Shown: positions 1 to 64,000 of the stretch, piece by piece
Layout of the letters: each line of letters begins with the position of its first letter
Position numbering within the stretch: position 1 is the first letter of the stretch
From: a virus
Taxonomy: Duplodnaviria; Caudoviricetes
DNA length: 64,000 bases
IMG/VR virus record: IMGVR_UViG_3300029288_000065
Coordinates: 32,001-96,000 of that record
Strand: one strand, 5' to 3'
Made by a program: the position numbers and the translations under genes
Notes under the pieces: model-generated
What the model was told of the DNA's origin: nothing
Database searches by the model: none
What the model saw: the letters and a program-made list of their open reading frames with translations, nothing else

Positions 1-994
1 CTGGGGTAAATTCCCTGGAATAAATTATACTGTTCTTACCATACTTTTTAATCCAATCAGGGTTTTCAATTAAGTAACATAAGTATCCGTAGAATTCATC
101 TAATGAATTACATAAGAATCCATTATTTCCGTGTAGAATTTGATCTTTATTTCCTCCTCTGTTATTTGCCAAAATAGGACAACCACTTAACATCCCTTCG
201 GCAACTGCTCTTGACCATGGTTCAATTCTTCCCCAATCAATGAAGAAGAGGAATATATCTATATTCTGTAGATATTCTTTAACTGAAACGGAAAATTCTT
301 TCCTGATTATTATATTTGGTATCTCATCTAATTCCTTAGCATTATCTCCATCTACTCCAAGAAAATCCCATAATATTTGATCTTTATATTTTTCATTTAT
401 TCTTTGAATTAATGAATGTGTCTCTTTATTAAATTTATATGAAATTGATTTGGAATGTCTTCCAATTCTTATTTTGTTACTTTTTGTCTTTTCTGAGGAA
501 ACTTTATTTTGATCTATTGGTGATTCCAGGAATATTCTTGGGAAATGTCTTATTTCATTGAATCTACTTTGTGTGCTTATTTCATTGAAGAAATGTTTAT
601 TTGCAGTTATTATTCTTACGTCCGGACATTTGGTTTTGATAGTAGAAAGATGTTTGGATGGGTCCAATACGAAATTATAGAGTACTACGAGTTGTTTGAT
701 TTTGGTGAGGTCTACTTTTTTCTCTTCCCAATATTCTAGCTTTGAGAAATTGTAACTATCTGTGTTAATTACTAGAATTGAATCCATTTCATATAATAGA
801 GAAATATTATTTTTAAATATTTCTTCTAAGATTTGTACTTTTTCTATACAAACCGCTTTGATTTTTTCATTTATTTTGTTTTCACAGAAAATATATGTTT
901 CGTGGTCTGCCCTAGCTAGGGAGTTGGCCATTTCGGCGGCACGGAATTCGCTTCCTCCGCTTGCGCCAAGTTTTGAGAATATTCCAATTTTCAT
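1..994 (-). CDS. GT4-family (GT-B fold) glycosyltransferase, 3' end runs off the window
   Basis: Not in the ORF track (open at the edge). Manual translation from ATG 994: MKIGIFSKLGASGGSEFRAAEMANSL...DIFLFFIDWGRIEPWSRAVAEGMLSGCPILANNRGGNKDQILHGNNGFL, with the N-terminal GGxE and the E-x7-E signature of GT4. Confidence 0.88.
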   Translation of the reverse strand, partial: MKIGIFSKLGASGGSEFRAAEMANSLARADHETYIFCENKINEKIKAVCIEKVQILEEIFKNNISLLYEMDSILVINTDSYNFSKLEYWEEKKVDLTKIKQLVVLYNFVLDPSKHLSTIKTKCPDVRIITANKHFFNEISTQSRFNEIRHFPRIFLESPIDQNKVSSEKTKSNKIRIGRHSKSISYKFNKETHSLIQRINEKYKDQILWDFLGVDGDNAKELDEIPNIIIRKEFSVSVKEYLQNIDIFLFFIDWGRIEPWSRAVAEGMLSGCPILANNRGGNKDQILHGNNGFLCNSLDEFYGYLCYLIENPDWIKKYGKNSIIYSREFTP

Positions 995-1011
995 CTCTGT
1001 ATTTTATTTAT

Positions 1012-1755
1012 ATGAGTGAATTTGATTGGAATCCAGAGAGTTGTGGGAAATCTCTGTCACCAATCCCACAAATGGTTTCCATTGTGGATCATTACAAGAG
1101 GATTGAGAAAATGGAATGGAAAGAACGAGTTGGAGTTATGCTTGGAAAGGTCCATGATTTGTGTTTAAATTGTACTATGTGCCATCTTGGATGGAAACCG
1201 TGTGAAGAGTTTGATACAGTGTTTGACCCTCATGTGTTCAGTAATATGTCTCCTAGCAGGTGGATGGTGGTTGGCCAGAATCCAGGGTATAATGAGTGTA
1301 TACAACATATTCCTTTTGTTGGTGAGGCTGGAAAGTCGTTTGATAAGGCTTTGTCTCGTTTTGGAATTTCTAGGAAGAATATTTATGTGACAAATACGGT
1401 GAAGTGTCATACAATCGGGAATGAAAAGCCTACTTTTGAACAAGTTTCTAGATGTGAGCCCATTTTGCGATTGGAAATTGCTATTCTTCGTCCTCTTTTG
1501 GTTATTACTTTGGGTCAGGTAGCTTTTGAAATTTTGTGCGGTGGGAATAAAATTAAGCCTGTGTATAGTGAAAATCTTGGAAAAATGATTTTTTCTGAGA
1601 AATTTGGTGTTAAGGTTTATCCTGTTTATCACCCTTCTCCACGGAATTTGAGTGATGAGACCCGAAAGAAGAAATTTAATGAGCAAATGGTCCGTCTTTG
1701 TAAGGTAATTAGGAATTTTAATCCTTCTGCTGGAGAAGATGCTCAGCAAAAATAA
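1012..1755 (+). CDS. Uracil-DNA glycosylase, family 4-like (Fe-S cluster type)
   Basis: CxxC (CTMC), VVGQNPG, PFVGEAGK, TNTVKC, LGQVA and YHPSP motifs; start taken at ATG 1012. Confidence 0.88.
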   Translation: MSEFDWNPESCGKSLSPIPQMVSIVDHYKRIEKMEWKERVGVMLGKVHDLCLNCTMCHLGWKPCEEFDTVFDPHVFSNMSPSRWMVVGQNPGYNECIQHIPFVGEAGKSFDKALSRFGISRKNIYVTNTVKCHTIGNEKPTFEQVSRCEPILRLEIAILRPLLVITLGQVAFEILCGGNKIKPVYSENLGKMIFSEKFGVKVYPVYHPSPRNLSDETRKKKFNEQMVRLCKVIRNFNPSAGEDAQQK

Positions 1756-1780
1756 TATAGAACTACGGAGGAAACAAAAG

Positions 1781-2323
1781 ATGCCAGGCTTCAACATTTG
1801 CGGATATGGTGCCCTTGATAACGGTCCAGCGAATACCTACGAAACCCGTAGAAAACACCGATGGTACTTTGAAACAATTGGAGCCAAAAACGGTGATCTT
1901 CCAAGGAATATGTTGATGGTCTTGAAGACAGCTTCTCGACCACAGTATTCATCGGAAGAAGCAACCATGGACCACAACCAGGAAACGTCGTACTTCGCTG
2001 GTAAGAGCAAATGGGAACCTTGCAAGATGTCGTACTACGATGTTGAGCAAGACCCAAACGTTTCTTCTGAATGTTGGAAATGGTTGACTGGCGTTGTTAA
2101 TTTTACAAAAGGTAGCAAATTGGAAGTTTATGAACCGAAAGATTATAAGAAGAATGCAAAGCTCGTTATGATAAATGGTATTGGTACTGTAAATGAAAGT
2201 TGGTTTATGTGCGGTGTTTGGCCGAAAGATGTAAATTGGCAGGAACTGGATTACACCAGCAGTGAAATTATGCTGGTTGAAGTTAGTATGAGATTTGATC
2301 GTGCATACCGAGAGGATAAGTAA
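1781..2323 (+). CDS. Tail tube protein, T4 gp19-like
   Basis: HRWYFE, ASRPQ, YFAGKSKWEP, W...WPKDV...LDY...MRFDRA pattern typical of gp19-family tubes; GGAGG SD before ATG 1781. Confidence 0.8.
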   Translation: MPGFNICGYGALDNGPANTYETRRKHRWYFETIGAKNGDLPRNMLMVLKTASRPQYSSEEATMDHNQETSYFAGKSKWEPCKMSYYDVEQDPNVSSECWKWLTGVVNFTKGSKLEVYEPKDYKKNAKLVMINGIGTVNESWFMCGVWPKDVNWQELDYTSSEIMLVEVSMRFDRAYREDK

Positions 2324-2332
2324 GAGGAGTTA

Positions 2333-2851
2333 ATGCCTGGTTTCAATATTGCAGGTTACGGTGGTGATCTAGTCAGTACTCTTGAACCAGCAAGAGCGCA
2401 TAGATGGGTAATCCAACAACTTGGTCCAATTACACAACGTGGCGCAATGTTGGTCGCAAAAGAACTAAACTTACCACAATGGAAAACAGAACGAATAGAA
2501 ATCCTTGGTACCACTCTATGGTATAAATTCGCAAAGAATGTAAAGTGGGATGATATCCAAGTAACATTCTATGATATTCCACAACCAGAATATTCAGCAT
2601 TCGATGAAATAAACAAATGGAGGGATCTTGTTCATACCAACAAAACCGGGATTCTAAAACATGGTGGGAATGGTTATAAGCGCGATTGCGTTTTCCAGGA
2701 GCAAGACGGAAAAGGGGAGTCCATAAGAAATATTAGATTGAAGAATGCTTGGCCAGCATCCATGACCTGGGGAAAGTTATCATATGTAAGTACAGATTTA
2801 AAAATTATTGATTTGACATTGTCATATGATTGGGCCGAAGTTTTCAAATAA
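2333..2851 (+). CDS. Second gp19-family tail tube / tube-initiator paralog
   Basis: Same N-terminus (MPGFNIxGYG), HRW, KWDDI, NAWP...LSY...LSYDWA; GAGGAG SD. Confidence 0.75.
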   Translation: MPGFNIAGYGGDLVSTLEPARAHRWVIQQLGPITQRGAMLVAKELNLPQWKTERIEILGTTLWYKFAKNVKWDDIQVTFYDIPQPEYSAFDEINKWRDLVHTNKTGILKHGGNGYKRDCVFQEQDGKGESIRNIRLKNAWPASMTWGKLSYVSTDLKIIDLTLSYDWAEVFK

Positions 2852-2893
2852 TAATCTACGTAAATAGTATTGGATCTTTTTAGGAGATAGAGT

Positions 2894-3913
2894 ATGGCTC
2901 AGAATGAACAAGAAATTGGTTTGAACATTGGGAAGGGTCCTCACAAAGCACCACAATCAAAAGCTTCTCCTGTTAAAGAAACAATCCCACAAGAAAGTTT
3001 GGCTGAAGTAGCCAAGAATATAACAAACCCTGAAGAACTGATTCGACTTATCGCCAGTAGACCACAAGAAGATTACCTTCCGTGGGAGAAGATAAATCTT
3101 CCAAGTATGGGATTATTCTATAATAGTAGAATTCCAGGCGGTGAGATAGAAGTACGGCCAATGGGTTTGGTAACAGATAAAATTTTGGCGACTTCAAGAT
3201 TGGCGCAATCAGGTCAGTCCATTGACTATATTTATAAGCATTGTGTCCGATTCCCAGACCAAACTTTTGATCCACTCGATCTCTTGACTGGAGATAGAAT
3301 GTTCCTCTTGTTTTACCTCCGTGGTATTACTCATGGAAACAATTACGAGTTTACAGTCACTTGTTCAAATGAGCAATGCAAAAAGATCAGTAATCATGAG
3401 TTTGATTTGAACAAGTTGGCAAAGACTATTAAGAGCCCGAAATATCAATCTGAACCAATTAAGATTGTTCTCCCTTTCCTAACTAAGAAAACTGGGAAAG
3501 AGATTTGGGTTGCTATGCGCTTGATGCGTGGTCGTGATCTTCAGATTATGATAAGAAATCAGAAGATTAAGAGCTCTATGATGGCTGGACAGGCACAGAG
3601 TGCTGCCGAAAAAGAAGGCAGAATCGAGATGAGTCCTACAGAAGTAGTTTTGGATACTACAATTGAAGAGCATCTTAATTTGTTGATTGAATCTGTTAAC
3701 GGTGTAAATGATAGAATGCTAATCTCTCAATTTGTTAAAAAGATGCATGCTTCTGATACCGCTACTATCCGTGAGACGCTCAAGGATGCTCAGCCGGGGA
3801 TTGACACTTCGATTATTATCAAGTGTCCAGAATGCCAGGTTGAGATGAATTTGGACCTCCCGGTCACTGAATCCTTTTTTCGCCCAACAGAGTCACGAAG
3901 AACTGGAGAGTAG
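2894..3913 (+). CDS. T4 gp26-like baseplate hub / tail assembly chaperone
   Basis: LPSxGxFY, DRMFLLFYLRGITHG, CxxxxC and CPEC Zn motifs, C-terminal SFF; follows the tube genes. Confidence 0.75.
   Translation: MAQNEQEIGLNIGKGPHKAPQSKASPVKETIPQESLAEVAKNITNPEELIRLIASRPQEDYLPWEKINLPSMGLFYNSRIPGGEIEVRPMGLVTDKILATSRLAQSGQSIDYIYKHCVRFPDQTFDPLDLLTGDRMFLLFYLRGITHGNNYEFTVTCSNEQCKKISNHEFDLNKLAKTIKSPKYQSEPIKIVLPFLTKKTGKEIWVAMRLMRGRDLQIMIRNQKIKSSMMAGQAQSAAEKEGRIEMSPTEVVLDTTIEEHLNLLIESVNGVNDRMLISQFVKKMHASDTATIRETLKDAQPGIDTSIIIKCPECQVEMNLDLPVTESFFRPTESRRTGE
3872..3883 (+). promoter_or_regulatory. Candidate programmed +1/-2 ribosomal frameshift site UCC_UUU_UUU_CGC
   Basis: In-frame TCC TTT TTT CGC ten codons before the stop of 2894..3913; the +1 frame is open to 4097, the -1 frame closes quickly. 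Confidence 0.45.
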
Positions 3914-3926
3914 GTATAGAAACTTA

Positions 3927-4097
3927 ATGGAGCAGGTCTTTATTTTGAAGTATTATGGGAAGTTTACTCTTGATGAGATGGCATATCTAACTGCAGAGGA
4001 TAGAGCACAGATATATAATAGGATTATAGAGGAACTCAAGAAACAAAATTCTGACGATCAGCAAAATCAGGGTCTCGGAGGATCCCGTTTCAAATGA
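3927..4097 (+). CDS. gp51-like small tail/baseplate assembly protein, possibly expressed as a frameshift extension of the upstream ORF
   Basis: Below ORF-track cutoff: MEQVFILKYYGKFTLDEMAYLTAEDRAQIYNRIIEELKKQ...; its frame stays open back through the T6 run at 3875-3880. Confidence 0.6.
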   Translation: MEQVFILKYYGKFTLDEMAYLTAEDRAQIYNRIIEELKKQNSDDQQNQGLGGSRFK

Positions 4098-4124
4098 TGA
4101 TCAAAAATAATGTGGAGATTACTA

Positions 4125-4991
4125 ATGGAAATATTTCCGAGGATCAGTGGACGTACTGGACAATTACTTGATTTAAATATTACATTTTATCAAAATGGGG
4201 TACCAACGGACCCTTGGGCAATTACCAAAGTTTCAATTTATAAGGAATCTGTTCAACCTGAAAATCTGGTGGCAGAAATCCCAATTACACCAAATTGTGA
4301 GGCTGGTTATCCAAGTCCAATTAGTAGAGAATTACTGAATCCACCACCAGGTACTGGTCCTTGTGGTACTGCGCCAGATCCAGATGCTGAATATAAACCA
4401 GGTGTTTACCACTTATATTGGCAAGTACCAGATGATATTCCTGTACCAAACATGTTTTTTGATGTTTGGTCATATATTCCTACAAATCCCGGAATTACCC
4501 CCGGCACAACTGGGGGAACTGGATGTAGTGCAGAGCAACTTGCCGTTCTTGCCAATGAAGATCTCTGGCATAACTGCTGCAACGAGTTCTGGCTATATCC
4601 AGATTCAAGTTACTGTGACACAGGTCTTGAAAATATTCGACTTGGTTTTGAAGCTATGGATGTAAAGTTCTATCAACCTGAAAAGAGAAAGATTGAAGTT
4701 GGAATAATGCCATTACCATTATATGATTTTGATTATAATAAAATTATGCCAATTATTCCATTATTGAAGGCGTTCATTACTATCTATACTGATAATAATG
4801 AACTTATTTTGGATAAAACTGCGATGACGATTGGGATTAGACAAGGAACATACAGGACAAACCCATTCACATTACAATATCTCTTGGATACTTCGACATT
4901 ATTGAAGGGATCATATAAATATAGAGTGGAGGTAAATCTTCCGAATGGTGAATCACGAGCAAGTTCTGATTTCAATTTCCAGGTGAGCTAA
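4125..4991 (+). CDS. Hypothetical protein, probable virion structural
   Basis: Pro/Gly/Thr/Cys-rich, beta-like composition, in the tail block, preceded by CAAAAATA. Confidence 0.5.
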   Translation: MEIFPRISGRTGQLLDLNITFYQNGVPTDPWAITKVSIYKESVQPENLVAEIPITPNCEAGYPSPISRELLNPPPGTGPCGTAPDPDAEYKPGVYHLYWQVPDDIPVPNMFFDVWSYIPTNPGITPGTTGGTGCSAEQLAVLANEDLWHNCCNEFWLYPDSSYCDTGLENIRLGFEAMDVKFYQPEKRKIEVGIMPLPLYDFDYNKIMPIIPLLKAFITIYTDNNELILDKTAMTIGIRQGTYRTNPFTLQYLLDTSTLLKGSYKYRVEVNLPNGESRASSDFNFQVS

Positions 4992-5500
4992 TGAAATGTC
5001 TAAATGATGTAGGTTTAAAGAAATTGATGATTTTCTTGGAATCTCGTATACCTGGTATTTCTCAATTGGTTGAGATTGATGGAAATAAGTTATCAATTGA
5101 CAAAAACATTAAACTTTATGCTTTTGTTGAAGAACCAGTAACTGAGGCAATTGAGGTTCCTGTAAGTCCTCAAGAACCTCTTACACCATCAGTAGTGGCA
5201 CAACAGGCTTCCAAGATACCTGCAGCACAAGAACCATCCCAAACTGAAAAATTGAGAGCAATTAAGACTCAGAAAGATATTGAGGAGTTGCGCCGACAAC
5301 AGGAGGAATTAGGAGAAGAACAGGATGAACTTTCTGAGAAATTTAAAAAGAAAACTGATACAGCAATGCCGGTAACTGTACAAACTCCTCTAAGTCCAGA
5401 GAAGAAAGTATTAAGGAGGCAGCAAGATATTGCACAACAGAGAGCTTATAGAAGCTTGGCGCAACAACTCAAACAGGAAGCATCACCAGAAGTTTCGTAG
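4991..5500 (+). CDS. Hypothetical protein with coiled-coil C-terminus
   Basis: 169-aa ORF coupled to the upstream stop (TAATG). Confidence 0.55.
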   Translation: MKCLNDVGLKKLMIFLESRIPGISQLVEIDGNKLSIDKNIKLYAFVEEPVTEAIEVPVSPQEPLTPSVVAQQASKIPAAQEPSQTEKLRAIKTQKDIEELRRQQEELGEEQDELSEKFKKKTDTAMPVTVQTPLSPEKKVLRRQQDIAQQRAYRSLAQQLKQEASPEVS

Positions 5501-5513
5501 TATTTAATTTAAA

Positions 5514-7220
5514 GTGATAGCCAGAATAAAAGACAACCATTGGATTTACCTCGATCAGATAACTCAAGGATCAGAAGATGCTTTGGTGTATCATTTTAGC
5601 GTCAAGCATCCACGAGCTTTTTATATCGACACGAATGCTGAATGGGATGGATTCTATAGGAAGTATAGTGTATCGAAGCAACGACTTGCTCTTCCTTTCT
5701 TAAATGAATTAAAAGTTTGCTGTACCAAACATCAGATTCCTTTGGAAATTGACGACCAGCGTCCGAAGATTGTAGTTCCTCTTACAAGTGCTGTTACGAA
5801 GGATATGCTTTCTGGTGTGGTTTTGGAGGATTATCAGATAAATGCTGCGTTGGCTACTCTAAAAGAAGAGATTGGGATTATCCTTAGTACTACAGGTTCT
5901 GGGAAGACAGAGATTATGTGTATGTTGGTAAAATTGTTTGGTTGTTCAACTGTGATTATTACAGAACAAAGAGTTATTCTGGATCAGATTGTTAAAAGAT
6001 TAGAGCTCCGAGATGTAGTTAGTGAAGAAGATATAGGTATGTTCTGTTCTGGTCATATGCCAAATGGTCAGATTATTATAGTAGGCAATATTCAGTCTGT
6101 TTCTGCTCCTACGAAGCCAAAATTTCAAGAAATAAAGGTTTCTGAAGCTTCAGCTTTAAAGTCACTTCTGGATCTCATTGAAAAGGAAGATAAGGATGAA
6201 TTAATTCATATTCTTCCGAGGAAGCTGGTTGATACGTTCATTGAACATCCTGAGGCAATTGAGAAGTTGAAGGGGAAATATTTACAGATTGTAATTGATT
6301 ATTTTAAACAGAAGAGATTCCAAATGAGATTGAAGTGGTATCAGACGCGTATTATTCATGCAAAGAAGATTCAGGATTATATTTCTCATGCTGATATGCT
6401 TTTGGTTGATGAGGCTGATTTGGCGGTTTCTGTTCAATATACTGATCTTTGTAGAAGGATTTTTAATGGTAGGCGTCGTTATGGTTTGACTGGTACTGCT
6501 TTTGATAAATCCAAACCAGTTGAGAATTTGTTTTTGCGAGAAAATCTTGGTAATGTTATTCATGAAGTTCCGAGAGAGGAAGTTCAGGAACGAGGTAGGA
6601 TTATACCTGTTAAGTGTTTTTTCTTGGGTGTTGGTTTGGATGGGGATAAAAAGGATGTTCGTGCTTTTGATATTGCTATGAAGGAAGAGATAATTGAGAA
6701 TGAGAAGTTTCAGAAGTTGGTTGCGTCTCTAAATGCCGGTTTTGTTAAAGAGAGGAATCTTATTCTTATTGATACTTCTCCGATAGAATCTTTGGGTCTT
6801 GCTTTACAAGATAAGATTCCTAATTCCAAATTTTTATATAATAAGTCCTCTATGCCAGAGAGATGGGAATTTATAAAGAAGTTTGAGAAGGGTGAGCTTC
6901 AATGTTTAATTGGTGGGAAGATATTCAAACGAGGATTAGATCTTTCTGGAGGTGTTGATAATTTAATAATTATAGGTGGTGGAAAACAATGGTCTAATAT
7001 AAATCAGATGGTTGGTAGAGGAGTACGTATAAATTCCAGAGGTTGGGCAAGAGTGTTTTGTTTCTTCTTTTTGAATAATAAATATTTATACCACCATAGT
7101 AGGGAAAATTTAAAGGCTGTGGTGGATTTGGGGTACACAACTAAGATCTGCTTGAATGGGAAACAATTTGACGCAGAAAACTTTATCAACTCCCGCTTCA
7201 GACTCCCAAAAGGTGTCTGA
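5514..7220 (+). CDS. uvsW: UvsW-like SF2 helicase
   Basis: Walker A STTGSGKT, DEAD box (DEADL), GLTGT, RGLDL, QMVGRGVR; N-terminal WDG motif as in UvsW. Confidence 0.85.
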   Translation: MIARIKDNHWIYLDQITQGSEDALVYHFSVKHPRAFYIDTNAEWDGFYRKYSVSKQRLALPFLNELKVCCTKHQIPLEIDDQRPKIVVPLTSAVTKDMLSGVVLEDYQINAALATLKEEIGIILSTTGSGKTEIMCMLVKLFGCSTVIITEQRVILDQIVKRLELRDVVSEEDIGMFCSGHMPNGQIIIVGNIQSVSAPTKPKFQEIKVSEASALKSLLDLIEKEDKDELIHILPRKLVDTFIEHPEAIEKLKGKYLQIVIDYFKQKRFQMRLKWYQTRIIHAKKIQDYISHADMLLVDEADLAVSVQYTDLCRRIFNGRRRYGLTGTAFDKSKPVENLFLRENLGNVIHEVPREEVQERGRIIPVKCFFLGVGLDGDKKDVRAFDIAMKEEIIENEKFQKLVASLNAGFVKERNLILIDTSPIESLGLALQDKIPNSKFLYNKSSMPERWEFIKKFEKGELQCLIGGKIFKRGLDLSGGVDNLIIIGGGKQWSNINQMVGRGVRINSRGWARVFCFFFLNNKYLYHHSRENLKAVVDLGYTTKICLNGKQFDAENFINSRFRLPKGV

Positions 7221-8091
7221 AGATTTTGTACTAAAACAAGCAGACAGAACAGAAATTCTTCCAAAGAATCATTATTTTGACAACGAGACCGTTGAACACT
7301 TAATGCACCAATACTTGCGCGGTGCCTGTACTGAAGTTAGATTACGTGATGAGATAATGAAACATGCTTCTGAACTTATCAAACAGATTATAAAAGCTCA
7401 CAATCTTGGTCAGATTTATCCGGGAAAAGAAGAATCTTCAATTATGGATTTATTTCAAACAGCCTGGGTTCAGATTGAAAGCGCTCTTTACAAATATGAA
7501 GCTCTACCTCATTGCAAGTCTTGTTTTAATGTAATGCGCCCTGCAGATTCTTTGTTATATCAAGAATATGTATTCGAGGATTTTCTATTCAAGAAAGTGA
7601 AATATTGTAAGAGATGTAAGAAATTAATCTCAGTAGTGGGTATACATTATAGAGGTAAGAGCAGAGTTTTTAATATGTGGTCGCAAATCGCTAGAACAGT
7701 AATCTTGGCTTATATAAAGAAAGAAAATAGGGATAGGAAGAACAGTGACGTTTTTAAATCGCATCTTGAACATAAGACTATTCCTTATAATGAGACCCTC
7801 CAGAGATTCTTTACTGAAGCAAGAGAAATGAGCAAATACAATGATGAACATATAAAGATTCTTGATGCATTACAAAAATTATATTTTGAAGACGATAGGG
7901 CTCATGAAGGTCTAATAACAAAATTAGTTGAGAGGACTGGATTGTCAAGGCCAGTGGTCACTGACTTCTTTAGGATTTTGCGGTCAAGAAGCCATGAAAT
8001 CACAGATTCACCTGTGAACCGAGAAGTTAAGTCCATGAAGTCACTGATGGGCGGTGATTCGTCATATGCGCCACAACAAGACGAATACTAA
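7156..8091 (+). CDS. Late-transcription sigma factor, T4 gp55-like, with CxxC-CxxC insertion (true start may be downstream)
   Basis: N-terminal NHYFDN and FNMWSQIARTVILAYIKKE resemble gp55 HYVxN and FxYFTQI..AF.RRI.KE; located between uvsW and terminase. Confidence 0.65.
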   Translation: MGNNLTQKTLSTPASDSQKVSEDFVLKQADRTEILPKNHYFDNETVEHLMHQYLRGACTEVRLRDEIMKHASELIKQIIKAHNLGQIYPGKEESSIMDLFQTAWVQIESALYKYEALPHCKSCFNVMRPADSLLYQEYVFEDFLFKKVKYCKRCKKLISVVGIHYRGKSRVFNMWSQIARTVILAYIKKENRDRKNSDVFKSHLEHKTIPYNETLQRFFTEAREMSKYNDEHIKILDALQKLYFEDDRAHEGLITKLVERTGLSRPVVTDFFRILRSRSHEITDSPVNREVKSMKSLMGGDSSYAPQQDEY

Positions 8092-8120
8092 TTCCAACAA
8101 AAATCAAAAGGAGAGATAAC

Positions 8121-8651
8121 ATGCCTGAACGCATAATAGAGGTTGGTGCCAGGGATATAGCAGGTATCCAGAAACCAACAATTCCTGGTGCTGTAAAAAG
8201 AGTGGTAGCCGCAGGGGGCGGAATAACACCACCAAATAAACCAGCAGAAGTAACCAGACGCCATGGGAAATTTAACGACCCAAGCGGAAGTCCCAAATTC
8301 CAGAAAAATATGCGAATGAGAAGAAAAGTCAAAGAAGTAACCCCAGAAATGCACGAATGCCTCTCTTTCCTAACTTCTACCGTAGGAAAACCAGAACAAG
8401 AGATCAGGAAACTTATTAAAGATTTCCCATTGAAGGAAAAACTCCTCCAATTGGTTGACCATATTATTGCCACCGGGATGGGTGGGTGGAAACAGAGCGG
8501 GAAGATGTTGGTGAATGAAAGTGGACATGAAGCATCTTTGGAAAATTGGGAACTGGTTAGGGGCGGGAGAATAAAACCAATAGGGTGTAAAAAACCCTAT
8601 CATTATGATGTAGATAAATTATTGAAAATAAGGAGTATTTGCGATGAATGA
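8121..8651 (+). CDS. Hypothetical basic protein
   Basis: 176-aa ORF, AAGGAG SD. Confidence 0.55.
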   Translation: MPERIIEVGARDIAGIQKPTIPGAVKRVVAAGGGITPPNKPAEVTRRHGKFNDPSGSPKFQKNMRMRRKVKEVTPEMHECLSFLTSTVGKPEQEIRKLIKDFPLKEKLLQLVDHIIATGMGGWKQSGKMLVNESGHEASLENWELVRGGRIKPIGCKKPYHYDVDKLLKIRSICDE

Positions 8652-9309
8652 TGAAGAGATTGATCCAGATCTAATTGCTATATTGGAACAGGAAGGTATA
8701 GAGACGGAAGTCATTCCACCAGAAGAGCCAATTCCTGTTGGACCAGTTGGACCAGTCCAAGCAGAGACTGAATCACTAGTACCTCCTGAAAATCCAGTTG
8801 GGCCAGTCCAAGCAGAGACTGAATCACCAGTACCTCCTGAAAATCCAGTACCTCAGCAGATTGTTGTTGTAGAACCAGTAGTAACCCCAAACAAAAAGAA
8901 AGCAAAACCCAAGAGTGATCTATTGGAGGAGAAACCCGAAGAAGATAAACTTGGACTTAAAAAACTTATAATGGACTTTGGAAAGACAGCTGATGTTATA
9001 GTTCATAATTATGATGTTGATCGTGGTCAAGTTAATAATGCATTAATATATTTTGAGCAACAAGTAAAAGAAGCACGTGCTGCAGGTCAAAAACTACCAC
9101 AGGCATTTATTGATGGTTGGGTAAAACTGTTGGCAGTAAAATCAGAAATTAATACCAATGCAACTGGTGTACTTGATTCAGTTGCCAAGTTGATCGCTTC
9201 TGCAAAGAACAATAATATAATTATAAATATGGGTGGTGATAAGAATCAGAATACCACTATCAATCTGGAGGAATTATTAAGTCAGGACAGGAAAGAAGAT
9301 GAGGAATAA
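8644..9309 (+). CDS. Putative terminase small subunit (gp16-like)
   Basis: Directly upstream of TerL; helical core followed by an NNNIIIN...LEELL tail reminiscent of gp16; acidic Pro-rich N-terminus. Confidence 0.4.
   Translation: MNDEEIDPDLIAILEQEGIETEVIPPEEPIPVGPVGPVQAETESLVPPENPVGPVQAETESPVPPENPVPQQIVVVEPVVTPNKKKAKPKSDLLEEKPEEDKLGLKKLIMDFGKTADVIVHNYDVDRGQVNNALIYFEQQVKEARAAGQKLPQAFIDGWVKLLAVKSEINTNATGVLDSVAKLIASAKNNNIIINMGGDKNQNTTINLEELLSQDRKEDEE
8743..8850 (+). repeat. 51-bp in-frame tandem duplication (PVGPVQAETES[L/P]VPPEN x2)
   Basis: Near-identical copies start at 8743 and 8794. Confidence 0.9.
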
Positions 9310-9311
9310 TA

Positions 9312-11183
9312 ATGTCAGAAAGTATGATCCAACAGTTGTTATTACGATGTAAAGGTAGTTCTATATTCTTCATAGAAAATTTCTGTAAAGTAAAGCACCC
9401 AAAAGCTGGTATAATGCCATTTAATTTATTCAGTTACCAGAAAAGATCACTACAAGAATTCCGAAAACACAGGTTTAATTGTTATAAGAAAACTCGTCAA
9501 TGTGGTGTTTCGACATTGGCTGGATCGTTCGCACTTTGGTATGCCATGTTTTATAATCACAAGACAGTATTAATTGTCTCCAAACGTGATTTGGATGCTA
9601 CCGCTTTCCTTGATAAGAACATAAAATTCGTTTATGATCACCTTCCTGATGAATTCAAGAAGATTTATGGTGATCCACCTCCGGTTTATAATGAGCATAC
9701 TATAAAATTCCCGAATGGTTCTATGATCCAAAGCTTAACTTCCAGTCCGGATACATTACGATCAAATTCATCATCTCTGAACATTCTGGACGAAGTCGCG
9801 TTTATGCCTGATATGGATACCATGTGGTCAGGCGGTTATTCGACCTTGATGCATGGTGGTTCAGTAATAGCAATCTCCACGACAAATGGAATGGGAAATT
9901 GGTATCATCTAACCTGGGAGGATGCAGTCGCTGGAAAAAATGAATTCAATCCAATTGAAGTGAACTGGTGGGATATGGATTGGACTCTGGAATATACGGA
10001 CGAGTTTACTGGACAGACTCGTAAAATTGCACCACGTGATGGAATCAGAAAATGCGTTTCCAAAGAAGAAAGGAATATGTGGGGTCCATATTGGAGTCCA
10101 TGGCTCCAAGAGCAGTATAGAGCATTGCAACAAAGAGGTGAAGCTCACCTCTTTAGACAAGAAATTTTGGCTGAATTTATTGGTACAGGAAATACCGTGT
10201 TACCAGCAGAAGCACTTCTGAGAATTAGAGAAGATCTCCAAGATGAATATTCTAGAGTGAACAGAGTTGATTATACGCACCCAGCTACAGATGAGAAACT
10301 TGTTCTTGATTTTGAAGATCTTCTTTGGATCTGGAAGAAACCAGTAAAACCGACAGTACCAGTTGTTGAGAATGGAAGGATTATTAAACCTGGTATACCA
10401 GGCCATGCATATTCGATGGGGATTGACGTTTCATCTGGTGAAGCCGACGATTATTCAGCAATTGAGATAATTGACGTTGTTGAAAAGGAACAGGTGGCTG
10501 AGCTTAATATAAAAGTTATGCCAAATATTTTGGCATTCATGGTTGATTATTTGGCCAGATATTATAATATGGCTTATGTTGTACCAGAGCGAACTGGTAT
10601 GGGTGTTGGACTCTGTAACGACATTTATTATACGTTAGGGTACCCTAACGTTTATCGTATGAAGAGTCCAAGTGGTATTCTAAGTAAGAAAATTGGTTTT
10701 CCAACATCTCCAACTTATAAGCCAACATTAACAAAATGTCTTTTGGATTACTTGACTGAAGATGATCTGAAAATTTATAGTCGCAGGTTATTTGGTCAAC
10801 TTTCGATTTTTATTCATCTGGGAGGGAATAAAGTTGGTAATGTTGATGGACCTGGTAACCATGACGATTTATCTATTGGTTTTGCTTTGGCATTAATGGG
10901 GATTTTGGAAGCTGCTCAATCAGACCAGAGGCAGCTTATTCCTCAACATTATGTTCCTACTGATGATCCGACGATGTCAGTAAATCCGAAATCGTTGACT
11001 GATATGACGCAGTCAGGAGGTTTGGGTTGTTTGATGCCTATGGTACTTGGGAATGAAGTTTTTACTTATGAGACTCCTGAGGAGATGGTTCGGAAATTTC
11101 AGAATCAGATTGGTGGTACAATAGTAAAACCTCCGTCAAATGCAGTTGTACCGAGGAAACATGATATTATTAAATATAAGTAA
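9312..11183 (+). CDS. Terminase large subunit, T4 gp17-like
   Basis: YQK adenine motif, KTRQCGVS Walker A variant, ILDEVAF Walker B, STTNG, FRQE, MGIDVSSG..DYSA, HDDL nuclease motifs. Confidence 0.93.
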   Translation: MSESMIQQLLLRCKGSSIFFIENFCKVKHPKAGIMPFNLFSYQKRSLQEFRKHRFNCYKKTRQCGVSTLAGSFALWYAMFYNHKTVLIVSKRDLDATAFLDKNIKFVYDHLPDEFKKIYGDPPPVYNEHTIKFPNGSMIQSLTSSPDTLRSNSSSLNILDEVAFMPDMDTMWSGGYSTLMHGGSVIAISTTNGMGNWYHLTWEDAVAGKNEFNPIEVNWWDMDWTLEYTDEFTGQTRKIAPRDGIRKCVSKEERNMWGPYWSPWLQEQYRALQQRGEAHLFRQEILAEFIGTGNTVLPAEALLRIREDLQDEYSRVNRVDYTHPATDEKLVLDFEDLLWIWKKPVKPTVPVVENGRIIKPGIPGHAYSMGIDVSSGEADDYSAIEIIDVVEKEQVAELNIKVMPNILAFMVDYLARYYNMAYVVPERTGMGVGLCNDIYYTLGYPNVYRMKSPSGILSKKIGFPTSPTYKPTLTKCLLDYLTEDDLKIYSRRLFGQLSIFIHLGGNKVGNVDGPGNHDDLSIGFALALMGILEAAQSDQRQLIPQHYVPTDDPTMSVNPKSLTDMTQSGGLGCLMPMVLGNEVFTYETPEEMVRKFQNQIGGTIVKPPSNAVVPRKHDIIKYK

Positions 11184-11227
11184 ATATTTAAGTGAGGAAA
11201 ACATATCTATGAATAATAGGAGTAAGT

Positions 11228-13060
11228 ATGCCACTACCTAATTGGCAATTATTTGATCGTTTGCGTGCATTTCTACGCAAGGCTAATTTGTTCCGACAGG
11301 ACAACTTATTCCAAGATCAAACTGCCCCAGATAGAATTATCAGCGGTGGAGATTTTATAGAATTCAGTAAACATGCAGGACTTCTGGAACAGACCAACCT
11401 CCAAATAAACAGACTGGAACGTTATAAAGACTATGATATGATGGATGAAGTTGGTGAGATTACTCTCGCGATGGATCTTTATGCTGATGAATCATCTCTA
11501 ATAGACCCAGAGCGAAAGCACGCAATCATAGTAAGATCGAAGAATAAGAAAATAAAGGAAGTTGTAGAAGACTTTCTATATAATACTCTGTTAATTGACA
11601 GAGATATCCGTCCAATGATTAGATATCTCTGCAAATATGGTGATTATGCTGCTGAAATGGTTCCTACGAAGAATCGTGATGGTTTGGCCTCCTTGAGATT
11701 CATAAACATCTACAATTTCACCAGAGTACAAACTAAGTTTGGTGACTTGGTTGGCTTCTATTATCAAGATCCAAATACGATGACTCCTTATTTTCTACAT
11801 CCTTGGCAAGTTGCCCATATGCGTTTGACAAGCTTTGAACAGATATATCATCCGTACGGAAAATCGCTTTTGGATGGTTCGCGAAAAGATTTCAAGCGTC
11901 TGCGTCTGATGGAAGATGCTGCGTTAATTTACAGAATAACACGCGCTCCTGAGAAAAGAATTTTCTCTATTCCAATTGGACAAATTCCTTCAAATCAGAT
12001 ATATATGTACTTGACTGAAATAGCAAGGCAATTTAAGAAACATAAATTCGTTGATCCTACGACTGGACAAGTAAATGAGAGATATAGTCCACTGATCCAG
12101 GAAGATGATTTCTTCCTTCCGAAGCGTCCAGATGGGACGGGACCAGAAGTTAGTACACTACCAGGTGCTCAGAATCTGGATCAGATTGAAGACATCCTTT
12201 ATTTCAAAAAGAAAATGATTGCAGGGTTAAAGATTCCGTTTAGCAGAGTTGGTATTGGTGAACAAACGGAAAGTGATGGTAGGTCTCTTTCGTCTGTTTC
12301 CCCTGAATTTGCCAAAGCTACGCAATGGGTCCAGCGCGAGATGGTTACTGGACTTCGCAAAGTTTGCGTAGTCCACTTGGCTTTACAGGGATATTCAATT
12401 CAGGAGATAAAGAGTTTTGATCTGTCTATGACTGCAGCGTCAGCCATTGATGAACTTTACCGGATTGAGACATGGAACACGCGTGCTGATATTATTGGTA
12501 CTCTAAAAGAATCCGGTTTATTCCCTGATGATTGGATTTTGGAGAGATTCACGGATATGACCCGTGATGAAATTGACCAACTTCAACGTGACAATGAAGA
12601 AAAGGCAGCTGTTCAAGCTGCCAGTCAAGAGCCGGCAGCTCCAGAAGATATTTTGACGATGGGTGAGGCTGTTGACGATGAAGATCAGAAGCTTATTAAT
12701 GAGTATAAGGATTATGAGAAGAGAATCTATGGTAGAAAGATTGTTATTCCAGATGAAGCGGAAAAGCCTTTGAAATATAGAAAAGATCCGATCTTTGAGA
12801 ATGCCTCTCTTGAATGGTATGTGAATAATAATGAGATAGATGGTCTTCCATCCAGAGATGAGAATACGTTATTGGTCGAATCGAAAGTTCCAATAAGTGA
12901 AATAAAGGAAGTACGGAAGCAGTATGAAATTCTTTTAAGTTATAATGGTGTACCAAACGAAAACATACAAAGGATGGCAAATTCGGTTGAAGAGGGGAAA
13001 CAAGTTCTTTCAGAGGATACAAGCGATCAGATACAGGAATCTGATCTCCCGCAAAAATAA
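11228..13060 (+). CDS. Portal protein, T4 gp20-like
   Basis: LRLMEDAALIYRITRAPEKRIF, EDDFFLPKR, TLPGAQNL..IEDILYFKKK...LKIPFSR. Confidence 0.95.
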   Translation: MPLPNWQLFDRLRAFLRKANLFRQDNLFQDQTAPDRIISGGDFIEFSKHAGLLEQTNLQINRLERYKDYDMMDEVGEITLAMDLYADESSLIDPERKHAIIVRSKNKKIKEVVEDFLYNTLLIDRDIRPMIRYLCKYGDYAAEMVPTKNRDGLASLRFINIYNFTRVQTKFGDLVGFYYQDPNTMTPYFLHPWQVAHMRLTSFEQIYHPYGKSLLDGSRKDFKRLRLMEDAALIYRITRAPEKRIFSIPIGQIPSNQIYMYLTEIARQFKKHKFVDPTTGQVNERYSPLIQEDDFFLPKRPDGTGPEVSTLPGAQNLDQIEDILYFKKKMIAGLKIPFSRVGIGEQTESDGRSLSSVSPEFAKATQWVQREMVTGLRKVCVVHLALQGYSIQEIKSFDLSMTAASAIDELYRIETWNTRADIIGTLKESGLFPDDWILERFTDMTRDEIDQLQRDNEEKAAVQAASQEPAAPEDILTMGEAVDDEDQKLINEYKDYEKRIYGRKIVIPDEAEKPLKYRKDPIFENASLEWYVNNNEIDGLPSRDENTLLVESKVPISEIKEVRKQYEILLSYNGVPNENIQRMANSVEEGKQVLSEDTSDQIQESDLPQK

Positions 13061-13087
13061 TTCAGACCTAGATAGAGGACAATACAC

Positions 13088-16000
13088 ATGAAAATTACGC
13101 TCCCAGTAACTGAGGTTGATGCTGGAAAATTCCTGCACTCAATCAATGTAGGAGCACACGCTCAAATCTCATTATTTGAAGAGCGTGTCAAACAAATGGG
13201 AAAGGAACTTGATGCCAATTGGCAACTTGCTTCCTTAGACCAGAAAAATGTATTCATTGAAGATATTGATACTCATACCTACTATCAAGGAAAAATTGAA
13301 AATATCGGAAAGGGTCGCGTTAAAATTACAGACCTCAAAGAACTTCGGATAGTTGAATCAAAGAAAGAAAACACTTTTAAGAAGAACGTAAGTGAACTGA
13401 TTACAGCATTATCTGAAGATAAGGTCGCAGATGCAGATGGAATCTTTAATAAGATCGCAAAGCAGAGATTCCGCTCTTCAGTAATCCCAGAAAGCGGTAT
13501 GGTAACCACCAGGGATGGACGAGCACGAACTGTCAAAGTTCAAAGAGAAATTATTGAAGAAAAGGATAGAGTAGGTCTCATCAAGAGAATAGCAGAAGCC
13601 CTAAAGGACGGCGTGAAAATTGAACGTGGCAGAATAGTTGAAGCAGTATTTGGTGATCAGACCATTAAGATCCCAATTAACGAAATGACACGCCGAAAAG
13701 TCGTAGCTGGTACAATTAAGGAAGCAGCCAAGAAAGCTTACCTCTCAGAAGGATTCCAAATGAGAGTTAAGCATGTTGCAACAATGGTAGTTGAAGAGAA
13801 AGTGAAAGAAGCAGTCCAAAACTTCTCTGAATTCTTCACAGAAAACCAAGAATTCTCACTTCTAAATATTACTGAAATGCGCGAACTGGCAGGCAACTCT
13901 CTAGCCGCCCAATGCTGCTTCAACAAGGCATTGGGGAATGATGTTGGTACCCTAATGTATAGAGCAAATTGTCGCGCCAATAAAGACACAATCATGACAG
14001 AGTGGCGCAAGACCGCTCGCATGACAGAATATGCACCATTTGTCGAGAATGTTAGAAGACTTGAGGAATCCAAGGATTTCGAGAGTGACTATAATGAATT
14101 CCTGGCAGCAATCTTCACTGAGAGTAGCAGAGATTTGAACCTGGAAGCTGCTGAACACCTCCTAACCCTCCGGAAGATCCGAGACCTTCTGACTGCTTCA
14201 AAGGAACAGTCTGAAGATCTCCAGAAGATCGATAATTACATCCGCGAACTTGAAATCAAGCGTGAGAATGTGGATGACGCAGCAATTATGGAAGTTAGGA
14301 ATTTCCTTGCTGGTTTGAGTGAGGAGATTATTGATGCAGCAGTTGCGTTGGATGCTTATTCCAACCCGAATATTGGTACGATGCAGTCCTTCGACGAGAT
14401 GCCAGCCGCAAGTGCTTCAGAGCCCAAGATGTTTGGTGCTTCTGCCGGTGGTGAGCCAGCTGACCTTGGTGGTATTGGTGAAGCTCTCCCACTGGAAGGT
14501 GAGCCAGGAATGGGCGGAGAAGCTGGTGGTGATGTTGCAGGTATGGAAGGCCCAGGTGGTGAACTTGAAGGTTTGGGCGGCGGTGGTGCTCCGGAAGGAG
14601 AAGGTGCTCCTGAAGAGGAAGGCAGCTTAGAAGAGTTATTGGCTGCAGATGTTCAGCGTACTGGGAAGCCACTTTCGGAAGCTCAGAGTGAATGGCTCAA
14701 GAATAAGATTGCTGAGAAGGGTAAGAAGACTGGTTCCAGCGATAAAGATGATGACAAGCCAGCTATGTCTTCAGATTCTTCGGAATCTGAGGAGACAGAA
14801 TGTGAAGATGGTGCAGCTTGTGAAGAGAAGGATATTCTCAAAATTCGCGCTGCAGTTTCTGAGCTGAATGTCAAGGGTCTCCACGCTGAATTGGTGGAAT
14901 GGAAGAAGAATGCTTCCAAATTTATTAAGGAAGATGGTCTTCCACGTGCTACTGTCCAATTGAAAGCTTACATTGACCATGCTCGGGCTTTGAATGAGAG
15001 TAAGCTCGCATCAGTTTTCGAGCAAATTCTTGTTGCTAATACTCCGATCAAGGTTGATAGTCCAGTTGTTGAGGACATCAGTGATGACCCCTACAAGTAT
15101 GTGGTTGAAGGGGTAAAGGAATCTGAAGACGGTCTTGGCGCGGGTGAGCCGAAGAAAAACATTTCTTTCCCATCTGGTGGTGACAAGACAGTTACCGACA
15201 TGGATGGAAAACATCCGAATGAAGTTACCCACCAGCCTGAATCCACATTGAAGAAGGGTGGACAGAAGATTGGTTCCAAGACGGTTGGTAAGGTCTGTTG
15301 TGGTGAATGTAACTCCACCTACGAAATCGTTGATTGCTTAAAAGAAGACACAGCTATCTGCCCAAGGTGTGGTGCCGATGTTTATGAGAATGTCATGGCA
15401 GTTTTGGACGAAGCCAAGACAGACCACAAGATGGATAGTCCAGAGGGAAAGGGACTTCAGAAGCAGAGTGTTGGCCAGGTAAAGATTTCGGCAAGTGGTG
15501 AAAAGCCGACCAATGATTCCCCAGAAGGAAAGGGAGTTGCAAAGAGCACTCCGAAGAAGGTTGATGGTACCAAGGGTGAGAAGGGTGGTAGTAAGAAAGA
15601 AGGAATGGAATGCCAGGATGGGAAACCAATTTCTGGTGGTGTGAAGGGTGAGGTCGAAGAGGGTAGTCGCCGACCACCTACTTCCAGGAAGACTATCGTT
15701 CACCCATTTAATAAGTCTGCTGGATTTACCACTGAAGAAGTTGACGATGTAGCTGCTCGAATTGCCGAAGCGATGGGCGATGAGGAAGAGCTGCCATTGG
15801 AAGATGAAGGTGGTGAACCAGGGGATGTTGGTGGAGATGATGTTGCTCCGCCATCTGATATTGCTGGTGGTCCTGCTGGTGGCCCTGAAATGGGTGATGC
15901 GGACTTGGTTTCTGACATTGGTGGCGCTTCTCCTGAGGGTGGTCTTGGTGATGAAGCTGGTTTGCCTCCAGTTGGTGGTGCTGAGGAATTACCTCCATCA

Positions 16001-16504
16001 GCTCCAGGGATGGATGTGGATCAGGGAACGTTTGAAGTTGATATTCCTGCTACTTCCGACACTGGTGATCCAGTTACTCAAATCAAGATCAATCTTCCAG
16101 GTGGCGAGGTAGAGGGGATAGAGACAGTTGGTGAAATGCCTCCTCCTGGTGGTGCTGAGTTGCCTCCTCCTGGTGGTGAAGTTCCTGAAGAAATTCCGCC
16201 AATTGGTGGTGAGGAAGGTCCTCCGACTGAAATTCCGCCAGCGGGCGGTGGTGAGGGGATTGAGACTCTTCCTTCTGATGAGGAAGAGGACGAGATCGTA
16301 CCAGAAGAGAAGGAAGTCAAACCTGCTGTCCAGAAGAAGTTTCCAGCTTCCAAGAATCCAATTGGTAAAGCTGGAGAAGGCAGTGTAAAGTGCCCACCTG
16401 ACAACAAGAAGACTGAAAAGGCAGCACGTGATCAAGGTAATCCAAAACCGACTCTCTCTACCTACACAGGAGAGTCGGGCAAGGTTCCGAAAGCCAAAAA
16501 GTAA
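13088..16504 (+). CDS. Large acidic head-morphogenesis protein (prohead core / internal protein candidate)
   Basis: Between portal and protease (T4 gp67/gp68 position); long G/E/P low-complexity tracts; CGEC...CPRC Zn ribbon; GAGGA SD. Confidence 0.55.
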   Translation: MKITLPVTEVDAGKFLHSINVGAHAQISLFEERVKQMGKELDANWQLASLDQKNVFIEDIDTHTYYQGKIENIGKGRVKITDLKELRIVESKKENTFKKNVSELITALSEDKVADADGIFNKIAKQRFRSSVIPESGMVTTRDGRARTVKVQREIIEEKDRVGLIKRIAEALKDGVKIERGRIVEAVFGDQTIKIPINEMTRRKVVAGTIKEAAKKAYLSEGFQMRVKHVATMVVEEKVKEAVQNFSEFFTENQEFSLLNITEMRELAGNSLAAQCCFNKALGNDVGTLMYRANCRANKDTIMTEWRKTARMTEYAPFVENVRRLEESKDFESDYNEFLAAIFTESSRDLNLEAAEHLLTLRKIRDLLTASKEQSEDLQKIDNYIRELEIKRENVDDAAIMEVRNFLAGLSEEIIDAAVALDAYSNPNIGTMQSFDEMPAASASEPKMFGASAGGEPADLGGIGEALPLEGEPGMGGEAGGDVAGMEGPGGELEGLGGGGAPEGEGAPEEEGSLEELLAADVQRTGKPLSEAQSEWLKNKIAEKGKKTGSSDKDDDKPAMSSDSSESEETECEDGAACEEKDILKIRAAVSELNVKGLHAELVEWKKNASKFIKEDGLPRATVQLKAYIDHARALNESKLASVFEQILVANTPIKVDSPVVEDISDDPYKYVVEGVKESEDGLGAGEPKKNISFPSGGDKTVTDMDGKHPNEVTHQPESTLKKGGQKIGSKTVGKVCCGECNSTYEIVDCLKEDTAICPRCGADVYENVMAVLDEAKTDHKMDSPEGKGLQKQSVGQVKISASGEKPTNDSPEGKGVAKSTPKKVDGTKGEKGGSKKEGMECQDGKPISGGVKGEVEEGSRRPPTSRKTIVHPFNKSAGFTTEEVDDVAARIAEAMGDEEELPLEDEGGEPGDVGGDDVAPPSDIAGGPAGGPEMGDADLVSDIGGASPEGGLGDEAGLPPVGGAEELPPSAPGMDVDQGTFEVDIPATSDTGDPVTQIKINLPGGEVEGIETVGEMPPPGGAELPPPGGEVPEEIPPIGGEEGPPTEIPPAGGGEGIETLPSDEEEDEIVPEEKEVKPAVQKKFPASKNPIGKAGEGSVKCPPDNKKTEKAARDQGNPKPTLSTYTGESGKVPKAKK

Positions 16505-16533
16505 GGGGTTTGGGAGAGTAAACGGAGAATAAC

Positions 16534-17283
16534 ATGGTAAATACCCCTTCTACCAGGAATAGGATTGCAAGGATCCCGGTCATAAGCCGGGATCATATTT
16601 CTTTAACTGGTGAAATTCCCCAGGGATATACTCTTTTCCAGGATGATATTCTTTTTAAGATGTTGGATTTCAAGAAGGGTACGTTGAAGAATCATCCTCT
16701 TCTTGAGAGTATTGGTATCAAAGAAATTCCTGTTATGCGCTGCAAGGGTGTTTTCCAGAGAGCTGATGAGAAGAATGCCAATGGGAGAATTTACCCATTG
16801 GGGATTCTTAAAGAGGCTGTCAAGAGATTGGCGAAGCCGATTTCTGAACGTAGGGTAATGGGTGAATTTGATCATCCACCAGATGCAAAGATTCATCTTG
16901 ATAGAGTTTCTCATTTGGTAACCAATCTTTGGGCTGAAGACAAGACTGTTATGGGTGAGATTGAAGTTATTAATGATGATCGTTGTCCGTGTGGTAGTAT
17001 GCTGGCTTGTTATTTGGATCGTGGGATTCAGATTGGTATCAGTTCTCGTGGTGTTGGTGATATGGAGTTGGTTGTTGTTGAGGGTGAGGATGCATATCAG
17101 GTTCAGGATGGTTTTGAATTTATTACTTTTGATGCTGTTGCTGAACCCAGTGTTACTGGTACTCAGCTTAAGAAGTTGAATGAGGCCAAGGAGCGTCAGC
17201 GGGTTGCTGCACGCCAGGTTGCTTTGAGGGAAGCCAAGGAAAAAGTCCTAGCTGAAGAGGTTCGTCGGTTCTTCCGAAGCTAG
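16534..17283 (+). CDS. Prohead core protease, T4 gp21-like
   Basis: NANGRIYP, GEFDHP, VSH, ISSRGVG, FDAVAEPS catalytic motifs. Confidence 0.93.
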   Translation: MVNTPSTRNRIARIPVISRDHISLTGEIPQGYTLFQDDILFKMLDFKKGTLKNHPLLESIGIKEIPVMRCKGVFQRADEKNANGRIYPLGILKEAVKRLAKPISERRVMGEFDHPPDAKIHLDRVSHLVTNLWAEDKTVMGEIEVINDDRCPCGSMLACYLDRGIQIGISSRGVGDMELVVVEGEDAYQVQDGFEFITFDAVAEPSVTGTQLKKLNEAKERQRVAARQVALREAKEKVLAEEVRRFFRS

Positions 17284-17327
17284 GAGTACACCTTTTGGGC
17301 AAATTTAATTTGTAAGAGGAGACCACG

Positions 17328-18053
17328 ATGAACAAGATTTTCGACCTGCTCAAGCAGTTGGGCGCTTCCCCAGAGCTGCAGAAACAGATCGTGGAAGCAT
17401 TAGATGAGTATAAACAAGGTGTAAAGACAAGACTTGAAGAAGAGTTTAAGCAGCGTGTACATTCAGCGAAGAAGGTTTGCGCTGAAGCTGTTGAAAATGA
17501 GAAGAGAGAACTGGCCAAGAAGATTGAAATCTTCTTGGAAGCCAGGATAAATTCGATCACGAAGGAAGCAGCAAAACATGCGGCTATTGGTGAGTCCGAT
17601 GCTACCAGGATGCTGAGAGAGGTAAAATCTCTCGTTGAAGGCACCAAGATTGGTGGCAATGGTGGCTCCGACCAGGCTGCAATCGCTGAGACCGAGGAGG
17701 TCAAGCAGCTGCGCATCCAGAATAAGCAACTCAAGGAGAATCTGGACAAGGTTTCTCTCAAGGCCAAGAGAGCGAATGACATCGCTGTTAAGGCTCTCGA
17801 GAGAAATAAACTGCTGGAAGCAGCCAAATCGGCTGAAAAACCAGCAGTTACCGAATCCAAGATTACTCCACCAGCAAAGCCACAGGCCAAGCTGGGAGAG
17901 TTGAAGAAGCCGACCAGTGCACCGACCACTGGTCGCCCAGCTCTTACAGAGAGCGTGGTCAAAGCGCCAGCCAAGACCCAGGCTGAATCGGCAGACCCAG
18001 ATGTTGCGGCGATTGCAAGTCAGTTGGACGGAGACCCCGCTTTCATTGGCTAA
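17328..18053 (+). CDS. Prohead scaffold protein, T4 gp22-like
   Basis: Coiled-coil, E/K/A-rich, between protease and MCP; GAGGAG SD. Confidence 0.7.
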   Translation: MNKIFDLLKQLGASPELQKQIVEALDEYKQGVKTRLEEEFKQRVHSAKKVCAEAVENEKRELAKKIEIFLEARINSITKEAAKHAAIGESDATRMLREVKSLVEGTKIGGNGGSDQAAIAETEEVKQLRIQNKQLKENLDKVSLKAKRANDIAVKALERNKLLEAAKSAEKPAVTESKITPPAKPQAKLGELKKPTSAPTTGRPALTESVVKAPAKTQAESADPDVAAIASQLDGDPAFIG

Positions 18054-18086
18054 TGCCAATCAGAGCCTAACTCAGGAGATTCCACA

Positions 18087-19649
18087 ATGGTAGTAAAGAA
18101 AACCCAGCATCTGACCAGCGCAACACCGGCTGGTGGGAATGACACACGGATGCAGAAACTCGTACTGGAATCCAAGCGGAACCAAATGGTTAACCGCTGG
18201 CAGCCAGTATTGGCAAAGTGCCGTGAAGTCCAGCCCAATAAGTACGGACTCATGGCAGCGGTGTTGGAAAACCAGCACGCCTACATGGAAAGCAAGAAGA
18301 AAGGTGGATTCCTCACAGAGGAAGCAACCACCACGGGCGATATTGCTGATTTCACCCGCTTTGCACTCCCGATGATCCGCAAGTCCTACCCGCGCCTCAT
18401 CGCCGATAACCTCGTTGGCGTTCAGCCGATGAGCAGCCCAGCCAGCTTGATCTTCTACATCCGCTATCGTTACGCCATCAGCAAGGGCCAGACGGTTGCC
18501 GGAACGCAGATCATGCGCCAGAATACTGCTCAGCAGTTTGCTCGGCAGAACGGTTGGGCGCTTGACCCATACTACAGCTCCCAGACCGTCAAGGGAGAAG
18601 ACCTTACCATCAACCCAGGTGGAATGGTCGTCGTGGGAACACTCCTCCACAAACCAGTTCTTGCTGGTACAGTGGTTGTTAACGTTTACGCATCAGACGT
18701 TGATAACTGCGAAGACGCAACCCCGTGTCTGCAGGTCACGTTCGATTCGGACGGTCTGCCTGAATTCGTAATCCCAGGCGACGGCTCGGACTGCCCAACA
18801 GTCACAGTTGATACCACCACCACTGGTGCCACTCGGTTCAACCACGAGACGGGCGCTGTAACAGTGACCCTCAGCGCTGGAGCATTCCCAGCCGGCTTCA
18901 TCGCCAGAGCGGACTACGAGTTCGATCTTGAGAACAACCCATTCCAGCCAGAAATCACACTGTCCATCGACAGTGACTCGGTTTCCGCTGTGACGCGTAA
19001 GCTCAAGACCAGCTGGTCCCTGGAAGCTGCCCAGGACCTGAAGTCCGTCCACAACATCGACGCAGAAGGCACGTTGACCGACCTCATGGCCGATGAAATG
19101 GTTGCTGAAATCGACCGCGAAATCATCAACGACTTGATCATCGCTGCCGCGATTCGTGCGACCCACAACTTCGCGACGGCTGCCGGTGCCTCAGTCAACT
19201 TCACAGACCGAAACATTGCGTTGCTCTACAAGGTCCTGGAAGTTGCAAACATCATCCACAGAACCACCCTCCGTGGTCCTGCAAACTGGATGGTGACCAG
19301 TGCGGATATCGCCAGCAAGTTCGAACAGCTGAACGATTTCCGTGGATCGGATGCTCTCGCCAACGAGGGTATCGATATCGGCATCACCTCTGCCGGTACG
19401 ATCCAGGGCAAGTTGAAGCTGTACAAGGACCCACTCTTCCCGAACTGCAAGATCCTGCTCGGATTCAAGGGGAACTCGGTTCTGGATTCGGGTTACTTCT
19501 ACGCTCCATACATCCCACTGCTCAGCACTCCGACCGTGCTGGACCCGAACAGCTTCACGCCGAATAAGGGAATTATGACCAGATACGGCAAGAAGCTCAT
19601 TGAGGATGGTGGCCTGTACTACGCCACTGTTAATGTAACAAACCTTTAA
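18087..19649 (+). CDS. Major capsid protein, T4 gp23-like
   Basis: PRLIADNLVGVQPM, TRKLKTSWSLEAAQDL, AEIDREII, GYFYAPYIPL, GIMTRYG; strong C-ending codon bias; AGGAG SD. Confidence 0.97.
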   Translation: MVVKKTQHLTSATPAGGNDTRMQKLVLESKRNQMVNRWQPVLAKCREVQPNKYGLMAAVLENQHAYMESKKKGGFLTEEATTTGDIADFTRFALPMIRKSYPRLIADNLVGVQPMSSPASLIFYIRYRYAISKGQTVAGTQIMRQNTAQQFARQNGWALDPYYSSQTVKGEDLTINPGGMVVVGTLLHKPVLAGTVVVNVYASDVDNCEDATPCLQVTFDSDGLPEFVIPGDGSDCPTVTVDTTTTGATRFNHETGAVTVTLSAGAFPAGFIARADYEFDLENNPFQPEITLSIDSDSVSAVTRKLKTSWSLEAAQDLKSVHNIDAEGTLTDLMADEMVAEIDREIINDLIIAAAIRATHNFATAAGASVNFTDRNIALLYKVLEVANIIHRTTLRGPANWMVTSADIASKFEQLNDFRGSDALANEGIDIGITSAGTIQGKLKLYKDPLFPNCKILLGFKGNSVLDSGYFYAPYIPLLSTPTVLDPNSFTPNKGIMTRYGKKLIEDGGLYYATVNVTNL

Positions 19650-19658
19650 GATCCAAAT

Positions 19659-19688
19659 GAAGAACCCCGGCAAAAACCGGGGTTCTTC
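19659..19688 (+). terminator. Intrinsic terminator after MCP (possibly bidirectional)
   Basis: GAAGAACCCCGG-caaaaa-CCGGGGTTCTTC perfect 12-bp stem. Confidence 0.8.
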
Positions 19689-19690
19689 TG

Positions 19691-19751
19691 TATTTGATCC
19701 TTATTGGGTGTGAGCAAATATAGTTAGTACACACCCAATAAGGATCAAATA
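19691..19751 (+). promoter_or_regulatory. 22-bp perfect hairpin sequestering the SD of the HNH-MTase gene, with a promoter-like motif in the loop
   Basis: TATTTGATCCTTATTGGGTGTG (19691-19712) / CACACCCAATAAGGATCAAATA (19730-19751); ATG at 19752; loop contains CAAATATAG. Confidence 0.8.
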
Positions 19752-21257
19752 ATGAAGAAATGTAAAATTTGTGGAATAGAAAAAGAAATATCTGAATTTC
19801 CAAAAGTTGGGGTTATTTGTAGAAAATGTAAAGCATCTAAACTTAGAGAATATAGGAAAAATAACCCAAATATTAAAAATGAGAGGAAGGAATACCGTAA
19901 GAATAATAGGGATAAAATTAATGAACAAAAAAGATTATTATATCAGGCGCATCCTACTATTATTAAACAAAAGAATAATATTTATTATCATAATAACGCT
20001 GAACATTGTAGGACCAGACAGAGAGAATATCAGAAAAGGGTTGAAACAAAAGATATTGATTCTTGGATTTGTAAGTGTATCAAACATGCTAAAGCGTCAG
20101 ATAAGAGGTTGAAGCGTGTTTTTGATTTGGATTTTGATTATGTAAAGGAAATGTATAATATTCAAGGCGGTAATTGTTTATTGAGCGGTAACAAAATGTT
20201 GCATGAGAGAAATAATCTTTTCTCTTTGTCTATTGACAGGATTGATCCAAAATTTGGTCATATAAAAGGGAATATACAATTAGTATGTCAGGCTATAAAT
20301 CTTGCAAAGAGGGAATATAGTAATGAACATTTGGTAGATTTTCTTGATAGTTGCTTGGAAACCAATCTGTCTGGATTTGATGGTTTTAATTATAATGAAT
20401 CAATTTCCAATTATGATCTTTTAAAGAGGAGAAAGTTGAAGAGGGAATTAAGGAAAAAATTTTCTGATTTTAAGCCTCCTACTTTTAAGGTTGAAGAATT
20501 GAAAGATGACATGAATGAGATTTTGAAATTGGAGGTTGGCGATTACTTGATTGATGGGGTTTGGCGTTCACATAAACCAGATGGGAAATCATGGGCTGGT
20601 AAGAAGTTAATTTGGCATTTTCAGCCACATTTATGGGATGTGAGGACTTTGGGGAAGCCTTTGATGAGTGAAGTTTGGGGGAAGGATTGTGGGATTTTTG
20701 AGCGTACATTGGATAATTTGGTAGCTGGTAAGTCTATTACTTATGATAGAATTATTAGGGAATTTATTTTTTCTGGAGTTGGTATTCCATCACAAATTCA
20801 TACTGGTTTTGCTAAGGCTATTTTTAAACATTTTGGTGGGAGATCTGTCTTCGATCCGTTTGCTGGATGGGGTGGGAGAATGTTGGCTGTTGCTTCTTTG
20901 GGTTTGAAGTATTGTGCTTGTGATTTGAGTGAGAAGACTGTAGAGGGTTTGAAAAATATGGCGAGGTTTATTGGATTTGATTGTGATTTAAAGTCGTGTA
21001 ATTGTTTTAATATGGAGATACCGAGTGCTGACATTATGTTTACATCTCCTCCTTTTGGTTCTGAGGAATATATTAATTCGAATTCATCTTGTGATCTTTT
21101 AAAATTAATTGAGATTACCAATCATATACCGATTAGGGTTTTACATTTGAATAAATATTTGGCTGATTTGACAGGGTGGGATTTGGTTCCTGTTCAGGCT
21201 CGTGTGAGGGCTGCTGGTGATACTTCGCAGGAATTTTTGGCGATTAAGATAAGATGA
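19752..21257 (+). CDS. HNH-type homing-endonuclease-like domain fused to an amino-DNA-methyltransferase-like domain
   Basis: N-terminal CKIC..CRKC; SIDRIDPKFGHIKGNIQLVCQAINLAK (HNH-like); C-terminal FDPFAGWGGRML (SAM-binding) and FTSPPF (catalytic motif IV-like). Confidence 0.75.
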   Translation: MKKCKICGIEKEISEFPKVGVICRKCKASKLREYRKNNPNIKNERKEYRKNNRDKINEQKRLLYQAHPTIIKQKNNIYYHNNAEHCRTRQREYQKRVETKDIDSWICKCIKHAKASDKRLKRVFDLDFDYVKEMYNIQGGNCLLSGNKMLHERNNLFSLSIDRIDPKFGHIKGNIQLVCQAINLAKREYSNEHLVDFLDSCLETNLSGFDGFNYNESISNYDLLKRRKLKRELRKKFSDFKPPTFKVEELKDDMNEILKLEVGDYLIDGVWRSHKPDGKSWAGKKLIWHFQPHLWDVRTLGKPLMSEVWGKDCGIFERTLDNLVAGKSITYDRIIREFIFSGVGIPSQIHTGFAKAIFKHFGGRSVFDPFAGWGGRMLAVASLGLKYCACDLSEKTVEGLKNMARFIGFDCDLKSCNCFNMEIPSADIMFTSPPFGSEEYINSNSSCDLLKLIEITNHIPIRVLHLNKYLADLTGWDLVPVQARVRAAGDTSQEFLAIKIR

Positions 21258-21334
21258 TCGCATGTCGTATGTCGTATGTCCTTCTCTGCGTATATAAGAG
21301 TGTGCAGGAATTGTCCTGCCAGGAGGATTTACCC

Positions 21335-21943
21335 ATGAGTAAGGCGCAAAGAAGTGATGGAAAGAAACAGAAAGCCCTGTTGGACATGTTCTGTGACAAT
21401 CCTAACTTGTACACAGATGGACAGCGATTAATGAGTTTGACTGATGAAAATTTGTTGCCAGTTGATGGTATATCACTACAGAGAATCAGGAGCATATTGT
21501 GTAAGATCCCAAATGGTGACCAGAAGGTTGCACTTGTCGATAAGTGGATTACTGTCAGGGACAATCAGTCGTCTAAGAAGCGTGCTGCTCAGAAGTCTCC
21601 CGTACAGGACGCTCTTGGTATTCTTGGAGTTAAAGTTAAGACATCACCTGTTGGTACGTATAAGGCTTTGTTGACTTTTGAGGGTGGTATTTTTGCATGT
21701 ACAATTGGTTTTGATACTTATTTTTATGCTTATAAGACTATTAATTTGAGTGAAATGTTTGATGTTCTTTATCCTATAGCGGTTTGTTCGGATGGTACTT
21801 CAATGTCGAAGCCTGAATTAAATAATATTATTTCTAATCTTGATGAGAAACCAATTTTGATCTTTTTGAACGCTTCTGTTTACCAGAAGTTGTATGGTGC
21901 TAACACAAAGGGAAAGTTAGTTTTTCAGCCGCAGGCCAAGTAA
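21335..21943 (+). CDS. Hypothetical protein
   Basis: AGGAGG SD before ATG 21335. Confidence 0.6.
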   Translation: MSKAQRSDGKKQKALLDMFCDNPNLYTDGQRLMSLTDENLLPVDGISLQRIRSILCKIPNGDQKVALVDKWITVRDNQSSKKRAAQKSPVQDALGILGVKVKTSPVGTYKALLTFEGGIFACTIGFDTYFYAYKTINLSEMFDVLYPIAVCSDGTSMSKPELNNIISNLDEKPILIFLNASVYQKLYGANTKGKLVFQPQAK

Positions 21944-21949
21944 GTTAAG

Positions 21950-21979
21950 GAAGAACCCCGGTTTTGCCGGGGTTCTTTT
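21950..21979 (+). terminator. Intrinsic terminator, near-copy of the one at 19659
   Basis: AAGAACCCCGG-ttttg-CCGGGGTTCTTTT. Confidence 0.8.
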
Positions 21980-22030
21980 GTATTTGATTGCGTGGGGCTG
22001 TGTTTGGTGGTATGTTTGGTTGGAGATTCT

Positions 22031-22432
22031 ATGAAGAGTGCTGAGATTTTGTTTAAGTCGAGGTGGTTTAAACTACAGGTGTGTTCTAGGTGTTTTGAGG
22101 TGGCTGACGATTACAAAACAATTCCTGGACCGTTTGGTGATCTGGGGTATTATGGCAGATCTCCAAGGAGGAATTTAAAATCACCGATCAGATACGGTAT
22201 ATTTTTTGATAGGCCAAGGGGAGGTCGTTTTTGGGATCCGGTGGAGCCGTGTCCCAGGTGTGGTAAGATATCTTTTGAGATTAAGACGGTTAGGATTGTT
22301 TATGTGCGTGTTCCTGTCAGGAGGAAGCGATTGTTTTGGATGATTGATGATTTCGTTATTGATGAGTATTTTGAACAAGTTAATGATGAGGGGGAAGTTT
22401 CTGTTTTACCTAAGGTGGATATTTATGACTGA
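22031..22432 (+). CDS. Hypothetical Zn-ribbon protein
   Basis: CSRC...CPRC; GGAG SD before ATG 22031. Confidence 0.55.
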   Translation: MKSAEILFKSRWFKLQVCSRCFEVADDYKTIPGPFGDLGYYGRSPRRNLKSPIRYGIFFDRPRGGRFWDPVEPCPRCGKISFEIKTVRIVYVRVPVRRKRLFWMIDDFVIDEYFEQVNDEGEVSVLPKVDIYD

Positions 22433-22736
22433 TCTAGAATTCTTTGAACATGCTAAGATTTTAAAGAGTGATCCTCATATTTTACTTTCGTCTTGTCCGC
22501 AGTTTTTGATTAACCATCCGTCTTTTAAGGCTATTGTTTCTGATGGTAGACGTGTTATTCCTTTGATTTTGCGTGATTTTGAAGTTGACGAGATGTTTTC
22601 TTGGGATATTGTTCTTGAACATATTGTTGGTTTTTGTCCTTGTCCGGTTGAGCATCGTGGTGTTGTTGATAAGATTCGACAGGATTGGTTGGAGTGGGGT
22701 AGGAAGCGTGGTTTCCTTACGGAGAATATGGGATGA
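22425..22736 (+). CDS. Hypothetical protein (HPxFxxI...PLILR...WLEWG type)
   Basis: Coupled to neighbours; motif pattern resembles small bacterial proteins of unknown function. Confidence 0.55.
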   Translation: MTDLEFFEHAKILKSDPHILLSSCPQFLINHPSFKAIVSDGRRVIPLILRDFEVDEMFSWDIVLEHIVGFCPCPVEHRGVVDKIRQDWLEWGRKRGFLTENMG

Positions 22737-23098
22737 CAACAACTCCGTCAAAGAATAATGATGCTTTTGAGGTATCATTATCTTTTAGGCAAGAGATTAT
22801 TTGTTCATTTTCTATTAGGATTAATAATCATTCTATTCATTGCGATCTATGTTTAAAAGATGATTATGATTATAACAATCCAGATAATGATCCGATTTTT
22901 TTGATTCAGTCTTGGTATGGACATTGGGAGGTAAATTTATCTAGTAAGGAGGTTATTTTTGTTGATTGGGGTTTTCATCCTAAATTAATTATTAGGAATT
23001 TGAGAATAGAAGAAAAGAGACGTTTGATTAGAAAGTGTAAGAAGTTCTTACGGAGAAATAAGAAGTGGCATTGGGTCATGGGGGTGGATTATGTTTGA
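22733..23098 (+). CDS. Hypothetical protein, DP-motif family; paralog of the C-terminal domain of 24870..25256
   Basis: YDYNNPDND...WYGHWEVNLS...EEKRRLIRKCKKFLRR. Confidence 0.6.
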   Translation: MTTTPSKNNDAFEVSLSFRQEIICSFSIRINNHSIHCDLCLKDDYDYNNPDNDPIFLIQSWYGHWEVNLSSKEVIFVDWGFHPKLIIRNLRIEEKRRLIRKCKKFLRRNKKWHWVMGVDYV

Positions 23099-23342
23099 TT
23101 ATCTTTCTAATCTTTTGGCTAGTGTACCTTTTTTGTCTTAGGAGGTTTTGTGCATCTTTTATTTTGGTGTCTTGCTGGCTTTTTGGTAATGTTACAGAAG
23201 AGGGATTTATATTTCTGGATTTATTGTATTTCTTTTTGTGGTACTTTTTTGTTGGATACTTGGTTTCGAAGCGGTGATTTTTGGTTTTCTTTGGTTTTAT
23301 GCTTGTCTCTGATTCTTACTTTTGGTTTTTGGAGATATGTGG

Positions 23343-23663
23343 ATGATTTCTGATACGTTTAAAGTTTGTGAGGAATTATGTAGTATTGGTAATTCTGCTG
23401 GTTTAAAATGTCATATTAGGAAGAATTATGTTTTTTGTCTAAAATATGATGTTGTTGTGTATCCAAGGTTGCATAGTGAGGAGTTGTTGTTTAAATATAA
23501 GAGTGATATTATTTTGGAAGTCGATGATGGTGTTATACGTTGTACTAAGTGTAGGTATTCAAATAATAAGGAAATCTCTTGGGATTTGTGTGATCCTGGT
23601 GTTTTTGAGTCGATTCTTTGTTGGTTTAAGAGTCAGAGAGTTCAGCCAGAGAAGATTTTATGA
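23343..23663 (+). CDS. Hypothetical protein, DP-motif family
   Basis: C-terminal WDLCDPGVFESI; GGAG SD. Confidence 0.55.
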   Translation: MISDTFKVCEELCSIGNSAGLKCHIRKNYVFCLKYDVVVYPRLHSEELLFKYKSDIILEVDDGVIRCTKCRYSNNKEISWDLCDPGVFESILCWFKSQRVQPEKIL

Positions 23664-24055
23664 CCGAGTTTGATATTGTTGAATTTGCTGTTGGGATGAT
23701 TTGGAAGAAGTGTTGGTTTGTTCGTCTAAAGCGTATTCCTATTTCGCCTTTTGGTTTTAAGATTTTTTGTGATGGGAATGGGCCTGTTGTTTATATTACT
23801 TCTGTTCCGCCTGGGTTTGCTCTCAAATATTTTCCTGATCAAACCATGGGTTGTGTTGGGGTTTCAGTTAGGGATGTTGGTTGGTGGTTTGATGTTGTTG
23901 ATATTACTTTGTTTGAGGGTTATATTGCTGATCCGGAGTTTGATTTGGATAAAATTGTTAGGAATATTCGTAATAGATACCTTTGTTGGGTGTTGTGGAA
24001 GTGGTCTTCGGTAGTGTTGTTTTGTTGGGTTTTGTTGGACTTCTGTGGAAAATGA
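23660..24055 (+). CDS. Hypothetical protein, DP-motif family, C-terminal hydrophobic segment
   Basis: GYIADPEFDLDKIVRNI; ATGA coupling. Confidence 0.55.
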   Translation: MTEFDIVEFAVGMIWKKCWFVRLKRIPISPFGFKIFCDGNGPVVYITSVPPGFALKYFPDQTMGCVGVSVRDVGWWFDVVDITLFEGYIADPEFDLDKIVRNIRNRYLCWVLWKWSSVVLFCWVLLDFCGK

Positions 24056-24086
24056 CTTTGGTATTTTAGCTTTAAAGGAGAAACGC

Positions 24087-24389
24087 ATGACGGATGCGAT
24101 TCGTAGTCTGCAGAACAGGATTAAGATACGTTTGAGGAATAAAAAGATACGGACACCGAAGAAGATTATTATTGGTAATCATGAAATTATAATTGAAGAT
24201 TGTTTCTGGGAAAGTTATGATACTGTTGTTGTTATTTTGAATTGTAATATTATCCATAGAGTACATCAGCATGGGGTACGAGTATCAATTCGTGGGTTAA
24301 AACCAGTTAATATGTATTATTATGAACCAGGGAGGAAGAGTGATTATTTACCTGTAAATGATGAAATTATTAAAGTATTGTTCATTTGA
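24087..24389 (+). CDS. Hypothetical protein
   Basis: GTATTT motif and AAGGAG SD upstream of ATG 24087. Confidence 0.55.
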   Translation: MTDAIRSLQNRIKIRLRNKKIRTPKKIIIGNHEIIIEDCFWESYDTVVVILNCNIIHRVHQHGVRVSIRGLKPVNMYYYEPGRKSDYLPVNDEIIKVLFI

Positions 24390-24456
24390 CGCTTAATGAA
24401 CTTAATAATATTCTTCCTATATATCCATTGGTTCACAGTCATTTTAGGAAGAAATA

Positions 24457-24873
24457 ATGACTATTGAAGAATTTAATATCAAAGCAGGTTGCCAAGTGCC
24501 ATGGACGAGAGGTACTTGGAATGGTCAATTTTTGTCTTTGGATGATACTCCAGCAGGTGATTTCAAACCGGAAGAAATTTGGCGAGTATTGGCAGTCAAT
24601 AATTCAGGTGGTGATTGGGATGGTTTCGGTGCAGCAGTCATACAATTGAAGGATGGAAGGTGGGTGGCGTGGGAATCAAGTTGGGGTCCAACGGGAAGTG
24701 GTTTTAGCGAAGATGCTTATGGTGGTGATGCGAATGTTTATTTCTCATCGACTATGGAAGGAGCAATAATGCTTGGGTTGACTCCTGTTAGTAGAGATTT
24801 ATTGGGTTTGGACACGGAAAATTGGTCAGATCCAAATGCTAAGTTGCCGGTCTTGGAAGAGATTACACCATGA
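24457..24873 (+). CDS. Hypothetical Trp/Gly-rich protein
   Basis: 138-aa ORF, AGGA SD, ATGA-coupled to the next ORF. Confidence 0.6.
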   Translation: MTIEEFNIKAGCQVPWTRGTWNGQFLSLDDTPAGDFKPEEIWRVLAVNNSGGDWDGFGAAVIQLKDGRWVAWESSWGPTGSGFSEDAYGGDANVYFSSTMEGAIMLGLTPVSRDLLGLDTENWSDPNAKLPVLEEITP

Positions 24874-25256
24874 ATGTTGGTTCGTTTTCGAGATTTGTTT
24901 TCCCTTTAATCAGGAAGTCTTATCCTGCTCTGATTGCTAACCAACTTGTGGGTGTTCAACCAATGACTCCAACAGTTAAAGATTTTGGAATTTTTAAGTT
25001 AAAGATTGATCGTCAGAGGTATAATATTGCTGTTTCTTTGTTGGAAAAGTATGATTATTCTAATCCTAGTAATGATATACTTGTTGAAGCTCATTTTGGT
25101 GCGTGGTTTTGGAAAGTGAATGTTTCTCGTGGATGTGTTCAATGTGTCTCGAAGTTTATAAATGGCCCAAACAAGAAAGTTTTGTCGGTTGCTGAGAGGA
25201 GAGAATTGGTTGCTGGCTGTAGAAAAGCCCTAAGGAAACTTCATGATAAAGATTAG
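24870..25256 (+). CDS. MCP (Gol-region) peptide fused to a DP-motif ORFan domain
   Basis: N-terminal FSRFVFPLIRKSYPALIANQLVGVQPM matches MCP FTRFALPMIRKSYPRLIADNLVGVQPM at 20/27 positions. Confidence 0.75.
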   Translation: MNVGSFSRFVFPLIRKSYPALIANQLVGVQPMTPTVKDFGIFKLKIDRQRYNIAVSLLEKYDYSNPSNDILVEAHFGAWFWKVNVSRGCVQCVSKFINGPNKKVLSVAERRELVAGCRKALRKLHDKD

Positions 25257-25659
25257 AGAAAGTTCTGTCAAACCCTTGTGGGTTGAAGATTATTATGATG
25301 GGCCACTAACTGGTTTTTGTGAGTATCGTGGAATACCATATTATTATGTTGCACAGGAGAATTGGATATATTTTTTATACCCTCTAAAGGAGGAAACTTG
25401 GAAAGCTCATTTATCTGTCCATATGGATTTCTGTGAATTTGTTGGTGATCATTGGAATGATGGTTTCAAGAGTAAGGGATCTGGTGTTAAACCTGAGTCA
25501 GAGCATCATAAGTTTTATGATAAGTATAAGAATTTGGTTATTCCTAAGGCTGATGAATTACCTCCGAGGTTTTGGTTTGTTATGGGTGGGGAGAAGGGTC
25601 AGAGGCGTTTGAAATTTTTAAAGCGTGAGTGGAGGATAGAGAGACTTAAACGTATTTGA
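25243..25659 (+). CDS. Hypothetical protein
   Basis: DYYDGPLTG motif; coupled ORF. Confidence 0.55.
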   Translation: MIKIRESSVKPLWVEDYYDGPLTGFCEYRGIPYYYVAQENWIYFLYPLKEETWKAHLSVHMDFCEFVGDHWNDGFKSKGSGVKPESEHHKFYDKYKNLVIPKADELPPRFWFVMGGEKGQRRLKFLKREWRIERLKRI

Positions 25660-25680
25660 GTGTGATTAAGGAGAAAGAAA

Positions 25681-26118
25681 ATGGAAGAAAGATCCTGGAC
25701 GATTGCTGGTAGATCCTGGACGATTGCTGGTTGTATGTTTTTCATTCTTGTTTGTGTGGCAATTGCTTGTGGGATGTGGGGGTGCCCACAATACAAGGTG
25801 TATGAGCAGAGGCTTGAGGGAGAGGCTCTTTTGGCACATGCTCAGGCTGCCAAGGAAGTTGCTGTGGCTGAGGCTAAGGCAAAGATGGAGTCTGCGGAAC
25901 TTTTGGCTCAGGCTGAAGTGAAGAGAGCTGAGGGTGTTGCTAAGGCCAATAAGATTATTGGTGATAGTTTGAGGGATAATGAATGCTATTTGAGGTATCT
26001 TTGGATTACTGATGTTTGTGGCTCCAATGTTGATAAGACAGTTGTTTATATTCCTACTGAGTGTAATTTGCCGCTTCTGGAGGCTGGTAGGACGCAGGTA
26101 AAGGCTGAGAAGAAATAA
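25681..26118 (+). CDS. Membrane-anchored SPFH/band-7-like coiled-coil protein
   Basis: N-terminal TM helix, GEALLA..A, AEVKRAEGVAKANKIIGDSL, YLRYLWI, VYIPTE..LPLLEAGR; AAGGAG SD. Confidence 0.65.
   Translation: MEERSWTIAGRSWTIAGCMFFILVCVAIACGMWGCPQYKVYEQRLEGEALLAHAQAAKEVAVAEAKAKMESAELLAQAEVKRAEGVAKANKIIGDSLRDNECYLRYLWITDVCGSNVDKTVVYIPTECNLPLLEAGRTQVKAEKK
25690..25731 (+). repeat. 21-bp perfect in-frame tandem duplication (RSWTIAG x2)
   Basis: AGATCCTGGACGATTGCTGGT twice. Confidence 0.9.
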
Positions 26119-26128
26119 GGAGAAGATC

Positions 26129-26455
26129 ATGGTGACTGGATCTGGAGAATGTCGGAAGCTGATTACGTTTGATCAGTTGTTGGGGGAACAGAAAAATCAA
26201 GAGACTCGTCTTTGTAGCTTTAATCAAAGACTTTTAGCTCTTCGTAGAGAAATTTTCGGAGATCCTGATCCTGATCCTGCTGAGAAGGATTGTGCAAAGG
26301 CTGAGACTTTTGGATATTTGGATAGAGCAAGTTCTAATAATGAAGGAATTAAGATTGTAATGGATATGATTGAAACCCATATTTTGGCTCTTGAGAGAGT
26401 TGTAAATTCTGAAGCCAGAGCAAAGTTTGATGCAGGAAGGCCTTCCAATAGGTAA
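26129..26455 (+). CDS. Hypothetical protein
   Basis: AAGGAG SD; helical. Confidence 0.55.
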   Translation: MVTGSGECRKLITFDQLLGEQKNQETRLCSFNQRLLALRREIFGDPDPDPAEKDCAKAETFGYLDRASSNNEGIKIVMDMIETHILALERVVNSEARAKFDAGRPSNR

Positions 26456-26470
26456 TCTCAAATATATTTT

Positions 26471-26761
26471 ATGGGCCACATGGGTAATATTATATGTGGG
26501 ATCATAGATGTACTTCGGTGTAAGCATCCGGAATTTAGTTATCGTTTCGATGAGCATAATATTCATCTTCTGGTGAATAGGACGAATTTTTGTTTTTATT
26601 TTGAGGGGACCGATATTTTTGTTAGTAGGTTAAAGCCAATTGATAAGCAGACTTGGGAGTTTTGTGGAATACCTTTTAGGGTTCCTTTGGGTGATCCAAA
26701 TTGTTTTGATGAGGTGGTGGGATATATTATAGCACAGTACATGATTGTTAGGAAGAGTTAA
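26471..26761 (+). CDS. Hypothetical protein, DP-motif family
   Basis: C-terminal VPLGDPNCFDEVVGYI. Confidence 0.55.
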   Translation: MGHMGNIICGIIDVLRCKHPEFSYRFDEHNIHLLVNRTNFCFYFEGTDIFVSRLKPIDKQTWEFCGIPFRVPLGDPNCFDEVVGYIIAQYMIVRKS

Positions 26762-26764
26762 GCC

Positions 26765-27067
26765 GTGGTGAATCTGGATCTGAATGATCCGTCTGTAGAT
26801 CCTCTTGAATTGCTTGGTCAATTCAAAAGATGGACAGAGCAAGATCAAGCAGGACTATATAAAAGTGGTTTTACTGATTTTGGTGTTTTCCTTTGGGTTT
26901 ACGAAAATTGGGGGTCAAAGGAAGAATCTATTGCTTTGGTGACAAGTTATGAGAAGATGGACATATTAAAGGAGCAAATTTTTGAGTTACTTGCTACTTG
27001 GATTAATTCTGATCTTTTGATTGTAGGAAAGAAAGAGCAGGTGACCATTTTCATTTTTAAAGGATAA
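26765..27067 (+). CDS. Hypothetical protein, N-terminal DP-motif subfamily
   Basis: NLDLNDPSVDPLELL; C-terminal LLATWINSDLL. Confidence 0.6.
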   Translation: MVNLDLNDPSVDPLELLGQFKRWTEQDQAGLYKSGFTDFGVFLWVYENWGSKEESIALVTSYEKMDILKEQIFELLATWINSDLLIVGKKEQVTIFIFKG

Positions 27068-27070
27068 TTT

Positions 27071-27379
27071 ATGGGTTTCGTTGGTGCTCCTGGTCCTCTT
27101 GGTCCTCCTGGTGGACAATATGTTATGGAGGTTCGTGAATGGATGATAGGTTTGAATGGTTTGTTGGTGGTTGTTCCTTCTCGTGATAATGATATTGCTA
27201 ATCCACAGAGTGAAATTTGTTTGTGGGATTTAAATGGTTTCGTTTATTTTAAGGAAAAGAAGTATAAATATATAGGTTCAGATTCTATAGGATATTTTTT
27301 ATGGGATGTTGATACACTTTATAAATTGCCTTATAAGATACCAGAAGAATTTTTCTCACAGATTCCTGTCCAAATATAA
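27071..27379 (+). CDS. Hypothetical protein, DP-motif family
   Basis: DNDIANPQSE; AAGGA SD. Confidence 0.5.
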   Translation: MGFVGAPGPLGPPGGQYVMEVREWMIGLNGLLVVVPSRDNDIANPQSEICLWDLNGFVYFKEKKYKYIGSDSIGYFLWDVDTLYKLPYKIPEEFFSQIPVQI

Positions 27380-27382
27380 AAT

Positions 27383-27454
27383 ATGGATTTCTGGGAAGTA
27401 GTAGGATGGGTCTGCCTATTCCTGGTTGGTTTACTTATGTTTCTTATAACATAG
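27383..27454 (+). CDS. Putative 23-aa single-pass membrane peptide
   Basis: MDFWEVVGWVCLFLVGLLMFLIT; CCAAAT motif 7 nt upstream of the ATG. Confidence 0.35.
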   Translation: MDFWEVVGWVCLFLVGLLMFLIT

Positions 27455-27492
27455 GGTAATTTACTGTTTTTGTAAGTAGGATAATTAATTAT

Positions 27493-27577
27493 TGGCTGCT
27501 GGGGAGTCAAGAAACCTACCGATGATCACCTTGTGACGTTCCGCGAACAACACCAAAAACAAAATCCCCAGCAACCA
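27493..27577 (-). ncRNA. Candidate structured small RNA (multibranch)
   Basis: 13-bp closing stem (one G-U pair, valid only on the - strand) enclosing two small hairpins, in a ~150-nt intergenic gap. Confidence 0.35.
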
Positions 27578-27602
27578 TTTTCCCGAAGTAAAAATAAAGT
27601 AG

Positions 27603-27869
27603 ATGACAACGATTAGGGCGTCATGCTATAAAAATAGGCGTTCTCGACTGATGGCATTAAGAAAACAAGTTCATATTGTCTTTGATATATTCTGGGAAAC
27701 ACACAGAATTACAAGAAAAGAAGCATACAGATGGTTATCCAGACAAATGGGCTTACGTATGTGCGACTGTCACGTAAGATTCTTTAACGTACAACAATGT
27801 TATTTGGCTCTTCAAATTTGCAGAACACACAAAGTTGAAGACATAGAACTTTTTGTAAGAGCCTCTTAA
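27603..27869 (+). CDS. DUF3268-like protein (C-terminal helical part only)
   Basis: LRKQVHIVFDIFW...TRKEAYRWLSRQMGL...CHVRFFNVQQC. Confidence 0.55.
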   Translation: MTTIRASCYKNRRSRLMALRKQVHIVFDIFWETHRITRKEAYRWLSRQMGLRMCDCHVRFFNVQQCYLALQICRTHKVEDIELFVRAS

Positions 27870-28231
27870 TCAGGATTACATTCCCTACAGGTATCACCAA
27901 GAGGTCCAGAACCGATTGTAGATATATCTCTTCCACAAGACTTACATAACAACTTTGGCTCTTCCACCATCTTTTCTTGTTCCAGAGGTGTCACACTGAT
28001 GATTCGTGCAACATAACCTTCGCTTACCCTCTTCATATCACCAGGGAAGAATTTCTTCCCATATTGAGATAAGGCATTCCATTGTGCTCGTTCTCGTGGT
28101 TTTGCAATTTGGTCACTCACTACTGTGTAGAAGGGATCATGGGCTGGTTTCTGAGAGTCTTTCGGGAATACCACTACTTTGTACCTTGAGTACGTTTCCA
28201 AGATTACTGGTTGTGTTAGGTTGAGTTTCAT
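27866..28231 (-). CDS. Hypothetical protein with C-terminal Zn ribbon
   Basis: CKSCG...CRECN. Confidence 0.55.
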   Translation of the reverse strand: MKLNLTQPVILETYSRYKVVVFPKDSQKPAHDPFYTVVSDQIAKPRERAQWNALSQYGKKFFPGDMKRVSEGYVARIISVTPLEQEKMVEEPKLLCKSCGRDISTIGSGPLGDTCRECNPD

Positions 28232-28243
28232 ACTCTATTTTTG

Positions 28244-28630
28244 CTATGCGAAGAGATCTCCGTCTTCAATATCTATGTTTATATCTCTATCTCTACAGTA
28301 CAAACTATATAATTTGTCTACGATGAATTCAGGATCGAAACTCTTTGGATTTCCATATTCATATTCCCAGACGATGTTATTGTTTATCAGAGTCCCATCT
28401 TCGTCTTTATCTTCATCTTCTATTGAGGGTTTTGTGTCTCCAGAATCATATTCTATGACAAATTTCCCATCGTCGTCATATATATCACATATTTTTCCGA
28501 CTGTTTCACTTTCGACGTTTAACATGTCACTTCCAGGAATATTTAGGTCGGTGTAGAATAATTCGACGCCCCATTTTTCGGAAATTCTTTTTTGTATTGC
28601 TTCTAATATTTCTGGTGCTATTCTGCTCAT
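28244..28630 (-). CDS. Hypothetical acidic protein, DP-motif family
   Basis: WEYEYGNPKSFDPEFIVDKL. Confidence 0.55.
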   Translation of the reverse strand: MSRIAPEILEAIQKRISEKWGVELFYTDLNIPGSDMLNVESETVGKICDIYDDDGKFVIEYDSGDTKPSIEDEDKDEDGTLINNNIVWEYEYGNPKSFDPEFIVDKLYSLYCRDRDINIDIEDGDLFA

Positions 28631-28681
28631 GATTGAGTTTTATCTCGTTGAAAAAGAAGCAAAAATAATCAAGGAGAGCAT

Positions 28682-29581
28682 ATGCGACGAATCAAAAGAT
28701 TCACCAAGGCTCTGAAACTTGCTGGGAAATCTCTATTATGTTGCAAGAAAACTTCAACAGATCCTGTCATTGTTCCTAGCACTGGAGATACGAAAATGAG
28801 CGACAAGATCCTCCTGGTTGGAATAAATGCCTATCCAAGTTGTCCATTGGCTGGATGTGTGAACGACGTTACAGATATGGCTAATTTTTTGGTGACGAAA
28901 TGTGGTGTTTTGGAAGATAATATCCGTCTCTTGGTAGATGGTCGTGCCACTACTGGAAACATTCTGGATCGGTTGAATTGGTTGACTCAGGCAAGCCCTG
29001 GTGATCGTGTTCTTTTTCATTATTCTGGTCATGGTGCGCAGGTCCCAGCGAGAAATTCTTCCGGTGAGATTGACCAACTTTCTGAGTGTATTTGTCCAGT
29101 TGATTTTGATTGGTCTGAGCAGCGTATGATTATTGACAAGCAATTTGTTGAAATTTTTAAGAAAATTCCACCAGGTGTTAGATTCTCTTGGATTAGTGAT
29201 TCTTGTCATAGTGGGGATTTGGATCGTGGATTGACCAAGGGGAATTCCAAGGTTCTTGGAATTAGAAGATTCCCCATCCCTGCTGATATTGCTTGGAGGC
29301 AGAGGATTGCTAAGAAGAAAGCTTTGCGTGCTATGGTTGGTAATACGCTGGATGTTGGATATATTTCTGGTTGTATGGATAATCAGACATCGGCTGATGC
29401 TGAATTTGGTGGTAAGGCAAATGGTGCATTAACATATTTCTTACTGCGAAATTTGGGAAATATGTTACAATCGCCAATTTCTTCGGTTACAAATAAGGTT
29501 ATTTCTGATTTGCAGTCTTCTGGTTATGAGCAAACTCCTACGTGTTCTGGAGCGAGAAAAGATTTGGCTTTCTTATCCTAG
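28682..29581 (+). CDS. Metacaspase / caspase-family cysteine peptidase (C14)
   Basis: LLVGINAY..L.GCVND, FHYSGHG (catalytic His), ISDSCHSG (catalytic Cys), QTSADA, GALT; second in-frame SD+ATG at 28796. Confidence 0.92.
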   Translation: MRRIKRFTKALKLAGKSLLCCKKTSTDPVIVPSTGDTKMSDKILLVGINAYPSCPLAGCVNDVTDMANFLVTKCGVLEDNIRLLVDGRATTGNILDRLNWLTQASPGDRVLFHYSGHGAQVPARNSSGEIDQLSECICPVDFDWSEQRMIIDKQFVEIFKKIPPGVRFSWISDSCHSGDLDRGLTKGNSKVLGIRRFPIPADIAWRQRIAKKKALRAMVGNTLDVGYISGCMDNQTSADAEFGGKANGALTYFLLRNLGNMLQSPISSVTNKVISDLQSSGYEQTPTCSGARKDLAFLS

Positions 29582-29626
29582 TATTTTACTACTGAGACTC
29601 CCCTTGTCGTTTTGTCGGCAAGGTGT

Positions 29627-29655
29627 GAAGCCGCCGCAAGGCGGCTTCTGTTTTT
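29627..29655 (+). terminator. Intrinsic terminator with GCAA tetraloop
   Basis: GAAGCCGCC-gcaa-GGCGGCTTC-TGTTTTT. Confidence 0.8.
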
Positions 29656-29670
29656 CACGGAGATTTTGTC

Positions 29671-29883
29671 ATGACAACAACACAGCAATCAAATGCATAT
29701 ACTCTTCTTTTATCTCGTCATAAGAATAATCCTCTAATGACACATATGGAGAATATGTTAAAGTCTCTAAATGTAAATCCTCTTCAAGTTAAGGATTTTG
29801 ATGATTCATATGGAATTCATGTAGTATTCTTTAAAGATGGTAGGGAGTATAGTGTTGCTATTCAAGATAATGTTACAAAATAA
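29671..29883 (+). CDS. Hypothetical protein
   Basis: GGAG SD; 70 aa. Confidence 0.45.
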   Translation: MTTTQQSNAYTLLLSRHKNNPLMTHMENMLKSLNVNPLQVKDFDDSYGIHVVFFKDGREYSVAIQDNVTK

Positions 29884-30385
29884 TTTTTCTATGGCCAGCT
29901 CCTCCAAGTTTCTTTTCTATTTGTGTTTGCTGATCCTGTTGCTCTTTCGCTGCATTGGCCTGCTCTTGATCTTTTGTCGTTCTATGGAGCGGCTTATGTT
30001 GAACCCAAACACGGAATGTATCAACATCTCCACTCATTGTCATTTCCTCAACGAATTTGATAATCCCTCGTTTCCTGGCTTCTTCAAGTAGGAATATATA
30101 TTTTGAAAATGAAACGGAGGTTAGCCTCATGATGTTTCCGTATTGTTGGCCTCTTTTGATTGCCATTTCAGTAGCCATTCGTTCAAGATATTTAATAGCA
30201 TGTACTAAATGTATGTCACTCATTTCGGAGATTGGAATTGTTTCCCCATCTTGAGTTCTCCATATTGGCATTGGTACCTGTTTATAGCTCATTTTTTTAT
30301 AATCGTGATAATGATATGTTTCTTCAATATAGTTAAAGAAATTTTTTTCATAGTCTTCATCTTCATATTTATATTCATATGCCAT
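29873..30385 (-). CDS. Hypothetical protein (WxTxDGxxIPIxEMxDxHL type)
   Basis: GGAGG SD before ATG 30385; GTATTT on the - strand at 30431-30436. Confidence 0.6.
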   Translation of the reverse strand: MAYEYKYEDEDYEKNFFNYIEETYHYHDYKKMSYKQVPMPIWRTQDGETIPISEMSDIHLVHAIKYLERMATEMAIKRGQQYGNIMRLTSVSFSKYIFLLEEARKRGIIKFVEEMTMSGDVDTFRVWVQHKPLHRTTKDQEQANAAKEQQDQQTQIEKKLGGAGHRKIIL

Positions 30386-30473
30386 TTCTGGTCCTCCGGC
30401 GCTTTTCGTATCGCCAAAAATAAATTTGTTAAATACCGTAGTGTGGGATAAAAAAGGCGTAAGGAGAAACAAC

Positions 30474-31151
30474 ATGAACATTAAACTCTGTAAGGCAGCA
30501 GAGAAGATCCTGGAATTAACACCAGTTTTTGAAAAGAGTAATTTCACTTGGTGGCCAGAACATAAACTGGCCGACACTGAAGAAATAAAGAGAATCCTAA
30601 AACAAGGGAAATTTGACGATCGTGATCTTGAAACATATACTCTTCATAGGATGGCAAAATATATGATAGAAACCAAGCGAGAACATGCCTATATTCACAG
30701 TGAAAGAGAACTACCATCACCTGAAGATGACAAACTATATGATAATGATATTGAAAACTTGTCGACATATCAGAAACCAAGAACACTTCGGATAAATACA
30801 GGGTCTTGGGAAAATCTCCAAGAGGGGTGGACGACTTTAACTGCAGATTTTGAAGATGTTTTCAAATCAACAGCTGATTATTTCTTCCATGGATATAAGA
30901 ACGAAGCTGGTGATGATTTTGCTGCACATATTTGTGTTAGGTGGGCTGGTGGATTGCGCGAGGTGTTGGCATCCAATGGTCCGAAGCCACCTTCATTAAG
31001 GTGGGTCCATCAAGGTTTTCCTGATCTTTTTGTTTGTTTAAATTATGATGACATTGTGAGGTTATATAAGGATTTTGTGGTTTCATGTGATCCTTCATAT
31101 TGGGTAGATAAGGGTGTGGCGTTGAACTTTGGGGAGAGAATTCCGGAATGA
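30474..31151 (+). CDS. Hypothetical protein
   Basis: AAGGAG SD before ATG 30474. Confidence 0.6.
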   Translation: MNIKLCKAAEKILELTPVFEKSNFTWWPEHKLADTEEIKRILKQGKFDDRDLETYTLHRMAKYMIETKREHAYIHSERELPSPEDDKLYDNDIENLSTYQKPRTLRINTGSWENLQEGWTTLTADFEDVFKSTADYFFHGYKNEAGDDFAAHICVRWAGGLREVLASNGPKPPSLRWVHQGFPDLFVCLNYDDIVRLYKDFVVSCDPSYWVDKGVALNFGERIPE

Positions 31152-31414
31152 ACTTGACTACTGCTGGTTCTGCTTTTTCTAATACTTCCTATATTGTTTA
31201 TAATAGTGGAGGAGGTGGTGGAGGTAGTTATGGTACTTGTTATGTGTGTGGTGACACATATGGTGACACATATGGAGAAGAGAGTGATGTTCATCTTTCT
31301 AATAAGAGATATCAAGAATTACTTGCTGCAGAGATGAAACTAAAGAGAATACTCGCAGAACAGAAGAGGATTGAAGAGCAGACTCTTGTTAGCCGAAGGC
31401 GGATCGAGATTTAA
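31148..31414 (+). CDS. Hypothetical protein
   Basis: ATGA-coupled; Gly tract; 12-bp duplication (GDTY x2) at 31250-31273. Confidence 0.45.
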   Translation: MNLTTAGSAFSNTSYIVYNSGGGGGGSYGTCYVCGDTYGDTYGEESDVHLSNKRYQELLAAEMKLKRILAEQKRIEEQTLVSRRRIEI

Positions 31415-32354
31415 TTTTTTCGTTAAATGCATAATTATATGAATTTTGCATAATCTTCTTTAATTCTTCATTTGTAAATCCAAAACTCTTTTTTGCTAAT
31501 TCATATTCTTTTACCAAATTAGTATTCAATATTATTGGATCGTCAGTGCCAATAGTTATTGGTATTCCGAAATCAAAGAATTTTCTTATTGGATGCTGTT
31601 TGATATTTTTAACGACCCCGGTATAGAGGTTTGATGTCAATGCTATATCTAATGGTATTCCTCTTTCTTTTACTAAGTTCATAATATCTTTGTTGTTTAT
31701 TATTTGGATACCATGAGCAATACGTTGAACTCCGAGATATTCTACTGCCAGGAGTACATTTTCAGCTGGACACGACTCACCAACGTGTGCCTGTATTCCT
31801 TTCCCTGCTTCTTTCCATAATTTGAAGATTGATTTGTAGAACTTGGGAGCAAAGTAAGCTTCATCTCCAACAAGATCTATTGCTGTTACTGCATCCCTTG
31901 CTTTATTGTCTAGAATTACTTTTGCTATTCTTTTCTGCAATTTGTGGGCCGATTCGTACTTCAGGCATAATGATATTCCTACTTGAACATCCCAACGTTG
32001 TCCTTCTTCTTGGAGGATATAATTTATATGTCTAATTATATCCTCTGGAGACCATTCTGTGTCTTTGATGTATCTCCCAATGGATAATTTAAGTTCACAA
32101 TATTTTATTCCTTCTTTTTTGAGATCCCATACTATTTGTCGGATAGTATAATCTATACTCCATGGATCCCATTTGATTTTATCTAGAATATTAAATTTAT
32201 TTAAGAAACCGTGGAATGTTTTTTTCTCATTTCTCTTAAAAAGGAGTTGTTTTTCTATTTCTTGGATTGACAAATCTCCGCCATGATGTTTTATGATGTT
32301 GTGGAGTGTTTTGGCGGATATAGATCCACCACAGTGTCGATGTAGATCAATCAT
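31389..32354 (-). CDS. add: Adenosine/adenine deaminase (amidohydrolase fold)
   Basis: DLHRH metal motif, DLVGDE, AHVGE, RIAHG, LTSN, GTDDP. Confidence 0.88.
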   Translation of the reverse strand: MIDLHRHCGGSISAKTLHNIIKHHGGDLSIQEIEKQLLFKRNEKKTFHGFLNKFNILDKIKWDPWSIDYTIRQIVWDLKKEGIKYCELKLSIGRYIKDTEWSPEDIIRHINYILQEEGQRWDVQVGISLCLKYESAHKLQKRIAKVILDNKARDAVTAIDLVGDEAYFAPKFYKSIFKLWKEAGKGIQAHVGESCPAENVLLAVEYLGVQRIAHGIQIINNKDIMNLVKERGIPLDIALTSNLYTGVVKNIKQHPIRKFFDFGIPITIGTDDPIILNTNLVKEYELAKKSFGFTNEELKKIMQNSYNYAFNEKIKSRSAFG

Positions 32355-32371
32355 ATTTTTAAAATACTGGA

Positions 32372-32653
32372 TTACGCGCTACCACTACCAGTAGAGGTTG
32401 GTGGGTATGTTACTTCTACGCGTCGATCAAGTTTTTCATAAGAAATCATTTTCTTATTTGACAAACTTCTAAGTGTAGTCTGATCAAAACGATTTTCTTC
32501 AGCTTCTAACATAGCTTTTGGACGTACTTCGGTCATACCATATCCAGTAAAAATGAGACTACCAACTTGTCTTTGGACGTTTATCTTAATTGTCTGATTA
32601 CCTATATTGGTAAGAGAAATGGTTTTAATGATGGTGTATGGGGCAGTTGCCAT
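32372..32653 (-). CDS. Hypothetical protein, probable virion component
   Basis: AGGAG SD and CAAAAATA on the - strand; ends TSTGSGSA. Confidence 0.55.
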   Translation of the reverse strand: MATAPYTIIKTISLTNIGNQTIKINVQRQVGSLIFTGYGMTEVRPKAMLEAEENRFDQTTLRSLSNKKMISYEKLDRRVEVTYPPTSTGSGSA

Positions 32654-32674
32654 GTTTTTTCTCCTAATCCAATT

Positions 32675-32697
32675 TATTTTTGACTTAATCAAAAATA
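32675..32697. promoter_or_regulatory. Back-to-back divergent CAAAAATA (late-type) promoter-like motifs
   Basis: TATTTTTG-acttaat-CAAAAATA between divergent ORFs starting at 32653 and 32724. Confidence 0.55.
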
Positions 32698-32723
32698 TTG
32701 TAAATAGGAATGGGAGATAATCT

Positions 32724-33764
32724 ATGAGGTTGTCCAAAATACATGGAAGAGTCAACGTTGTTTTAGAAATGCGTGCTGATGAACTTACACCAAATCAAGC
32801 ATTCCATATGATGGTTTCTTTATTGACTGGAATGGGTATTCCTCCACAGGTTGTGGGAGATGTAGCCCAGAAATTTGAACAACTCAGGAATGAATTTGCT
32901 AGAAATCCATCAAAGGGCGCTCAATTAACAGGTGAAATCCCAAAGAGAAAATTATCAAGACATTCTTCAGGCATAGATTTCATGGACTTATTCACCCAAA
33001 CAATTTTTAGAGTACCACCAAGATCTCCTGCTTGGGCCAGTGCACTGCAGAAAGCATATGGATTACGAAAAATAATCGAAAGAGATTGGCCAAATGTTCA
33101 TATTCAGTGGGACCGAGGATATCCAAATGCTTTTGCAGATGCAATAGATCAATCGAATATTTGGGGACAACTTGCCAATCTCGGAGGAGAAAGTAGAGGC
33201 GCTCAGAGATCTTATCTCACAAAATATGGTCCCGAACTTCGAACACTCCTAAAGAAGAATGGACTCGAACCAATTGGTTTACGTGGTGGTGTTAGTGGCA
33301 CTTTGATGGCCATGCTGGAACTTGCTCAACTAATGTGGGTTGTTTATAAGAAGATTCGTGATGGTGAACCAATTACGGATTTACAGGAATTCTTTAAGTG
33401 GAAGTTGACAAAAGACGATGTCGAACATATCCAACAGGAAGCTTATCAGATGGAGGTTGAAGAACAACAGGAAGAACGTGCAGATGCATTGGCTGCTACT
33501 GAACCGCAAGAGCCAACTCCTGGACCAAAACCAGTTCCTGAACCAACTCCTGAACCAGTAACAGCCAAACAACAGATATTGAAGGCAGGAGAAAGTTCCG
33601 AACCGGGGAAAGTAGCAGTACAGTCAGAACCAGAAGAACCAAAACCAGAGCCAGAACCAGGTGAGAGTGAAGCAGAAAAGGCAGAGAAGGCCAAAAAAGG
33701 CTTGGAACTGGCCAGAAGTCTAAGTCAGTCTATTCAGAGGAAGCCTAAACCACCCGCTTCCTAA
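32724..33764 (+). CDS. Hypothetical protein with PEP-rich tail (internal head protein candidate)
   Basis: MRLSKIH...VVLE N-terminus; GGGAG SD; late-type motif upstream. Confidence 0.55.
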   Translation: MRLSKIHGRVNVVLEMRADELTPNQAFHMMVSLLTGMGIPPQVVGDVAQKFEQLRNEFARNPSKGAQLTGEIPKRKLSRHSSGIDFMDLFTQTIFRVPPRSPAWASALQKAYGLRKIIERDWPNVHIQWDRGYPNAFADAIDQSNIWGQLANLGGESRGAQRSYLTKYGPELRTLLKKNGLEPIGLRGGVSGTLMAMLELAQLMWVVYKKIRDGEPITDLQEFFKWKLTKDDVEHIQQEAYQMEVEEQQEERADALAATEPQEPTPGPKPVPEPTPEPVTAKQQILKAGESSEPGKVAVQSEPEEPKPEPEPGESEAEKAEKAKKGLELARSLSQSIQRKPKPPAS

Positions 33765-34284
33765 TTAAGTTGCCCAAATTCATTTTGGCCAGACCAAGTG
33801 GTTTATTTTTGTGTTTGTTAATTTTGTCTTCTGGGACACCTACTTCTTTCGCCCATGTAATAATTCCATTTAGATCAAGTGTTCCAATCTTTTTGGCGAA
33901 GTCATCCTTGAAGGTTTTCTTTACTATTTTGATTTCGCCGTCATTTTCAACGCTCATTGTTACCTCGTATCCTGCTGTCCCAAGGTGTAGTTCTTGCTTG
34001 ACTTTTTCATCATTGGTTTCGATGTGTGGTAATGGATCATTTCCATATATCTCTTTGTAGAACTTTTTTTGGAAAGCTCTTTTTACACCTCTGGCTAACA
34101 TTGGTCTGTTTCTTATTTGTGGCCAAAGTCCGTGAACCATGTGGAGGAATTTTAGGAGCCTTTCAGTACTCCATTTATCTATGTCTTTGGACATATGGGA
34201 CATGAGACTATATTTCCCGTCATTCTCTTTTATTTGGAATGAAGACTTGAATGATTCCCAAGTATCGTATTCTGGAAAAAGCAT
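33745..34284 (-). CDS. Hypothetical protein
   Basis: ATG 34284 lies 7 nt after GTATTT; C-terminal GLAKMNLGNLIR. Confidence 0.6.
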   Translation of the reverse strand: MLFPEYDTWESFKSSFQIKENDGKYSLMSHMSKDIDKWSTERLLKFLHMVHGLWPQIRNRPMLARGVKRAFQKKFYKEIYGNDPLPHIETNDEKVKQELHLGTAGYEVTMSVENDGEIKIVKKTFKDDFAKKIGTLDLNGIITWAKEVGVPEDKINKHKNKPLGLAKMNLGNLIRKRVV

Positions 34285-34291
34285 AAAATTT

Positions 34292-34307
34292 AAATACTGC
34301 AGTATTT
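34292..34307. promoter_or_regulatory. Palindromic pair of divergent GTATTT promoter-like motifs
   Basis: AAATAC-TGCA-GTATTT between divergent genes (34284 - and dUTPase +). Confidence 0.55.
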
Positions 34308-34326
34308 TAAACGAAAAGGAGATTCC

Positions 34327-34965
34327 ATGATTACGCAAAACATTGATAGTACTGGAAAGTCATATGAGTATGAAAGCCATGGAAATTTATACGTACGACG
34401 TGAGCCAGATCAGTCATTTATTCCACGTTTCGCCAAACCGGGAGATGTTGGTTTGGATCTCCCAGTTAAGATAAATGTTGATTTAATCAAATTCGATACG
34501 GAATCTGGGTCTGTAAAACCTGACAAGTTAAGATCTGTCATGTTATATCCGGAGTTGAAACAATATATTTATCCAAATGGTATAAACAATGATGGTTTTC
34601 CCTGTCTTGATATTCCTGCTTTTGGGTGGGCCGAGATACCTTCTGCTTTGTCCGTGAAGCTTCCAGATGATGCTTGGGGTTTGATAAAGACTAGATCTTG
34701 TACTGCTTGGAAGCAACACTTAATGGTTAGCTGTTCGACGATAGATCCTGGATACATAGGCTTATTGGGTACTCTGGTGTATAATCCAAATCACACACCT
34801 GTTAGAGTGTATGAATATAATCCAGAAACTGGGAAGGGTGATCGTCTTTCTCAGCTTATTTTGATTCCGATTTATCCTTTACATAAAATTGTTTTGGTTG
34901 ATTACCTTCCAAAGACTGATCGTGGGACCACTGGGTTTGGTAGTTCAGGTTGTAGTCACGAGTGA
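34327..34965 (+). CDS. dut: Trimeric dUTPase with an insertion after motif I
   Basis: GDVGLDL, KTRS, TIDPGYIG, GDRLSQL, RGTTGFGSSG. Confidence 0.88.
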   Translation: MITQNIDSTGKSYEYESHGNLYVRREPDQSFIPRFAKPGDVGLDLPVKINVDLIKFDTESGSVKPDKLRSVMLYPELKQYIYPNGINNDGFPCLDIPAFGWAEIPSALSVKLPDDAWGLIKTRSCTAWKQHLMVSCSTIDPGYIGLLGTLVYNPNHTPVRVYEYNPETGKGDRLSQLILIPIYPLHKIVLVDYLPKTDRGTTGFGSSGCSHE

Positions 34966-35174
34966 TAGGAAAAGTGATGATCTTACCCACTTTTGAACAA
35001 GTTTTCCGTGGTGATAAATCTCAAGAAGAATGGGAAAATAATATTCGTGGAATAATCACCAGTTTACGACCATATATGATGGAGAAAGAAATATTTAAAT
35101 CAATTATGAATTCTGGTCGAGGATCTTTAAACCCAATAGAAGTTCGTCGTCTGTTGAACGAGAGGAAACCATGA
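34962..35174 (+). CDS. Hypothetical protein
   Basis: Coupled ORF; GRGSLNP motif. Confidence 0.4.
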   Translation: MIGKVMILPTFEQVFRGDKSQEEWENNIRGIITSLRPYMMEKEIFKSIMNSGRGSLNPIEVRRLLNERKP

Positions 35175-35464
35175 AACACGCAGTATTTTTCGTAACCATA
35201 ATTGAATTGGACGACGAATTATTCGTTGATGATATGTTTTTCGGTGGTATTGTTGAGGATAAAGACAAAGCAGATTTGCTGGCTCGTGATATTATCAATG
35301 ACAATGGTATTCAGGGTGCTATAGTACCAAAAGTATTGCCGTTGGTTGATAATTTATCAAAAGCGATGGAAATTGCCAATAAATATTTTGTTCGTATGAG
35401 AAATGAGATTTATGATACAGAGACTCGCAGGAAGTCCAAGGATTTATCTAAGAAACAAGCTTGA
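35171..35464 (+). CDS. Hypothetical protein
   Basis: GAGG SD; coupled. Confidence 0.5.
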   Translation: MKHAVFFVTIIELDDELFVDDMFFGGIVEDKDKADLLARDIINDNGIQGAIVPKVLPLVDNLSKAMEIANKYFVRMRNEIYDTETRRKSKDLSKKQA

Positions 35465-35476
35465 TAGGAATAATCT

Positions 35477-36079
35477 ATGTGGTACATCTTGAAAGGCAGG
35501 AAATACTTTAAATCTACTGATCTTCGCAAGTGTGATGATCACTTGAAAGATAGACATTCCAGAAGAATAGCGTCTGACTTTATCCCGGATGAAAAACGTA
35601 AAGAGATGACAATTTCGACTGTGTTTCTGAGTTTGGATCATAATATGGGTGGTAGTGGTGGTGGTCCTGTATTGTTTGAAACAATGTGTTTTGGTGGGAA
35701 AATAGATGAGAATACGAATAGATATTCGTCATGGGATGATGCTTTCTTGGGTCATATTAGGATGACTGAACAGGCATTGTTTGAATATTTGAAAATTGAT
35801 GGACAATTTAAGCCAATGGATTTGAAAGCTTTGGTTTACACAGGGAAAATTAAATTTTTTGATGAGACTGACGATACAATCACTGATTGCAGACTTATTG
35901 TTGATGATGGGATTCATCAGCCTTCTACTACTTTTGGTGTGTTTAATAATATTTTCTATAAGAGGATGTTGTGGTCTGAAAAGGAAAAATCTTATAAGAT
36001 TTTCTTTTGGGAAATTGGAGATCCAAAGTGCGATATCTTAAAAGAAGTAAGTCCTTATTCAATGTACTTTAAAAAGTAG
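35477..36079 (+). CDS. Hypothetical protein (STVFLSLDH...PVLFETMCFGG domain) with C-terminal DP motif
   Basis: ISTVFLSLDHN, RYSSWDDAFLGH; FWEIGDPKCDIL. Confidence 0.6.
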   Translation: MWYILKGRKYFKSTDLRKCDDHLKDRHSRRIASDFIPDEKRKEMTISTVFLSLDHNMGGSGGGPVLFETMCFGGKIDENTNRYSSWDDAFLGHIRMTEQALFEYLKIDGQFKPMDLKALVYTGKIKFFDETDDTITDCRLIVDDGIHQPSTTFGVFNNIFYKRMLWSEKEKSYKIFFWEIGDPKCDILKEVSPYSMYFKK

Positions 36080-36196
36080 ATTTCCTACTCGTTTGTTATA
36101 TCTCCTTAATAGTCGATAATTGGTAGTATCTTCCTGAATATTTCTACGAAGATTTGCAATAGTGATGACTCAAAGATATATTCAAAGGAGATCAAA

Positions 36197-38947
36197 ATGA
36201 TTTTCCAACTTCCAAAAATTGAAGACCTTGTTGATAAGCAATTCTTCCAGGTCCCAGTAGCAGACGGAATTCTGGCAGGATACCAAGTCGACCAAGAAAC
36301 TAAAACATTCTATGCCAAAGAAAGCCAAATAATTATCCCATCAATGCATGGGCTAACACACGTCGCTGAAGACCCAGTACCAGACGCAACACCAGATCTA
36401 CATGGCCTAATGTCAGGAGATGACAAAGCCAAATTGGACGCACTGGTCCAGATGAGATTGGGAATTCTTGGTTACCAAGGAGCGGGCTTCCCAGACGATG
36501 GCGGCTTCCTCACAGGCGACATAATTCTAGCAGCAGGAAGTGAATTTATTAGTATAGAAAGAGTAGGGAACACAGTAAGATTCACAGTTGACTCCCCAAT
36601 CCCATTAAATTGTGGATGCGAGAGCTGCGCACAGATTTTCTGGATACAAGACGAAAGTGAAGCAAGAGCGATCAGACCACCATCTTGCAATGGTGTAATG
36701 CCAAACGTATCAGCTTACGGCGAACTTAAAATATACTTATTACCAGAATCTACTATCGTAGACCCACAAGACCCGTTAACGACGTTAAACACAAAGGGAA
36801 ATTACCCAACACTAATCTTCAAGAGATATGATAATGGTTTAACACCATTCGAAGCGTCATTTGAAATGGTCCTCAAGAGAAACTCAAATTTGACAAGTAA
36901 TGTAGGTTGGGCATTTACACCTGGCCCAACCAATATAGCACAATTAGTATGGTATATGGGAAGTGATAAAAATGGTGCACAAATAAAATTCGAACTTTGG
37001 CCTGATTCAGAACCTGGGCTAATGGGCCAACTTCTTTACCGTGGAAATCTGATCACGAAGATGCCAGCAGTCATCACTGGTTACACGACATCAATGTTGA
37101 CCACAAACCAATATAATGTTAAGAAATGGGATCTAAAAAATGAAGTCCCAGTTGGAAGTGCTTTTGTGGCTAAGAACGTCTGGAAATACCTAAATCCTGA
37201 AAACACAACAACAAACACAACGAACCCAAAGACTCTTGTCTTGGATAATACCGTTGGTATACTCCCAGTTGGAACTTTGGTAGATCTCTACCAATTTGAA
37301 ACAGCCAGAACTGGTCTTTCCAGAACAGTTGTTTCTTACTTCATAAAAGAACCAGCTGCAAATTCTACTAATCTTTGGTCTTTGGCTGGTGCAGTCAGAT
37401 TTGGTGACCGGTTTACCGCCCGTGAAGAAATCAACAACCCATCCACGGGTTCAGATTTGGCAGCAAGTGAATTGAACGTATCAGACGTTAGATTATTTGA
37501 ACGAGGAGAATGGGGTCTTCTTGGTTTTGAAGATAGATTAATTCTCTCAGATGACGGTGGAATAGCTGCGTCCACTGATGGAGTACAGAGGAGAGAACCT
37601 TCCGGTGACCCGATCAACAATGATATAGTTGCTGACATTGATCCTACTATCCCTGGCTTAAAGGTTCTAAAACAGACTCCAGATAGAAGCTCGGTTGACG
37701 TGGATGGTGACGGTGTTGTGACCGACAAAGATTTGGCAGCATTTGCTTGTGCTTATGGTTCCAAAATTGGTGATGCCAATTATAATGTAAAGGCTGATTT
37801 GAATGGTGATGGTCGAGTAGATGTCCGCGATTTGGCAATTCTTGGTCAATTTTTTGATCTTGGTGTCGAGAGGGTTACTGACAGACCACTATTCCTGTGG
37901 AATAGAAGTAGCCATAAGAACGTACTGACTCACCTTCAACTTGGTATGCCAGCAGCTGATGCAAGATTATTCCCACCGTACGATCTTCTTTTATCTGCTC
38001 CAGTTGATAGCTTTGATGATACCTACGTTAGAGTAATCCAACGTGGTGTATTCCAAACTGGACCTTTTGCTGGCGCTCCTTATATTGTTGTAAAAGGTAT
38101 TGAATGGCGAGAACTCCCTCAACAAGGTATTCTAAGAATTTTGACCGGTGCATTCAGAAATATTATATGGAGATATTATTTCAAAGCAGCATTCTCAAGT
38201 GACGACGATGATGGTGTAACTCTTATTGGCCGTGATTATGTCTTCCCATTTGATGAAGATTTCCCAATCCTTAATTTCCGTGGAACATCTTGTACCGTTC
38301 CGGGGGCAACTGATCTACCTGCTACTGATTATAATGTTCCGACAAGTTCCATTTGTTGTGAACTCCTTCATCAAGATTATACAGCTCCGTGTATGAGATT
38401 CCAATTTGAGTCTGATTGGAATACTGGTTCAGAAGCCGTCCAATTACAAATTATTTGTGGCATGCTTGATATGGGTGTTGCTTATACACTCTACGATCCA
38501 GTGACCCATCTTGATGATCTTGTTCGTGGTTTCTCTCCAGGGTATACAGTCAGTAAGATTATGGTTCAGCAAGGTTTCATCACTGACGGGATTGGAGCTG
38601 GTGTTGTTTCAAATCCGACCACGTTTAAGGTTTATTGGGGCGGCGAATTGGCTGTTCCTGTTAGTGGTCAGACTGAGAAATGGAACGAAGTTGAAGTAAT
38701 GTATAAAGATAATCAGGCATGGTTGTGGTGGAATGGTATTTTGGTTTCGCCTGATCCTACTCTTTGTTCCAAGCTTCCTACCCCTGTTGCTGTTAATACG
38801 CCTTATTTCCCGTTACATCCTCAGGTTTCGACTGGGAAAGTTGCTCTTAGAATGTTCCCTGGGGCAATTGTTCGATCCTTTGATGTCAAGGATCAATTGA
38901 CGTCGTTTAATGAATATTCTTATAGTCAGCAGGGGATCACTTCTTGA
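36197..38947 (+). CDS. Large tail/baseplate-associated protein with dockerin-like EF-hand pair
   Basis: ATPDLHGLMSGDDKAKLD tail-fibre repeat; DVDGDGVVTDKDL...ADLNGDGRVDVRDL; AAGGAG SD. Confidence 0.65.
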   Translation: MIFQLPKIEDLVDKQFFQVPVADGILAGYQVDQETKTFYAKESQIIIPSMHGLTHVAEDPVPDATPDLHGLMSGDDKAKLDALVQMRLGILGYQGAGFPDDGGFLTGDIILAAGSEFISIERVGNTVRFTVDSPIPLNCGCESCAQIFWIQDESEARAIRPPSCNGVMPNVSAYGELKIYLLPESTIVDPQDPLTTLNTKGNYPTLIFKRYDNGLTPFEASFEMVLKRNSNLTSNVGWAFTPGPTNIAQLVWYMGSDKNGAQIKFELWPDSEPGLMGQLLYRGNLITKMPAVITGYTTSMLTTNQYNVKKWDLKNEVPVGSAFVAKNVWKYLNPENTTTNTTNPKTLVLDNTVGILPVGTLVDLYQFETARTGLSRTVVSYFIKEPAANSTNLWSLAGAVRFGDRFTAREEINNPSTGSDLAASELNVSDVRLFERGEWGLLGFEDRLILSDDGGIAASTDGVQRREPSGDPINNDIVADIDPTIPGLKVLKQTPDRSSVDVDGDGVVTDKDLAAFACAYGSKIGDANYNVKADLNGDGRVDVRDLAILGQFFDLGVERVTDRPLFLWNRSSHKNVLTHLQLGMPAADARLFPPYDLLLSAPVDSFDDTYVRVIQRGVFQTGPFAGAPYIVVKGIEWRELPQQGILRILTGAFRNIIWRYYFKAAFSSDDDDGVTLIGRDYVFPFDEDFPILNFRGTSCTVPGATDLPATDYNVPTSSICCELLHQDYTAPCMRFQFESDWNTGSEAVQLQIICGMLDMGVAYTLYDPVTHLDDLVRGFSPGYTVSKIMVQQGFITDGIGAGVVSNPTTFKVYWGGELAVPVSGQTEKWNEVEVMYKDNQAWLWWNGILVSPDPTLCSKLPTPVAVNTPYFPLHPQVSTGKVALRMFPGAIVRSFDVKDQLTSFNEYSYSQQGITS

Positions 38948-39153
38948 AGCCATTTTTATTGTTATTTTGTTTACACCAGGACGAGATTATTGATAATCGT
39001 ACCATTGAGTCTCCGTTTGAACAGTTGCAAAAAGCTGGTTTACTTGTTTCTCATCAAGAGATGCCGTCCTGGATTTTTCAGAAGAAATTAATTTTATTGT
39101 TTAAATGTAAGAAATGTGGGAGAACAAGGATTGAGGAACATACTAATCCATAA
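38944..39153 (+). CDS. Small Zn-ribbon protein
   Basis: FCLH...CKKCG; TTG start overlapping the upstream stop. Confidence 0.4.
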   Translation: MKPFLLLFCLHQDEIIDNRTIESPFEQLQKAGLLVSHQEMPSWIFQKKLILLFKCKKCGRTRIEEHTNP

Positions 39154-39161
39154 ATAATAAT

Positions 39162-40043
39162 ATGGATGGGTTCATTTGTATCGTTCGAACCGAAGAAGAT
39201 ATTTTAAAATTGGATTTAACTATCAAATCACTACAGAAATATAATATCTCCTTTAAGATATATTCAAGTAAGAATATTCCAAACGCCATTATTGCCAAGG
39301 ATAACCCACAGAGAAGTGTTCATAGAATATCACCATATACTACTACTATATGTATTGAACCAGGAATTATATTACTTAAAGATCCATTATCTTTATTCTC
39401 TTTGAAAGGTGATATATTATTTGGGAAAGGTGTATTTCTATTTCGAAAGTGCGCTCACATTTTTATGGAGGATCTTTACCAGAACGATGATGTAGAGATG
39501 ACAGTCAAGGAGCATGGTCTTTCGGAATGGGCTTTTCCTGACGTCGCGATGTACTTCGGAGACTTTCGAAAAAATTGGGGAGACCAAAATAAAACATGGC
39601 GGCTGGTAAAGAACGGTTTTGAAGAAAAGAGGCAATACCCAGGATTACTTGTACTACCTGAAAAACATAAGATTCCAAGTATTATTGATAATTTGAAGAA
39701 ATTCGTTGGATTTAAAGTTGTTTCTGAATTTAAATGTAATTTTATCTGCAGGGATATTATGGATAAGATTAATGGTGATTATAGGAATATGTGTATATTG
39801 ATTATTAATGACAAGGTTATTCTCTTGGAATATTCAAAGTATTATAACACTTATAATTGTTTTAAAAATGTTAAACCAGATGGAATTGATTTGATTTTAA
39901 AATTGAAATACAATTCAGAAAATATTTCTCAAAGAAATTATCCCATAAAGATATTACCATTTGGTACAGATCCTTGTTCTGAATTATCGGAGATTATAAA
40001 GAACGAATGGAATTTTGTATTTTCTAGTCTAAAAATCAAATAA
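39162..40043 (+). CDS. Hypothetical protein, possibly a degenerate GT-A glycosyltransferase
   Basis: IKSLQKYN...SPYTTTICIEPGIILLKDP resembles the GT8-like SP..T..DxD region but lacks DxD. Confidence 0.35.
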   Translation: MDGFICIVRTEEDILKLDLTIKSLQKYNISFKIYSSKNIPNAIIAKDNPQRSVHRISPYTTTICIEPGIILLKDPLSLFSLKGDILFGKGVFLFRKCAHIFMEDLYQNDDVEMTVKEHGLSEWAFPDVAMYFGDFRKNWGDQNKTWRLVKNGFEEKRQYPGLLVLPEKHKIPSIIDNLKKFVGFKVVSEFKCNFICRDIMDKINGDYRNMCILIINDKVILLEYSKYYNTYNCFKNVKPDGIDLILKLKYNSENISQRNYPIKILPFGTDPCSELSEIIKNEWNFVFSSLKIK

Positions 40044-40722
40044 TATCTTTTTCATCCTCTTCTATAAGTTTAATGCGTGGATCTTTAGCTTTGACTAATA
40101 ATCTATTGTCATCCCTGGCTAATTCCAGATACTTTTTTGATCCTCTTGCTTTTTTCAATTTGTGTTTGAAGAATCTGGCTTTGATTGCCAATGCAAATAG
40201 ATCTTTCTCAAGTTTTTCAGCTTTTTTGACTGCCTCTCCACTGGTCACAAAATATGAAGAAGGATCTATTGCTGGCATATCTTCCTTAATATTTGGAAGT
40301 TGCCAAACATCTTTTGGTTGTCCAGGAAGCTGCTCAAACCCCAATATTGCAAAAGGTTCTTTATCTGTTATTGATGCTCCTACTCTAAGGAATACCAATT
40401 TTCCATTTCTTTTGTACTCATTTACTTCATTTTTCCGTACGTGTGATCTCATGTGAGAAGTGAAGGCGGCTCCTCCAGCACTTATTTCTTCTTGGCAGAA
40501 TTCACACTTGATAGTTTCATAATGTGATTTTTGGATCTCTGGTTTTACTTTTGGCTCTTCTATTTTTTGCCCTGGTTTTGTGAATACAAGTCCCTCTTTT
40601 CCTTTATGCTCTTGGGCTTCTCCTCTTCGTACGTGTGCTCTCATATGAGATGTTAGAGCTGCTCCACCAGAACTTACGTCCTTATGACAAATCTGGCATT
40701 TTTGTTTTTGAAAAGTGGCCAT
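40036..40722 (-). CDS. Tandem C2H2 zinc-finger protein
   Basis: CQICHKDVSSGGAALTSHMRAH and CEFCQEEISAGGAAFTSHMRSH; GGAGG SD. Confidence 0.7.
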   Translation of the reverse strand: MATFQKQKCQICHKDVSSGGAALTSHMRAHVRRGEAQEHKGKEGLVFTKPGQKIEEPKVKPEIQKSHYETIKCEFCQEEISAGGAAFTSHMRSHVRKNEVNEYKRNGKLVFLRVGASITDKEPFAILGFEQLPGQPKDVWQLPNIKEDMPAIDPSSYFVTSGEAVKKAEKLEKDLFALAIKARFFKHKLKKARGSKKYLELARDDNRLLVKAKDPRIKLIEEDEKDII

Positions 40723-40770
40723 TTTTATCCTCCGTGTAATTATTTACGTATTTGATAAATGGAGATAATT

Positions 40771-41115
40771 ATGAATCATTATGATGACATTGTACGTCAA
40801 TTCATTAAAAATTCTACACATGATTCCAGTACACCAGATCAAATGGATCAGTTTCTTTGTGAGAATGCTCTACAGGCGGTAATGAATGGTTTTATCGTTC
40901 TTCTTATACGGAAGTTACCGAAGAATGAGAGGAAAGATTTCGTCGATTCTGCAATTCGGGTAATGCGTCAGACACTGATTGCTGAATACGATGATTATCT
41001 TAAAGATAATAAGGATGAAAAAGCAAAGTTGCAAAATTATAAGGAAGATTTTGTTTTAAGGGTTAATAGGAATCTACAGAAGGTAAAGAAGAAGATTGAG
41101 GAAATGATCTACTAA
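40771..41115 (+). CDS. Hypothetical helical protein
   Basis: GTATTT and GGAG upstream. Confidence 0.55.
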   Translation: MNHYDDIVRQFIKNSTHDSSTPDQMDQFLCENALQAVMNGFIVLLIRKLPKNERKDFVDSAIRVMRQTLIAEYDDYLKDNKDEKAKLQNYKEDFVLRVNRNLQKVKKKIEEMIY

Positions 41116-41125
41116 GGAGGGTAAC

Positions 41126-41311
41126 ATGAGTAACGACCCAGAAAAGAAGATTCAGGTAAAGATACTAATTGATGGAGAAGAATCACCAATGAGAATTGAG
41201 TTTAATGCTCCAAAAAGATTATTTGATCTACTTCAGACCGCATATACAGAACAAAATGCTATTGAAGCAATCCATATTATACTTGACGAGGCTAAGAAAT
41301 CAATTTCTTAA
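41126..41311 (+). CDS. Hypothetical protein
   Basis: AAGGAGG SD. Confidence 0.5.
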   Translation: MSNDPEKKIQVKILIDGEESPMRIEFNAPKRLFDLLQTAYTEQNAIEAIHIILDEAKKSIS

Positions 41312-41553
41312 TATTCACTTACTGTTTTCCAGAATTTCTTCATAACATGAGTTAAAGGATGGGGAACTTCCATTTTCATTCTTAGCTGATTTGTTCTGCT
41401 GTTATAATAATATTTTGTTCGATGTGTGTAAGGGTCTGGTTCGTGGAACATTATTGGAACTTCTGTACCTTGGACGAGTTCTACCCATCTTTGTGGGTTA
41501 TATCCTTGAGATGGAAAGCCACGGTTATTAATGATATCTTCAAAAATGCTCAT
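41308..41553 (-). CDS. Hypothetical protein
   Basis: GTAAAT motif 7 nt before the ATG. Confidence 0.5.
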   Translation of the reverse strand: MSIFEDIINNRGFPSQGYNPQRWVELVQGTEVPIMFHEPDPYTHRTKYYYNSRTNQLRMKMEVPHPLTHVMKKFWKTVSEY

Positions 41554-41611
41554 ATATTATATTTACTTGGACCTTCGCACAGTAAAATATATAGTAAGGT
41601 AAGGAAGAACT

Positions 41612-44600
41612 ATGCCAGATGCTCCTCAAGTAAGCAGATATGATCCAAGTTTCCAGAGGTTTGATATACAGAATAACCGTACCGGTTTTAAACCAGTATC
41701 TCTTCCATTGATTTTGATAGTTCCAGGTAGACGAATAAATAATATCCCAGTTCCAAATTCAGATGTCTCCAATGTGAAATTTTATATTGCAGATGCACCA
41801 GACGCAGCTCTGGTTGCAGGTTTTGAGCATAAATTACTACGGATTCCCAGTTCAGAATTATTCACATTAAACGTCTCCAGATTACAATTGGTTAATACAC
41901 AGATAAATCTTGATGCAATGGTATATTATTATCCAAATGATCCAACAACGATATTTTCTTGGGCGGATGCGCAGGATGGAATGGTTTTCGATTATACTAC
42001 TACCTACAGCAATATTAAAGGGCAAATAATATATCACCCAGACGCTGATTATTATGATGTATCACATTTCGTTTTGGATGTTGAAGGTTTACCACGTCCA
42101 AAACCTTATCTTTTTATTTGGGAATGTCAGTATTATGGAAGAATAATTTTGGACCCCTCCCAGGCATCTACACGAGGTGCTTTCTGTATTGATAATAATT
42201 TAAAGCTCACGAGATTCACCTATTTGATGTATCATCCTGGTGATATTCATAATGAAATGGTCAAGAAAACACCAGCTCTTTATTTTAAAGAGAATGTTCC
42301 GATGTCAGAAGATCAGCTTATCGCTTTCTATAGACCTTTTGCTGATTTACTCCAGGATGTTACAGATGAACAAGGTTTCCTTTATGGGATTAATTTTATT
42401 GACAGAGTCCCAATACAATTACTTCCTTACTTGGCATATTTAATAGGTTGGGATTTACCAAATTATCCATCGGCTACAGACACACTTAGAAGATCAATAT
42501 TACACCAAGCTGTGTATCTCCAGAAATTGAAAGGCTCTCGAAGAGCTATCTCAGAATTGTTCGAAATTTTTGGATTTACTATTGAATTAATCAACCTTTG
42601 GTATTCATCTGATGGGAAAACACTTATTAGCCCAGATGAGAAACCTCCAGCAGAATTGAGTAGTAATACAATAGTCTCAAAAGAAGTTTGTCAAATAGAA
42701 CCGATGTTTGCTGATTATAAGACAGATGGCTTTGGAGTTTTTGGTGTACCTCTGATGTATAAGGCTTCAGGTAACATAACTCTAAATGCTTGGTTATTGA
42801 AAGATGGTACAACTGCTACACAACTAAACCAAGTTGTGACAGATTTAACTGACAATCCAGATTTGTTGGTTGGACAATGTCAAACATCTGCGGATGGTTT
42901 TTTAATTCCAAAGGCTATTATTGATATTATTTCTGGAAGTACTGATATTCTTTCTTATAGTGAAATTTTAATCAATAAGGACACAGGATTACCAGTTGGG
43001 AATCTTAGTTCCTCAGTTCCTGTTTTGAATACGCAGAACATAAAATATGATAAACTTAATAATACTATTAATATGGCTTTTGACCATTATATTGAATTTT
43101 CTGGAACTACTCTTTTTATTTTCGCAACATATCCGAGAATTCAATTGACAATTCCGCCAATAATCGAGGGTCTGCGATCAAACAGATTTGATGTAAAGCT
43201 ACTGCTAGACGAAGAGCAAATTCCAGAGATTGATCTTATTGAATTCTTGATGAATTTCTTATTTAAGTTGAAAGCTTTCCATTCTCTTCTTAGGAAAATA
43301 AGATATTCTTTGACATTCTCTGAAGTTTACAACGTTACTGATTATTGCTCTGAAAATTTCAATAAATACCAGTTGCCACCTCCTGTACAACCTCCTGATA
43401 GTTCGGGAGAATGTGTTCCTTTTGTTTCTACTGAAACTACACAATTACGTAATAAGATTTATGACCTTCTGACAGAGGAACATGCTGCTTGGAAGGCATA
43501 CGACAATACTCACCAGGCTACACAAGATGATTTGAAAGTTCCGGTCAATACACCAGATGGTACGACATGTCAGTTTACCAAATATGGTCAGGATAGAGTA
43601 ATATCTGATGATTCTTTAAATCTTGATCTTGTACCTGACACTCGTGAGAAGATGTGTGACCTGGTTTCTCCTGCTCCTCCTTTCTGTTTTAAGGGGAGAG
43701 TCAAGGATGAGGTTGATCCTGTACCAAGAATGATTTTTACGGAGATTTCTAGGTGTAAACCTTGTCAATTAAGTTTTGGATCTGGTTTTTATTGGATGTT
43801 CGATACGAATTCTACCTTACTACTCACTAATGGATTTGGACAATATCAGGGTCAAAATAGAAGAAGTTTCTTGGGGAAGAAGATTTTCCAATATAATCAT
43901 CCACATAACTCGCTGCATTATTCTGACCGTCCTGAAATGACTGCATACCAATGGGACAATACTCAATTATTGGCTTATCAGAGGCCACAACTTGAAATTC
44001 AGAAGGATAACCTTGGTTTTCCAGCACACAGGTTTATTTCACACAATAAATTGAAAAATGATTTCACTTCTTCTCATTGGATGGCCAAACCTTGGGATAA
44101 TGAAGATAATGATTTGAATGCTCAATTGATAACTGGGACAAATGGTGACCAATATTTGGTTTTTGATAATGAACCTGTTGTCTACCTTGGAAATAATCTT
44201 GATCCTGATATATCATCTTATGGAACGCATGATGATAGATCATTCTTGGTAACTCATAGAGTTTATATGCATACTACTCCTGGCCACCCAGCAATAACAC
44301 TTGATTGGCGTATTCAAGAGACAACTCAGCAGGAAATTTCATTCGATTCTACATTGCCATTTGGCCCAATTTTTAGATCTTTTAATCAGAGATGTAACGC
44401 TGATTATAGAAGTGGGTATCCATCAGACACCGGTAGATTTTCAGTTGACCCTGCAGATCTCGAATGGGATCGTGGTGCCAGTGATATTGGTGGAGATGTT
44501 CTTGGTTTACCAACCAGAACAAGTATAACTGGTTTGACGGCACTTTTCAGGTCTGGTAGTCAGATTCTTTTAGATGAATCTGATTATTTATATGGATTTT

Positions 44601-45412
44601 ACAAACCTTATCGGAATGATTGTGAATGTGTGAAGTATGGTTGCGATGCTTCTGGGATGACTGCTAGTACGGATTATGAATATCTTTTAAATATTGATCC
44701 TTGTTTATTAAATGTTTACATTCAATCAGATGGTACCTATGATTTTAATTGCGACCAACTTCATATTGATCCAAGAGCTATCTTGAATGAGTTTTTTGGA
44801 ACATGTTCCTTTATGAGTGATGGTGAGATCCCAACTTCTTTCTGTATTTCGCCTATTACACCTCAGAAAGGTACGATTCGATACAAGGATACTTATGATG
44901 TAATTTACGAACTGTCTTGGGAATTTAAGAATGATAGTACAGGGAGTTGGTTAGATATTACAAGTGTTACCAAATCTCCTCATGTTTGGGGAGAGCCCGA
45001 TACTGGGTATATTAAAGATTTAAAGGTTTTCAGACGTGGGATCGTGACTACTTGTAGACAGATTCTAAAAATTCTTGGGTATAATGATTATACTATTGAA
45101 GCGCGTTGGAATACACAGGTAGTTGATTTCTTCCAATCAAATTTGGTTTGCGGTGATATTCCGTTTACTGATGATTTTTGTAATCATTTTGATTGTATGA
45201 TATCTGAGGATGTTTTACCTGTTGTTGATTGTGGTTCTCGGTTCTCTGATCCTGGGGATGGAAGTGTAGAATGGGGTGACTTAATCACCAATACTGCTGG
45301 TATAGTAGTTGGGATTTCTTACTCGGTTCAACCTTTCCAATGGGTAAATGTTTGGGATAATGATGATGGATTGGTTGTTGTTGGGTGTGGCACAGGTACT
45401 GGTAGTGCATAA
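41612..45412 (+). CDS. Baseplate wedge-like protein with P2 gpI / T4 gp7-type domain
   Basis: DRVPIQLLPYLAYLIGWDL...LRRSILHQAVYLQKLKGSRRAISELFEIFG; LKAFHSLLR; Cys-rich C-terminal half. Confidence 0.75.
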   Translation: MPDAPQVSRYDPSFQRFDIQNNRTGFKPVSLPLILIVPGRRINNIPVPNSDVSNVKFYIADAPDAALVAGFEHKLLRIPSSELFTLNVSRLQLVNTQINLDAMVYYYPNDPTTIFSWADAQDGMVFDYTTTYSNIKGQIIYHPDADYYDVSHFVLDVEGLPRPKPYLFIWECQYYGRIILDPSQASTRGAFCIDNNLKLTRFTYLMYHPGDIHNEMVKKTPALYFKENVPMSEDQLIAFYRPFADLLQDVTDEQGFLYGINFIDRVPIQLLPYLAYLIGWDLPNYPSATDTLRRSILHQAVYLQKLKGSRRAISELFEIFGFTIELINLWYSSDGKTLISPDEKPPAELSSNTIVSKEVCQIEPMFADYKTDGFGVFGVPLMYKASGNITLNAWLLKDGTTATQLNQVVTDLTDNPDLLVGQCQTSADGFLIPKAIIDIISGSTDILSYSEILINKDTGLPVGNLSSSVPVLNTQNIKYDKLNNTINMAFDHYIEFSGTTLFIFATYPRIQLTIPPIIEGLRSNRFDVKLLLDEEQIPEIDLIEFLMNFLFKLKAFHSLLRKIRYSLTFSEVYNVTDYCSENFNKYQLPPPVQPPDSSGECVPFVSTETTQLRNKIYDLLTEEHAAWKAYDNTHQATQDDLKVPVNTPDGTTCQFTKYGQDRVISDDSLNLDLVPDTREKMCDLVSPAPPFCFKGRVKDEVDPVPRMIFTEISRCKPCQLSFGSGFYWMFDTNSTLLLTNGFGQYQGQNRRSFLGKKIFQYNHPHNSLHYSDRPEMTAYQWDNTQLLAYQRPQLEIQKDNLGFPAHRFISHNKLKNDFTSSHWMAKPWDNEDNDLNAQLITGTNGDQYLVFDNEPVVYLGNNLDPDISSYGTHDDRSFLVTHRVYMHTTPGHPAITLDWRIQETTQQEISFDSTLPFGPIFRSFNQRCNADYRSGYPSDTGRFSVDPADLEWDRGASDIGGDVLGLPTRTSITGLTALFRSGSQILLDESDYLYGFYKPYRNDCECVKYGCDASGMTASTDYEYLLNIDPCLLNVYIQSDGTYDFNCDQLHIDPRAILNEFFGTCSFMSDGEIPTSFCISPITPQKGTIRYKDTYDVIYELSWEFKNDSTGSWLDITSVTKSPHVWGEPDTGYIKDLKVFRRGIVTTCRQILKILGYNDYTIEARWNTQVVDFFQSNLVCGDIPFTDDFCNHFDCMISEDVLPVVDCGSRFSDPGDGSVEWGDLITNTAGIVVGISYSVQPFQWVNVWDNDDGLVVVGCGTGTGSA

Positions 45413-45444
45413 ACAAATATAGTTGGAAAGGATAGGAGAATCCC

Positions 45445-45906
45445 ATGAGGAAGTTTCTTGGTAAATTGGATGTAATGCTTGAAGAGGAGACAGGTATTAC
45501 TCCTCCTCCTGGAAATGAACAAGAAATTACACAAGCTGCCAATGATATAATCCAAATAGCATGTCAGCTTCAAGATACAATAGCTACACACAAACGCGGG
45601 CTGGAAGATGCAGAAATACAATTACAGAATATTGTTGAACAATTAAATACAAAGCTCGGTTGGGAGATCCGAAAACGTCAACCAAAGTTGATGATTGCTC
45701 ACAGAGATGGGACTTGTAATGCTGGATATTATTCAAATAATCTCCAATTCCGTCCTGACTTGGCTGGAAAAGTTTGGAACGTTGATGGTCCTCAAGCGAG
45801 AATGTTCCGTAGGGAATTTGAACACTCCTTACCTTTAACAAATGATCTTGGAGGCTTGGCTGATTCGGTAGTCAAGTTCTTCAAAACGAGGTACAAGACA
45901 CTTTAA
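45445..45906 (+). CDS. Hypothetical protein (head-associated candidate)
   Basis: CAAATATAG and AGGAG upstream; N-terminal VMLEE. Confidence 0.55.
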   Translation: MRKFLGKLDVMLEEETGITPPPGNEQEITQAANDIIQIACQLQDTIATHKRGLEDAEIQLQNIVEQLNTKLGWEIRKRQPKLMIAHRDGTCNAGYYSNNLQFRPDLAGKVWNVDGPQARMFRREFEHSLPLTNDLGGLADSVVKFFKTRYKTL

Positions 45907-45907
45907 C

Positions 45908-46936
45908 ATGGAAAATCATCTCCGAGAAGATGTACACATAAGTTTAAAGACAATATTCTACATCTTCGACGAATATTGTAAAATTCACGGCTATTTCTAT
46001 GATATCGTAAATGATGAACCAAATTGCCAGGGATTTCTAGTAAAGGCTGACAGACAACCACTTTACGATTATATGAAGTCACATGCTGATCGTCTTCACG
46101 TTATTATTGATACAAGTGAAAGGAAAGATGGAGTATTATTCAAGTTTGCCCTTGAAGCAATAAATGATGGTCATTGGGAAGTGAAAACTGACGATATTAG
46201 TATGAGTCCTTTTGCAAATAGAGAAGACGCTGAAAAAGTTCGGAAAAATGAGACGATGTATCAGAAGAAGGGTTTCAAGAAGTTATCAAGTAGAGTGGAT
46301 GAAACTGTAGCAGTACAGAGAGAGCCAGACACAAATTTTGGAGTTCCAGGGACTGGTTCTGAACGGACAAATATTTGTTCTGATGAACCGAGAAAGAGAA
46401 CGCAACCAAAGATTGGTCGACAAGATTTAACAGATGTGGCGAAGAAAACTCCTTCCGAGATAATAAAGAAATCACAGGAAGTCAAGCCTTTGGCTTATAA
46501 TCCTAGAGAAGATTTTGATCGTGTTCTGGATACTCTGCTTGAACGTACGCAACCAAGAATTAGTCAGGGACATGTTGATGATCCGAAGAATTTAGTTGGA
46601 TCTTCGACCCGAAATCCAGAATCGGTGGTCCCTAATCCTGCTCATTTACCGGAAGAGCCTTTAACAGTTCCTGAAGAACCGATTGATCCTTTCCGTGGGA
46701 AAGTTGGGATGACTGGGGTACGTCAAGAAGCTGGGGCGTCTGCCACTCCTCCAATAAAGAATGCTGTTGGACAACTTCCTTCAGGTGGTGAGGGTGCTTT
46801 CCAACCCACCCAGATTCAGAAGATTCCGCCAATTGGCATGCCTCCGACACCGAGAAATATACCACGGAAAACTATTCCTATAAATCTTCCTCCGCCCAAG
46901 AATACTCCTGCATTTAGGAAGTTAAGTAGTAGATAA
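45908..46936 (+). CDS. Hypothetical protein with Pro-rich C-terminus
   Basis: 342-aa ORF in the late block. Confidence 0.55.
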   Translation: MENHLREDVHISLKTIFYIFDEYCKIHGYFYDIVNDEPNCQGFLVKADRQPLYDYMKSHADRLHVIIDTSERKDGVLFKFALEAINDGHWEVKTDDISMSPFANREDAEKVRKNETMYQKKGFKKLSSRVDETVAVQREPDTNFGVPGTGSERTNICSDEPRKRTQPKIGRQDLTDVAKKTPSEIIKKSQEVKPLAYNPREDFDRVLDTLLERTQPRISQGHVDDPKNLVGSSTRNPESVVPNPAHLPEEPLTVPEEPIDPFRGKVGMTGVRQEAGASATPPIKNAVGQLPSGGEGAFQPTQIQKIPPIGMPPTPRNIPRKTIPINLPPPKNTPAFRKLSSR

Positions 46937-46978
46937 TTGGGCAAGACCAAAAATACCATATAGGAAGAGAAGAAACCC

Positions 46979-47608
46979 ATGGATGAATTCGATAATAGAA
47001 TACGATTTGATCCACCTCCAATCAATTTCACTGATGATGTGGGAACTACAGGTCAGACCCATGATACTTACCCAGCACCCAATCAGCAGCCACGATATGA
47101 TTGGATGAGGATGTTCCTTATTGGTCTTCTTTCACTTCAGTCTTCAGATGATGCTCCTACACAGTATAGAACTGGTACTATGTGGTTTAGACGTGGTGAT
47201 AAGGCGATTCTTCAATGGAATGGATCTGCTTGGGTAGATATTTCTGATCATATTGTAATGAGGGTTGGTACTTCATCGGTTTCATTACAGAGTTTTTATG
47301 AGACAACAGTTGCCAAATTAAACTCTGTTATGCCAAGATACACATTTGGTGGAAAGTTTACCAAGAATGATCCTACTTATATTCCACTTCCTGATGTGAT
47401 TGGCTCTGCAATGGTTGGGTATCTAACAATTTTGAGACCACTTCTCTATGTAAATGGTCAGTTGATTGATCCGAGATTAATTCAGTTTAGTAGTGGTATT
47501 CCTATTACTGTTGAACTTCCTACTACATTGGGTATAAAAACAGACGATATTTTTACTGTGATCATTGAACGGTTTGATTTATTTGTTGATACAGAGATGT
47601 TGGCATAA
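46979..47608 (+). CDS. Tail/baseplate structural protein
   Basis: TGTMWFRRGDKAILQWNGSAWV fibre-type motif; CAAAAATA upstream. Confidence 0.55.
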   Translation: MDEFDNRIRFDPPPINFTDDVGTTGQTHDTYPAPNQQPRYDWMRMFLIGLLSLQSSDDAPTQYRTGTMWFRRGDKAILQWNGSAWVDISDHIVMRVGTSSVSLQSFYETTVAKLNSVMPRYTFGGKFTKNDPTYIPLPDVIGSAMVGYLTILRPLLYVNGQLIDPRLIQFSSGIPITVELPTTLGIKTDDIFTVIIERFDLFVDTEMLA

Positions 47609-47618
47609 GGAGCGATGG

Positions 47619-48707
47619 ATGAGCCAGAAGATTGAAATCCCAGAAACCGTCAAGGTTTGCATGCCTGGTGATGATCTGAAAAGGCCAAAACGAGAGGCAT
47701 GTCAGGGTGTAATTGAATTTATTGTTAAGGATAAAAATGGCCAAATAGTCCAACGTTGGGAAGAACCAAATATTGTTAAGATTTTCGCAAAAGAAATGCT
47801 CTCACACAGATTACCTTCGTCACAATACTGGGACCCACTGGCTAGTAGCGGTGCAGGTGCCTGGGTAAACACAGACCTTGACCCTGATGAAGAATTCTCA
47901 GCAAGATATATTCTCCTTGGTGCGTCATTTGACGCCAATGGAATACCAATTGATAATGACCCAAGGTATTATACTACTGACCCTGTTACAAATACTATTG
48001 TACCGATTCGTTTGGAACCAGGCGCAGATTATGATGGGGAATTAATCAATTCAATTCCTCTTACAGACCCAAATCGTCCTTTAAAAAAGATCGAAGCCAT
48101 TGATTTCCAACCAACTTATCAACCTGCCGGTCAACCTTTACTCCAGAGCGACGTTAGAGCTATTAACAATATTGTGTTACTCCAGACTACGATAAAGCTT
48201 GATGAATATAATGGTTTTGGTCTAACTGATAGTGATTTCTTTGTTCTAACTGAGGTTGCTTTGGCTGGTGGTCGTAAGATTGATAGTGTTGATAATTGTG
48301 AATGCAAACCACGTGAATTATTCTTGGAAGGTCCAACAGGTTCTGCTGGGGTTGCTTTGCATTGTGTTGCCAATGGTAGTGACGTTATTTCGATTGACCC
48401 GAGTGAAACAGAGGTTGATCTTATTAAGCAGGGTGATCAGATAAAGATTGTTGGTCCTGATGATTCTCAAGGTGAGGAGACTTTATCACAGGTGTCTCCT
48501 TTTTATTTGGTCATGAGTAAGGCTGTTGGTGGCCGAGACATTACTCTTGATCGTACTCCGGTTTTTTCTACTAATACTCCAATTGTTGGAGGTATTGGTG
48601 TTTTCCGTGATACATTGAGGATTTTCTCTCATCGAATTTTGAAGACTCCGGTGAAGAAGAGTGCTGATTTTGAGATTACGATCATTTGGCGAATTATTTT
48701 TAATTAG
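47619..48707 (+). CDS. Tail-collar / fibre-attachment type baseplate protein
   Basis: NIVK, LTEVAL and C-terminal IFSHRILKTPVKKSADFEITIIWRIIF; AAGGAG SD. Confidence 0.6.
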   Translation: MSQKIEIPETVKVCMPGDDLKRPKREACQGVIEFIVKDKNGQIVQRWEEPNIVKIFAKEMLSHRLPSSQYWDPLASSGAGAWVNTDLDPDEEFSARYILLGASFDANGIPIDNDPRYYTTDPVTNTIVPIRLEPGADYDGELINSIPLTDPNRPLKKIEAIDFQPTYQPAGQPLLQSDVRAINNIVLLQTTIKLDEYNGFGLTDSDFFVLTEVALAGGRKIDSVDNCECKPRELFLEGPTGSAGVALHCVANGSDVISIDPSETEVDLIKQGDQIKIVGPDDSQGEETLSQVSPFYLVMSKAVGGRDITLDRTPVFSTNTPIVGGIGVFRDTLRIFSHRILKTPVKKSADFEITIIWRIIFN

Positions 48708-49120
48708 TCTTGTTTTTGTCTGTCTCGGATTATTGTTTTGAAGATCTCTAATTCTCGTTTTGATAGTTGGTATTGTATACTTGCACTTTCATAACTTAAA
48801 ACCATTGATATTGTCGCGTCACCAACCATCTCTTGGAAAGAGATATGTATATCAGTTGTATACCAATCCAAGTTTGTGAAAATGTGTAATATATTGTATA
48901 ATCCATGGGCGCGGATTTCCATTTTGAATACGTGACCTATGCGGTTATGTGGATTGGCGAATTCTTGGATGTCTTGTGTGTATACATCTTCTGGGATTTC
49001 ACACCACAAGCCATAATAATGTATATCAGTAGGTATAAATATTGTGTATGTTTCATGATATTTATGGTTGTACTTCATAATAAAATCTCGCTGCAAGTCG
49101 AAATTCAGGAATCTTTTCAT
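48704..49120 (-). CDS. Hypothetical protein (weak DP motif)
   Basis: QEFANPHN. Confidence 0.45.
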   Translation of the reverse strand: MKRFLNFDLQRDFIMKYNHKYHETYTIFIPTDIHYYGLWCEIPEDVYTQDIQEFANPHNRIGHVFKMEIRAHGLYNILHIFTNLDWYTTDIHISFQEMVGDATISMVLSYESASIQYQLSKRELEIFKTIIRDRQKQD

Positions 49121-49189
49121 ACGTTTTCTTATCGTGTTTGCATAATTCCTAAATAATGGTTGTTTGATATAATTTCTCGGAGGTGGTTT

Positions 49190-49603
49190 ATGCTTTCAGA
49201 AGACCAGAAGAATATCGTCCGTACAATCATGAATGCTGCTGATCCTCAGAATGTTCTTGATTGGGGATATACAAACGAGACTTCAAGTCATGATTCTTAT
49301 TATATTTCATATAACGAGAAACATGTTGGGTTTTTCCGTTTTGTAGATCCCATCACATTATATGTGAAGGCTGGCAGACATTTTCGAACGTTTGATATTG
49401 CGAATCCAGCAGAGTTTGATGTGAATAATGTTGCGCTCTGGATTATTAGAAGTGTATTATATGATTTTGCCATTAATATTAATGATAATATTACCGATGC
49501 TCCACTTGATTGGAAAATTAAACTAATAGAAAGTTTAAAGAGTGTTCTTATTTGGGCAATGATTATTGGTGGGATTTTGATTGGGATTTCTCTCTTTTTG
49601 TAA
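49190..49603 (+). CDS. Hypothetical membrane protein, DP-motif family
   Basis: FDIANPAEFDVNNV; C-terminal TM helix; GGAGG SD. Confidence 0.55.
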   Translation: MLSEDQKNIVRTIMNAADPQNVLDWGYTNETSSHDSYYISYNEKHVGFFRFVDPITLYVKAGRHFRTFDIANPAEFDVNNVALWIIRSVLYDFAININDNITDAPLDWKIKLIESLKSVLIWAMIIGGILIGISLFL

Positions 49604-49612
49604 ATATAATGT

Positions 49613-50212
49613 ATGATTTACCAACTATATGGCGGTGGTGGTTTAGGTGACTCATGGGCGTCTGTCAACTATGTTGGCAAGTGTCATGGCACTCTGTCTG
49701 TAATAACAAAAGATAATGCTGTTAAAACAGATATGTTGAACGATATAATTTCGTTGCTTGGAGTCCAAAAGAATGTAAATCTATCGCAGCAACGTGGTGA
49801 TCATAGTTTAACTAGAATGGTTTGGATGAGTCCATATTTGCCTACTGTTAGGCGTTGGAAGCCTGGACCTTTTGGTAGGATTTGTTATCAGTTTGAGGGA
49901 ATTAGTAATGCACATTTGAAACAACCCCCACAGGCTGATTTTGAGAGGCTTGTTAGTTTCGCTCCTGGTTTTCAGTTTGTCAGACTCGGAAAGCCAGCAA
50001 GTTTGATTGAGTCAGTTGAATTGATGTATAAGAGCGATTTGTTTTTGGGGATTTGTAGTGGCTTTTCTCATATTGCTCATAGTATGGGTATTCCAACTTT
50101 TCTAATTCAATATCAGATGCCAATCGCACCGTGGCATCATGGTAAAAAGTATTCATTATGTAATGGGACGAATGAGGCAATTCATGTTGTCAAGTCTTAT
50201 CTGAAGATTTAA
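49613..50212 (+). CDS. GT9-like (heptosyltransferase-fold) glycosyltransferase, compact
   Basis: N-terminal GGLGD; SDLFLGICSGFSHIAHSMGIPTFLI matches the GT9 FxGxDSGxxHxAxxxGxP motif. Confidence 0.65.
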   Translation: MIYQLYGGGGLGDSWASVNYVGKCHGTLSVITKDNAVKTDMLNDIISLLGVQKNVNLSQQRGDHSLTRMVWMSPYLPTVRRWKPGPFGRICYQFEGISNAHLKQPPQADFERLVSFAPGFQFVRLGKPASLIESVELMYKSDLFLGICSGFSHIAHSMGIPTFLIQYQMPIAPWHHGKKYSLCNGTNEAIHVVKSYLKI

Positions 50213-50504
50213 TATCTTCAACAACCCATTCATTCCAGGAGACTTTGGAAATTAGTCCTGCTTCCCACCATAAATTGGTGTATTGGTCTCGAATTTTCTT
50301 TATCCACCTAATATCAAATGCTTTCTCTTCTTTTACCCAGATAAACGGAATATTTCCTACACTTTTGACGATGATGTACCTCTCAAGTGCTTCGTTTTTG
50401 AAATAAGTAAAAGTGTACTTTTGAAGACGACACCACGAAAGAAAATCTTTAAAGATTTCCAGAGGATCACATTCTGGATTTGCCAAATCAAACTCTATCT
50501 TCAT
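50190..50504 (-). CDS. Hypothetical protein, N-terminal DP-motif subfamily
   Basis: FDLANPECDPLEIF; C-terminal LWWEAGLI. Confidence 0.6.
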   Translation of the reverse strand: MKIEFDLANPECDPLEIFKDFLSWCRLQKYTFTYFKNEALERYIIVKSVGNIPFIWVKEEKAFDIRWIKKIRDQYTNLWWEAGLISKVSWNEWVVEDIKSSDKT

Positions 50505-50814
50505 AATCCTTAAAAGTCCCTGTATATTTATAATTATTCTTTCTCTTACCTATTCGTTTAAAGTGTTTTATTCTCTCACTAAAGTTCACTAAGCACGTAT
50601 CACAAATATAAACTTCCAGGAATTCATAGTCGTCGAAAGGGTCGTATTTTGTGCTCCCGTAGTTTCCGCTTCCTTTAAATATTACGCCTCCATCTAGCAT
50701 TCCCCAATAGAGAAGTCCATTTTTGGATGGTCTAACTTCTTCCTGAAGCATAATCTTCCCGCAACAAATGCAAATACATTTTACTATCTTGGTTGGGGCT
50801 CTCTTTTCAGACAT
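50488..50814 (-). CDS. Hypothetical Zn-binding protein
   Basis: CICCG...GNYGSTKYDP...ICDTC. Confidence 0.6.
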   Translation of the reverse strand: MSEKRAPTKIVKCICICCGKIMLQEEVRPSKNGLLYWGMLDGGVIFKGSGNYGSTKYDPFDDYEFLEVYICDTCLVNFSERIKHFKRIGKRKNNYKYTGTFKDYEDRV

Positions 50815-51436
50815 TTTTCCCTCGTTTTCTATTCATACCAGGTCTATAAGAGAAGAATCTTTCTGTATTCTCCTTACAATATTCTGCCCATTCCTTTGCT
50901 TTGACAATAATATTAACAATTTTATTTATAATAAATTCCGGATCCCATTGTGGGTTTGCTACAGTTTCGTCACTCCAACTAGCAATAGTCATAATATTAT
51001 AGGAACGTTGCCCTATACCATTTGTATTTGTTATATGAGATATATAAATCCCATTCCCATTCTCGTCACTTTCTGTGTCCCACCCGAAACCGTTTTCTTC
51101 TTGAATCTGTCTTTCTGATTTGTTATTGCAAAAGACTTTAAAGGACATTCCGTAGACTTGTACGTAGAGACAAGTTCCATTTCGACCTCCAATTCCTTTC
51201 TGATATGATGGTTTTAATCGTCTTGATATTGTTTGTTTACTTTCAAGGAGACGTACTAATTCAGATGAGTGCCAACTCTTCCTACTATGTGGTGGGACAA
51301 AGCAGGAGTTGACAGTAGGTACAACAACAGGTGGTTCTTTAACTCTGCTCATAGCAAGTCTAATTTGTGACTTTATGCCTTTTTCTTTCAGGCGTTCTTG
51401 AGTCTTGGTTAATATTCCAAGTAGAACTTCTCTCAT
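50807..51436 (-). CDS. Hypothetical protein, DP-motif family
   Basis: ETVANPQWDPEFIINKIV. Confidence 0.55.
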   Translation of the reverse strand: MREVLLGILTKTQERLKEKGIKSQIRLAMSRVKEPPVVVPTVNSCFVPPHSRKSWHSSELVRLLESKQTISRRLKPSYQKGIGGRNGTCLYVQVYGMSFKVFCNNKSERQIQEENGFGWDTESDENGNGIYISHITNTNGIGQRSYNIMTIASWSDETVANPQWDPEFIINKIVNIIVKAKEWAEYCKENTERFFSYRPGMNRKRGKNV

Positions 51437-51855
51437 TGTTTTACCCCTATCTTGAAGATCTTATCTATGTGAGCTACTATCTTTTCTGCGATCTTATCAG
51501 GATCAAAGTGTGGGTCAGCATATTCCCACTTTTCTTCAGTATGCGTAGGACCAAAGAAACATACTAACGTGAATCCTTTTTCGTCGAAATAGAACAGAGA
51601 AGTTAAGAAATCAAACACGAAAACACCGCAAGTTTCTGGCCAACAATATTTTGTTTGAACCATGCGTTTTCCAGGCAATACTTTTGTAATTCTTTGATAT
51701 ACTGCTTTTCCACTTTGATCTTCTGGTTCATTGTCGAGATTTAGTCGTTTTACTACTGCCAGACATTTCGTATAAAGAATTGCACGTATGGCAGTTCTAA
51801 AATTCTCAATGAGTACATCTTCCTGCGGGTTGTCGGCTTCTTTATTATAATACAT
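51433..51855 (-). CDS. Hypothetical protein, DP-motif family
   Basis: WEYADPHFDPDKIAEKIV. Confidence 0.6.
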   Translation of the reverse strand: MYYNKEADNPQEDVLIENFRTAIRAILYTKCLAVVKRLNLDNEPEDQSGKAVYQRITKVLPGKRMVQTKYCWPETCGVFVFDFLTSLFYFDEKGFTLVCFFGPTHTEEKWEYADPHFDPDKIAEKIVAHIDKIFKIGVKQ

Positions 51856-51881
51856 GTCGTATAGTATCTAGGTCTTATTCA

Positions 51882-52442
51882 CTATAAATCATAGTTTGTC
51901 GTCGGTATCTTTGGCTCCATCTTTTCGCGTTTCAAGTAATCAGATGACAAAATGTATGCAAATCTTTGTTGTTTTGCATTCTTTTTCTCTTTCCCGACTG
52001 GTGATTTTTGAATATATCCATAAAGGATAAGAGCTTCCAATCTGAAATAAACCTCTGGTGGTTCCATTCGTTCTTTTTGTTGAGATCTTACCCAAATATT
52101 GGCTTCTCGTTCTATGAAATCTTGACTTACCACACCATTTTCTTGATATTCATCTCTTATAAGTTTAACGATTGCTCTTTGCGTGCTTGATAATTCTTCG
52201 TCATTCAGATAATTGGTTACTTTATGGATCTTCTCTTCGCCAGCTAATAATCTAAATATCATTGAGAAGACTGCCAAAAGCATACCACATACTATTGCTG
52301 CTATTCTTTGTTCGTCATCTATCTGTAGATCGAATCCTGGAATTCCTTTGACGATTCCAAATATGATTAAAATTGCCGCGAATGAGAAAGTTATTCCTGA
52401 AAAACCAGAAAGTCGTTTGAGGATTGAAACCAAGATCTTCAT
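51882..52442 (-). CDS. Two-TM membrane protein with possible winged-helix C-terminus
   Basis: Two hydrophobic helices, then EVYFRLEALILYGYIQK. Confidence 0.55.
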   Translation of the reverse strand: MKILVSILKRLSGFSGITFSFAAILIIFGIVKGIPGFDLQIDDEQRIAAIVCGMLLAVFSMIFRLLAGEEKIHKVTNYLNDEELSSTQRAIVKLIRDEYQENGVVSQDFIEREANIWVRSQQKERMEPPEVYFRLEALILYGYIQKSPVGKEKKNAKQQRFAYILSSDYLKREKMEPKIPTTNYDL

Positions 52443-52476
52443 ATTGTATCTTTGTCGTTGGACGATAGAAAACCTT

Positions 52477-52767
52477 ATGAAAAATATTGATTTAGCAGAC
52501 CCAAGTATTGATCCTGTGGAATTATTTGAAAGTTATAGATCATGGATGCGAGAGAATTATCATCAAAAATGGATTACCAATACATATTTGATTTATTTGT
52601 GGTTTTCAGAGAAGATGAAATGCGATCTTAAAAGTCCAGTTGAAGAGAATCAATGGCAAAGCGTACGTAGATTGTGCGCAGCTTGGGTAAAGATAGGGTT
52701 GATCCATAGGGAAACAGATTCAAGTAAATACTTGGAGTACTACAGATTCGAAATGGAGTTGCGATGA
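52477..52767 (+). CDS. Hypothetical protein, N-terminal DP-motif subfamily
   Basis: MKNIDLADPSIDPVELF; C-terminal AAWVKIGLI. Confidence 0.6.
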   Translation: MKNIDLADPSIDPVELFESYRSWMRENYHQKWITNTYLIYLWFSEKMKCDLKSPVEENQWQSVRRLCAAWVKIGLIHRETDSSKYLEYYRFEMELR

Positions 52768-53384
52768 AAAAGTGGATTTTTGTCACAGGGACAACTCGTG
52801 GGAGTTTTACAGCGGTTGAACCAGATGGAGAGATCAGAGAAGTAATAGGACTCGATGTTAATTTGGGAATGGAAAGCGGGGAAAACGTCAAAGAAGCCGC
52901 ACAAAAACTTCTAAATAAGCTCGCAAGATCACATACCATACCGGAAGTCTTATATAAGAAGAATAAGATTATTGCATATGAAATATTGGACAATGGTGAT
53001 TTCGTAGACATAAAGAAAGATCTCTCAGAAGTAGACGTAGAGGAGGTACACAAAACAGAAGTAACATCAGTATATCAGAACGTAAAATGTAAATGGTGTG
53101 AGGAAGCTCTTCCCAAGAATGGTGCTGCTCAATTTTCACACCTGAAAAAACATCTAAAACAATTGGTAGTTGCTGGTTTGATGACTCAGGAAGTAATGAA
53201 CGCTGTTAATAGTCTTACCTTAAAGGGCGACGTGGTGGAAATCTTACAACGCGCAAAGGCCGCTGGACTCTTAAAGGCCGCTGTGGCTGCTTCACCTGGA
53301 TCGGAGCAGGGGCAGGGGCAGCAGAAACAGGAACAGAACCAGCAAAAACCTTTGCCAACTTCTGATCCAACTCCAAAAACCTAG
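52764..53384 (+). CDS. C2H2 zinc-finger-containing protein
   Basis: CKWCEEALPKNGAAQFSHLKKH; GGAG SD. Confidence 0.6.
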   Translation: MKKWIFVTGTTRGSFTAVEPDGEIREVIGLDVNLGMESGENVKEAAQKLLNKLARSHTIPEVLYKKNKIIAYEILDNGDFVDIKKDLSEVDVEEVHKTEVTSVYQNVKCKWCEEALPKNGAAQFSHLKKHLKQLVVAGLMTQEVMNAVNSLTLKGDVVEILQRAKAAGLLKAAVAASPGSEQGQGQQKQEQNQQKPLPTSDPTPKT

Positions 53385-54276
53385 CTTCACAAGTAAATTC
53401 CTGTCCCTTGCCTTCCAAGAATTTACCGATTCTCTCAATATATCCTTGATATTCAGAATCTGGCATTTTCTCACAGAAATCAGCAACGGCCTTTGGATCA
53501 TAATTAAATTTCCTGATATCAATAAACAAATCTGGATCTATTATTTCATGAATATTACAACAACCGAGATAAATTGGAATCGAAGCTGATAGAAAACCGT
53601 GGAATATTTTCTCGGTCAGGTAATTCTTGGAATAAACAGGATCGTGGCTATTTTCCAAGGCCCAGACGAACTTGCAATCCGTCAATAAGATTCTGGCGTC
53701 GTTGAATTTTATTGGTGTACCTCTATGACCATTGACGTATTTTTCTCTTTGATAATTTGGATCATTTATATCCCACCCACCACCATAATACTTAAATGAT
53801 CTTCCTTTTAGAGCTTCTACAACTTTGGTTCTGTAATACCCCCAATCACTTGGGAATTTTGGTGCTGGTTTCTTACTCAGACACATACCAAACATATACT
53901 TTGCTTGTTTATTTTTTGATGTCTGGTCAAAAAGTTGTTTCTCATCCTTCCACCAAGTCATTATTTGATGGTGCATCGTTTTTGGTTGAGTACAGTAATT
54001 TGGATTGAAGTGGAATCTCATATCCCATCTTGAAGCGTTCAGGTTATAATTTGTATATTCTTGATCGAGGTATGTGAATGATTCAGCGTACCAAGTGGCT
54101 TTGCGAAATGGTCCCATTTGATGATTATAACCATTGGTTGTTAGGTATATGTCTTGTGGCATTGGTCTTGTGAGATGTCCGTTTATCCATTGGTGTTGTA
54201 ATGGAATATTTCTGATTCTGCTTAATTCAAATTCCGCTTCTAATTTTGACCAAGATGTCCATAGTACCCGTTTCAT
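53215..54276 (-). CDS. GT10-family alpha-1,3/4-fucosyltransferase-like protein
   Basis: CKFVWALENS...NYLTEKIFHGFLSASIPIYLG...FIDIRKF matches the GT10 YKFxLxFENS..GYxTEK......xxPIYxG motif; AAGGAG SD. Confidence 0.8.
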   Translation of the reverse strand: MKRVLWTSWSKLEAEFELSRIRNIPLQHQWINGHLTRPMPQDIYLTTNGYNHQMGPFRKATWYAESFTYLDQEYTNYNLNASRWDMRFHFNPNYCTQPKTMHHQIMTWWKDEKQLFDQTSKNKQAKYMFGMCLSKKPAPKFPSDWGYYRTKVVEALKGRSFKYYGGGWDINDPNYQREKYVNGHRGTPIKFNDARILLTDCKFVWALENSHDPVYSKNYLTEKIFHGFLSASIPIYLGCCNIHEIIDPDLFIDIRKFNYDPKAVADFCEKMPDSEYQGYIERIGKFLEGKGQEFTCEARFLELDQKLAKVFAGSVPVSAAPAPAPIQVKQPQRPLRVQRPLRVVRFPPRRPLR

Positions 54277-54363
54277 AAATATCTCCTTTGTTCTTTATAT
54301 ACGGTAACCTAATTTCTCTTTCTAATGTAGATAATCAAAAATATGGGGTAAGAGGAGATAAGT

Positions 54364-56109
54364 ATGCCCACGATCAACCCAGCACTCGTTCCAACCATAG
54401 CTCCTGGAAACATGTTTTCCAGATTCACAACGGATGACACTTTAAATATAAGGTGGTTAACAGCAGAAGATCCAGTGTTGTTCGAAGTATACAATCGCCC
54501 TTCTGCTGATATTGCACTCAGACAATTAATCATAGCCAAAGCAATTGATAATCTTGAACTCCGTCTTGGACACCTCACGATATTCCCATTCTTGATTCCA
54601 CCACTCCTAAATTATGGTTCTGGTGAAATAGATCTTCCATTGTCTTGGATATGGGATATGCACATTTCGATCCCATCCAAATGGGAATATCTGCGACTTG
54701 CCAAGATTAAGAGAATCAAAGGCGAAAATATTAGTCACACAGGAACAGTCGTAGGTGATTATACTGGTATCCTTAGGCTGATCTTTACCGCCCAAGCTGC
54801 AGGAGCTACTTCAGAAACATCTCTATTCTATTTGGACTTCCAAATCGATAGTGTCTATACCTATCAATTTGCCAAGGCTAATGTTGTCACCTCTTCAGAA
54901 GAAACAAATGCTATAGACCCAGGTGAAGCGGAAACGATTGGTGGATATGCGATTTTCAGAACCTTGGACCCAACTGATGTAGGAATTGCTGGTTTCTACA
55001 ATGCGGTTCCTCCGCCAGCCGTTCCAATACTAAACCCAGATGGTACTTTTGCAAATCCAACGATTTATTCGATGGTGGATACAAATGTCGGTGATTCACC
55101 CAGTTTCGCAAGTTTTGCACTAACGCATGGTACGGGTGTGTTAGTTGTCAGTGCATATAATTCAATTCCTGCAATGGATTCTAATTTTAATTCTTGGTTA
55201 ACAAGTAATAATTATCCATTTAGAATTGGTTCTACAAGAACTTCTCTACATGGAATTGAAATTCCTACTGCTTTATTTAGAGAATTTAACATCGTAGTCC
55301 CATCTCCAGATGAACCAGCTGATGATCTTTCCCTGATGAATAGCCCAGTTTGGGTTAGTTCAATCGAACGAATTGATACCTTGGCGAATGAACTTCGTGT
55401 TGTTTTCTCAACACATACTATTATCGATGCCAGTCCTGTAGTTGTTGAATTTGCATCAATGACACTTGAGAGAACGTTTATTGGTGGGAGAGTGGTACCA
55501 ATTACCCCATTGTCTAATCTTCTGAAAAATTCTTCTTCAGAAGCTGATAACTTCCTCCAAGGTTTTGGAACAGGTTATGCTGTATTGAGTAGTCTCTGGG
55601 GTGCTACAACGAATGAAGTTGAATCATTCTTTGATTCTTTCTTGGCTATTTTGGATGTTCCCCCAGTGACGTCATTTACCAAAGAATCAACCATTATTTC
55701 AAGTTATGCTACTTCAAGAGTTCCGAAATGGGTTCCAACACAAGGTATGTTTGGTGCTCTCTTTGGAACTACCGCCAGAAGGACTACTCCGATTTATCCG
55801 TCTGATGATAATCGGTATGTTACTGAGCAGGATCAAGGTTTGGGTGATCCTGTTGATTTCCGGACTTATCCTACATTCCCAGATGCACTCAGAGAGAATA
55901 CTGATATTGAACCGATTGGGTATGTTGGTGGCTTGGTTCATAAGTGTGTTTCTTTGATTGTTAGCTCAAATGGTACTGCACATACCTACGATACTGACAT
56001 TCTTCCACGTTTGAAGGTTCTTCTTGGAAGGGACCCAATTTTTGGTGATGAATGGTATGATGGTACGTATTGGAAGAAGTACAATGGTGATGCTTGGATG
56101 ACGATGTAA
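54364..56109 (+). CDS. Virion structural protein (baseplate/tail)
   Basis: VYNRPSADI; C-terminal GDEWYDGTYWKKYNGDAW fibre motif; CAAAAATA and GAGGAG upstream. Confidence 0.55.
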   Translation: MPTINPALVPTIAPGNMFSRFTTDDTLNIRWLTAEDPVLFEVYNRPSADIALRQLIIAKAIDNLELRLGHLTIFPFLIPPLLNYGSGEIDLPLSWIWDMHISIPSKWEYLRLAKIKRIKGENISHTGTVVGDYTGILRLIFTAQAAGATSETSLFYLDFQIDSVYTYQFAKANVVTSSEETNAIDPGEAETIGGYAIFRTLDPTDVGIAGFYNAVPPPAVPILNPDGTFANPTIYSMVDTNVGDSPSFASFALTHGTGVLVVSAYNSIPAMDSNFNSWLTSNNYPFRIGSTRTSLHGIEIPTALFREFNIVVPSPDEPADDLSLMNSPVWVSSIERIDTLANELRVVFSTHTIIDASPVVVEFASMTLERTFIGGRVVPITPLSNLLKNSSSEADNFLQGFGTGYAVLSSLWGATTNEVESFFDSFLAILDVPPVTSFTKESTIISSYATSRVPKWVPTQGMFGALFGTTARRTTPIYPSDDNRYVTEQDQGLGDPVDFRTYPTFPDALRENTDIEPIGYVGGLVHKCVSLIVSSNGTAHTYDTDILPRLKVLLGRDPIFGDEWYDGTYWKKYNGDAWMTM

Positions 56110-56125
56110 CTAGTATTTTAGGTTT

Positions 56126-57055
56126 ATGCGAATCGAAGGACGTCGAACTCTAGTAACAGGTGGTGCTGGATTCGTTGGATCATTTCTCTGCCCAATGCTT
56201 CGTACAAAAGATCTCTTCGTACCACGCCGGAGAGATTATGACCTAACAGAGATAAGCCAAGTACGAAAATTATTTGACGATACGAAACCAGAAATAGTGG
56301 TACACTTGGCAGCAGAGGTAGGCGGGATTGGTGCTAATCGTGCCAATCCAGGACGATTCTTTTTTGCTAACATGGCAATGGGTCTGAACCTTATTGAAGA
56401 GTCAAGAAAGCGTGGAGTTGAGAAGTTTGTACAAATCGGGACAATTTGTGCATATCCGAAGTTTACACCTGTTCCATTCTTGGAAGAAAATCTTTGGAAT
56501 GGATATCCAGAGGAGACAAATGCTCCATATGGGGTAGCAAAGAAAGCACTTTTGGTGATGCTCCAGGCTTATAGAGAGCAATATAATTTCAATGGGATAT
56601 ATCTTCTTCCTGTAAATCTTTATGGTCCTGGTGATAATTTCGATCCAAAAACCAGTCATGTAATTCCTGCGTTAATCAGGAAGTGTGTTGAGGCCAAAGA
56701 GTCTGGTGCGTCTGAAGTAAGGTGTTGGGGATCTGGTGAGGCTAGTCGTGAATTTTTGTACGTTTCTGATTGTGCAAACGCTATTCGGATGGCTCTTGAC
56801 ATCTATGATGGACCAGAGCCTGTAAATTTGGGTGTTGGTTTTGAAATTAAGATTAGAGACCTGGCTGAGAAGATAGCCAAGTTGACTGGTTTTACAGGGA
56901 AGTTGGTTTGGGATAGAGAGCAGCCTGACGGACAGCCAAGAAGGTGTCTTGATACTACACGGGCCAAGAAGCTTTTTGGTTTTAAGGCTCAGATTGATCT
57001 TGATGTTGGTTTAAACAGAACTATACAATGGTTTAGATCATGCCAGAGCCATTAG
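56126..57055 (+). CDS. fcl: GDP-L-fucose synthase (GDP-4-keto-6-deoxymannose epimerase/reductase)
   Basis: [47 protein letters not shown]...[30 protein letters not shown]. Confidence 0.93.
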
Positions 57056-58182
57056 CTTCATTACTTCGTCCAAAGTCATTTGATCAAATTATTGGTCAGT
57101 CACACCTTATTGGTGTTGACAAACCGTTTCGTAAGATGATTGAAAATAAGCGATTAATGAGTTGTATCCTTTTTGGACCGAATGGGTGTGGAAAGTCTTC
57201 TTTGATGTCTGTAATTTCAAGCTTTTATAAGACATTCTCTTTTAATGCTACGACGTTCTCGACCAAAGAGCTAAGAAAGGTTATAGATTCTGAGGATATA
57301 TCTGTTGTACAGATTGATGAGTGTTACCGTCTTACTGCCACCCAGGCCGATGTACTTTTACCTCATATTGAGAATGGGAAGATTGTTTTTGTTGGGAGTA
57401 CGGTTGAGAATCCTTTCCATACTCTAAGAAGATCACTTTTATCAAGGTGTCAGATTTTTACTCTTGAGCCGTTGTCTGAGAAGGAATTGATGATGTTAAT
57501 TGTAAAGGGTGTTAAGCATTATCGAGAGAAACAGATTCTTATTATTGATTCTGATGCAGTGAAATATATGGCGCGTGTGTCTTGTGGTGATGGAAGGAAG
57601 GCTTTGTGCCTTCTGGAGATGGCCAAGGAGATTTCTGGTGATATATCTCTTGAGGCTGTCAAAACCATTGCGCCGTCCAAGTATGTTATTTATGATGAGG
57701 GTTTTAAGTATGATTATGCTTCTGCTTTCCAGGGAAGTATTCAACATAGTGATCCACATGCGGCTGTTTATTGGTTAGCGAAGTGGTTGGAATCTGGTGA
57801 GGACCCCAGATATATTGCCAGACGTTTGTTGGTTTCTGCTGCTGAGGATGCTGCTGGAAATCCTATTTGTACTGCTGTTGCTCATGCTGCTTATACTGCG
57901 GCTTGTGAGGTTGGTCGTCCTGAATGCGATATTGTGTTGTCTCAGGCTACTGTTTTGGTTGCTTCGTCAGTTAGGGATAAATCTGCTGCCATTGCTATTT
58001 GGTCTGCGTTGAAGGATGTTCGTGAGGGGGTTGATGTTCAGGTCCCTGTTTCAATGAAGGATTCACATTATCCTGGTGCTGAGAAGTTGGGTTTTGGGGC
58101 ATATCATGATGGGATGAATCAATCTGCATATGTTGGTGTGAACAAGAAATATTATTTTCCAAAGGGCACTGTTGACAAATGA
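57040..58182 (+). CDS. rarA: Replication-associated recombination protein A (RarA/MgsA AAA+ ATPase)
   Basis: [60 protein letters not shown]. Confidence 0.9.
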
Positions 58183-58329
58183 ATGTATTATAGCCAGTAT
58201 TTAGGTGTTTTGTGGTTTGTTTACATCGACTGCAATAACGGTTTTCTAGAGTATTATTCCTACTCCTCATAATATAAATTTGGCTGATGATACATAAGCA
58301 AAGAAAATATATTTAGTAAGGAGTAGAAA

Positions 58330-61083
58330 ATGAGCGTCCTAAAAGCGCAGAATCATGAGGTGCGAAATAGTTTTCAAAAACGGTTGGATATATTATTGGA
58401 AGAAAATGAGGAATTTCTAAACGTAATTAGGAAGGAATTACCAACAAAAAAGGGGAAAATTACAGAAAGACCACCAACATCAATGCAAGGTATGTCAGTC
58501 CGTTATTATAATGGTATGAAATTTTTCGTGACACCACCTGAGAATAATTTATCTCTGGTTTACGGGAAAAATGGGCTTGCTGGATTCTTAATCAGTAATA
58601 GAGCAATAAAACAAGATTCTGGAAAATTTTCACCAGAAGGGTTAAACAAGGTTATTTTCCAAGCAGTTTATAACCCAGAAGAAATCCAAGCAGATAAGGA
58701 TAAAGCAAAAAATTTAATTATCAGGTTATGGAATAACCCACATGATAACCAAGCTGAAGAAGAACTTATGTCATTGGGTCTTGGTGCTTTCGATGTGATA
58801 AAACAGAAGCTTCGTGAATTGGTTGGGGTAGTTGATACTCCACCAACAGAACGAGAAGCCCCAAAGGCAAAGAAGGGTACTGTAGATCTCCCAACAGAAA
58901 TAGGAAGACCTCTTTGGGATATTCAGAAAAAGCTTAGATCTATCCCACCAGGCGAGAAGGAATCTGAAGAAGCAAAGAAAATTCTAAAAGAAAAAGAATT
59001 AAGCGATTTGATGGATAGATTCACAGCATCACCCACAAATAAGGACTTATTCAATCAGGTAATAAAAACAACTGTTGAGAGGGGCTTATTACCAGAAAAT
59101 AACGCAGCTGAATTACAACAACGTTATGATGCTTTCTTAAAGTCATTACCAGAAATTGAGGAGGAACCGAAGAGTGAAGCACCGAAACCAGAGAGAACGG
59201 TTTCGGGGATGCCACCAAAGAACGCAGCAACAATGTTGCGAAAATTATTCGCGAAAGAAGCTATTAATAAGAATGATGAATTACTGAAAAGCATTCTGAA
59301 GAGAGTTCAGAGTGCTTTTACTGGTTTAAGTGGTATTATGAAGATATATGAGAAGTTACTCGTTGGTACCGAATATGAAGGGGTTATTCAGAGGAAGAAA
59401 GCAGAATTTTTTGAAGCGTTGAAAAGTCATAAGTATGAACTTCAGAGATCACAAGCAGATCCAAGAATGGCTCAGGCAAGTAGAGCTACTTATGACGATA
59501 AAGTAGAGATGGAAACGAATCGATTAGCTACAGAAATCCTGGCTATCTTAAAAGAAGCTATTGAAAAACTATCATATTCACCAGATGAGGAAACAGCAAA
59601 TAAATTTTCAAATTTGAAACCTATATTATTGGATTTAACGATTCCATTAGGACGACTCTCTGCCGGTGTCCCAACGAAGACAATTGAATCTCCGAGTACT
59701 GAAGGATTACCAGAGGGACCAACTCCTGAGGCTCCATCACAGATTTCTACGTTCAATACCGATGAAGATATAAAGAAGTTGGTTGGTAGTGGTGTTCTAC
59801 CACAACAACTATTGGAATATACTCCTGAAGGTCGTCAGAAATATATTCTAGATCTGATTTCGTTTGAAAATCCTAATAGAAATGAATATATTGATAAGAT
59901 CCCAGGTAGTATTATTAATAGCATTATTGGTGGATCTTCGGATACAGATTTTAGGCCCTTTATCTTTGGTGCTGGCTGGGAAGATGACAGGCCCAAAGCC
60001 AAGGAAAAGAAAAAGAATATAGATGATTTAAATGTTGAGAAGTCGTTGGGTAAACCTTTTGAAACCGCAGGAGCAGAAACGCATAATTTGGAGGGATGGA
60101 TACAGATTTTCCAAGAAAGGGCTGGTGTTCCTTTTAGACTTGATTCTGGTATTCCAAAGGATGTACAAGCCAAAGAATTCCCATTGGTAATCAAGGGTAC
60201 TATAAAGCATGCTTTGGATGCTGCTTTAAAAGAAGTTGATCTAGCTTCTGTGATTCAAAAAGGTGCTGTCAATGTTGGTACCACGGGTAGAATTGCACAA
60301 ATTCAGGCTCGAGAACATCTACCAGCAGCTGATGATCCCTATATTGCCAAGTATACTCAAGGTTTGAAAGATCCACATAAATATATTGGATATATTATAA
60401 AATTTAGAAATCCAGTGAATCCAAATGAGTGGACACGTGTTTCACGAGGGATGGAGAATATTTGGAAGAATAAGATTAAGATTGCTCCAGATTATGAACG
60501 TGCATTCCTTCGTTTTCAGGATTTCAGAGATCCAGAAGAGGGGGATCCAAGCGGTAAGAGGAGTGTTGATGCGATTGTAGACAATATGAAGTCCACCAAG
60601 GGTGGTCTTGGTGGTTGGGAATTTGATGTTGTCCCAACTTCCGTTCCAAATCCTTTTTTGAAAACAAAACCTGGTGAACGTGTTGTGGCTACTGGTACAA
60701 CTGGGATTGAAAAACCATCGTTGGTAAAGACTACTGCACCAAAAAGGGAATTGTCTCCGATAAAGATGGTTGGTGGTGAGTTTGATTTGGGTGAACAACC
60801 TTCTTCTTTAAAGGCATTGGGTCTTCCTGGTAGTGAGCCAAAAGTTGAACCACCACCGGTTGTGTCTGCTGAACTTGGTTCAAGTCCTGGCAAATTATCT
60901 CCTACACCACCAATTAAACCTCCAAAGTCATCGTACAATCCGTATATGGTTCCTCCTGAATTGAAGGTGAAGAAGTTGCCGATGAAAGCTCCTACTCCTC
61001 CAATTCCTTCTGGATTACCAAAATTGGCATTACAAAGTCCTAAGAAAACAGAAAGTCCGTTAAAAGCAAGGAAGAAAGAATGA
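58330..61083 (+). CDS. Large hypothetical protein (internal head protein candidate) with an STN-like segment
   Basis: AAATA motif and AAGGAG SD; N-terminal ILLEE; Pro/Lys-rich tail. Confidence 0.55.
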   Translation: MSVLKAQNHEVRNSFQKRLDILLEENEEFLNVIRKELPTKKGKITERPPTSMQGMSVRYYNGMKFFVTPPENNLSLVYGKNGLAGFLISNRAIKQDSGKFSPEGLNKVIFQAVYNPEEIQADKDKAKNLIIRLWNNPHDNQAEEELMSLGLGAFDVIKQKLRELVGVVDTPPTEREAPKAKKGTVDLPTEIGRPLWDIQKKLRSIPPGEKESEEAKKILKEKELSDLMDRFTASPTNKDLFNQVIKTTVERGLLPENNAAELQQRYDAFLKSLPEIEEEPKSEAPKPERTVSGMPPKNAATMLRKLFAKEAINKNDELLKSILKRVQSAFTGLSGIMKIYEKLLVGTEYEGVIQRKKAEFFEALKSHKYELQRSQADPRMAQASRATYDDKVEMETNRLATEILAILKEAIEKLSYSPDEETANKFSNLKPILLDLTIPLGRLSAGVPTKTIESPSTEGLPEGPTPEAPSQISTFNTDEDIKKLVGSGVLPQQLLEYTPEGRQKYILDLISFENPNRNEYIDKIPGSIINSIIGGSSDTDFRPFIFGAGWEDDRPKAKEKKKNIDDLNVEKSLGKPFETAGAETHNLEGWIQIFQERAGVPFRLDSGIPKDVQAKEFPLVIKGTIKHALDAALKEVDLASVIQKGAVNVGTTGRIAQIQAREHLPAADDPYIAKYTQGLKDPHKYIGYIIKFRNPVNPNEWTRVSRGMENIWKNKIKIAPDYERAFLRFQDFRDPEEGDPSGKRSVDAIVDNMKSTKGGLGGWEFDVVPTSVPNPFLKTKPGERVVATGTTGIEKPSLVKTTAPKRELSPIKMVGGEFDLGEQPSSLKALGLPGSEPKVEPPPVVSAELGSSPGKLSPTPPIKPPKSSYNPYMVPPELKVKKLPMKAPTPPIPSGLPKLALQSPKKTESPLKARKKE

Positions 61084-61107
61084 AATATATAAAAATTGGA
61101 GGAATAC

Positions 61108-63579
61108 ATGTTACCCGTTGAACCTTTTGATGGAATGATATTTATAGATCAATTCCAGATAAAGTGGATTTATAATTCTTCTCTAAATTGTTGGCAGCAT
61201 TCTGGAAAAGTTGATAATATTCCACCAGCCGATTCACAGACAACTGGATTACTCACAAAAGATAAAAAAACAATGATAGATGGTATTCCACCAAAAGGTG
61301 GTGGATATGCAATTATCACAAAACCTCTTCTTGGAAAATTTAGGTCAACGAGTAATCCTGATAGTGTACTTTTCGGATTTGTTGATATGAAGAGTGATAG
61401 TCTCGTTATTTCTTGTGTGGATGCCGAAGGAAATGTAATAACAAGAGAAAATTGTAGTACGCCACCACAGTTTAAAGAAACAGATACATTCCCACCTGGT
61501 TTTTCGTTTGACTTTTCAGCACCTTTTATTGATTCACTTTGTATAGAAATCCCAGGAGGACCAGGACCACGTGGTCTTCGGGGTGAACGCGGGAAAACAG
61601 GAAGTGATGGAACAGGCGATGGCCCACAAGGAGACACAGGAAAACCAGGAACAGATGCTGTTACGCATTGGATACTTTCTGGTGTGAAGATAATTGAGAC
61701 TGATGAAATTTTCGAGACCGCTGTTGTTGCTCTGGATCTAAAAGCTGGAGACGGAAAATTAATTGTAACAAAAGGAAAAGTAAAGCTTCCTTCTGATTCT
61801 GATACTCCTGTAGAAGAGTTTTTGGCATCAAGAATCCAAAGAACAATAAAATGGGGGAAATGTTTCTCATATACTCTGAATGCTACCCCCTGTGTCGCTT
61901 CTGATCCAAATTCAGCATCCTTTTCAGAATTTCTTGAAGAAGACCCCATTATAGCATTTTATCCAGAATCTTTTCTACCAGAAAATAAGGAAATAACAAA
62001 ATATCAACCTGTCAGAGCGAAGTTGAGCGATCTTATAAATGATATTATTACATTTTACAACACGAAACTTGGTGAGGCTTCTGAGAAATGGGATAAGCAG
62101 ATCGAGGATTTTATTGTTACTCAGGATAAGGCTGCTCGTGCTGTTCTCGATGACCTTGCAAATCAACTTGCAGCTTGTGAACAAAAGAATACAATGGAAT
62201 TTTGTTTGGGAATCAATAGAGATTGCTGCGATCAAAACATCGCTACTGTAAATGACCCAGCTTACACTACTATCCTTGAAGAATTGGGTTACGATCCGAA
62301 AACAGCGAAGACAACCAATTTGAGTCTAACTGAAATTTCTGCTAGTAGTTCTCCTGTATTCTCGTTTGATTCTCTACCTGCGTATGGGCTTCCTGGTGAT
62401 TTAAGTGGTGGTTTGGTTGTTGATTCTTCTTGTACTCCATCTGATGGGGTTGGTTGTTGGTGTCAATTTAAAAATGGTTCATTATCATTTGTTCCTTCAG
62501 GAACGTTTATTCCAAGAGATACTATTATATATAATGGTCCTTGGGGATGTGGTATACTACCGCCGAAGATTAGATTGGTTACTACACCTGATGCAGCCAA
62601 TCCGACACAGATTGCGATTCTTGCTGATTTACAAGCGCAGATGGATGCCACTGGTGCTTCACCATCAGAGATAATTCGATTACAACAGGAAATAAACAAG
62701 ATTTTGGATGGCTTCCCTGGTGTAAACACATATTCTCATTATCTCCAGAATTGGATTAATGCATTTAGCACAAATCTAGAAAATGGTTATTTGGCTTATA
62801 ATAAAACACAGATATTGTATACAGGCGGTGGTCCGGAATTCCCAATTGGTACGTTTGCATTCTCTTATATATCTGGTGCATTTTCGCAAGCAATTCTTAA
62901 TGATGCAAATAGATGGGGATATCAACCACAAGATGATGTGTTTATTCATGGGCCTTTCCAGAAATATTGGGTTGGAAATGAGGGTGGGAGTACTGGACGA
63001 GGACCTTTCTTTATCCTCAATCCTTATAATAGGTCAATTCGCATGTTGTATAATTCGAAGATGGTTACTGATGAGATAGGTTTGGAGATTGGTTTTGCAC
63101 CTATAGGTTATGCAGATCAAACTCCTGGTGATTATTTCTCTACTTATGCATATAATGGAAACGCCCAGTATCAACCATTCGAAACTCCTGTTAAAAATGT
63201 TGCAACAACAAAAATGGATGCTGCTGTTATTGCCATGGAAAATAATATTACTTGGTACCCATTCCCAACTATCGGTGGTGCAAAGGATGATCCTGGCCAT
63301 ATAGAATATGCTTATGGGCAAAAATCGCTTTCAGAAAAATCTGTAGTAGTAACTACTACGACACCTGGATACTTTTTTGCTAGAGTTAAATTGGCATATA
63401 GCGCTACAAATTTCTTTGGTTCTTTGATGATGCCTCCGAATGATCTTTATAATACAAAGGAATTTACTACGAATAGGGTGTTAGTTTATGAGGAAGGGAG
63501 ATTTACTGCTCCTACATTTGTGTCAGAGCCTGTTGCAATTGGATCCGTAAAAATACAGGCATTACGGATAGAGGCATAA
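61108..63579 (+). CDS. Tail fibre-like protein with short collagen-like segment
   Basis: PxxPFDGMIF N-terminus, TGLLTKDKK, GPRGLRGERGKTGSDG..GPQGDTGKPG; GGAGG SD. Confidence 0.6.
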   Translation: MLPVEPFDGMIFIDQFQIKWIYNSSLNCWQHSGKVDNIPPADSQTTGLLTKDKKTMIDGIPPKGGGYAIITKPLLGKFRSTSNPDSVLFGFVDMKSDSLVISCVDAEGNVITRENCSTPPQFKETDTFPPGFSFDFSAPFIDSLCIEIPGGPGPRGLRGERGKTGSDGTGDGPQGDTGKPGTDAVTHWILSGVKIIETDEIFETAVVALDLKAGDGKLIVTKGKVKLPSDSDTPVEEFLASRIQRTIKWGKCFSYTLNATPCVASDPNSASFSEFLEEDPIIAFYPESFLPENKEITKYQPVRAKLSDLINDIITFYNTKLGEASEKWDKQIEDFIVTQDKAARAVLDDLANQLAACEQKNTMEFCLGINRDCCDQNIATVNDPAYTTILEELGYDPKTAKTTNLSLTEISASSSPVFSFDSLPAYGLPGDLSGGLVVDSSCTPSDGVGCWCQFKNGSLSFVPSGTFIPRDTIIYNGPWGCGILPPKIRLVTTPDAANPTQIAILADLQAQMDATGASPSEIIRLQQEINKILDGFPGVNTYSHYLQNWINAFSTNLENGYLAYNKTQILYTGGGPEFPIGTFAFSYISGAFSQAILNDANRWGYQPQDDVFIHGPFQKYWVGNEGGSTGRGPFFILNPYNRSIRMLYNSKMVTDEIGLEIGFAPIGYADQTPGDYFSTYAYNGNAQYQPFETPVKNVATTKMDAAVIAMENNITWYPFPTIGGAKDDPGHIEYAYGQKSLSEKSVVVTTTTPGYFFARVKLAYSATNFFGSLMMPPNDLYNTKEFTTNRVLVYEEGRFTAPTFVSEPVAIGSVKIQALRIEA

Positions 63580-63580
63580 A

Positions 63581-64000
63581 ATGAATTTAAATTTTCCACC
63601 AAACCCTCCAGATGGAATGATTTTTGAATTGACTCCTGACGTGTATTATCAATTTGACAAAAAACAGAATACTTGGGTAAAGCTTGCTGGTTTTGAAATG
63701 ACAGTTGATGTTGCTACACCTTTAGCTGATGGCTTAATGTCAGCCGATGATTATAAGAAAATTAACAGACTTCTTATTCCTCCGCCACACACAACTTTAA
63801 GATCAGTATTTTGTGATATAATCTGGGATTCTGGAACTTTTGGTTTTAGGTCCAATAGTGAAGATATTTTCATTGATTTTGAATTACCGCTCGTTGAAAC
63901 AGATAAGAATGGTTTTCAGACAGCTACTAATCAAGTATTCCAAATCCATGAGAATACCTATGGTATGAATTTTAGAGTTAATATGGTCCAACTTTATCAG
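63581..64000 (+). CDS. Tail fibre-like paralog, runs off the window
   Basis: Manual translation: MNLNFPPNPPDGMIFELTPDVYYQFDKKQNTW...ATPLADGLMSADDYKKI. Confidence 0.65.
   Translation, partial: MNLNFPPNPPDGMIFELTPDVYYQFDKKQNTWVKLAGFEMTVDVATPLADGLMSADDYKKINRLLIPPPHTTLRSVFCDIIWDSGTFGFRSNSEDIFIDFELPLVETDKNGFQTATNQVFQIHENTYGMNFRVNMVQLYQ

Follow-up and report, generated by a model that had tools for sequence, protein, structure and literature searches.

The window that we analysed is a stretch of 64,000 nt from the genome of an uncultured 234-kb T4-like phage. Between 22.7 and 52.8 kb it carries small accessory genes on both strands whose products share a short Asp-Pro motif. The original prediction had listed 15 motif strings in this region, and all of them were located in the named translated ORFs. 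The carriers fall into three Family A paralogs, about eight C-terminal carriers, two Family B carriers and two or three weak instances. For five genes the true starts are 23343, 26480, 26768, 49190 and 52477 instead of the longer ORF starts; the last is an ATG at 52477, not 52213. We counted an instance as strong if it reached at least 12.6 bits in the motif HMM list, belonged to Family A (52477) or was a paralog of a strong carrier (24870 via 22733). This gave 10 strong instances out of 15 (22733, 23660, 24870, 26765 with its true start at 26768, 28244, 35477, 50190, 50807, 51433 and 52477), two regex matches with a carrier-like architecture (23343 and 49190) and three weak instances (26471 with its true start at 26480, 27071 and 48704).

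In Family A the motif lies at the N-terminus, which applies to 3 of the 15 window instances. The gene at 26768..27067 (+ strand, 99 aa) has the motif at nt 26774-26803 and scored 24.6 bits with the motif HMM and an iE of 4.9e-7 with a body-only HMM. For 50190..50504 (- strand, 104 aa, motif nt 50463-50492) we observed 31.6 bits, and the protein was modelled. The third member, 52477..52767 (+ strand, 96 aa, motif nt 52486-52515), was linked to its paralogs by BLASTP and was recovered by the body-only HMM (iE 1.4e-11) as well as by the motif-only HMM (iE 5.7e-11). Family B carries the motif mid-protein. The gene at 22733..23098 (+ strand, 121 aa) contains YDYNNPDNDP at nt 22865-22891 (24.7 bits), and its paralog at 24870..25256 (+ strand, 128 aa, motif nt 25050-25076) reached only 6.2 bits. 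The 22733 protein is paralogous to that of 24870 and to one at genome position 158350 even with the motif masked. The first 33 residues of 24870 copy residues 85-116 of the capsid protein and are 63% identical to this segment of the MCP encoded by the phage itself; a Gp23 profile match (positions 2-42) had an E-value of 2.9e-7.

The C-terminal carriers are more varied. On the + strand, 23343..23663 (106 aa) was found by the regex only and has WDLCDPGVF at nt 23580-23606, 23 aa from the end, in the C-type layout. It is followed by 23660..24055 (131 aa, motif nt 23918-23944, 20.4 bits), which has a hydrophobic tail. The 200-aa protein at 35477..36079 carries the motif at nt 36008-36034, 19 aa from its end (12.6 bits). 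The C-type carrier at 49190..49603 (137 aa, motif nt 49391-49420, regex match) has an extra hydrophobic tail and is the jackhmmer partner of a C-type protein at genome position 167894. On the - strand we found 28244..28630 (128 aa, motif nt 28331-28363, 20.0 bits), which was modelled, 50807..51436 (209 aa, motif nt 50939-50968, 21.6 bits) and 51433..51855 (140 aa, motif nt 51499-51528, 27.5 bits); for 51433 a word-index search gave no outside homologs. Among the weak instances, the degenerate C-terminal carrier at 26480..26761 (+ strand, 93 aa; VPLGDPNCFD, nt 26681-26710) lies below the HMM and regex thresholds. The uncertain mid-protein instance at 27071..27379 (+ strand, 102 aa; NDIANPQSE, nt 27188-27214) and that at 48704..49120 (- strand, 138 aa; QEFANPHN, nt 48944-48967) were both matched by the regex only; the former has no HMM support, and the latter is already doubtful as a gene, with a weak call (score 7.3). 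The 108-aa protein at 26129..26455 (+ strand, FGDPDPDPAE, 15.2 bits), which is absent from the earlier list, is a possible but uncertain further carrier.

The motif is strongly enriched. In the called genes from 22.7 to 52.8 kb we observed 13 matches to [DE][ILYFV][ASGNC][DN]P, compared to a mean of 0.53 and a maximum of 5 in 1000 per-protein shuffles (∼25-fold), and there were no matches in 462 off-frame ORFs with a total of 22,962 aa. Across the whole genome the core regex was observed 49 times with 3.4 expected (∼13-fold) and [DN]P.{2,3}DP 24 times with 2.3 expected. The iterated motif HMM detected 32 proteins with at least 12 bits in the whole proteome, with a single match per protein; the reversed proteome gave no matches, and 2.1 Mb of other phage loci used as background gave just one match of at least 10 bits. 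In total the genome encodes about 55-65 carriers, roughly a sixth of the genes. Across 66 genome-wide candidates the motif was N-terminal in 16, near the C-terminus in 27 and internal in 23. The DNA had been described as not visibly repeated, and the codons at the conserved residues do vary (GAT/GAC, CCA/CCT/CCC/CCG, ATH/CTN), which shows that selection acts at the protein level. The motif is also conserved in phages of 40% and 51% GC.

The proteins had been described as otherwise dissimilar, and for most of them the bodies indeed share nothing detectable; the three Family A members and the two Family B members, however, are paralogs. If the motif is masked, almost all jackhmmer links between carriers vanish. 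A body-only HMM of Family A, built mostly from outside sequences, found exactly the 16 N-type proteins, whereas the motif-only HMM also found C-type proteins (iE 9e-6 to 1.5e-4). Family A has 16 copies in the genome, including a tandem array of five genes at 217.5-219.0 kb, and 162 cluster representatives in metagenomes; another phage contig (L099) also holds an array of five tandem paralogs. A search with 141 members gave only scattered single chance matches in Pfam and none in PHROGs. At least this one family is undescribed. Ten carriers compared with both databases gave nothing above the cut-off in Pfam and nothing in PHROGs, and no description of the Asp-Pro module was found in the literature and databases searched. 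We saw no carrier body without the motif: the apparent non-carriers in one paralog group hold degenerate copies. In orthologs the motif and the helix are better kept than the remaining protein.

The module opens with a short beta-strand made of a hydrophobic residue, Asp/Glu, Ile/Leu and a small residue. Then come an Asx-Pro turn followed by any residue and a hydrophobic one, an Asp-Pro-Glu helix cap and an amphipathic helix. It precedes the first helix in N-type carriers, lies between the last strand and the last helix in C-type carriers and is mid-protein in a third family. In one family it precedes what reads, from the sequence, as a strand rather than a helix. The hydrophobic face of the helix is family-specific, aromatic in N-type and aliphatic in C-type carriers, which fits co-adaptation to each core. 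For the 141 Family A sequences, which had been collected using a profile with the motif in it, P10, D13 and D6 rank among the top four columns by information content, position +4 is D in 132, N in 7 and K in 1 (one unlisted), position 0 is D in 95, N in 43 and K, H and E in one each, and neither Ser nor Thr occurs at the Asx positions.

Two carriers were modelled with AF2. The N-type model (50190, pLDDT 75.9, 76-91 across the motif) places residues 1-13 in a coil, followed by H14-27, two strands, H65-81 and two further strands. The C-type model (28244, pLDDT 71.5), the only one for this type, has the order H-E-E-E-E(motif)-H, where DSSP assigns the motif strand to the sheet and the motif helix is also part of the predicted fold. 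In both models the motif is an ordered element of the domain, and the second Asp-Pro lies at N-cap/N1 (helix from P14 after D13 and from P100 after D99). The leading VIA matches of 50190 are all winged-helix, with Z of 5-6, and the top 10 rows include seven DNA-binding winged-helix-type domains (ETS, IRF) and a JetB chain. The Family A model is winged-helix-like (ETS, JetB, ESCRT-II, CRP/CooA C-terminal) in its order H-S-S-H-S-S, with VIA matches over 76-87 residues (rmsd 3.1-4.2), and so is the sequence pattern L..W...G[WFL]I...Y.(I/L)T. Foldseek, however, was not significant (E 0.37 or worse), and winged-helix domains have nothing equivalent to the acidic Asp-Pro lead-in of 13 residues. The best VIA matches of 28244 are small alpha-beta sandwiches of the frataxin/CyaY type (Nqo15 2fug_7, CyaY 4hs5, PsiB 3nct, T3SS chaperones), which share the arrangement of helix, antiparallel sheet and helix (Z 6.0-7.4 over 84-97 residues), but Foldseek was again not significant and there is no sequence similarity. 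To our knowledge the Asp-Pro junction is not a frataxin feature. The N-type and C-type models differ in secondary-structure order and fold matches, and the carriers are built on at least two or three shapes. To speak of unrelated folds stays provisional because of the pLDDT of 72-76, Z below 8 and the Foldseek results.

In other phages N-type and C-type carriers co-occur in four contigs (L094, L098, L100 and L011), and carrier families are present or missing together across phages. A distant 395-kb phage (G001) lacks Family A and shows a variant core, [DN]P-x-hydrophobic-[DN]P, 21 times with 0.9 expected and on other bodies; the HMM of a separate family from this phage recognises the carriers studied here via the motif region only. 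Neither Family A nor the full motif turned up in the complete relatives G002-G005, of which one was censused fully and the rest by narrower searches. The motif is best explained as a protein-level module that is restricted to part of this phage clade and forms an integral part of several small accessory families with no other relation to each other, at least two and probably three or four in number.

The best reading, which we hold tentatively, is a recognition handle that forms part of each protein. A single common partner, perhaps a protein of the phage or the host, perhaps a metal-dependent site, would recognise the acidic turn that the fixed strand/helix frame presents, and the variable bodies would supply different targets. 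The polar residues are presumably exposed, judging by strand alternation, and we infer that a shared partner exists. No partner was found. Gene neighbourhood had suggested two candidates, and both failed a co-occurrence test: a 145-aa protein and a metacaspase, the latter in seven other phages. The enrichment, the frame specificity, the synonymous codons, the dissimilar bodies, the links by the motif-only HMM and by the HMM from the distant phage, the differing models, the conserved polar columns with D/N (rarely E, K or H) but no Ser/Thr at the Asx positions, the co-occurrence of carrier types and the pattern of absence in relatives argue for a handle. The negative partner search, ordered secondary structure with hydrophobic periodicity, the C-type strand and helix within the fold, the lack of a motif-free body and the family-specific helix face argue against it. 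The modular tag of the original prediction survives in part, as a discrete unit on dissimilar bodies according to the masking and the body-only and motif-only HMMs; it is not a free tag but ordered and built in, as seen in both models. A disordered SLiM-type tag was rejected, since the motif is ordered (by pLDDT in the N-type, by DSSP strand and helix in the C-type) and no motif-free body was found. PTB domains read hydrophobic-x-Asn-Pro-x-Tyr/Phe, where a strand with an Asn/Asp-Pro-x-aromatic turn docks by strand addition, and the module consensus Ile/Leu-x-[DN]-P-x-Phe resembles such a peptide. However, PTB-read peptides are disordered tails of eukaryotic receptors, whereas the strand of the module, in the C-type model at any rate, has its pairing partner inside its own domain, and we know of no PTB-like reader in phages or bacteria.

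Almost as probable is that there is no common partner and that the carriers belong to a small number of large multigene families, which diverge fast and grew by duplication, and in which the strand, the double Asx-Pro turn and the capped helix form the most constrained folding element. The element would then be shared via either very old common descent or recombination between small genes. The exact position of the second Asp-Pro at N-cap/N1 in both models, the C-type motif strand within the sheet, the family-specific hydrophobic residues of the helix, the tandem arrays, the retention of the motif in every family member, even if degenerate, and its conservation with the helix above the rest of the protein in orthologs are all consistent with this. 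Against it stand the same polar core across different predicted folds, the family with a strand-like sequence after the motif, the lack of Ser/Thr at the cap positions and the joint appearance and disappearance of carrier families across phages. The module does resemble a generic helix N-capping box, with Asp-Pro-Glu at N-cap/N1/N2 in both models and the first Asx-Pro ending the strand. Generic caps, however, also occur with Ser, Thr or Gly and are not kept between paralogs that share less than 20% identity, while here two turns occur at fixed spacing, Ser/Thr is missing from 141 sequences and the relatives searched lack the pattern except for the distant 395-kb phage.

It is improbable that the Asx-Pro chemistry itself is the point, with carboxylates at -3, 0, +4 and +6 binding a divalent metal, or with the Asn/Asp-Pro bond as a self-cleavage or processing site that releases an N-terminal peptide or the C-terminal helix. 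The strict D/N ahead of an invariant Pro and the near-invariant Asp at -3 and +4 would fit, and Asp-Pro and Asn-Pro are classic labile peptide bonds (reovirus mu1, FrpC self-processing module). Cleavage in the C-type, however, would strip away a helix that lies on the sheet in the model. The Peptidase_C14 protein of the phage, which was not found alongside carriers in seven other phages, aligns with metacaspases and keeps the acidic pocket residues of the metacaspase-type GCxND (here GCVND) and DSCHSG motifs; such a pocket goes with Arg/Lys specificity, not Asp/Asn. A caspase-type site (Asp-x-x-Asp) would call for Asp at P1, a small P1' residue and a protease whose S1 pocket is basic. It was rejected, as P1' is invariably Pro and around one in three P1 residues is Asn.

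We consider it very improbable that the motif is a capsid-targeting or other addressing leader that directs proteins to the prohead or a different compartment. In its favour, the major capsid gene is immediately followed, on its own strand, by one of the carrier clusters, and the T4 internal proteins IPI, IPII, IPIII and Alt have the short CTS as their only common element (Rao and Black 2010, PMC3012670). The likeness is that a short peptide is the sole shared part of diverse small accessory or anti-defence proteins of a T4-type phage. The CTS is a cleaved N-terminal leader of about 10-20 residues on a handful of packaged proteins, whereas the Asp-Pro module lies near the C-terminus or mid-protein in most carriers and belongs to the fold in the models. 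The position tables showed no Leu/Ile-x-Glu site for the prohead protease after the motif, and ∼60 different packaged proteins would be unprecedented. Finally, although three of the 15 instances are individually weak, an origin by chance, or from a repeat or regulatory element of the DNA that is merely read as protein, is refuted for the set as a whole by the enrichment in the window and genome-wide, the empty off-frame ORFs, the synonymous codon variation and the conservation at both GC contents.

Most genes of large phages are ORFans that offer no handle for study, and in this genome about 60 of them are marked by the same short module. Should it serve for docking, one pull-down experiment could place dozens of unknown proteins in a shared pathway, and phages would have a new way to organise an effector repertoire. 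In its furthest form, which we regard as unlikely on balance, this uncultured T4-like jumbo phage lineage would use the module as a universal adaptor plug that connects dozens of accessory proteins of unrelated fold to a single hub, a modular host-takeover or counter-defence system without a described counterpart. If the module is only a folding element, it would still help to recognise very fast-evolving accessory families by their sequence and would show how a supersecondary element can outlive changes of fold.

The original prediction listed 15 peptide strings with a common Asp-Pro motif in small accessory proteins, and all 15 were located in the ORFs named. For the genes of window 22.7-52.8 kb we counted 13 matches to the pattern [DE][ILYFV][ASGNC][DN]P compared to 0.53 in shuffled sequences, and the same pattern occurred in 0 of 462 off-frame ORFs. 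The scan of the whole genome yielded 49 matches versus 3.4 expected. We then used a motif HMM, iterated from the clearest instances, which detected 32 proteins with scores of at least 12 bits and one match per protein; no protein was found in the reversed proteome that served as a control. Under looser criteria there were 66 candidates genome-wide: 16 N-terminal, 27 C-terminal (at most 50 residues from the C-terminus) and 23 internal, of which about nine are parts of large proteins and probably reflect chance. The gene set was a crude call of 348 genes, to which the short gene at window 52477-52767, missed by the call, was added by hand (349). The consensus consists of a hydrophobic residue (-4), D/E (-3), I/L (-2), a small residue (-1), D/N (0), P (+1), any residue, a hydrophobic residue or Cys (+3), D (+4), P (+5) and E (+6), followed by an amphipathic helix. 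The instances at 27071 and 48704 are weak and are not assigned to any of the three carrier groups. We found no paper describing the motif.

The window covers bases 32,001-96,000 of a single virus contig of 233,959 bp with a GC content of 39.6%, for which a DNA search of the phage collection returned no match. The carriers and their flanks have no match among cultured phages, by DNA or by protein. A T4-type major capsid protein (Pfam Gp23, 262 bits) is encoded at window 18087-19649; its closest counterpart among cultured or deposited phages is that of an uncultured 595-kb phage (40% identity), and the identity to Rhodothermus RM378 and Xanthomonas XacN1 is about 31%. The GC content is 0.47-0.50 across the capsid-gene region (window 14000-20000) and ∼0.37 in the accessory clusters. 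Between the two carrier clusters lie an adenosine deaminase (window 31389-32354, minus strand, E 3.9e-52), a dUTPase-domain protein (window 34327-34965, plus strand) and a protein of 916 aa that contains a dockerin-type segment (window 36197-38947, plus strand); a GT10 fucosyltransferase-like gene is at window 53215-54276 (minus strand). As a clue to timing we searched for the T4 late-promoter octamer TATAAATA, which is not enriched genome-wide (28 found, about 32 expected), so the late transcription signals probably differ from those of T4.

In the first carrier group, Family A (N-type), the motif is N-terminal. The genome encodes 16 such paralogs, all of which start M-x-x-I-D-L-x-D-P-x-x-D-P, and the members in the window are at 26768-27067, 50190-50504 and 52477-52767. 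An exhaustive HMMER search of metagenomic proteins gave 162 cluster representatives with E below 0.001, nearly all of them with the motif at the extreme N-terminus. When 141 members were compared to Pfam and PHROGs, we obtained single chance matches only for the former and none for the latter. Two long matches of the Family A profile, the eukaryote-like repeat proteins P0122 and P0135, were excluded as unrelated. P0122, a protein of 677 aa recovered in the representative search, contains seven copies of ...LDL(S/T)QPNVDPKE(L/E)FQSSY..., which is motif-like with Gln/Met-Pro at the first turn, and the repeat is probably unrelated to the motif. The AlphaFold2 model computed from the family's own alignment (pLDDT 75.9) shows residues 1-13 extended, followed by a helix that starts at P14, a pair of strands, a long helix and a beta-hairpin. 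Its best matches in VIA were nearly all winged-helix domains (Z 5-6), and Foldseek returned no significant match.

The C-type carriers have the motif near the C-terminus, followed by one helix only and at times a hydrophobic tail. In the window they begin at 23343, 23660, 28244, 35477, 49190, 50807 and 51433, with a weaker one at 26480. The model of 28244-28630 (pLDDT 71.5) consists of a helix, four strands, the motif and a helix; the motif segment VWEYE was assigned as a strand, and P100, after D99, is the first residue of the last helix. Nqo15, CyaY/frataxin, PsiB and type III chaperones were its best matches in VIA (Z 6-7.4), and Foldseek found nothing significant. Outside homologs of the C-type carriers came from near-identical relatives only, and ESM Atlas look-alikes of 51433 did not rise above chance. 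On the distant contig L094 two adjacent genes (6244-7197 and 7217-8221) encode proteins of 317 and 334 aa in which the motif (IPNFNDPKFDMDKII, IPEFVDPKFDPDKII) lies 41 residues before the C-terminus, and thus the module is also borne by much larger bodies.

Family B (window 22733, window 24870 and genome 158350) has the motif in mid-protein, and its members are still recognised as paralogs when the motif is masked. Judging by sequence, the stretch after the core appears strand-like. The carrier at 24870-25256 begins with 33 residues (window 24870-24971) that copy, at 63% identity, a segment of the capsid protein of this phage, namely residues 85-116, which correspond to the 'Gol' region of T4. 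In a distant complete relative, G001 (C1:123856-124347), a capsid-like peptide (FSRFALPLIKKSHPRLIAEDLVKVQPM) is likewise fused to an Asp-Pro-core body, which makes the chimera look conserved and not like a scar.

The motif had been proposed to be a module carried by different bodies. It proved separable by sequence, and no body was found without it. When the motif was masked, jackhmmer clusters of 25, 8 and 7 carriers shrank to a handful of small groups of paralogs. With the motif region removed, a Family A HMM detected the 16 N-type proteins, all with E of at most 0.003, and no others (next E 0.32), and the motif-only part of the alignment, which consists mostly of sequences of other phages, also found C-type proteins (iE 9e-6 to 1.5e-4). 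An HMM of a different family, from G001, matched the carriers of this genome via the motif columns only. We rejected a circular permutation, and likewise a homology of the N-type bodies to the C-type ones, as the best C-type match of the body-only HMM had E 1.7. The apparent non-carriers in one paralog group have degenerate copies of the motif, such as MAEPQFFEK, LGDPQFFQK and LSDPKCFEK.

The scan of relatives gave a divided result: carriers occur in a near-identical contig and in more distant ones with Family A, G001 has a variant of the core, and most relatives searched lack the motif. Carriers are present in a near-identical 252-kb ENA contig, and the more distant contigs with Family A encode C-type proteins too: seven N-type and four C-type in L094, two and two in L098, and one and two in L100, whose core proteins are 70-82% identical to those of this phage. 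We found no motif match in 80 loci around related capsid genes (778 kb), no carriers at E below 0.01 in the records of 13 relatives and the 595-kb phage (the same search detected 29 in this genome) and no Family A in five complete relatives. G001 (395 kb, 51% GC) has 66 of the 349 proteins in common with this phage, at about 39% identity. The pattern [DN]P-x-hydrophobic-[DN]P occurs 21 times in G001 (0.9 expected), 22 times in this genome (0.8 expected), an enrichment of equal strength, and 2 times in the complete relative G002 (1.1 expected). Proteins with the core [DN]P-x-[FY]-[DN]P form a separate expansion in G001 (C1, about 91-124 kb and 4-28 kb), namely about 12 small mid-protein carriers resembling Family B and four of 237-330 aa with the core at residues 7-27.

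Several candidate partners were considered. The AAA+ ATPase (genome 212483-213730) is a core gene present in all five complete relatives and hence not specific to the carriers. A metacaspase-like protein (window 28682-29581, plus strand; Peptidase_C14, E 9.5e-28) adjoins the first carrier cluster and retains SGHG and DSCHSG. Among the five complete relatives it occurs in G001 only, within the carrier cluster of that phage, a presence in G001 and absence from G002 that is common to 19 of the 349 genes. Homologs with 34-52% identity are encoded by G001 and by no fewer than seven further viral contigs. We rejected it as a partner or processing enzyme because no carriers lie within 10 kb of its homologs in seven other phage loci; its pocket residues, which are those of Arg/Lys-specific metacaspases, also speak against a processing role. 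A 145-aa protein (window 25681-26118, plus strand) without a Pfam match is found in G001 only among eight relative records. It was dismissed as a partner since none of the 72 IMG/VR phage loci that encode relatives of it has carriers nearby. It is conserved (43-71% identity) across 72 viral contigs of many sizes and is a widespread phage protein. A homodimer co-fold of an N-type carrier (alignment A3) scored 0.00, a value obtained without controls that says nothing either way.

Five features beyond helix capping, together with the evidence against a free tag, lead us to read the motif tentatively as a built-in handle, i.e. a recognition element read by a shared partner, and we infer that its polar residues would be exposed. 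Directly after it comes a somewhat more doubtful reading as a purely structural keystone with no common partner. In both the N-type and the C-type model the second Asp-Pro caps the helix, and ordinary helix capping therefore accounts for part of the pattern. However, capping alone does not explain the fixed form of the double turn, nor the near-invariant Asp at -3 and +4 and D/N at 0, which are, along with the core Trp, among the Family A columns of highest information content and for which Ser/Thr never substitute. It also fails to account for the persistence of the motif on different bodies, the fact that the carrier families are present or absent together, and the lack of the motif in most relatives. 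The docking signal of the original prediction did not hold up as a free tag: in the models the motif is ordered and built in, and the face of its helix is family-specific, aromatic in N-type and aliphatic in C-type carriers. A DNA-level element is ruled out, as codons vary freely at the conserved motif residues and the constraint therefore acts on the protein. The nearest functional precedent is the capsid-targeting sequence of T4, whose internal proteins are diverse and have only this short leader in common (PMC3012670). The motif differs from it in position, number of carriers and structure and resembles it as a short element common to diverse proteins.

Follow-up and report, generated by a model that had tools for sequence, protein, structure and literature searches.

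The window, that is the whole stretch of DNA analysed here (64,000 nucleotides), covers positions 32001-96000 of a 233,959-bp linear record from an uncultured giant phage with a completeness of 89% (CheckV). It carries a head module of the T4 type and a small gene, P0001, in which a piece of a capsid protein is joined to an unrelated carrier domain. The features are as follows, in window coordinates except for the last.

18087-19649, + strand: gp23-type major capsid protein (MCP), full-length, 520 aa (Pfam Gp23, E 4.7e-78)
18339-18434, + strand: residues 85-116 of this MCP, the homologous segment, just past the predicted TEE maturation site
22733-23098, + strand: carrier paralogue with an Asp-Pro tag and without the capsid peptide
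24457-24873, + strand: upstream ORFan, 138 aa, translationally coupled to P0001
24870-25256, + strand: fusion gene P0001, 128 aa, capsid N-arm peptide plus carrier domain, an architecture shared by the orthologues P0002 and P0003
24873-24968, + strand: residues 2-33 of P0001, gp23-type capsid N-arm segment, Gol-homologous (helix, short helix, strand ending VQPM)
24981-25250, + strand: residues 38-127 of P0001, carrier domain of five beta strands and a C-terminal helix
25053-25067, + strand: Asp-Pro tag DYSNP, residues 62-66 of P0001, in a carrier loop
Genome 158350-158727 (L014:1851-2228), - strand, outside the window: third carrier paralogue with a phage-G-type capsid N-arm piece, located by in-genome homology to P0001

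P0001 is one of several small, T-rich accessory genes lined up 5 kb downstream of the MCP gene, and its start ATG overlaps the stop of the upstream ORF (ATGA). The upstream ORFan is syntenic in the relative L001, where a 77% identical copy precedes the P0001 orthologue. The P0001 gene is identical in a second assembly. A frameshifted or split MCP was rejected as its source, since the phage also encodes a full-length MCP, and P0001 lies among small ORFs in two independent assemblies. In P0001, P0002 and P0003 the ATG is placed 1-3 codons ahead of the capsid block, in different contexts, so that a translation start downstream of the peptide, which the initial annotation had raised, is unlikely. 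An internal start at Met32 was considered and rejected; the GGGTG upstream of it here is not conserved in L009. Other genes of the region include a 501-aa endonuclease-like and methyltransferase-like gene immediately after the MCP gene (19752-21257), which is AT-rich and may cause breaks close to the capsid gene. The accessory genes include a phrog_11227 protein with an N-terminal hydrophobic stretch (25681-26118) and a caspase-like protein assigned by motif (28682-29581, 71% to L001).

The top structural match of the MCP model is T4 gp23 (Z 21.5, rmsd 3.2, 263 residues aligned). In the model, the homologous segment forms the N-arm helix, a short helix and a strand, and ends just before the E-loop strand (model residues 6-37, helices at 11-21 and 27-30). 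The initial annotation had matched the start of P0001 to the MCP of the same phage, and the comparison gave the same result: residues 6-32 are identical to MCP 89-115 (18351-18431) at 20 of 27 positions (in-genome tblastn, E 8e-11), and the capsid homology begins as early as residue 2 (MCP 85). The Pfam Gp23 profile (PF07068) matches residues 4-47 above the cut-off (E 1.4e-6) over profile positions 2-43 of 376, and the remainder is predicted to be a separate small domain. P0001 contains the N-arm motif ending VQPM and lacks the full HK97 fold with its E-loop, P- and A-domains. The tail is predicted to be unstructured in P0001 (pLDDT <50 for residues 1-35). A six-frame profile search of the genome found the gp23 N-arm in the MCP and P0001 only, and no fragments of other own proteins were found in the small ORFs of this genome. 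Outside this genome, an MCP with 75% identity is encoded on a contig (L131) binned in a Promethearchaeota MAG; this is the only MAG match and probably reflects bin contamination.

At the nucleotide level the two copies are far apart, with only 5 of the 20 shared residues encoded by an identical codon and the synonymous sites saturated (pS 0.88). C-ending codons make up 15 of 27 in the MCP segment and T-ending codons 13 of 27 in the P0001 peptide. The earlier suggestion that the peptide had been recoded with T-ending codons while the protein was conserved therefore stands as a description of the codons and of conservation at the protein level, but the bias is not specific to the peptide: T3 is 0.52 in both the peptide and the remainder of the ORF, and 0.50 in the paralogue. 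As the T-ending bias spans the accessory region, the apparent recoding reflects age and local bias rather than anything directed at the peptide.

The peptide is identical to its own MCP at 20 of 31 positions, to other MCPs of the clade at up to 22 of 31 (the maximum among 107 sampled MCP segments) and to those of other gp23 clades at 19-21 of 31. Its Gly4, Phe11 and Asn24 are the residues of 86-89% of the sampled gp23-type MCP segments and are absent from every own-clade MCP read across 79 loci. These pan-family residues at three clade-diagnostic columns indicate that the peptide does not track the own MCP, and its donor is apparently old or foreign. A sequence of this kind would suit a dominant-negative tail that jams assembly of the capsid or scaffold in jumbo phages infecting the same cell, the non-self residues sparing the own capsid; the foreign, G-type capsid piece on the third paralogue also fits such interference. 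However, the nearest MCPs to the tail still belong to the own clade, fragments in other phages resemble the capsid of their own clade (66-75%), and the reciprocal T4-type piece was not seen in 16 G-type records, a set without a positive control. Interference between phages is thus an unlikely function.

The same segment could instead direct the carrier to the phage's own head by entering the scaffold or chaperonin pathway, so that the carrier is loaded into the virion. The N-arm helix faces the scaffold in HK97-fold procapsids; the tail is predicted to correspond to this helix, and the gene lies on the same strand as the MCP gene. T4 internal proteins carry a short N-terminal capsid-targeting sequence that is tied to head assembly. 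P0001 resembles them in having a short N-terminal tag on a small protein, but there is no sequence likeness and no Glu cleavage site, and the tag of P0001 derives from a capsid protein. The T4-type propeptide is cut after Glu by the prohead protease, whereas the first Glu of P0001 is residue 59; with no Glu in the first 58 residues, P0001 has no T4-type maturation site. In addition, a predicted terminator (21949-21979) separates the MCP gene from P0001, the tail differs from the own MCP at the clade-diagnostic sites, and no matching capsid was found in this genome for the G-type paralogue. Targeting to the own head is accordingly improbable.

The fusion is kept in two orthologues, P0002 in the syntenic relative L001 and P0003 in L009; pattern scans of IMG/VR and metagenome contigs revealed no further ones. 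Neutral decay of the peptide in relatives, which would have spoken against a function, was not seen. The peptide is under purifying selection, with dN/dS values (Nei-Gojobori) of 0.17-0.39 among three orthologues (P0001 included) whose dS is near saturation: 0.17 (bootstrap 0-0.50) and 0.25 (0.05-0.74) against P0001, and 0.39 between P0002 and P0003. The carrier has higher values of 0.36-0.57 (0.36 and 0.57 vs. 0.17 and 0.25). In the closest pair, pS of the peptide exceeds its pN (Fisher p 2e-4), and the pN of the peptide is below that of the carrier (Fisher p 0.005). Differences between orthologous fused peptides are concentrated in columns that vary among MCPs (eight pairs pooled, p 5e-5; the pair of P0001 alone, p 0.08), a column test that is inflated because profile searches favour conserved blocks and the matches were found in this way.

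The paralogy of the carrier to 22733-23098, proposed earlier, was confirmed (P0001 residues 42-123, 32% identity over 88 columns, E 4e-7 in the genome), as was the absence of the peptide from that paralogue. The carrier family consists of nine proteins, and its fold has no match in PDB or BFVD and only a weak look-alike in the Atlas. Carriers without any peptide persist (22733 and P0004). In L009, the fused gene is immediately preceded by the orthologue of 22733, an arrangement that points to a tandem duplication. All three paralogues carry a D-Y-x-N-P loop, the D, Y and P of which are invariant in a 10-member carrier alignment. The corresponding motif, [DE]-h-x-[DN]-P, is found in 55 small ORFs of the genome compared with 6.4 by shuffle, and P0001 is a small accessory protein with one such motif. 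With the other two paralogues in the training set, its tag has a leave-one-out score of 16.7, above all 35,800 windows of large proteins. The possibility that the tag mimics the LDPNSF loop of the MCP was rejected, as LDPNSF ranks 2467 of 35,800. Among the neighbouring small ORFs, 23322, 26765, 27071 and 28244 also carry Asp-Pro tags (23586-23600, 26777-26791, 27191-27205 and 28346-28360, respectively), and 50 more sites are found genome-wide.

The third paralogue is absent from the initial annotation and has an orthologue, P0136, in the syntenic L018. Both proteins carry, in the slot that the tail occupies in P0001, an N-terminal piece from another type of capsid. Residues 1-25 of P0136 match the major head protein of phage G, gp27, which is the top match among 50,697 phage records (64% over 25 aa, E 3e-3) and is also matched in the PDB (6wkk, residues 37-61, E 1.4e-4). 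Conversely, G-type queries against the genome have the third paralogue as the best or sole match (E 0.014, 0.003 and 0.002). A full G-type MCP was not found with these queries in the 89%-complete genome, of which 11% may be missing; no HK97-type Pfam match was obtained, and there are no further head families among the best 25 PHROG matches listed. The dN/dS of the G-type tail is 0.25 (0-0.78). The T4-type and G-type carrier groups are separated by ~2.4 changes per site with support of 100/99.

Two of the orthologues combine features of both tails. In P0002, VQPM is followed by a GALP-x-M-Y stretch that is known in G-type but not in gp23-type capsids. P0003 has the G-type Tyr-to-Pro spacing of 12 with gp23-type residues, and the invariant gp23 Pro register is broken. 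By these features, P0002 and P0003 are in-register hybrids of the T4-type and G-type N-arms. We infer that the carrier ancestor may have had a G-type N-arm, which a gp23-type N-arm replaced in one duplicate, in register at V-x-P-[ML]. The gp23-type and the G-type N-arm piece probably represent one element of the HK97 fold. The N-arm was not recovered when whole MCPs of the gp23 type and the G type were aligned profile to profile, and 6wkk is absent from the top 50 structural matches of the own MCP model. As the profile and structure tools are silent here, the equivalence of the N-arms of both families rests on the in-register hybrids together with knowledge of the HK97 fold. The G-type paralogue, the foreign capsid family in the same slot and the in-register hybrids are new here, and no description of capsid-fragment fusions was found in the literature.

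Fusions of gp23 fragments, for which a survey had been proposed, proved widely recurrent. Inspection by eye of the best 120 of 448 short matches and of 30 representative matches yielded 30 fusions of the N-arm block to non-capsid sequence, which fall into about 16 unrelated carrier groups among the matches judged; this recurrence is likewise inflated by the preference of the searches for conserved blocks. The block is N-terminal, in the middle or C-terminal, and several lie behind hydrophobic leaders. Asp-Pro motifs are enriched in the fusions (13 of 30 vs. 1.8, related carriers counted separately). Four fusions checked on their contigs are whole genes with ordinary neighbours. The left edges of the blocks cluster at the xGxF start, where the conservation of the MCP also starts. 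A second N-arm copy is present in three of six near-complete relatives, other MCP blocks are grafted in relatives (285-331, 435-478 and 457-520), and some N-arm copies end without QPM. The grafted unit is a conserved capsid block, of which the N-arm is one of several, and Gol is not special. Among cultured phages the search gave 779 places in 774 records, indicating that second copies are rare there.

Several individual cases are recorded here as observations. The complete 395-kb relative G001 carries MCP blocks 88-137, 437-476 and 285-330 on three small ORFs (L242:1357-1848, L243:1246-1710 and L244:850-1305), two of which have Asp-Pro-like motifs. L015:10001-10925 and L016:8456-10549 each contain paired small genes, with the N-arm block in one and the C-terminal MCP block (457-520) in the other; the capsid block is at the protein C terminus in these pairs, and an LEDP motif occurs in both L015 genes. 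The C-terminal MCP block (458-500 and 461-482) is found on unrelated ORFs of the close relatives G017 (L245:4965-5570) and G014 (L246:1575-2321), ~5-6 kb downstream of the MCP gene, a position as for P0001. In P0009, P0011, P0015, P0087, P0105, P0110, P0121 and P0126 the N-arm block follows a hydrophobic N-terminal leader, which suggests membrane-anchored display. P0005, P0016, P0027, P0031, P0083, P0095 and P0131 also retain a LLENQ-like capsid propeptide piece, and in several fusions a foreign domain lies between this piece and the N-arm block. At L049:842-922 and L050:1501-1581, G-type MCP frames end right after PQGA and AT-rich DNA follows; Rfam places a group I intron at L049:585-809, and the N-arm block resembles a site at which introns insert.

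Such a pattern could arise without mimicry, if capsid blocks were repeatedly acquired by recombination and then retained for a generic use, as leaders or for packing. The acquisition may be aided by homing endonucleases or introns active at this conserved block, and only conserved blocks would remain recognisable. The search bias, the interruption of the G-type block after PQGA, observed at two loci, and the group I intron close by, the persistence of peptide-less carriers, the shifted Pro register of P0003 and the short, 39-44% identical copies of G002, G004 and G006 are in line with this exaptation. However, the tail is predicted to be unstructured and yet is conserved above the folded carrier, the same slot holds two capsid families in register, and the G-type piece is still 64% like a real capsid despite the very long divergence of the carriers. 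We regard exaptation as rather unlikely, though less so than the other alternatives; the readings that invoke mimicry are, when combined, probable.

The Gol peptide, which we take to be residues 94-122 of T4 gp23, had been named in the initial annotation as the equivalent of the tail. Residues 10-35 of P0001 do align with T4 gp23 95-120, with 11 of 26 residues identical. The boundaries agree in part: the tail corresponds to approximately gp23 87-118 and overlaps the Gol peptide, but starts 7 residues earlier and ends ~4 short of it, and in other fusions the block extends up to 20 residues further or ends before QPM. Gol, a 29-residue peptide, binds domains II-III of EF-Tu:GDP and activates the e14 protease Lit, and EF-Tu binding has been proposed for the Gol region of all T4-related gp23 proteins (PMC3014915). 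On this basis, together with the homology to gp23, the tail was suggested to bind EF-Tu and bring the carrier to the translation machinery. The low identity to T4 argues against such a tether, as do the similar use of other MCP blocks and of the G-type N-arm, the copies without QPM and the ~100 residues that more stable EF-Tu binding takes (PMC3014915). Gol holds no special place among the grafted pieces, which include further conserved capsid blocks, and specificity for Gol, EF-Tu or Lit found no support. A co-fold of P0001 residues 1-40 with Escherichia coli EF-Tu and GDP, run without controls, scored 0.00 and is evidence for neither side. The EF-Tu tether is quite unlikely. P0001 shares with the Gol/Lit/EF-Tu system a homologous capsid segment, and in that system a host factor reads the capsid by a short motif. 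However, Gol lies within the capsid protein and triggers defence, whereas P0001 has a free copy on an unrelated carrier, and its tail is replaceable by a G-type N-arm.

The explanation that we favour, with a probability of roughly one in three (~35%), is that P0001 is a bait-plus-dock adaptor for counter-defence, which captures a host factor that recognises the nascent capsid. The unstructured N-terminal tail of the expressed protein would be a selected mimic of the HK97-fold capsid N-arm, an element exposed on nascent or unassembled capsid protein, and would bind the partner of that N-arm. It would thereby bait a host sensor that, like Lit or CapRel, reads the capsid by a short motif, perhaps in concert with EF-Tu or a chaperone. 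The carrier and its Asp-Pro tag may dock the protein onto a common partner, and the dock would sequester or disarm the captured factor. The slot is interchangeable, with a T4-type N-arm on one paralogue and a phage-G-type N-arm on another. A tail more conserved than its carrier, with capsid-like invariants and from two capsid families, fits a bait for a target outside the own head.

Several observations weigh against this adaptor. The free T4 Gol peptide is an activator of Lit and not an inhibitor (PMC3014915; PMC11312562); hence a plain copy could trigger defence, and the dock must supply the inhibition. Lit and CapRel detect the MCP via short motifs, whereas the common STAND capsid sensors Avs7, Avs8 and Avs10 wrap the whole fold (bioRxiv 10.64898/2026.01.04.697583), so that a 32-mer cannot mimic their trigger and would not fool them. 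P0003 breaks the invariant gp23 Pro register, the peptide-less carriers 22733 and P0004 persist, and the argument draws on three orthologues with dS near saturation, on searches biased toward conserved blocks and on a presumed docking role of the tag.

A close parallel is DSAD1, which competitively blocks the trigger site of DSR2 (PMC11087589). As with P0001, it is a small protein of phage origin that is proposed to fill the site used to sense a structural protein. However, DSAD1 is a dedicated protein for which binding has been shown, whereas P0001, as read from sequence, would display as its bait a captured fragment of the sensed protein, borne by a modular carrier. By analogy, the adaptor might, tentatively, act like a competitive trigger mimic. 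The donor families of both tails are the gp23-type MCPs (PF07068, phrog_138) and phage G gp27 (PDB 6wkk). In contrast to these capsid proteins, only 32 and ~25 residues are present, and the HK97 fold cannot form.

Capsid-fragment fusion genes yield false 'major capsid protein' annotations. A T4-type and a G-type N-arm on one carrier, with the peptide-less paralogue as a control, make the old Gol/EF-Tu proposal testable, also for other HK97-fold families. If the tails are baits, they mark capsid epitopes that are recognised by the hosts of uncultured giant phages and could serve as reagents for the pull-down of sensors. More speculatively, and rather doubtfully, giant phages may run a modular bait library, in which structurally equivalent epitopes of different capsid families are swapped in register onto carriers with one docking tag, catch host capsid sensors or rival capsids and pass them to a shared partner of the phage. 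In that case a host receptor would recognise the N-arm as a pattern common to several capsid families. The adaptor, if true, would provide a function for part of the small ORFans of jumbo phages.
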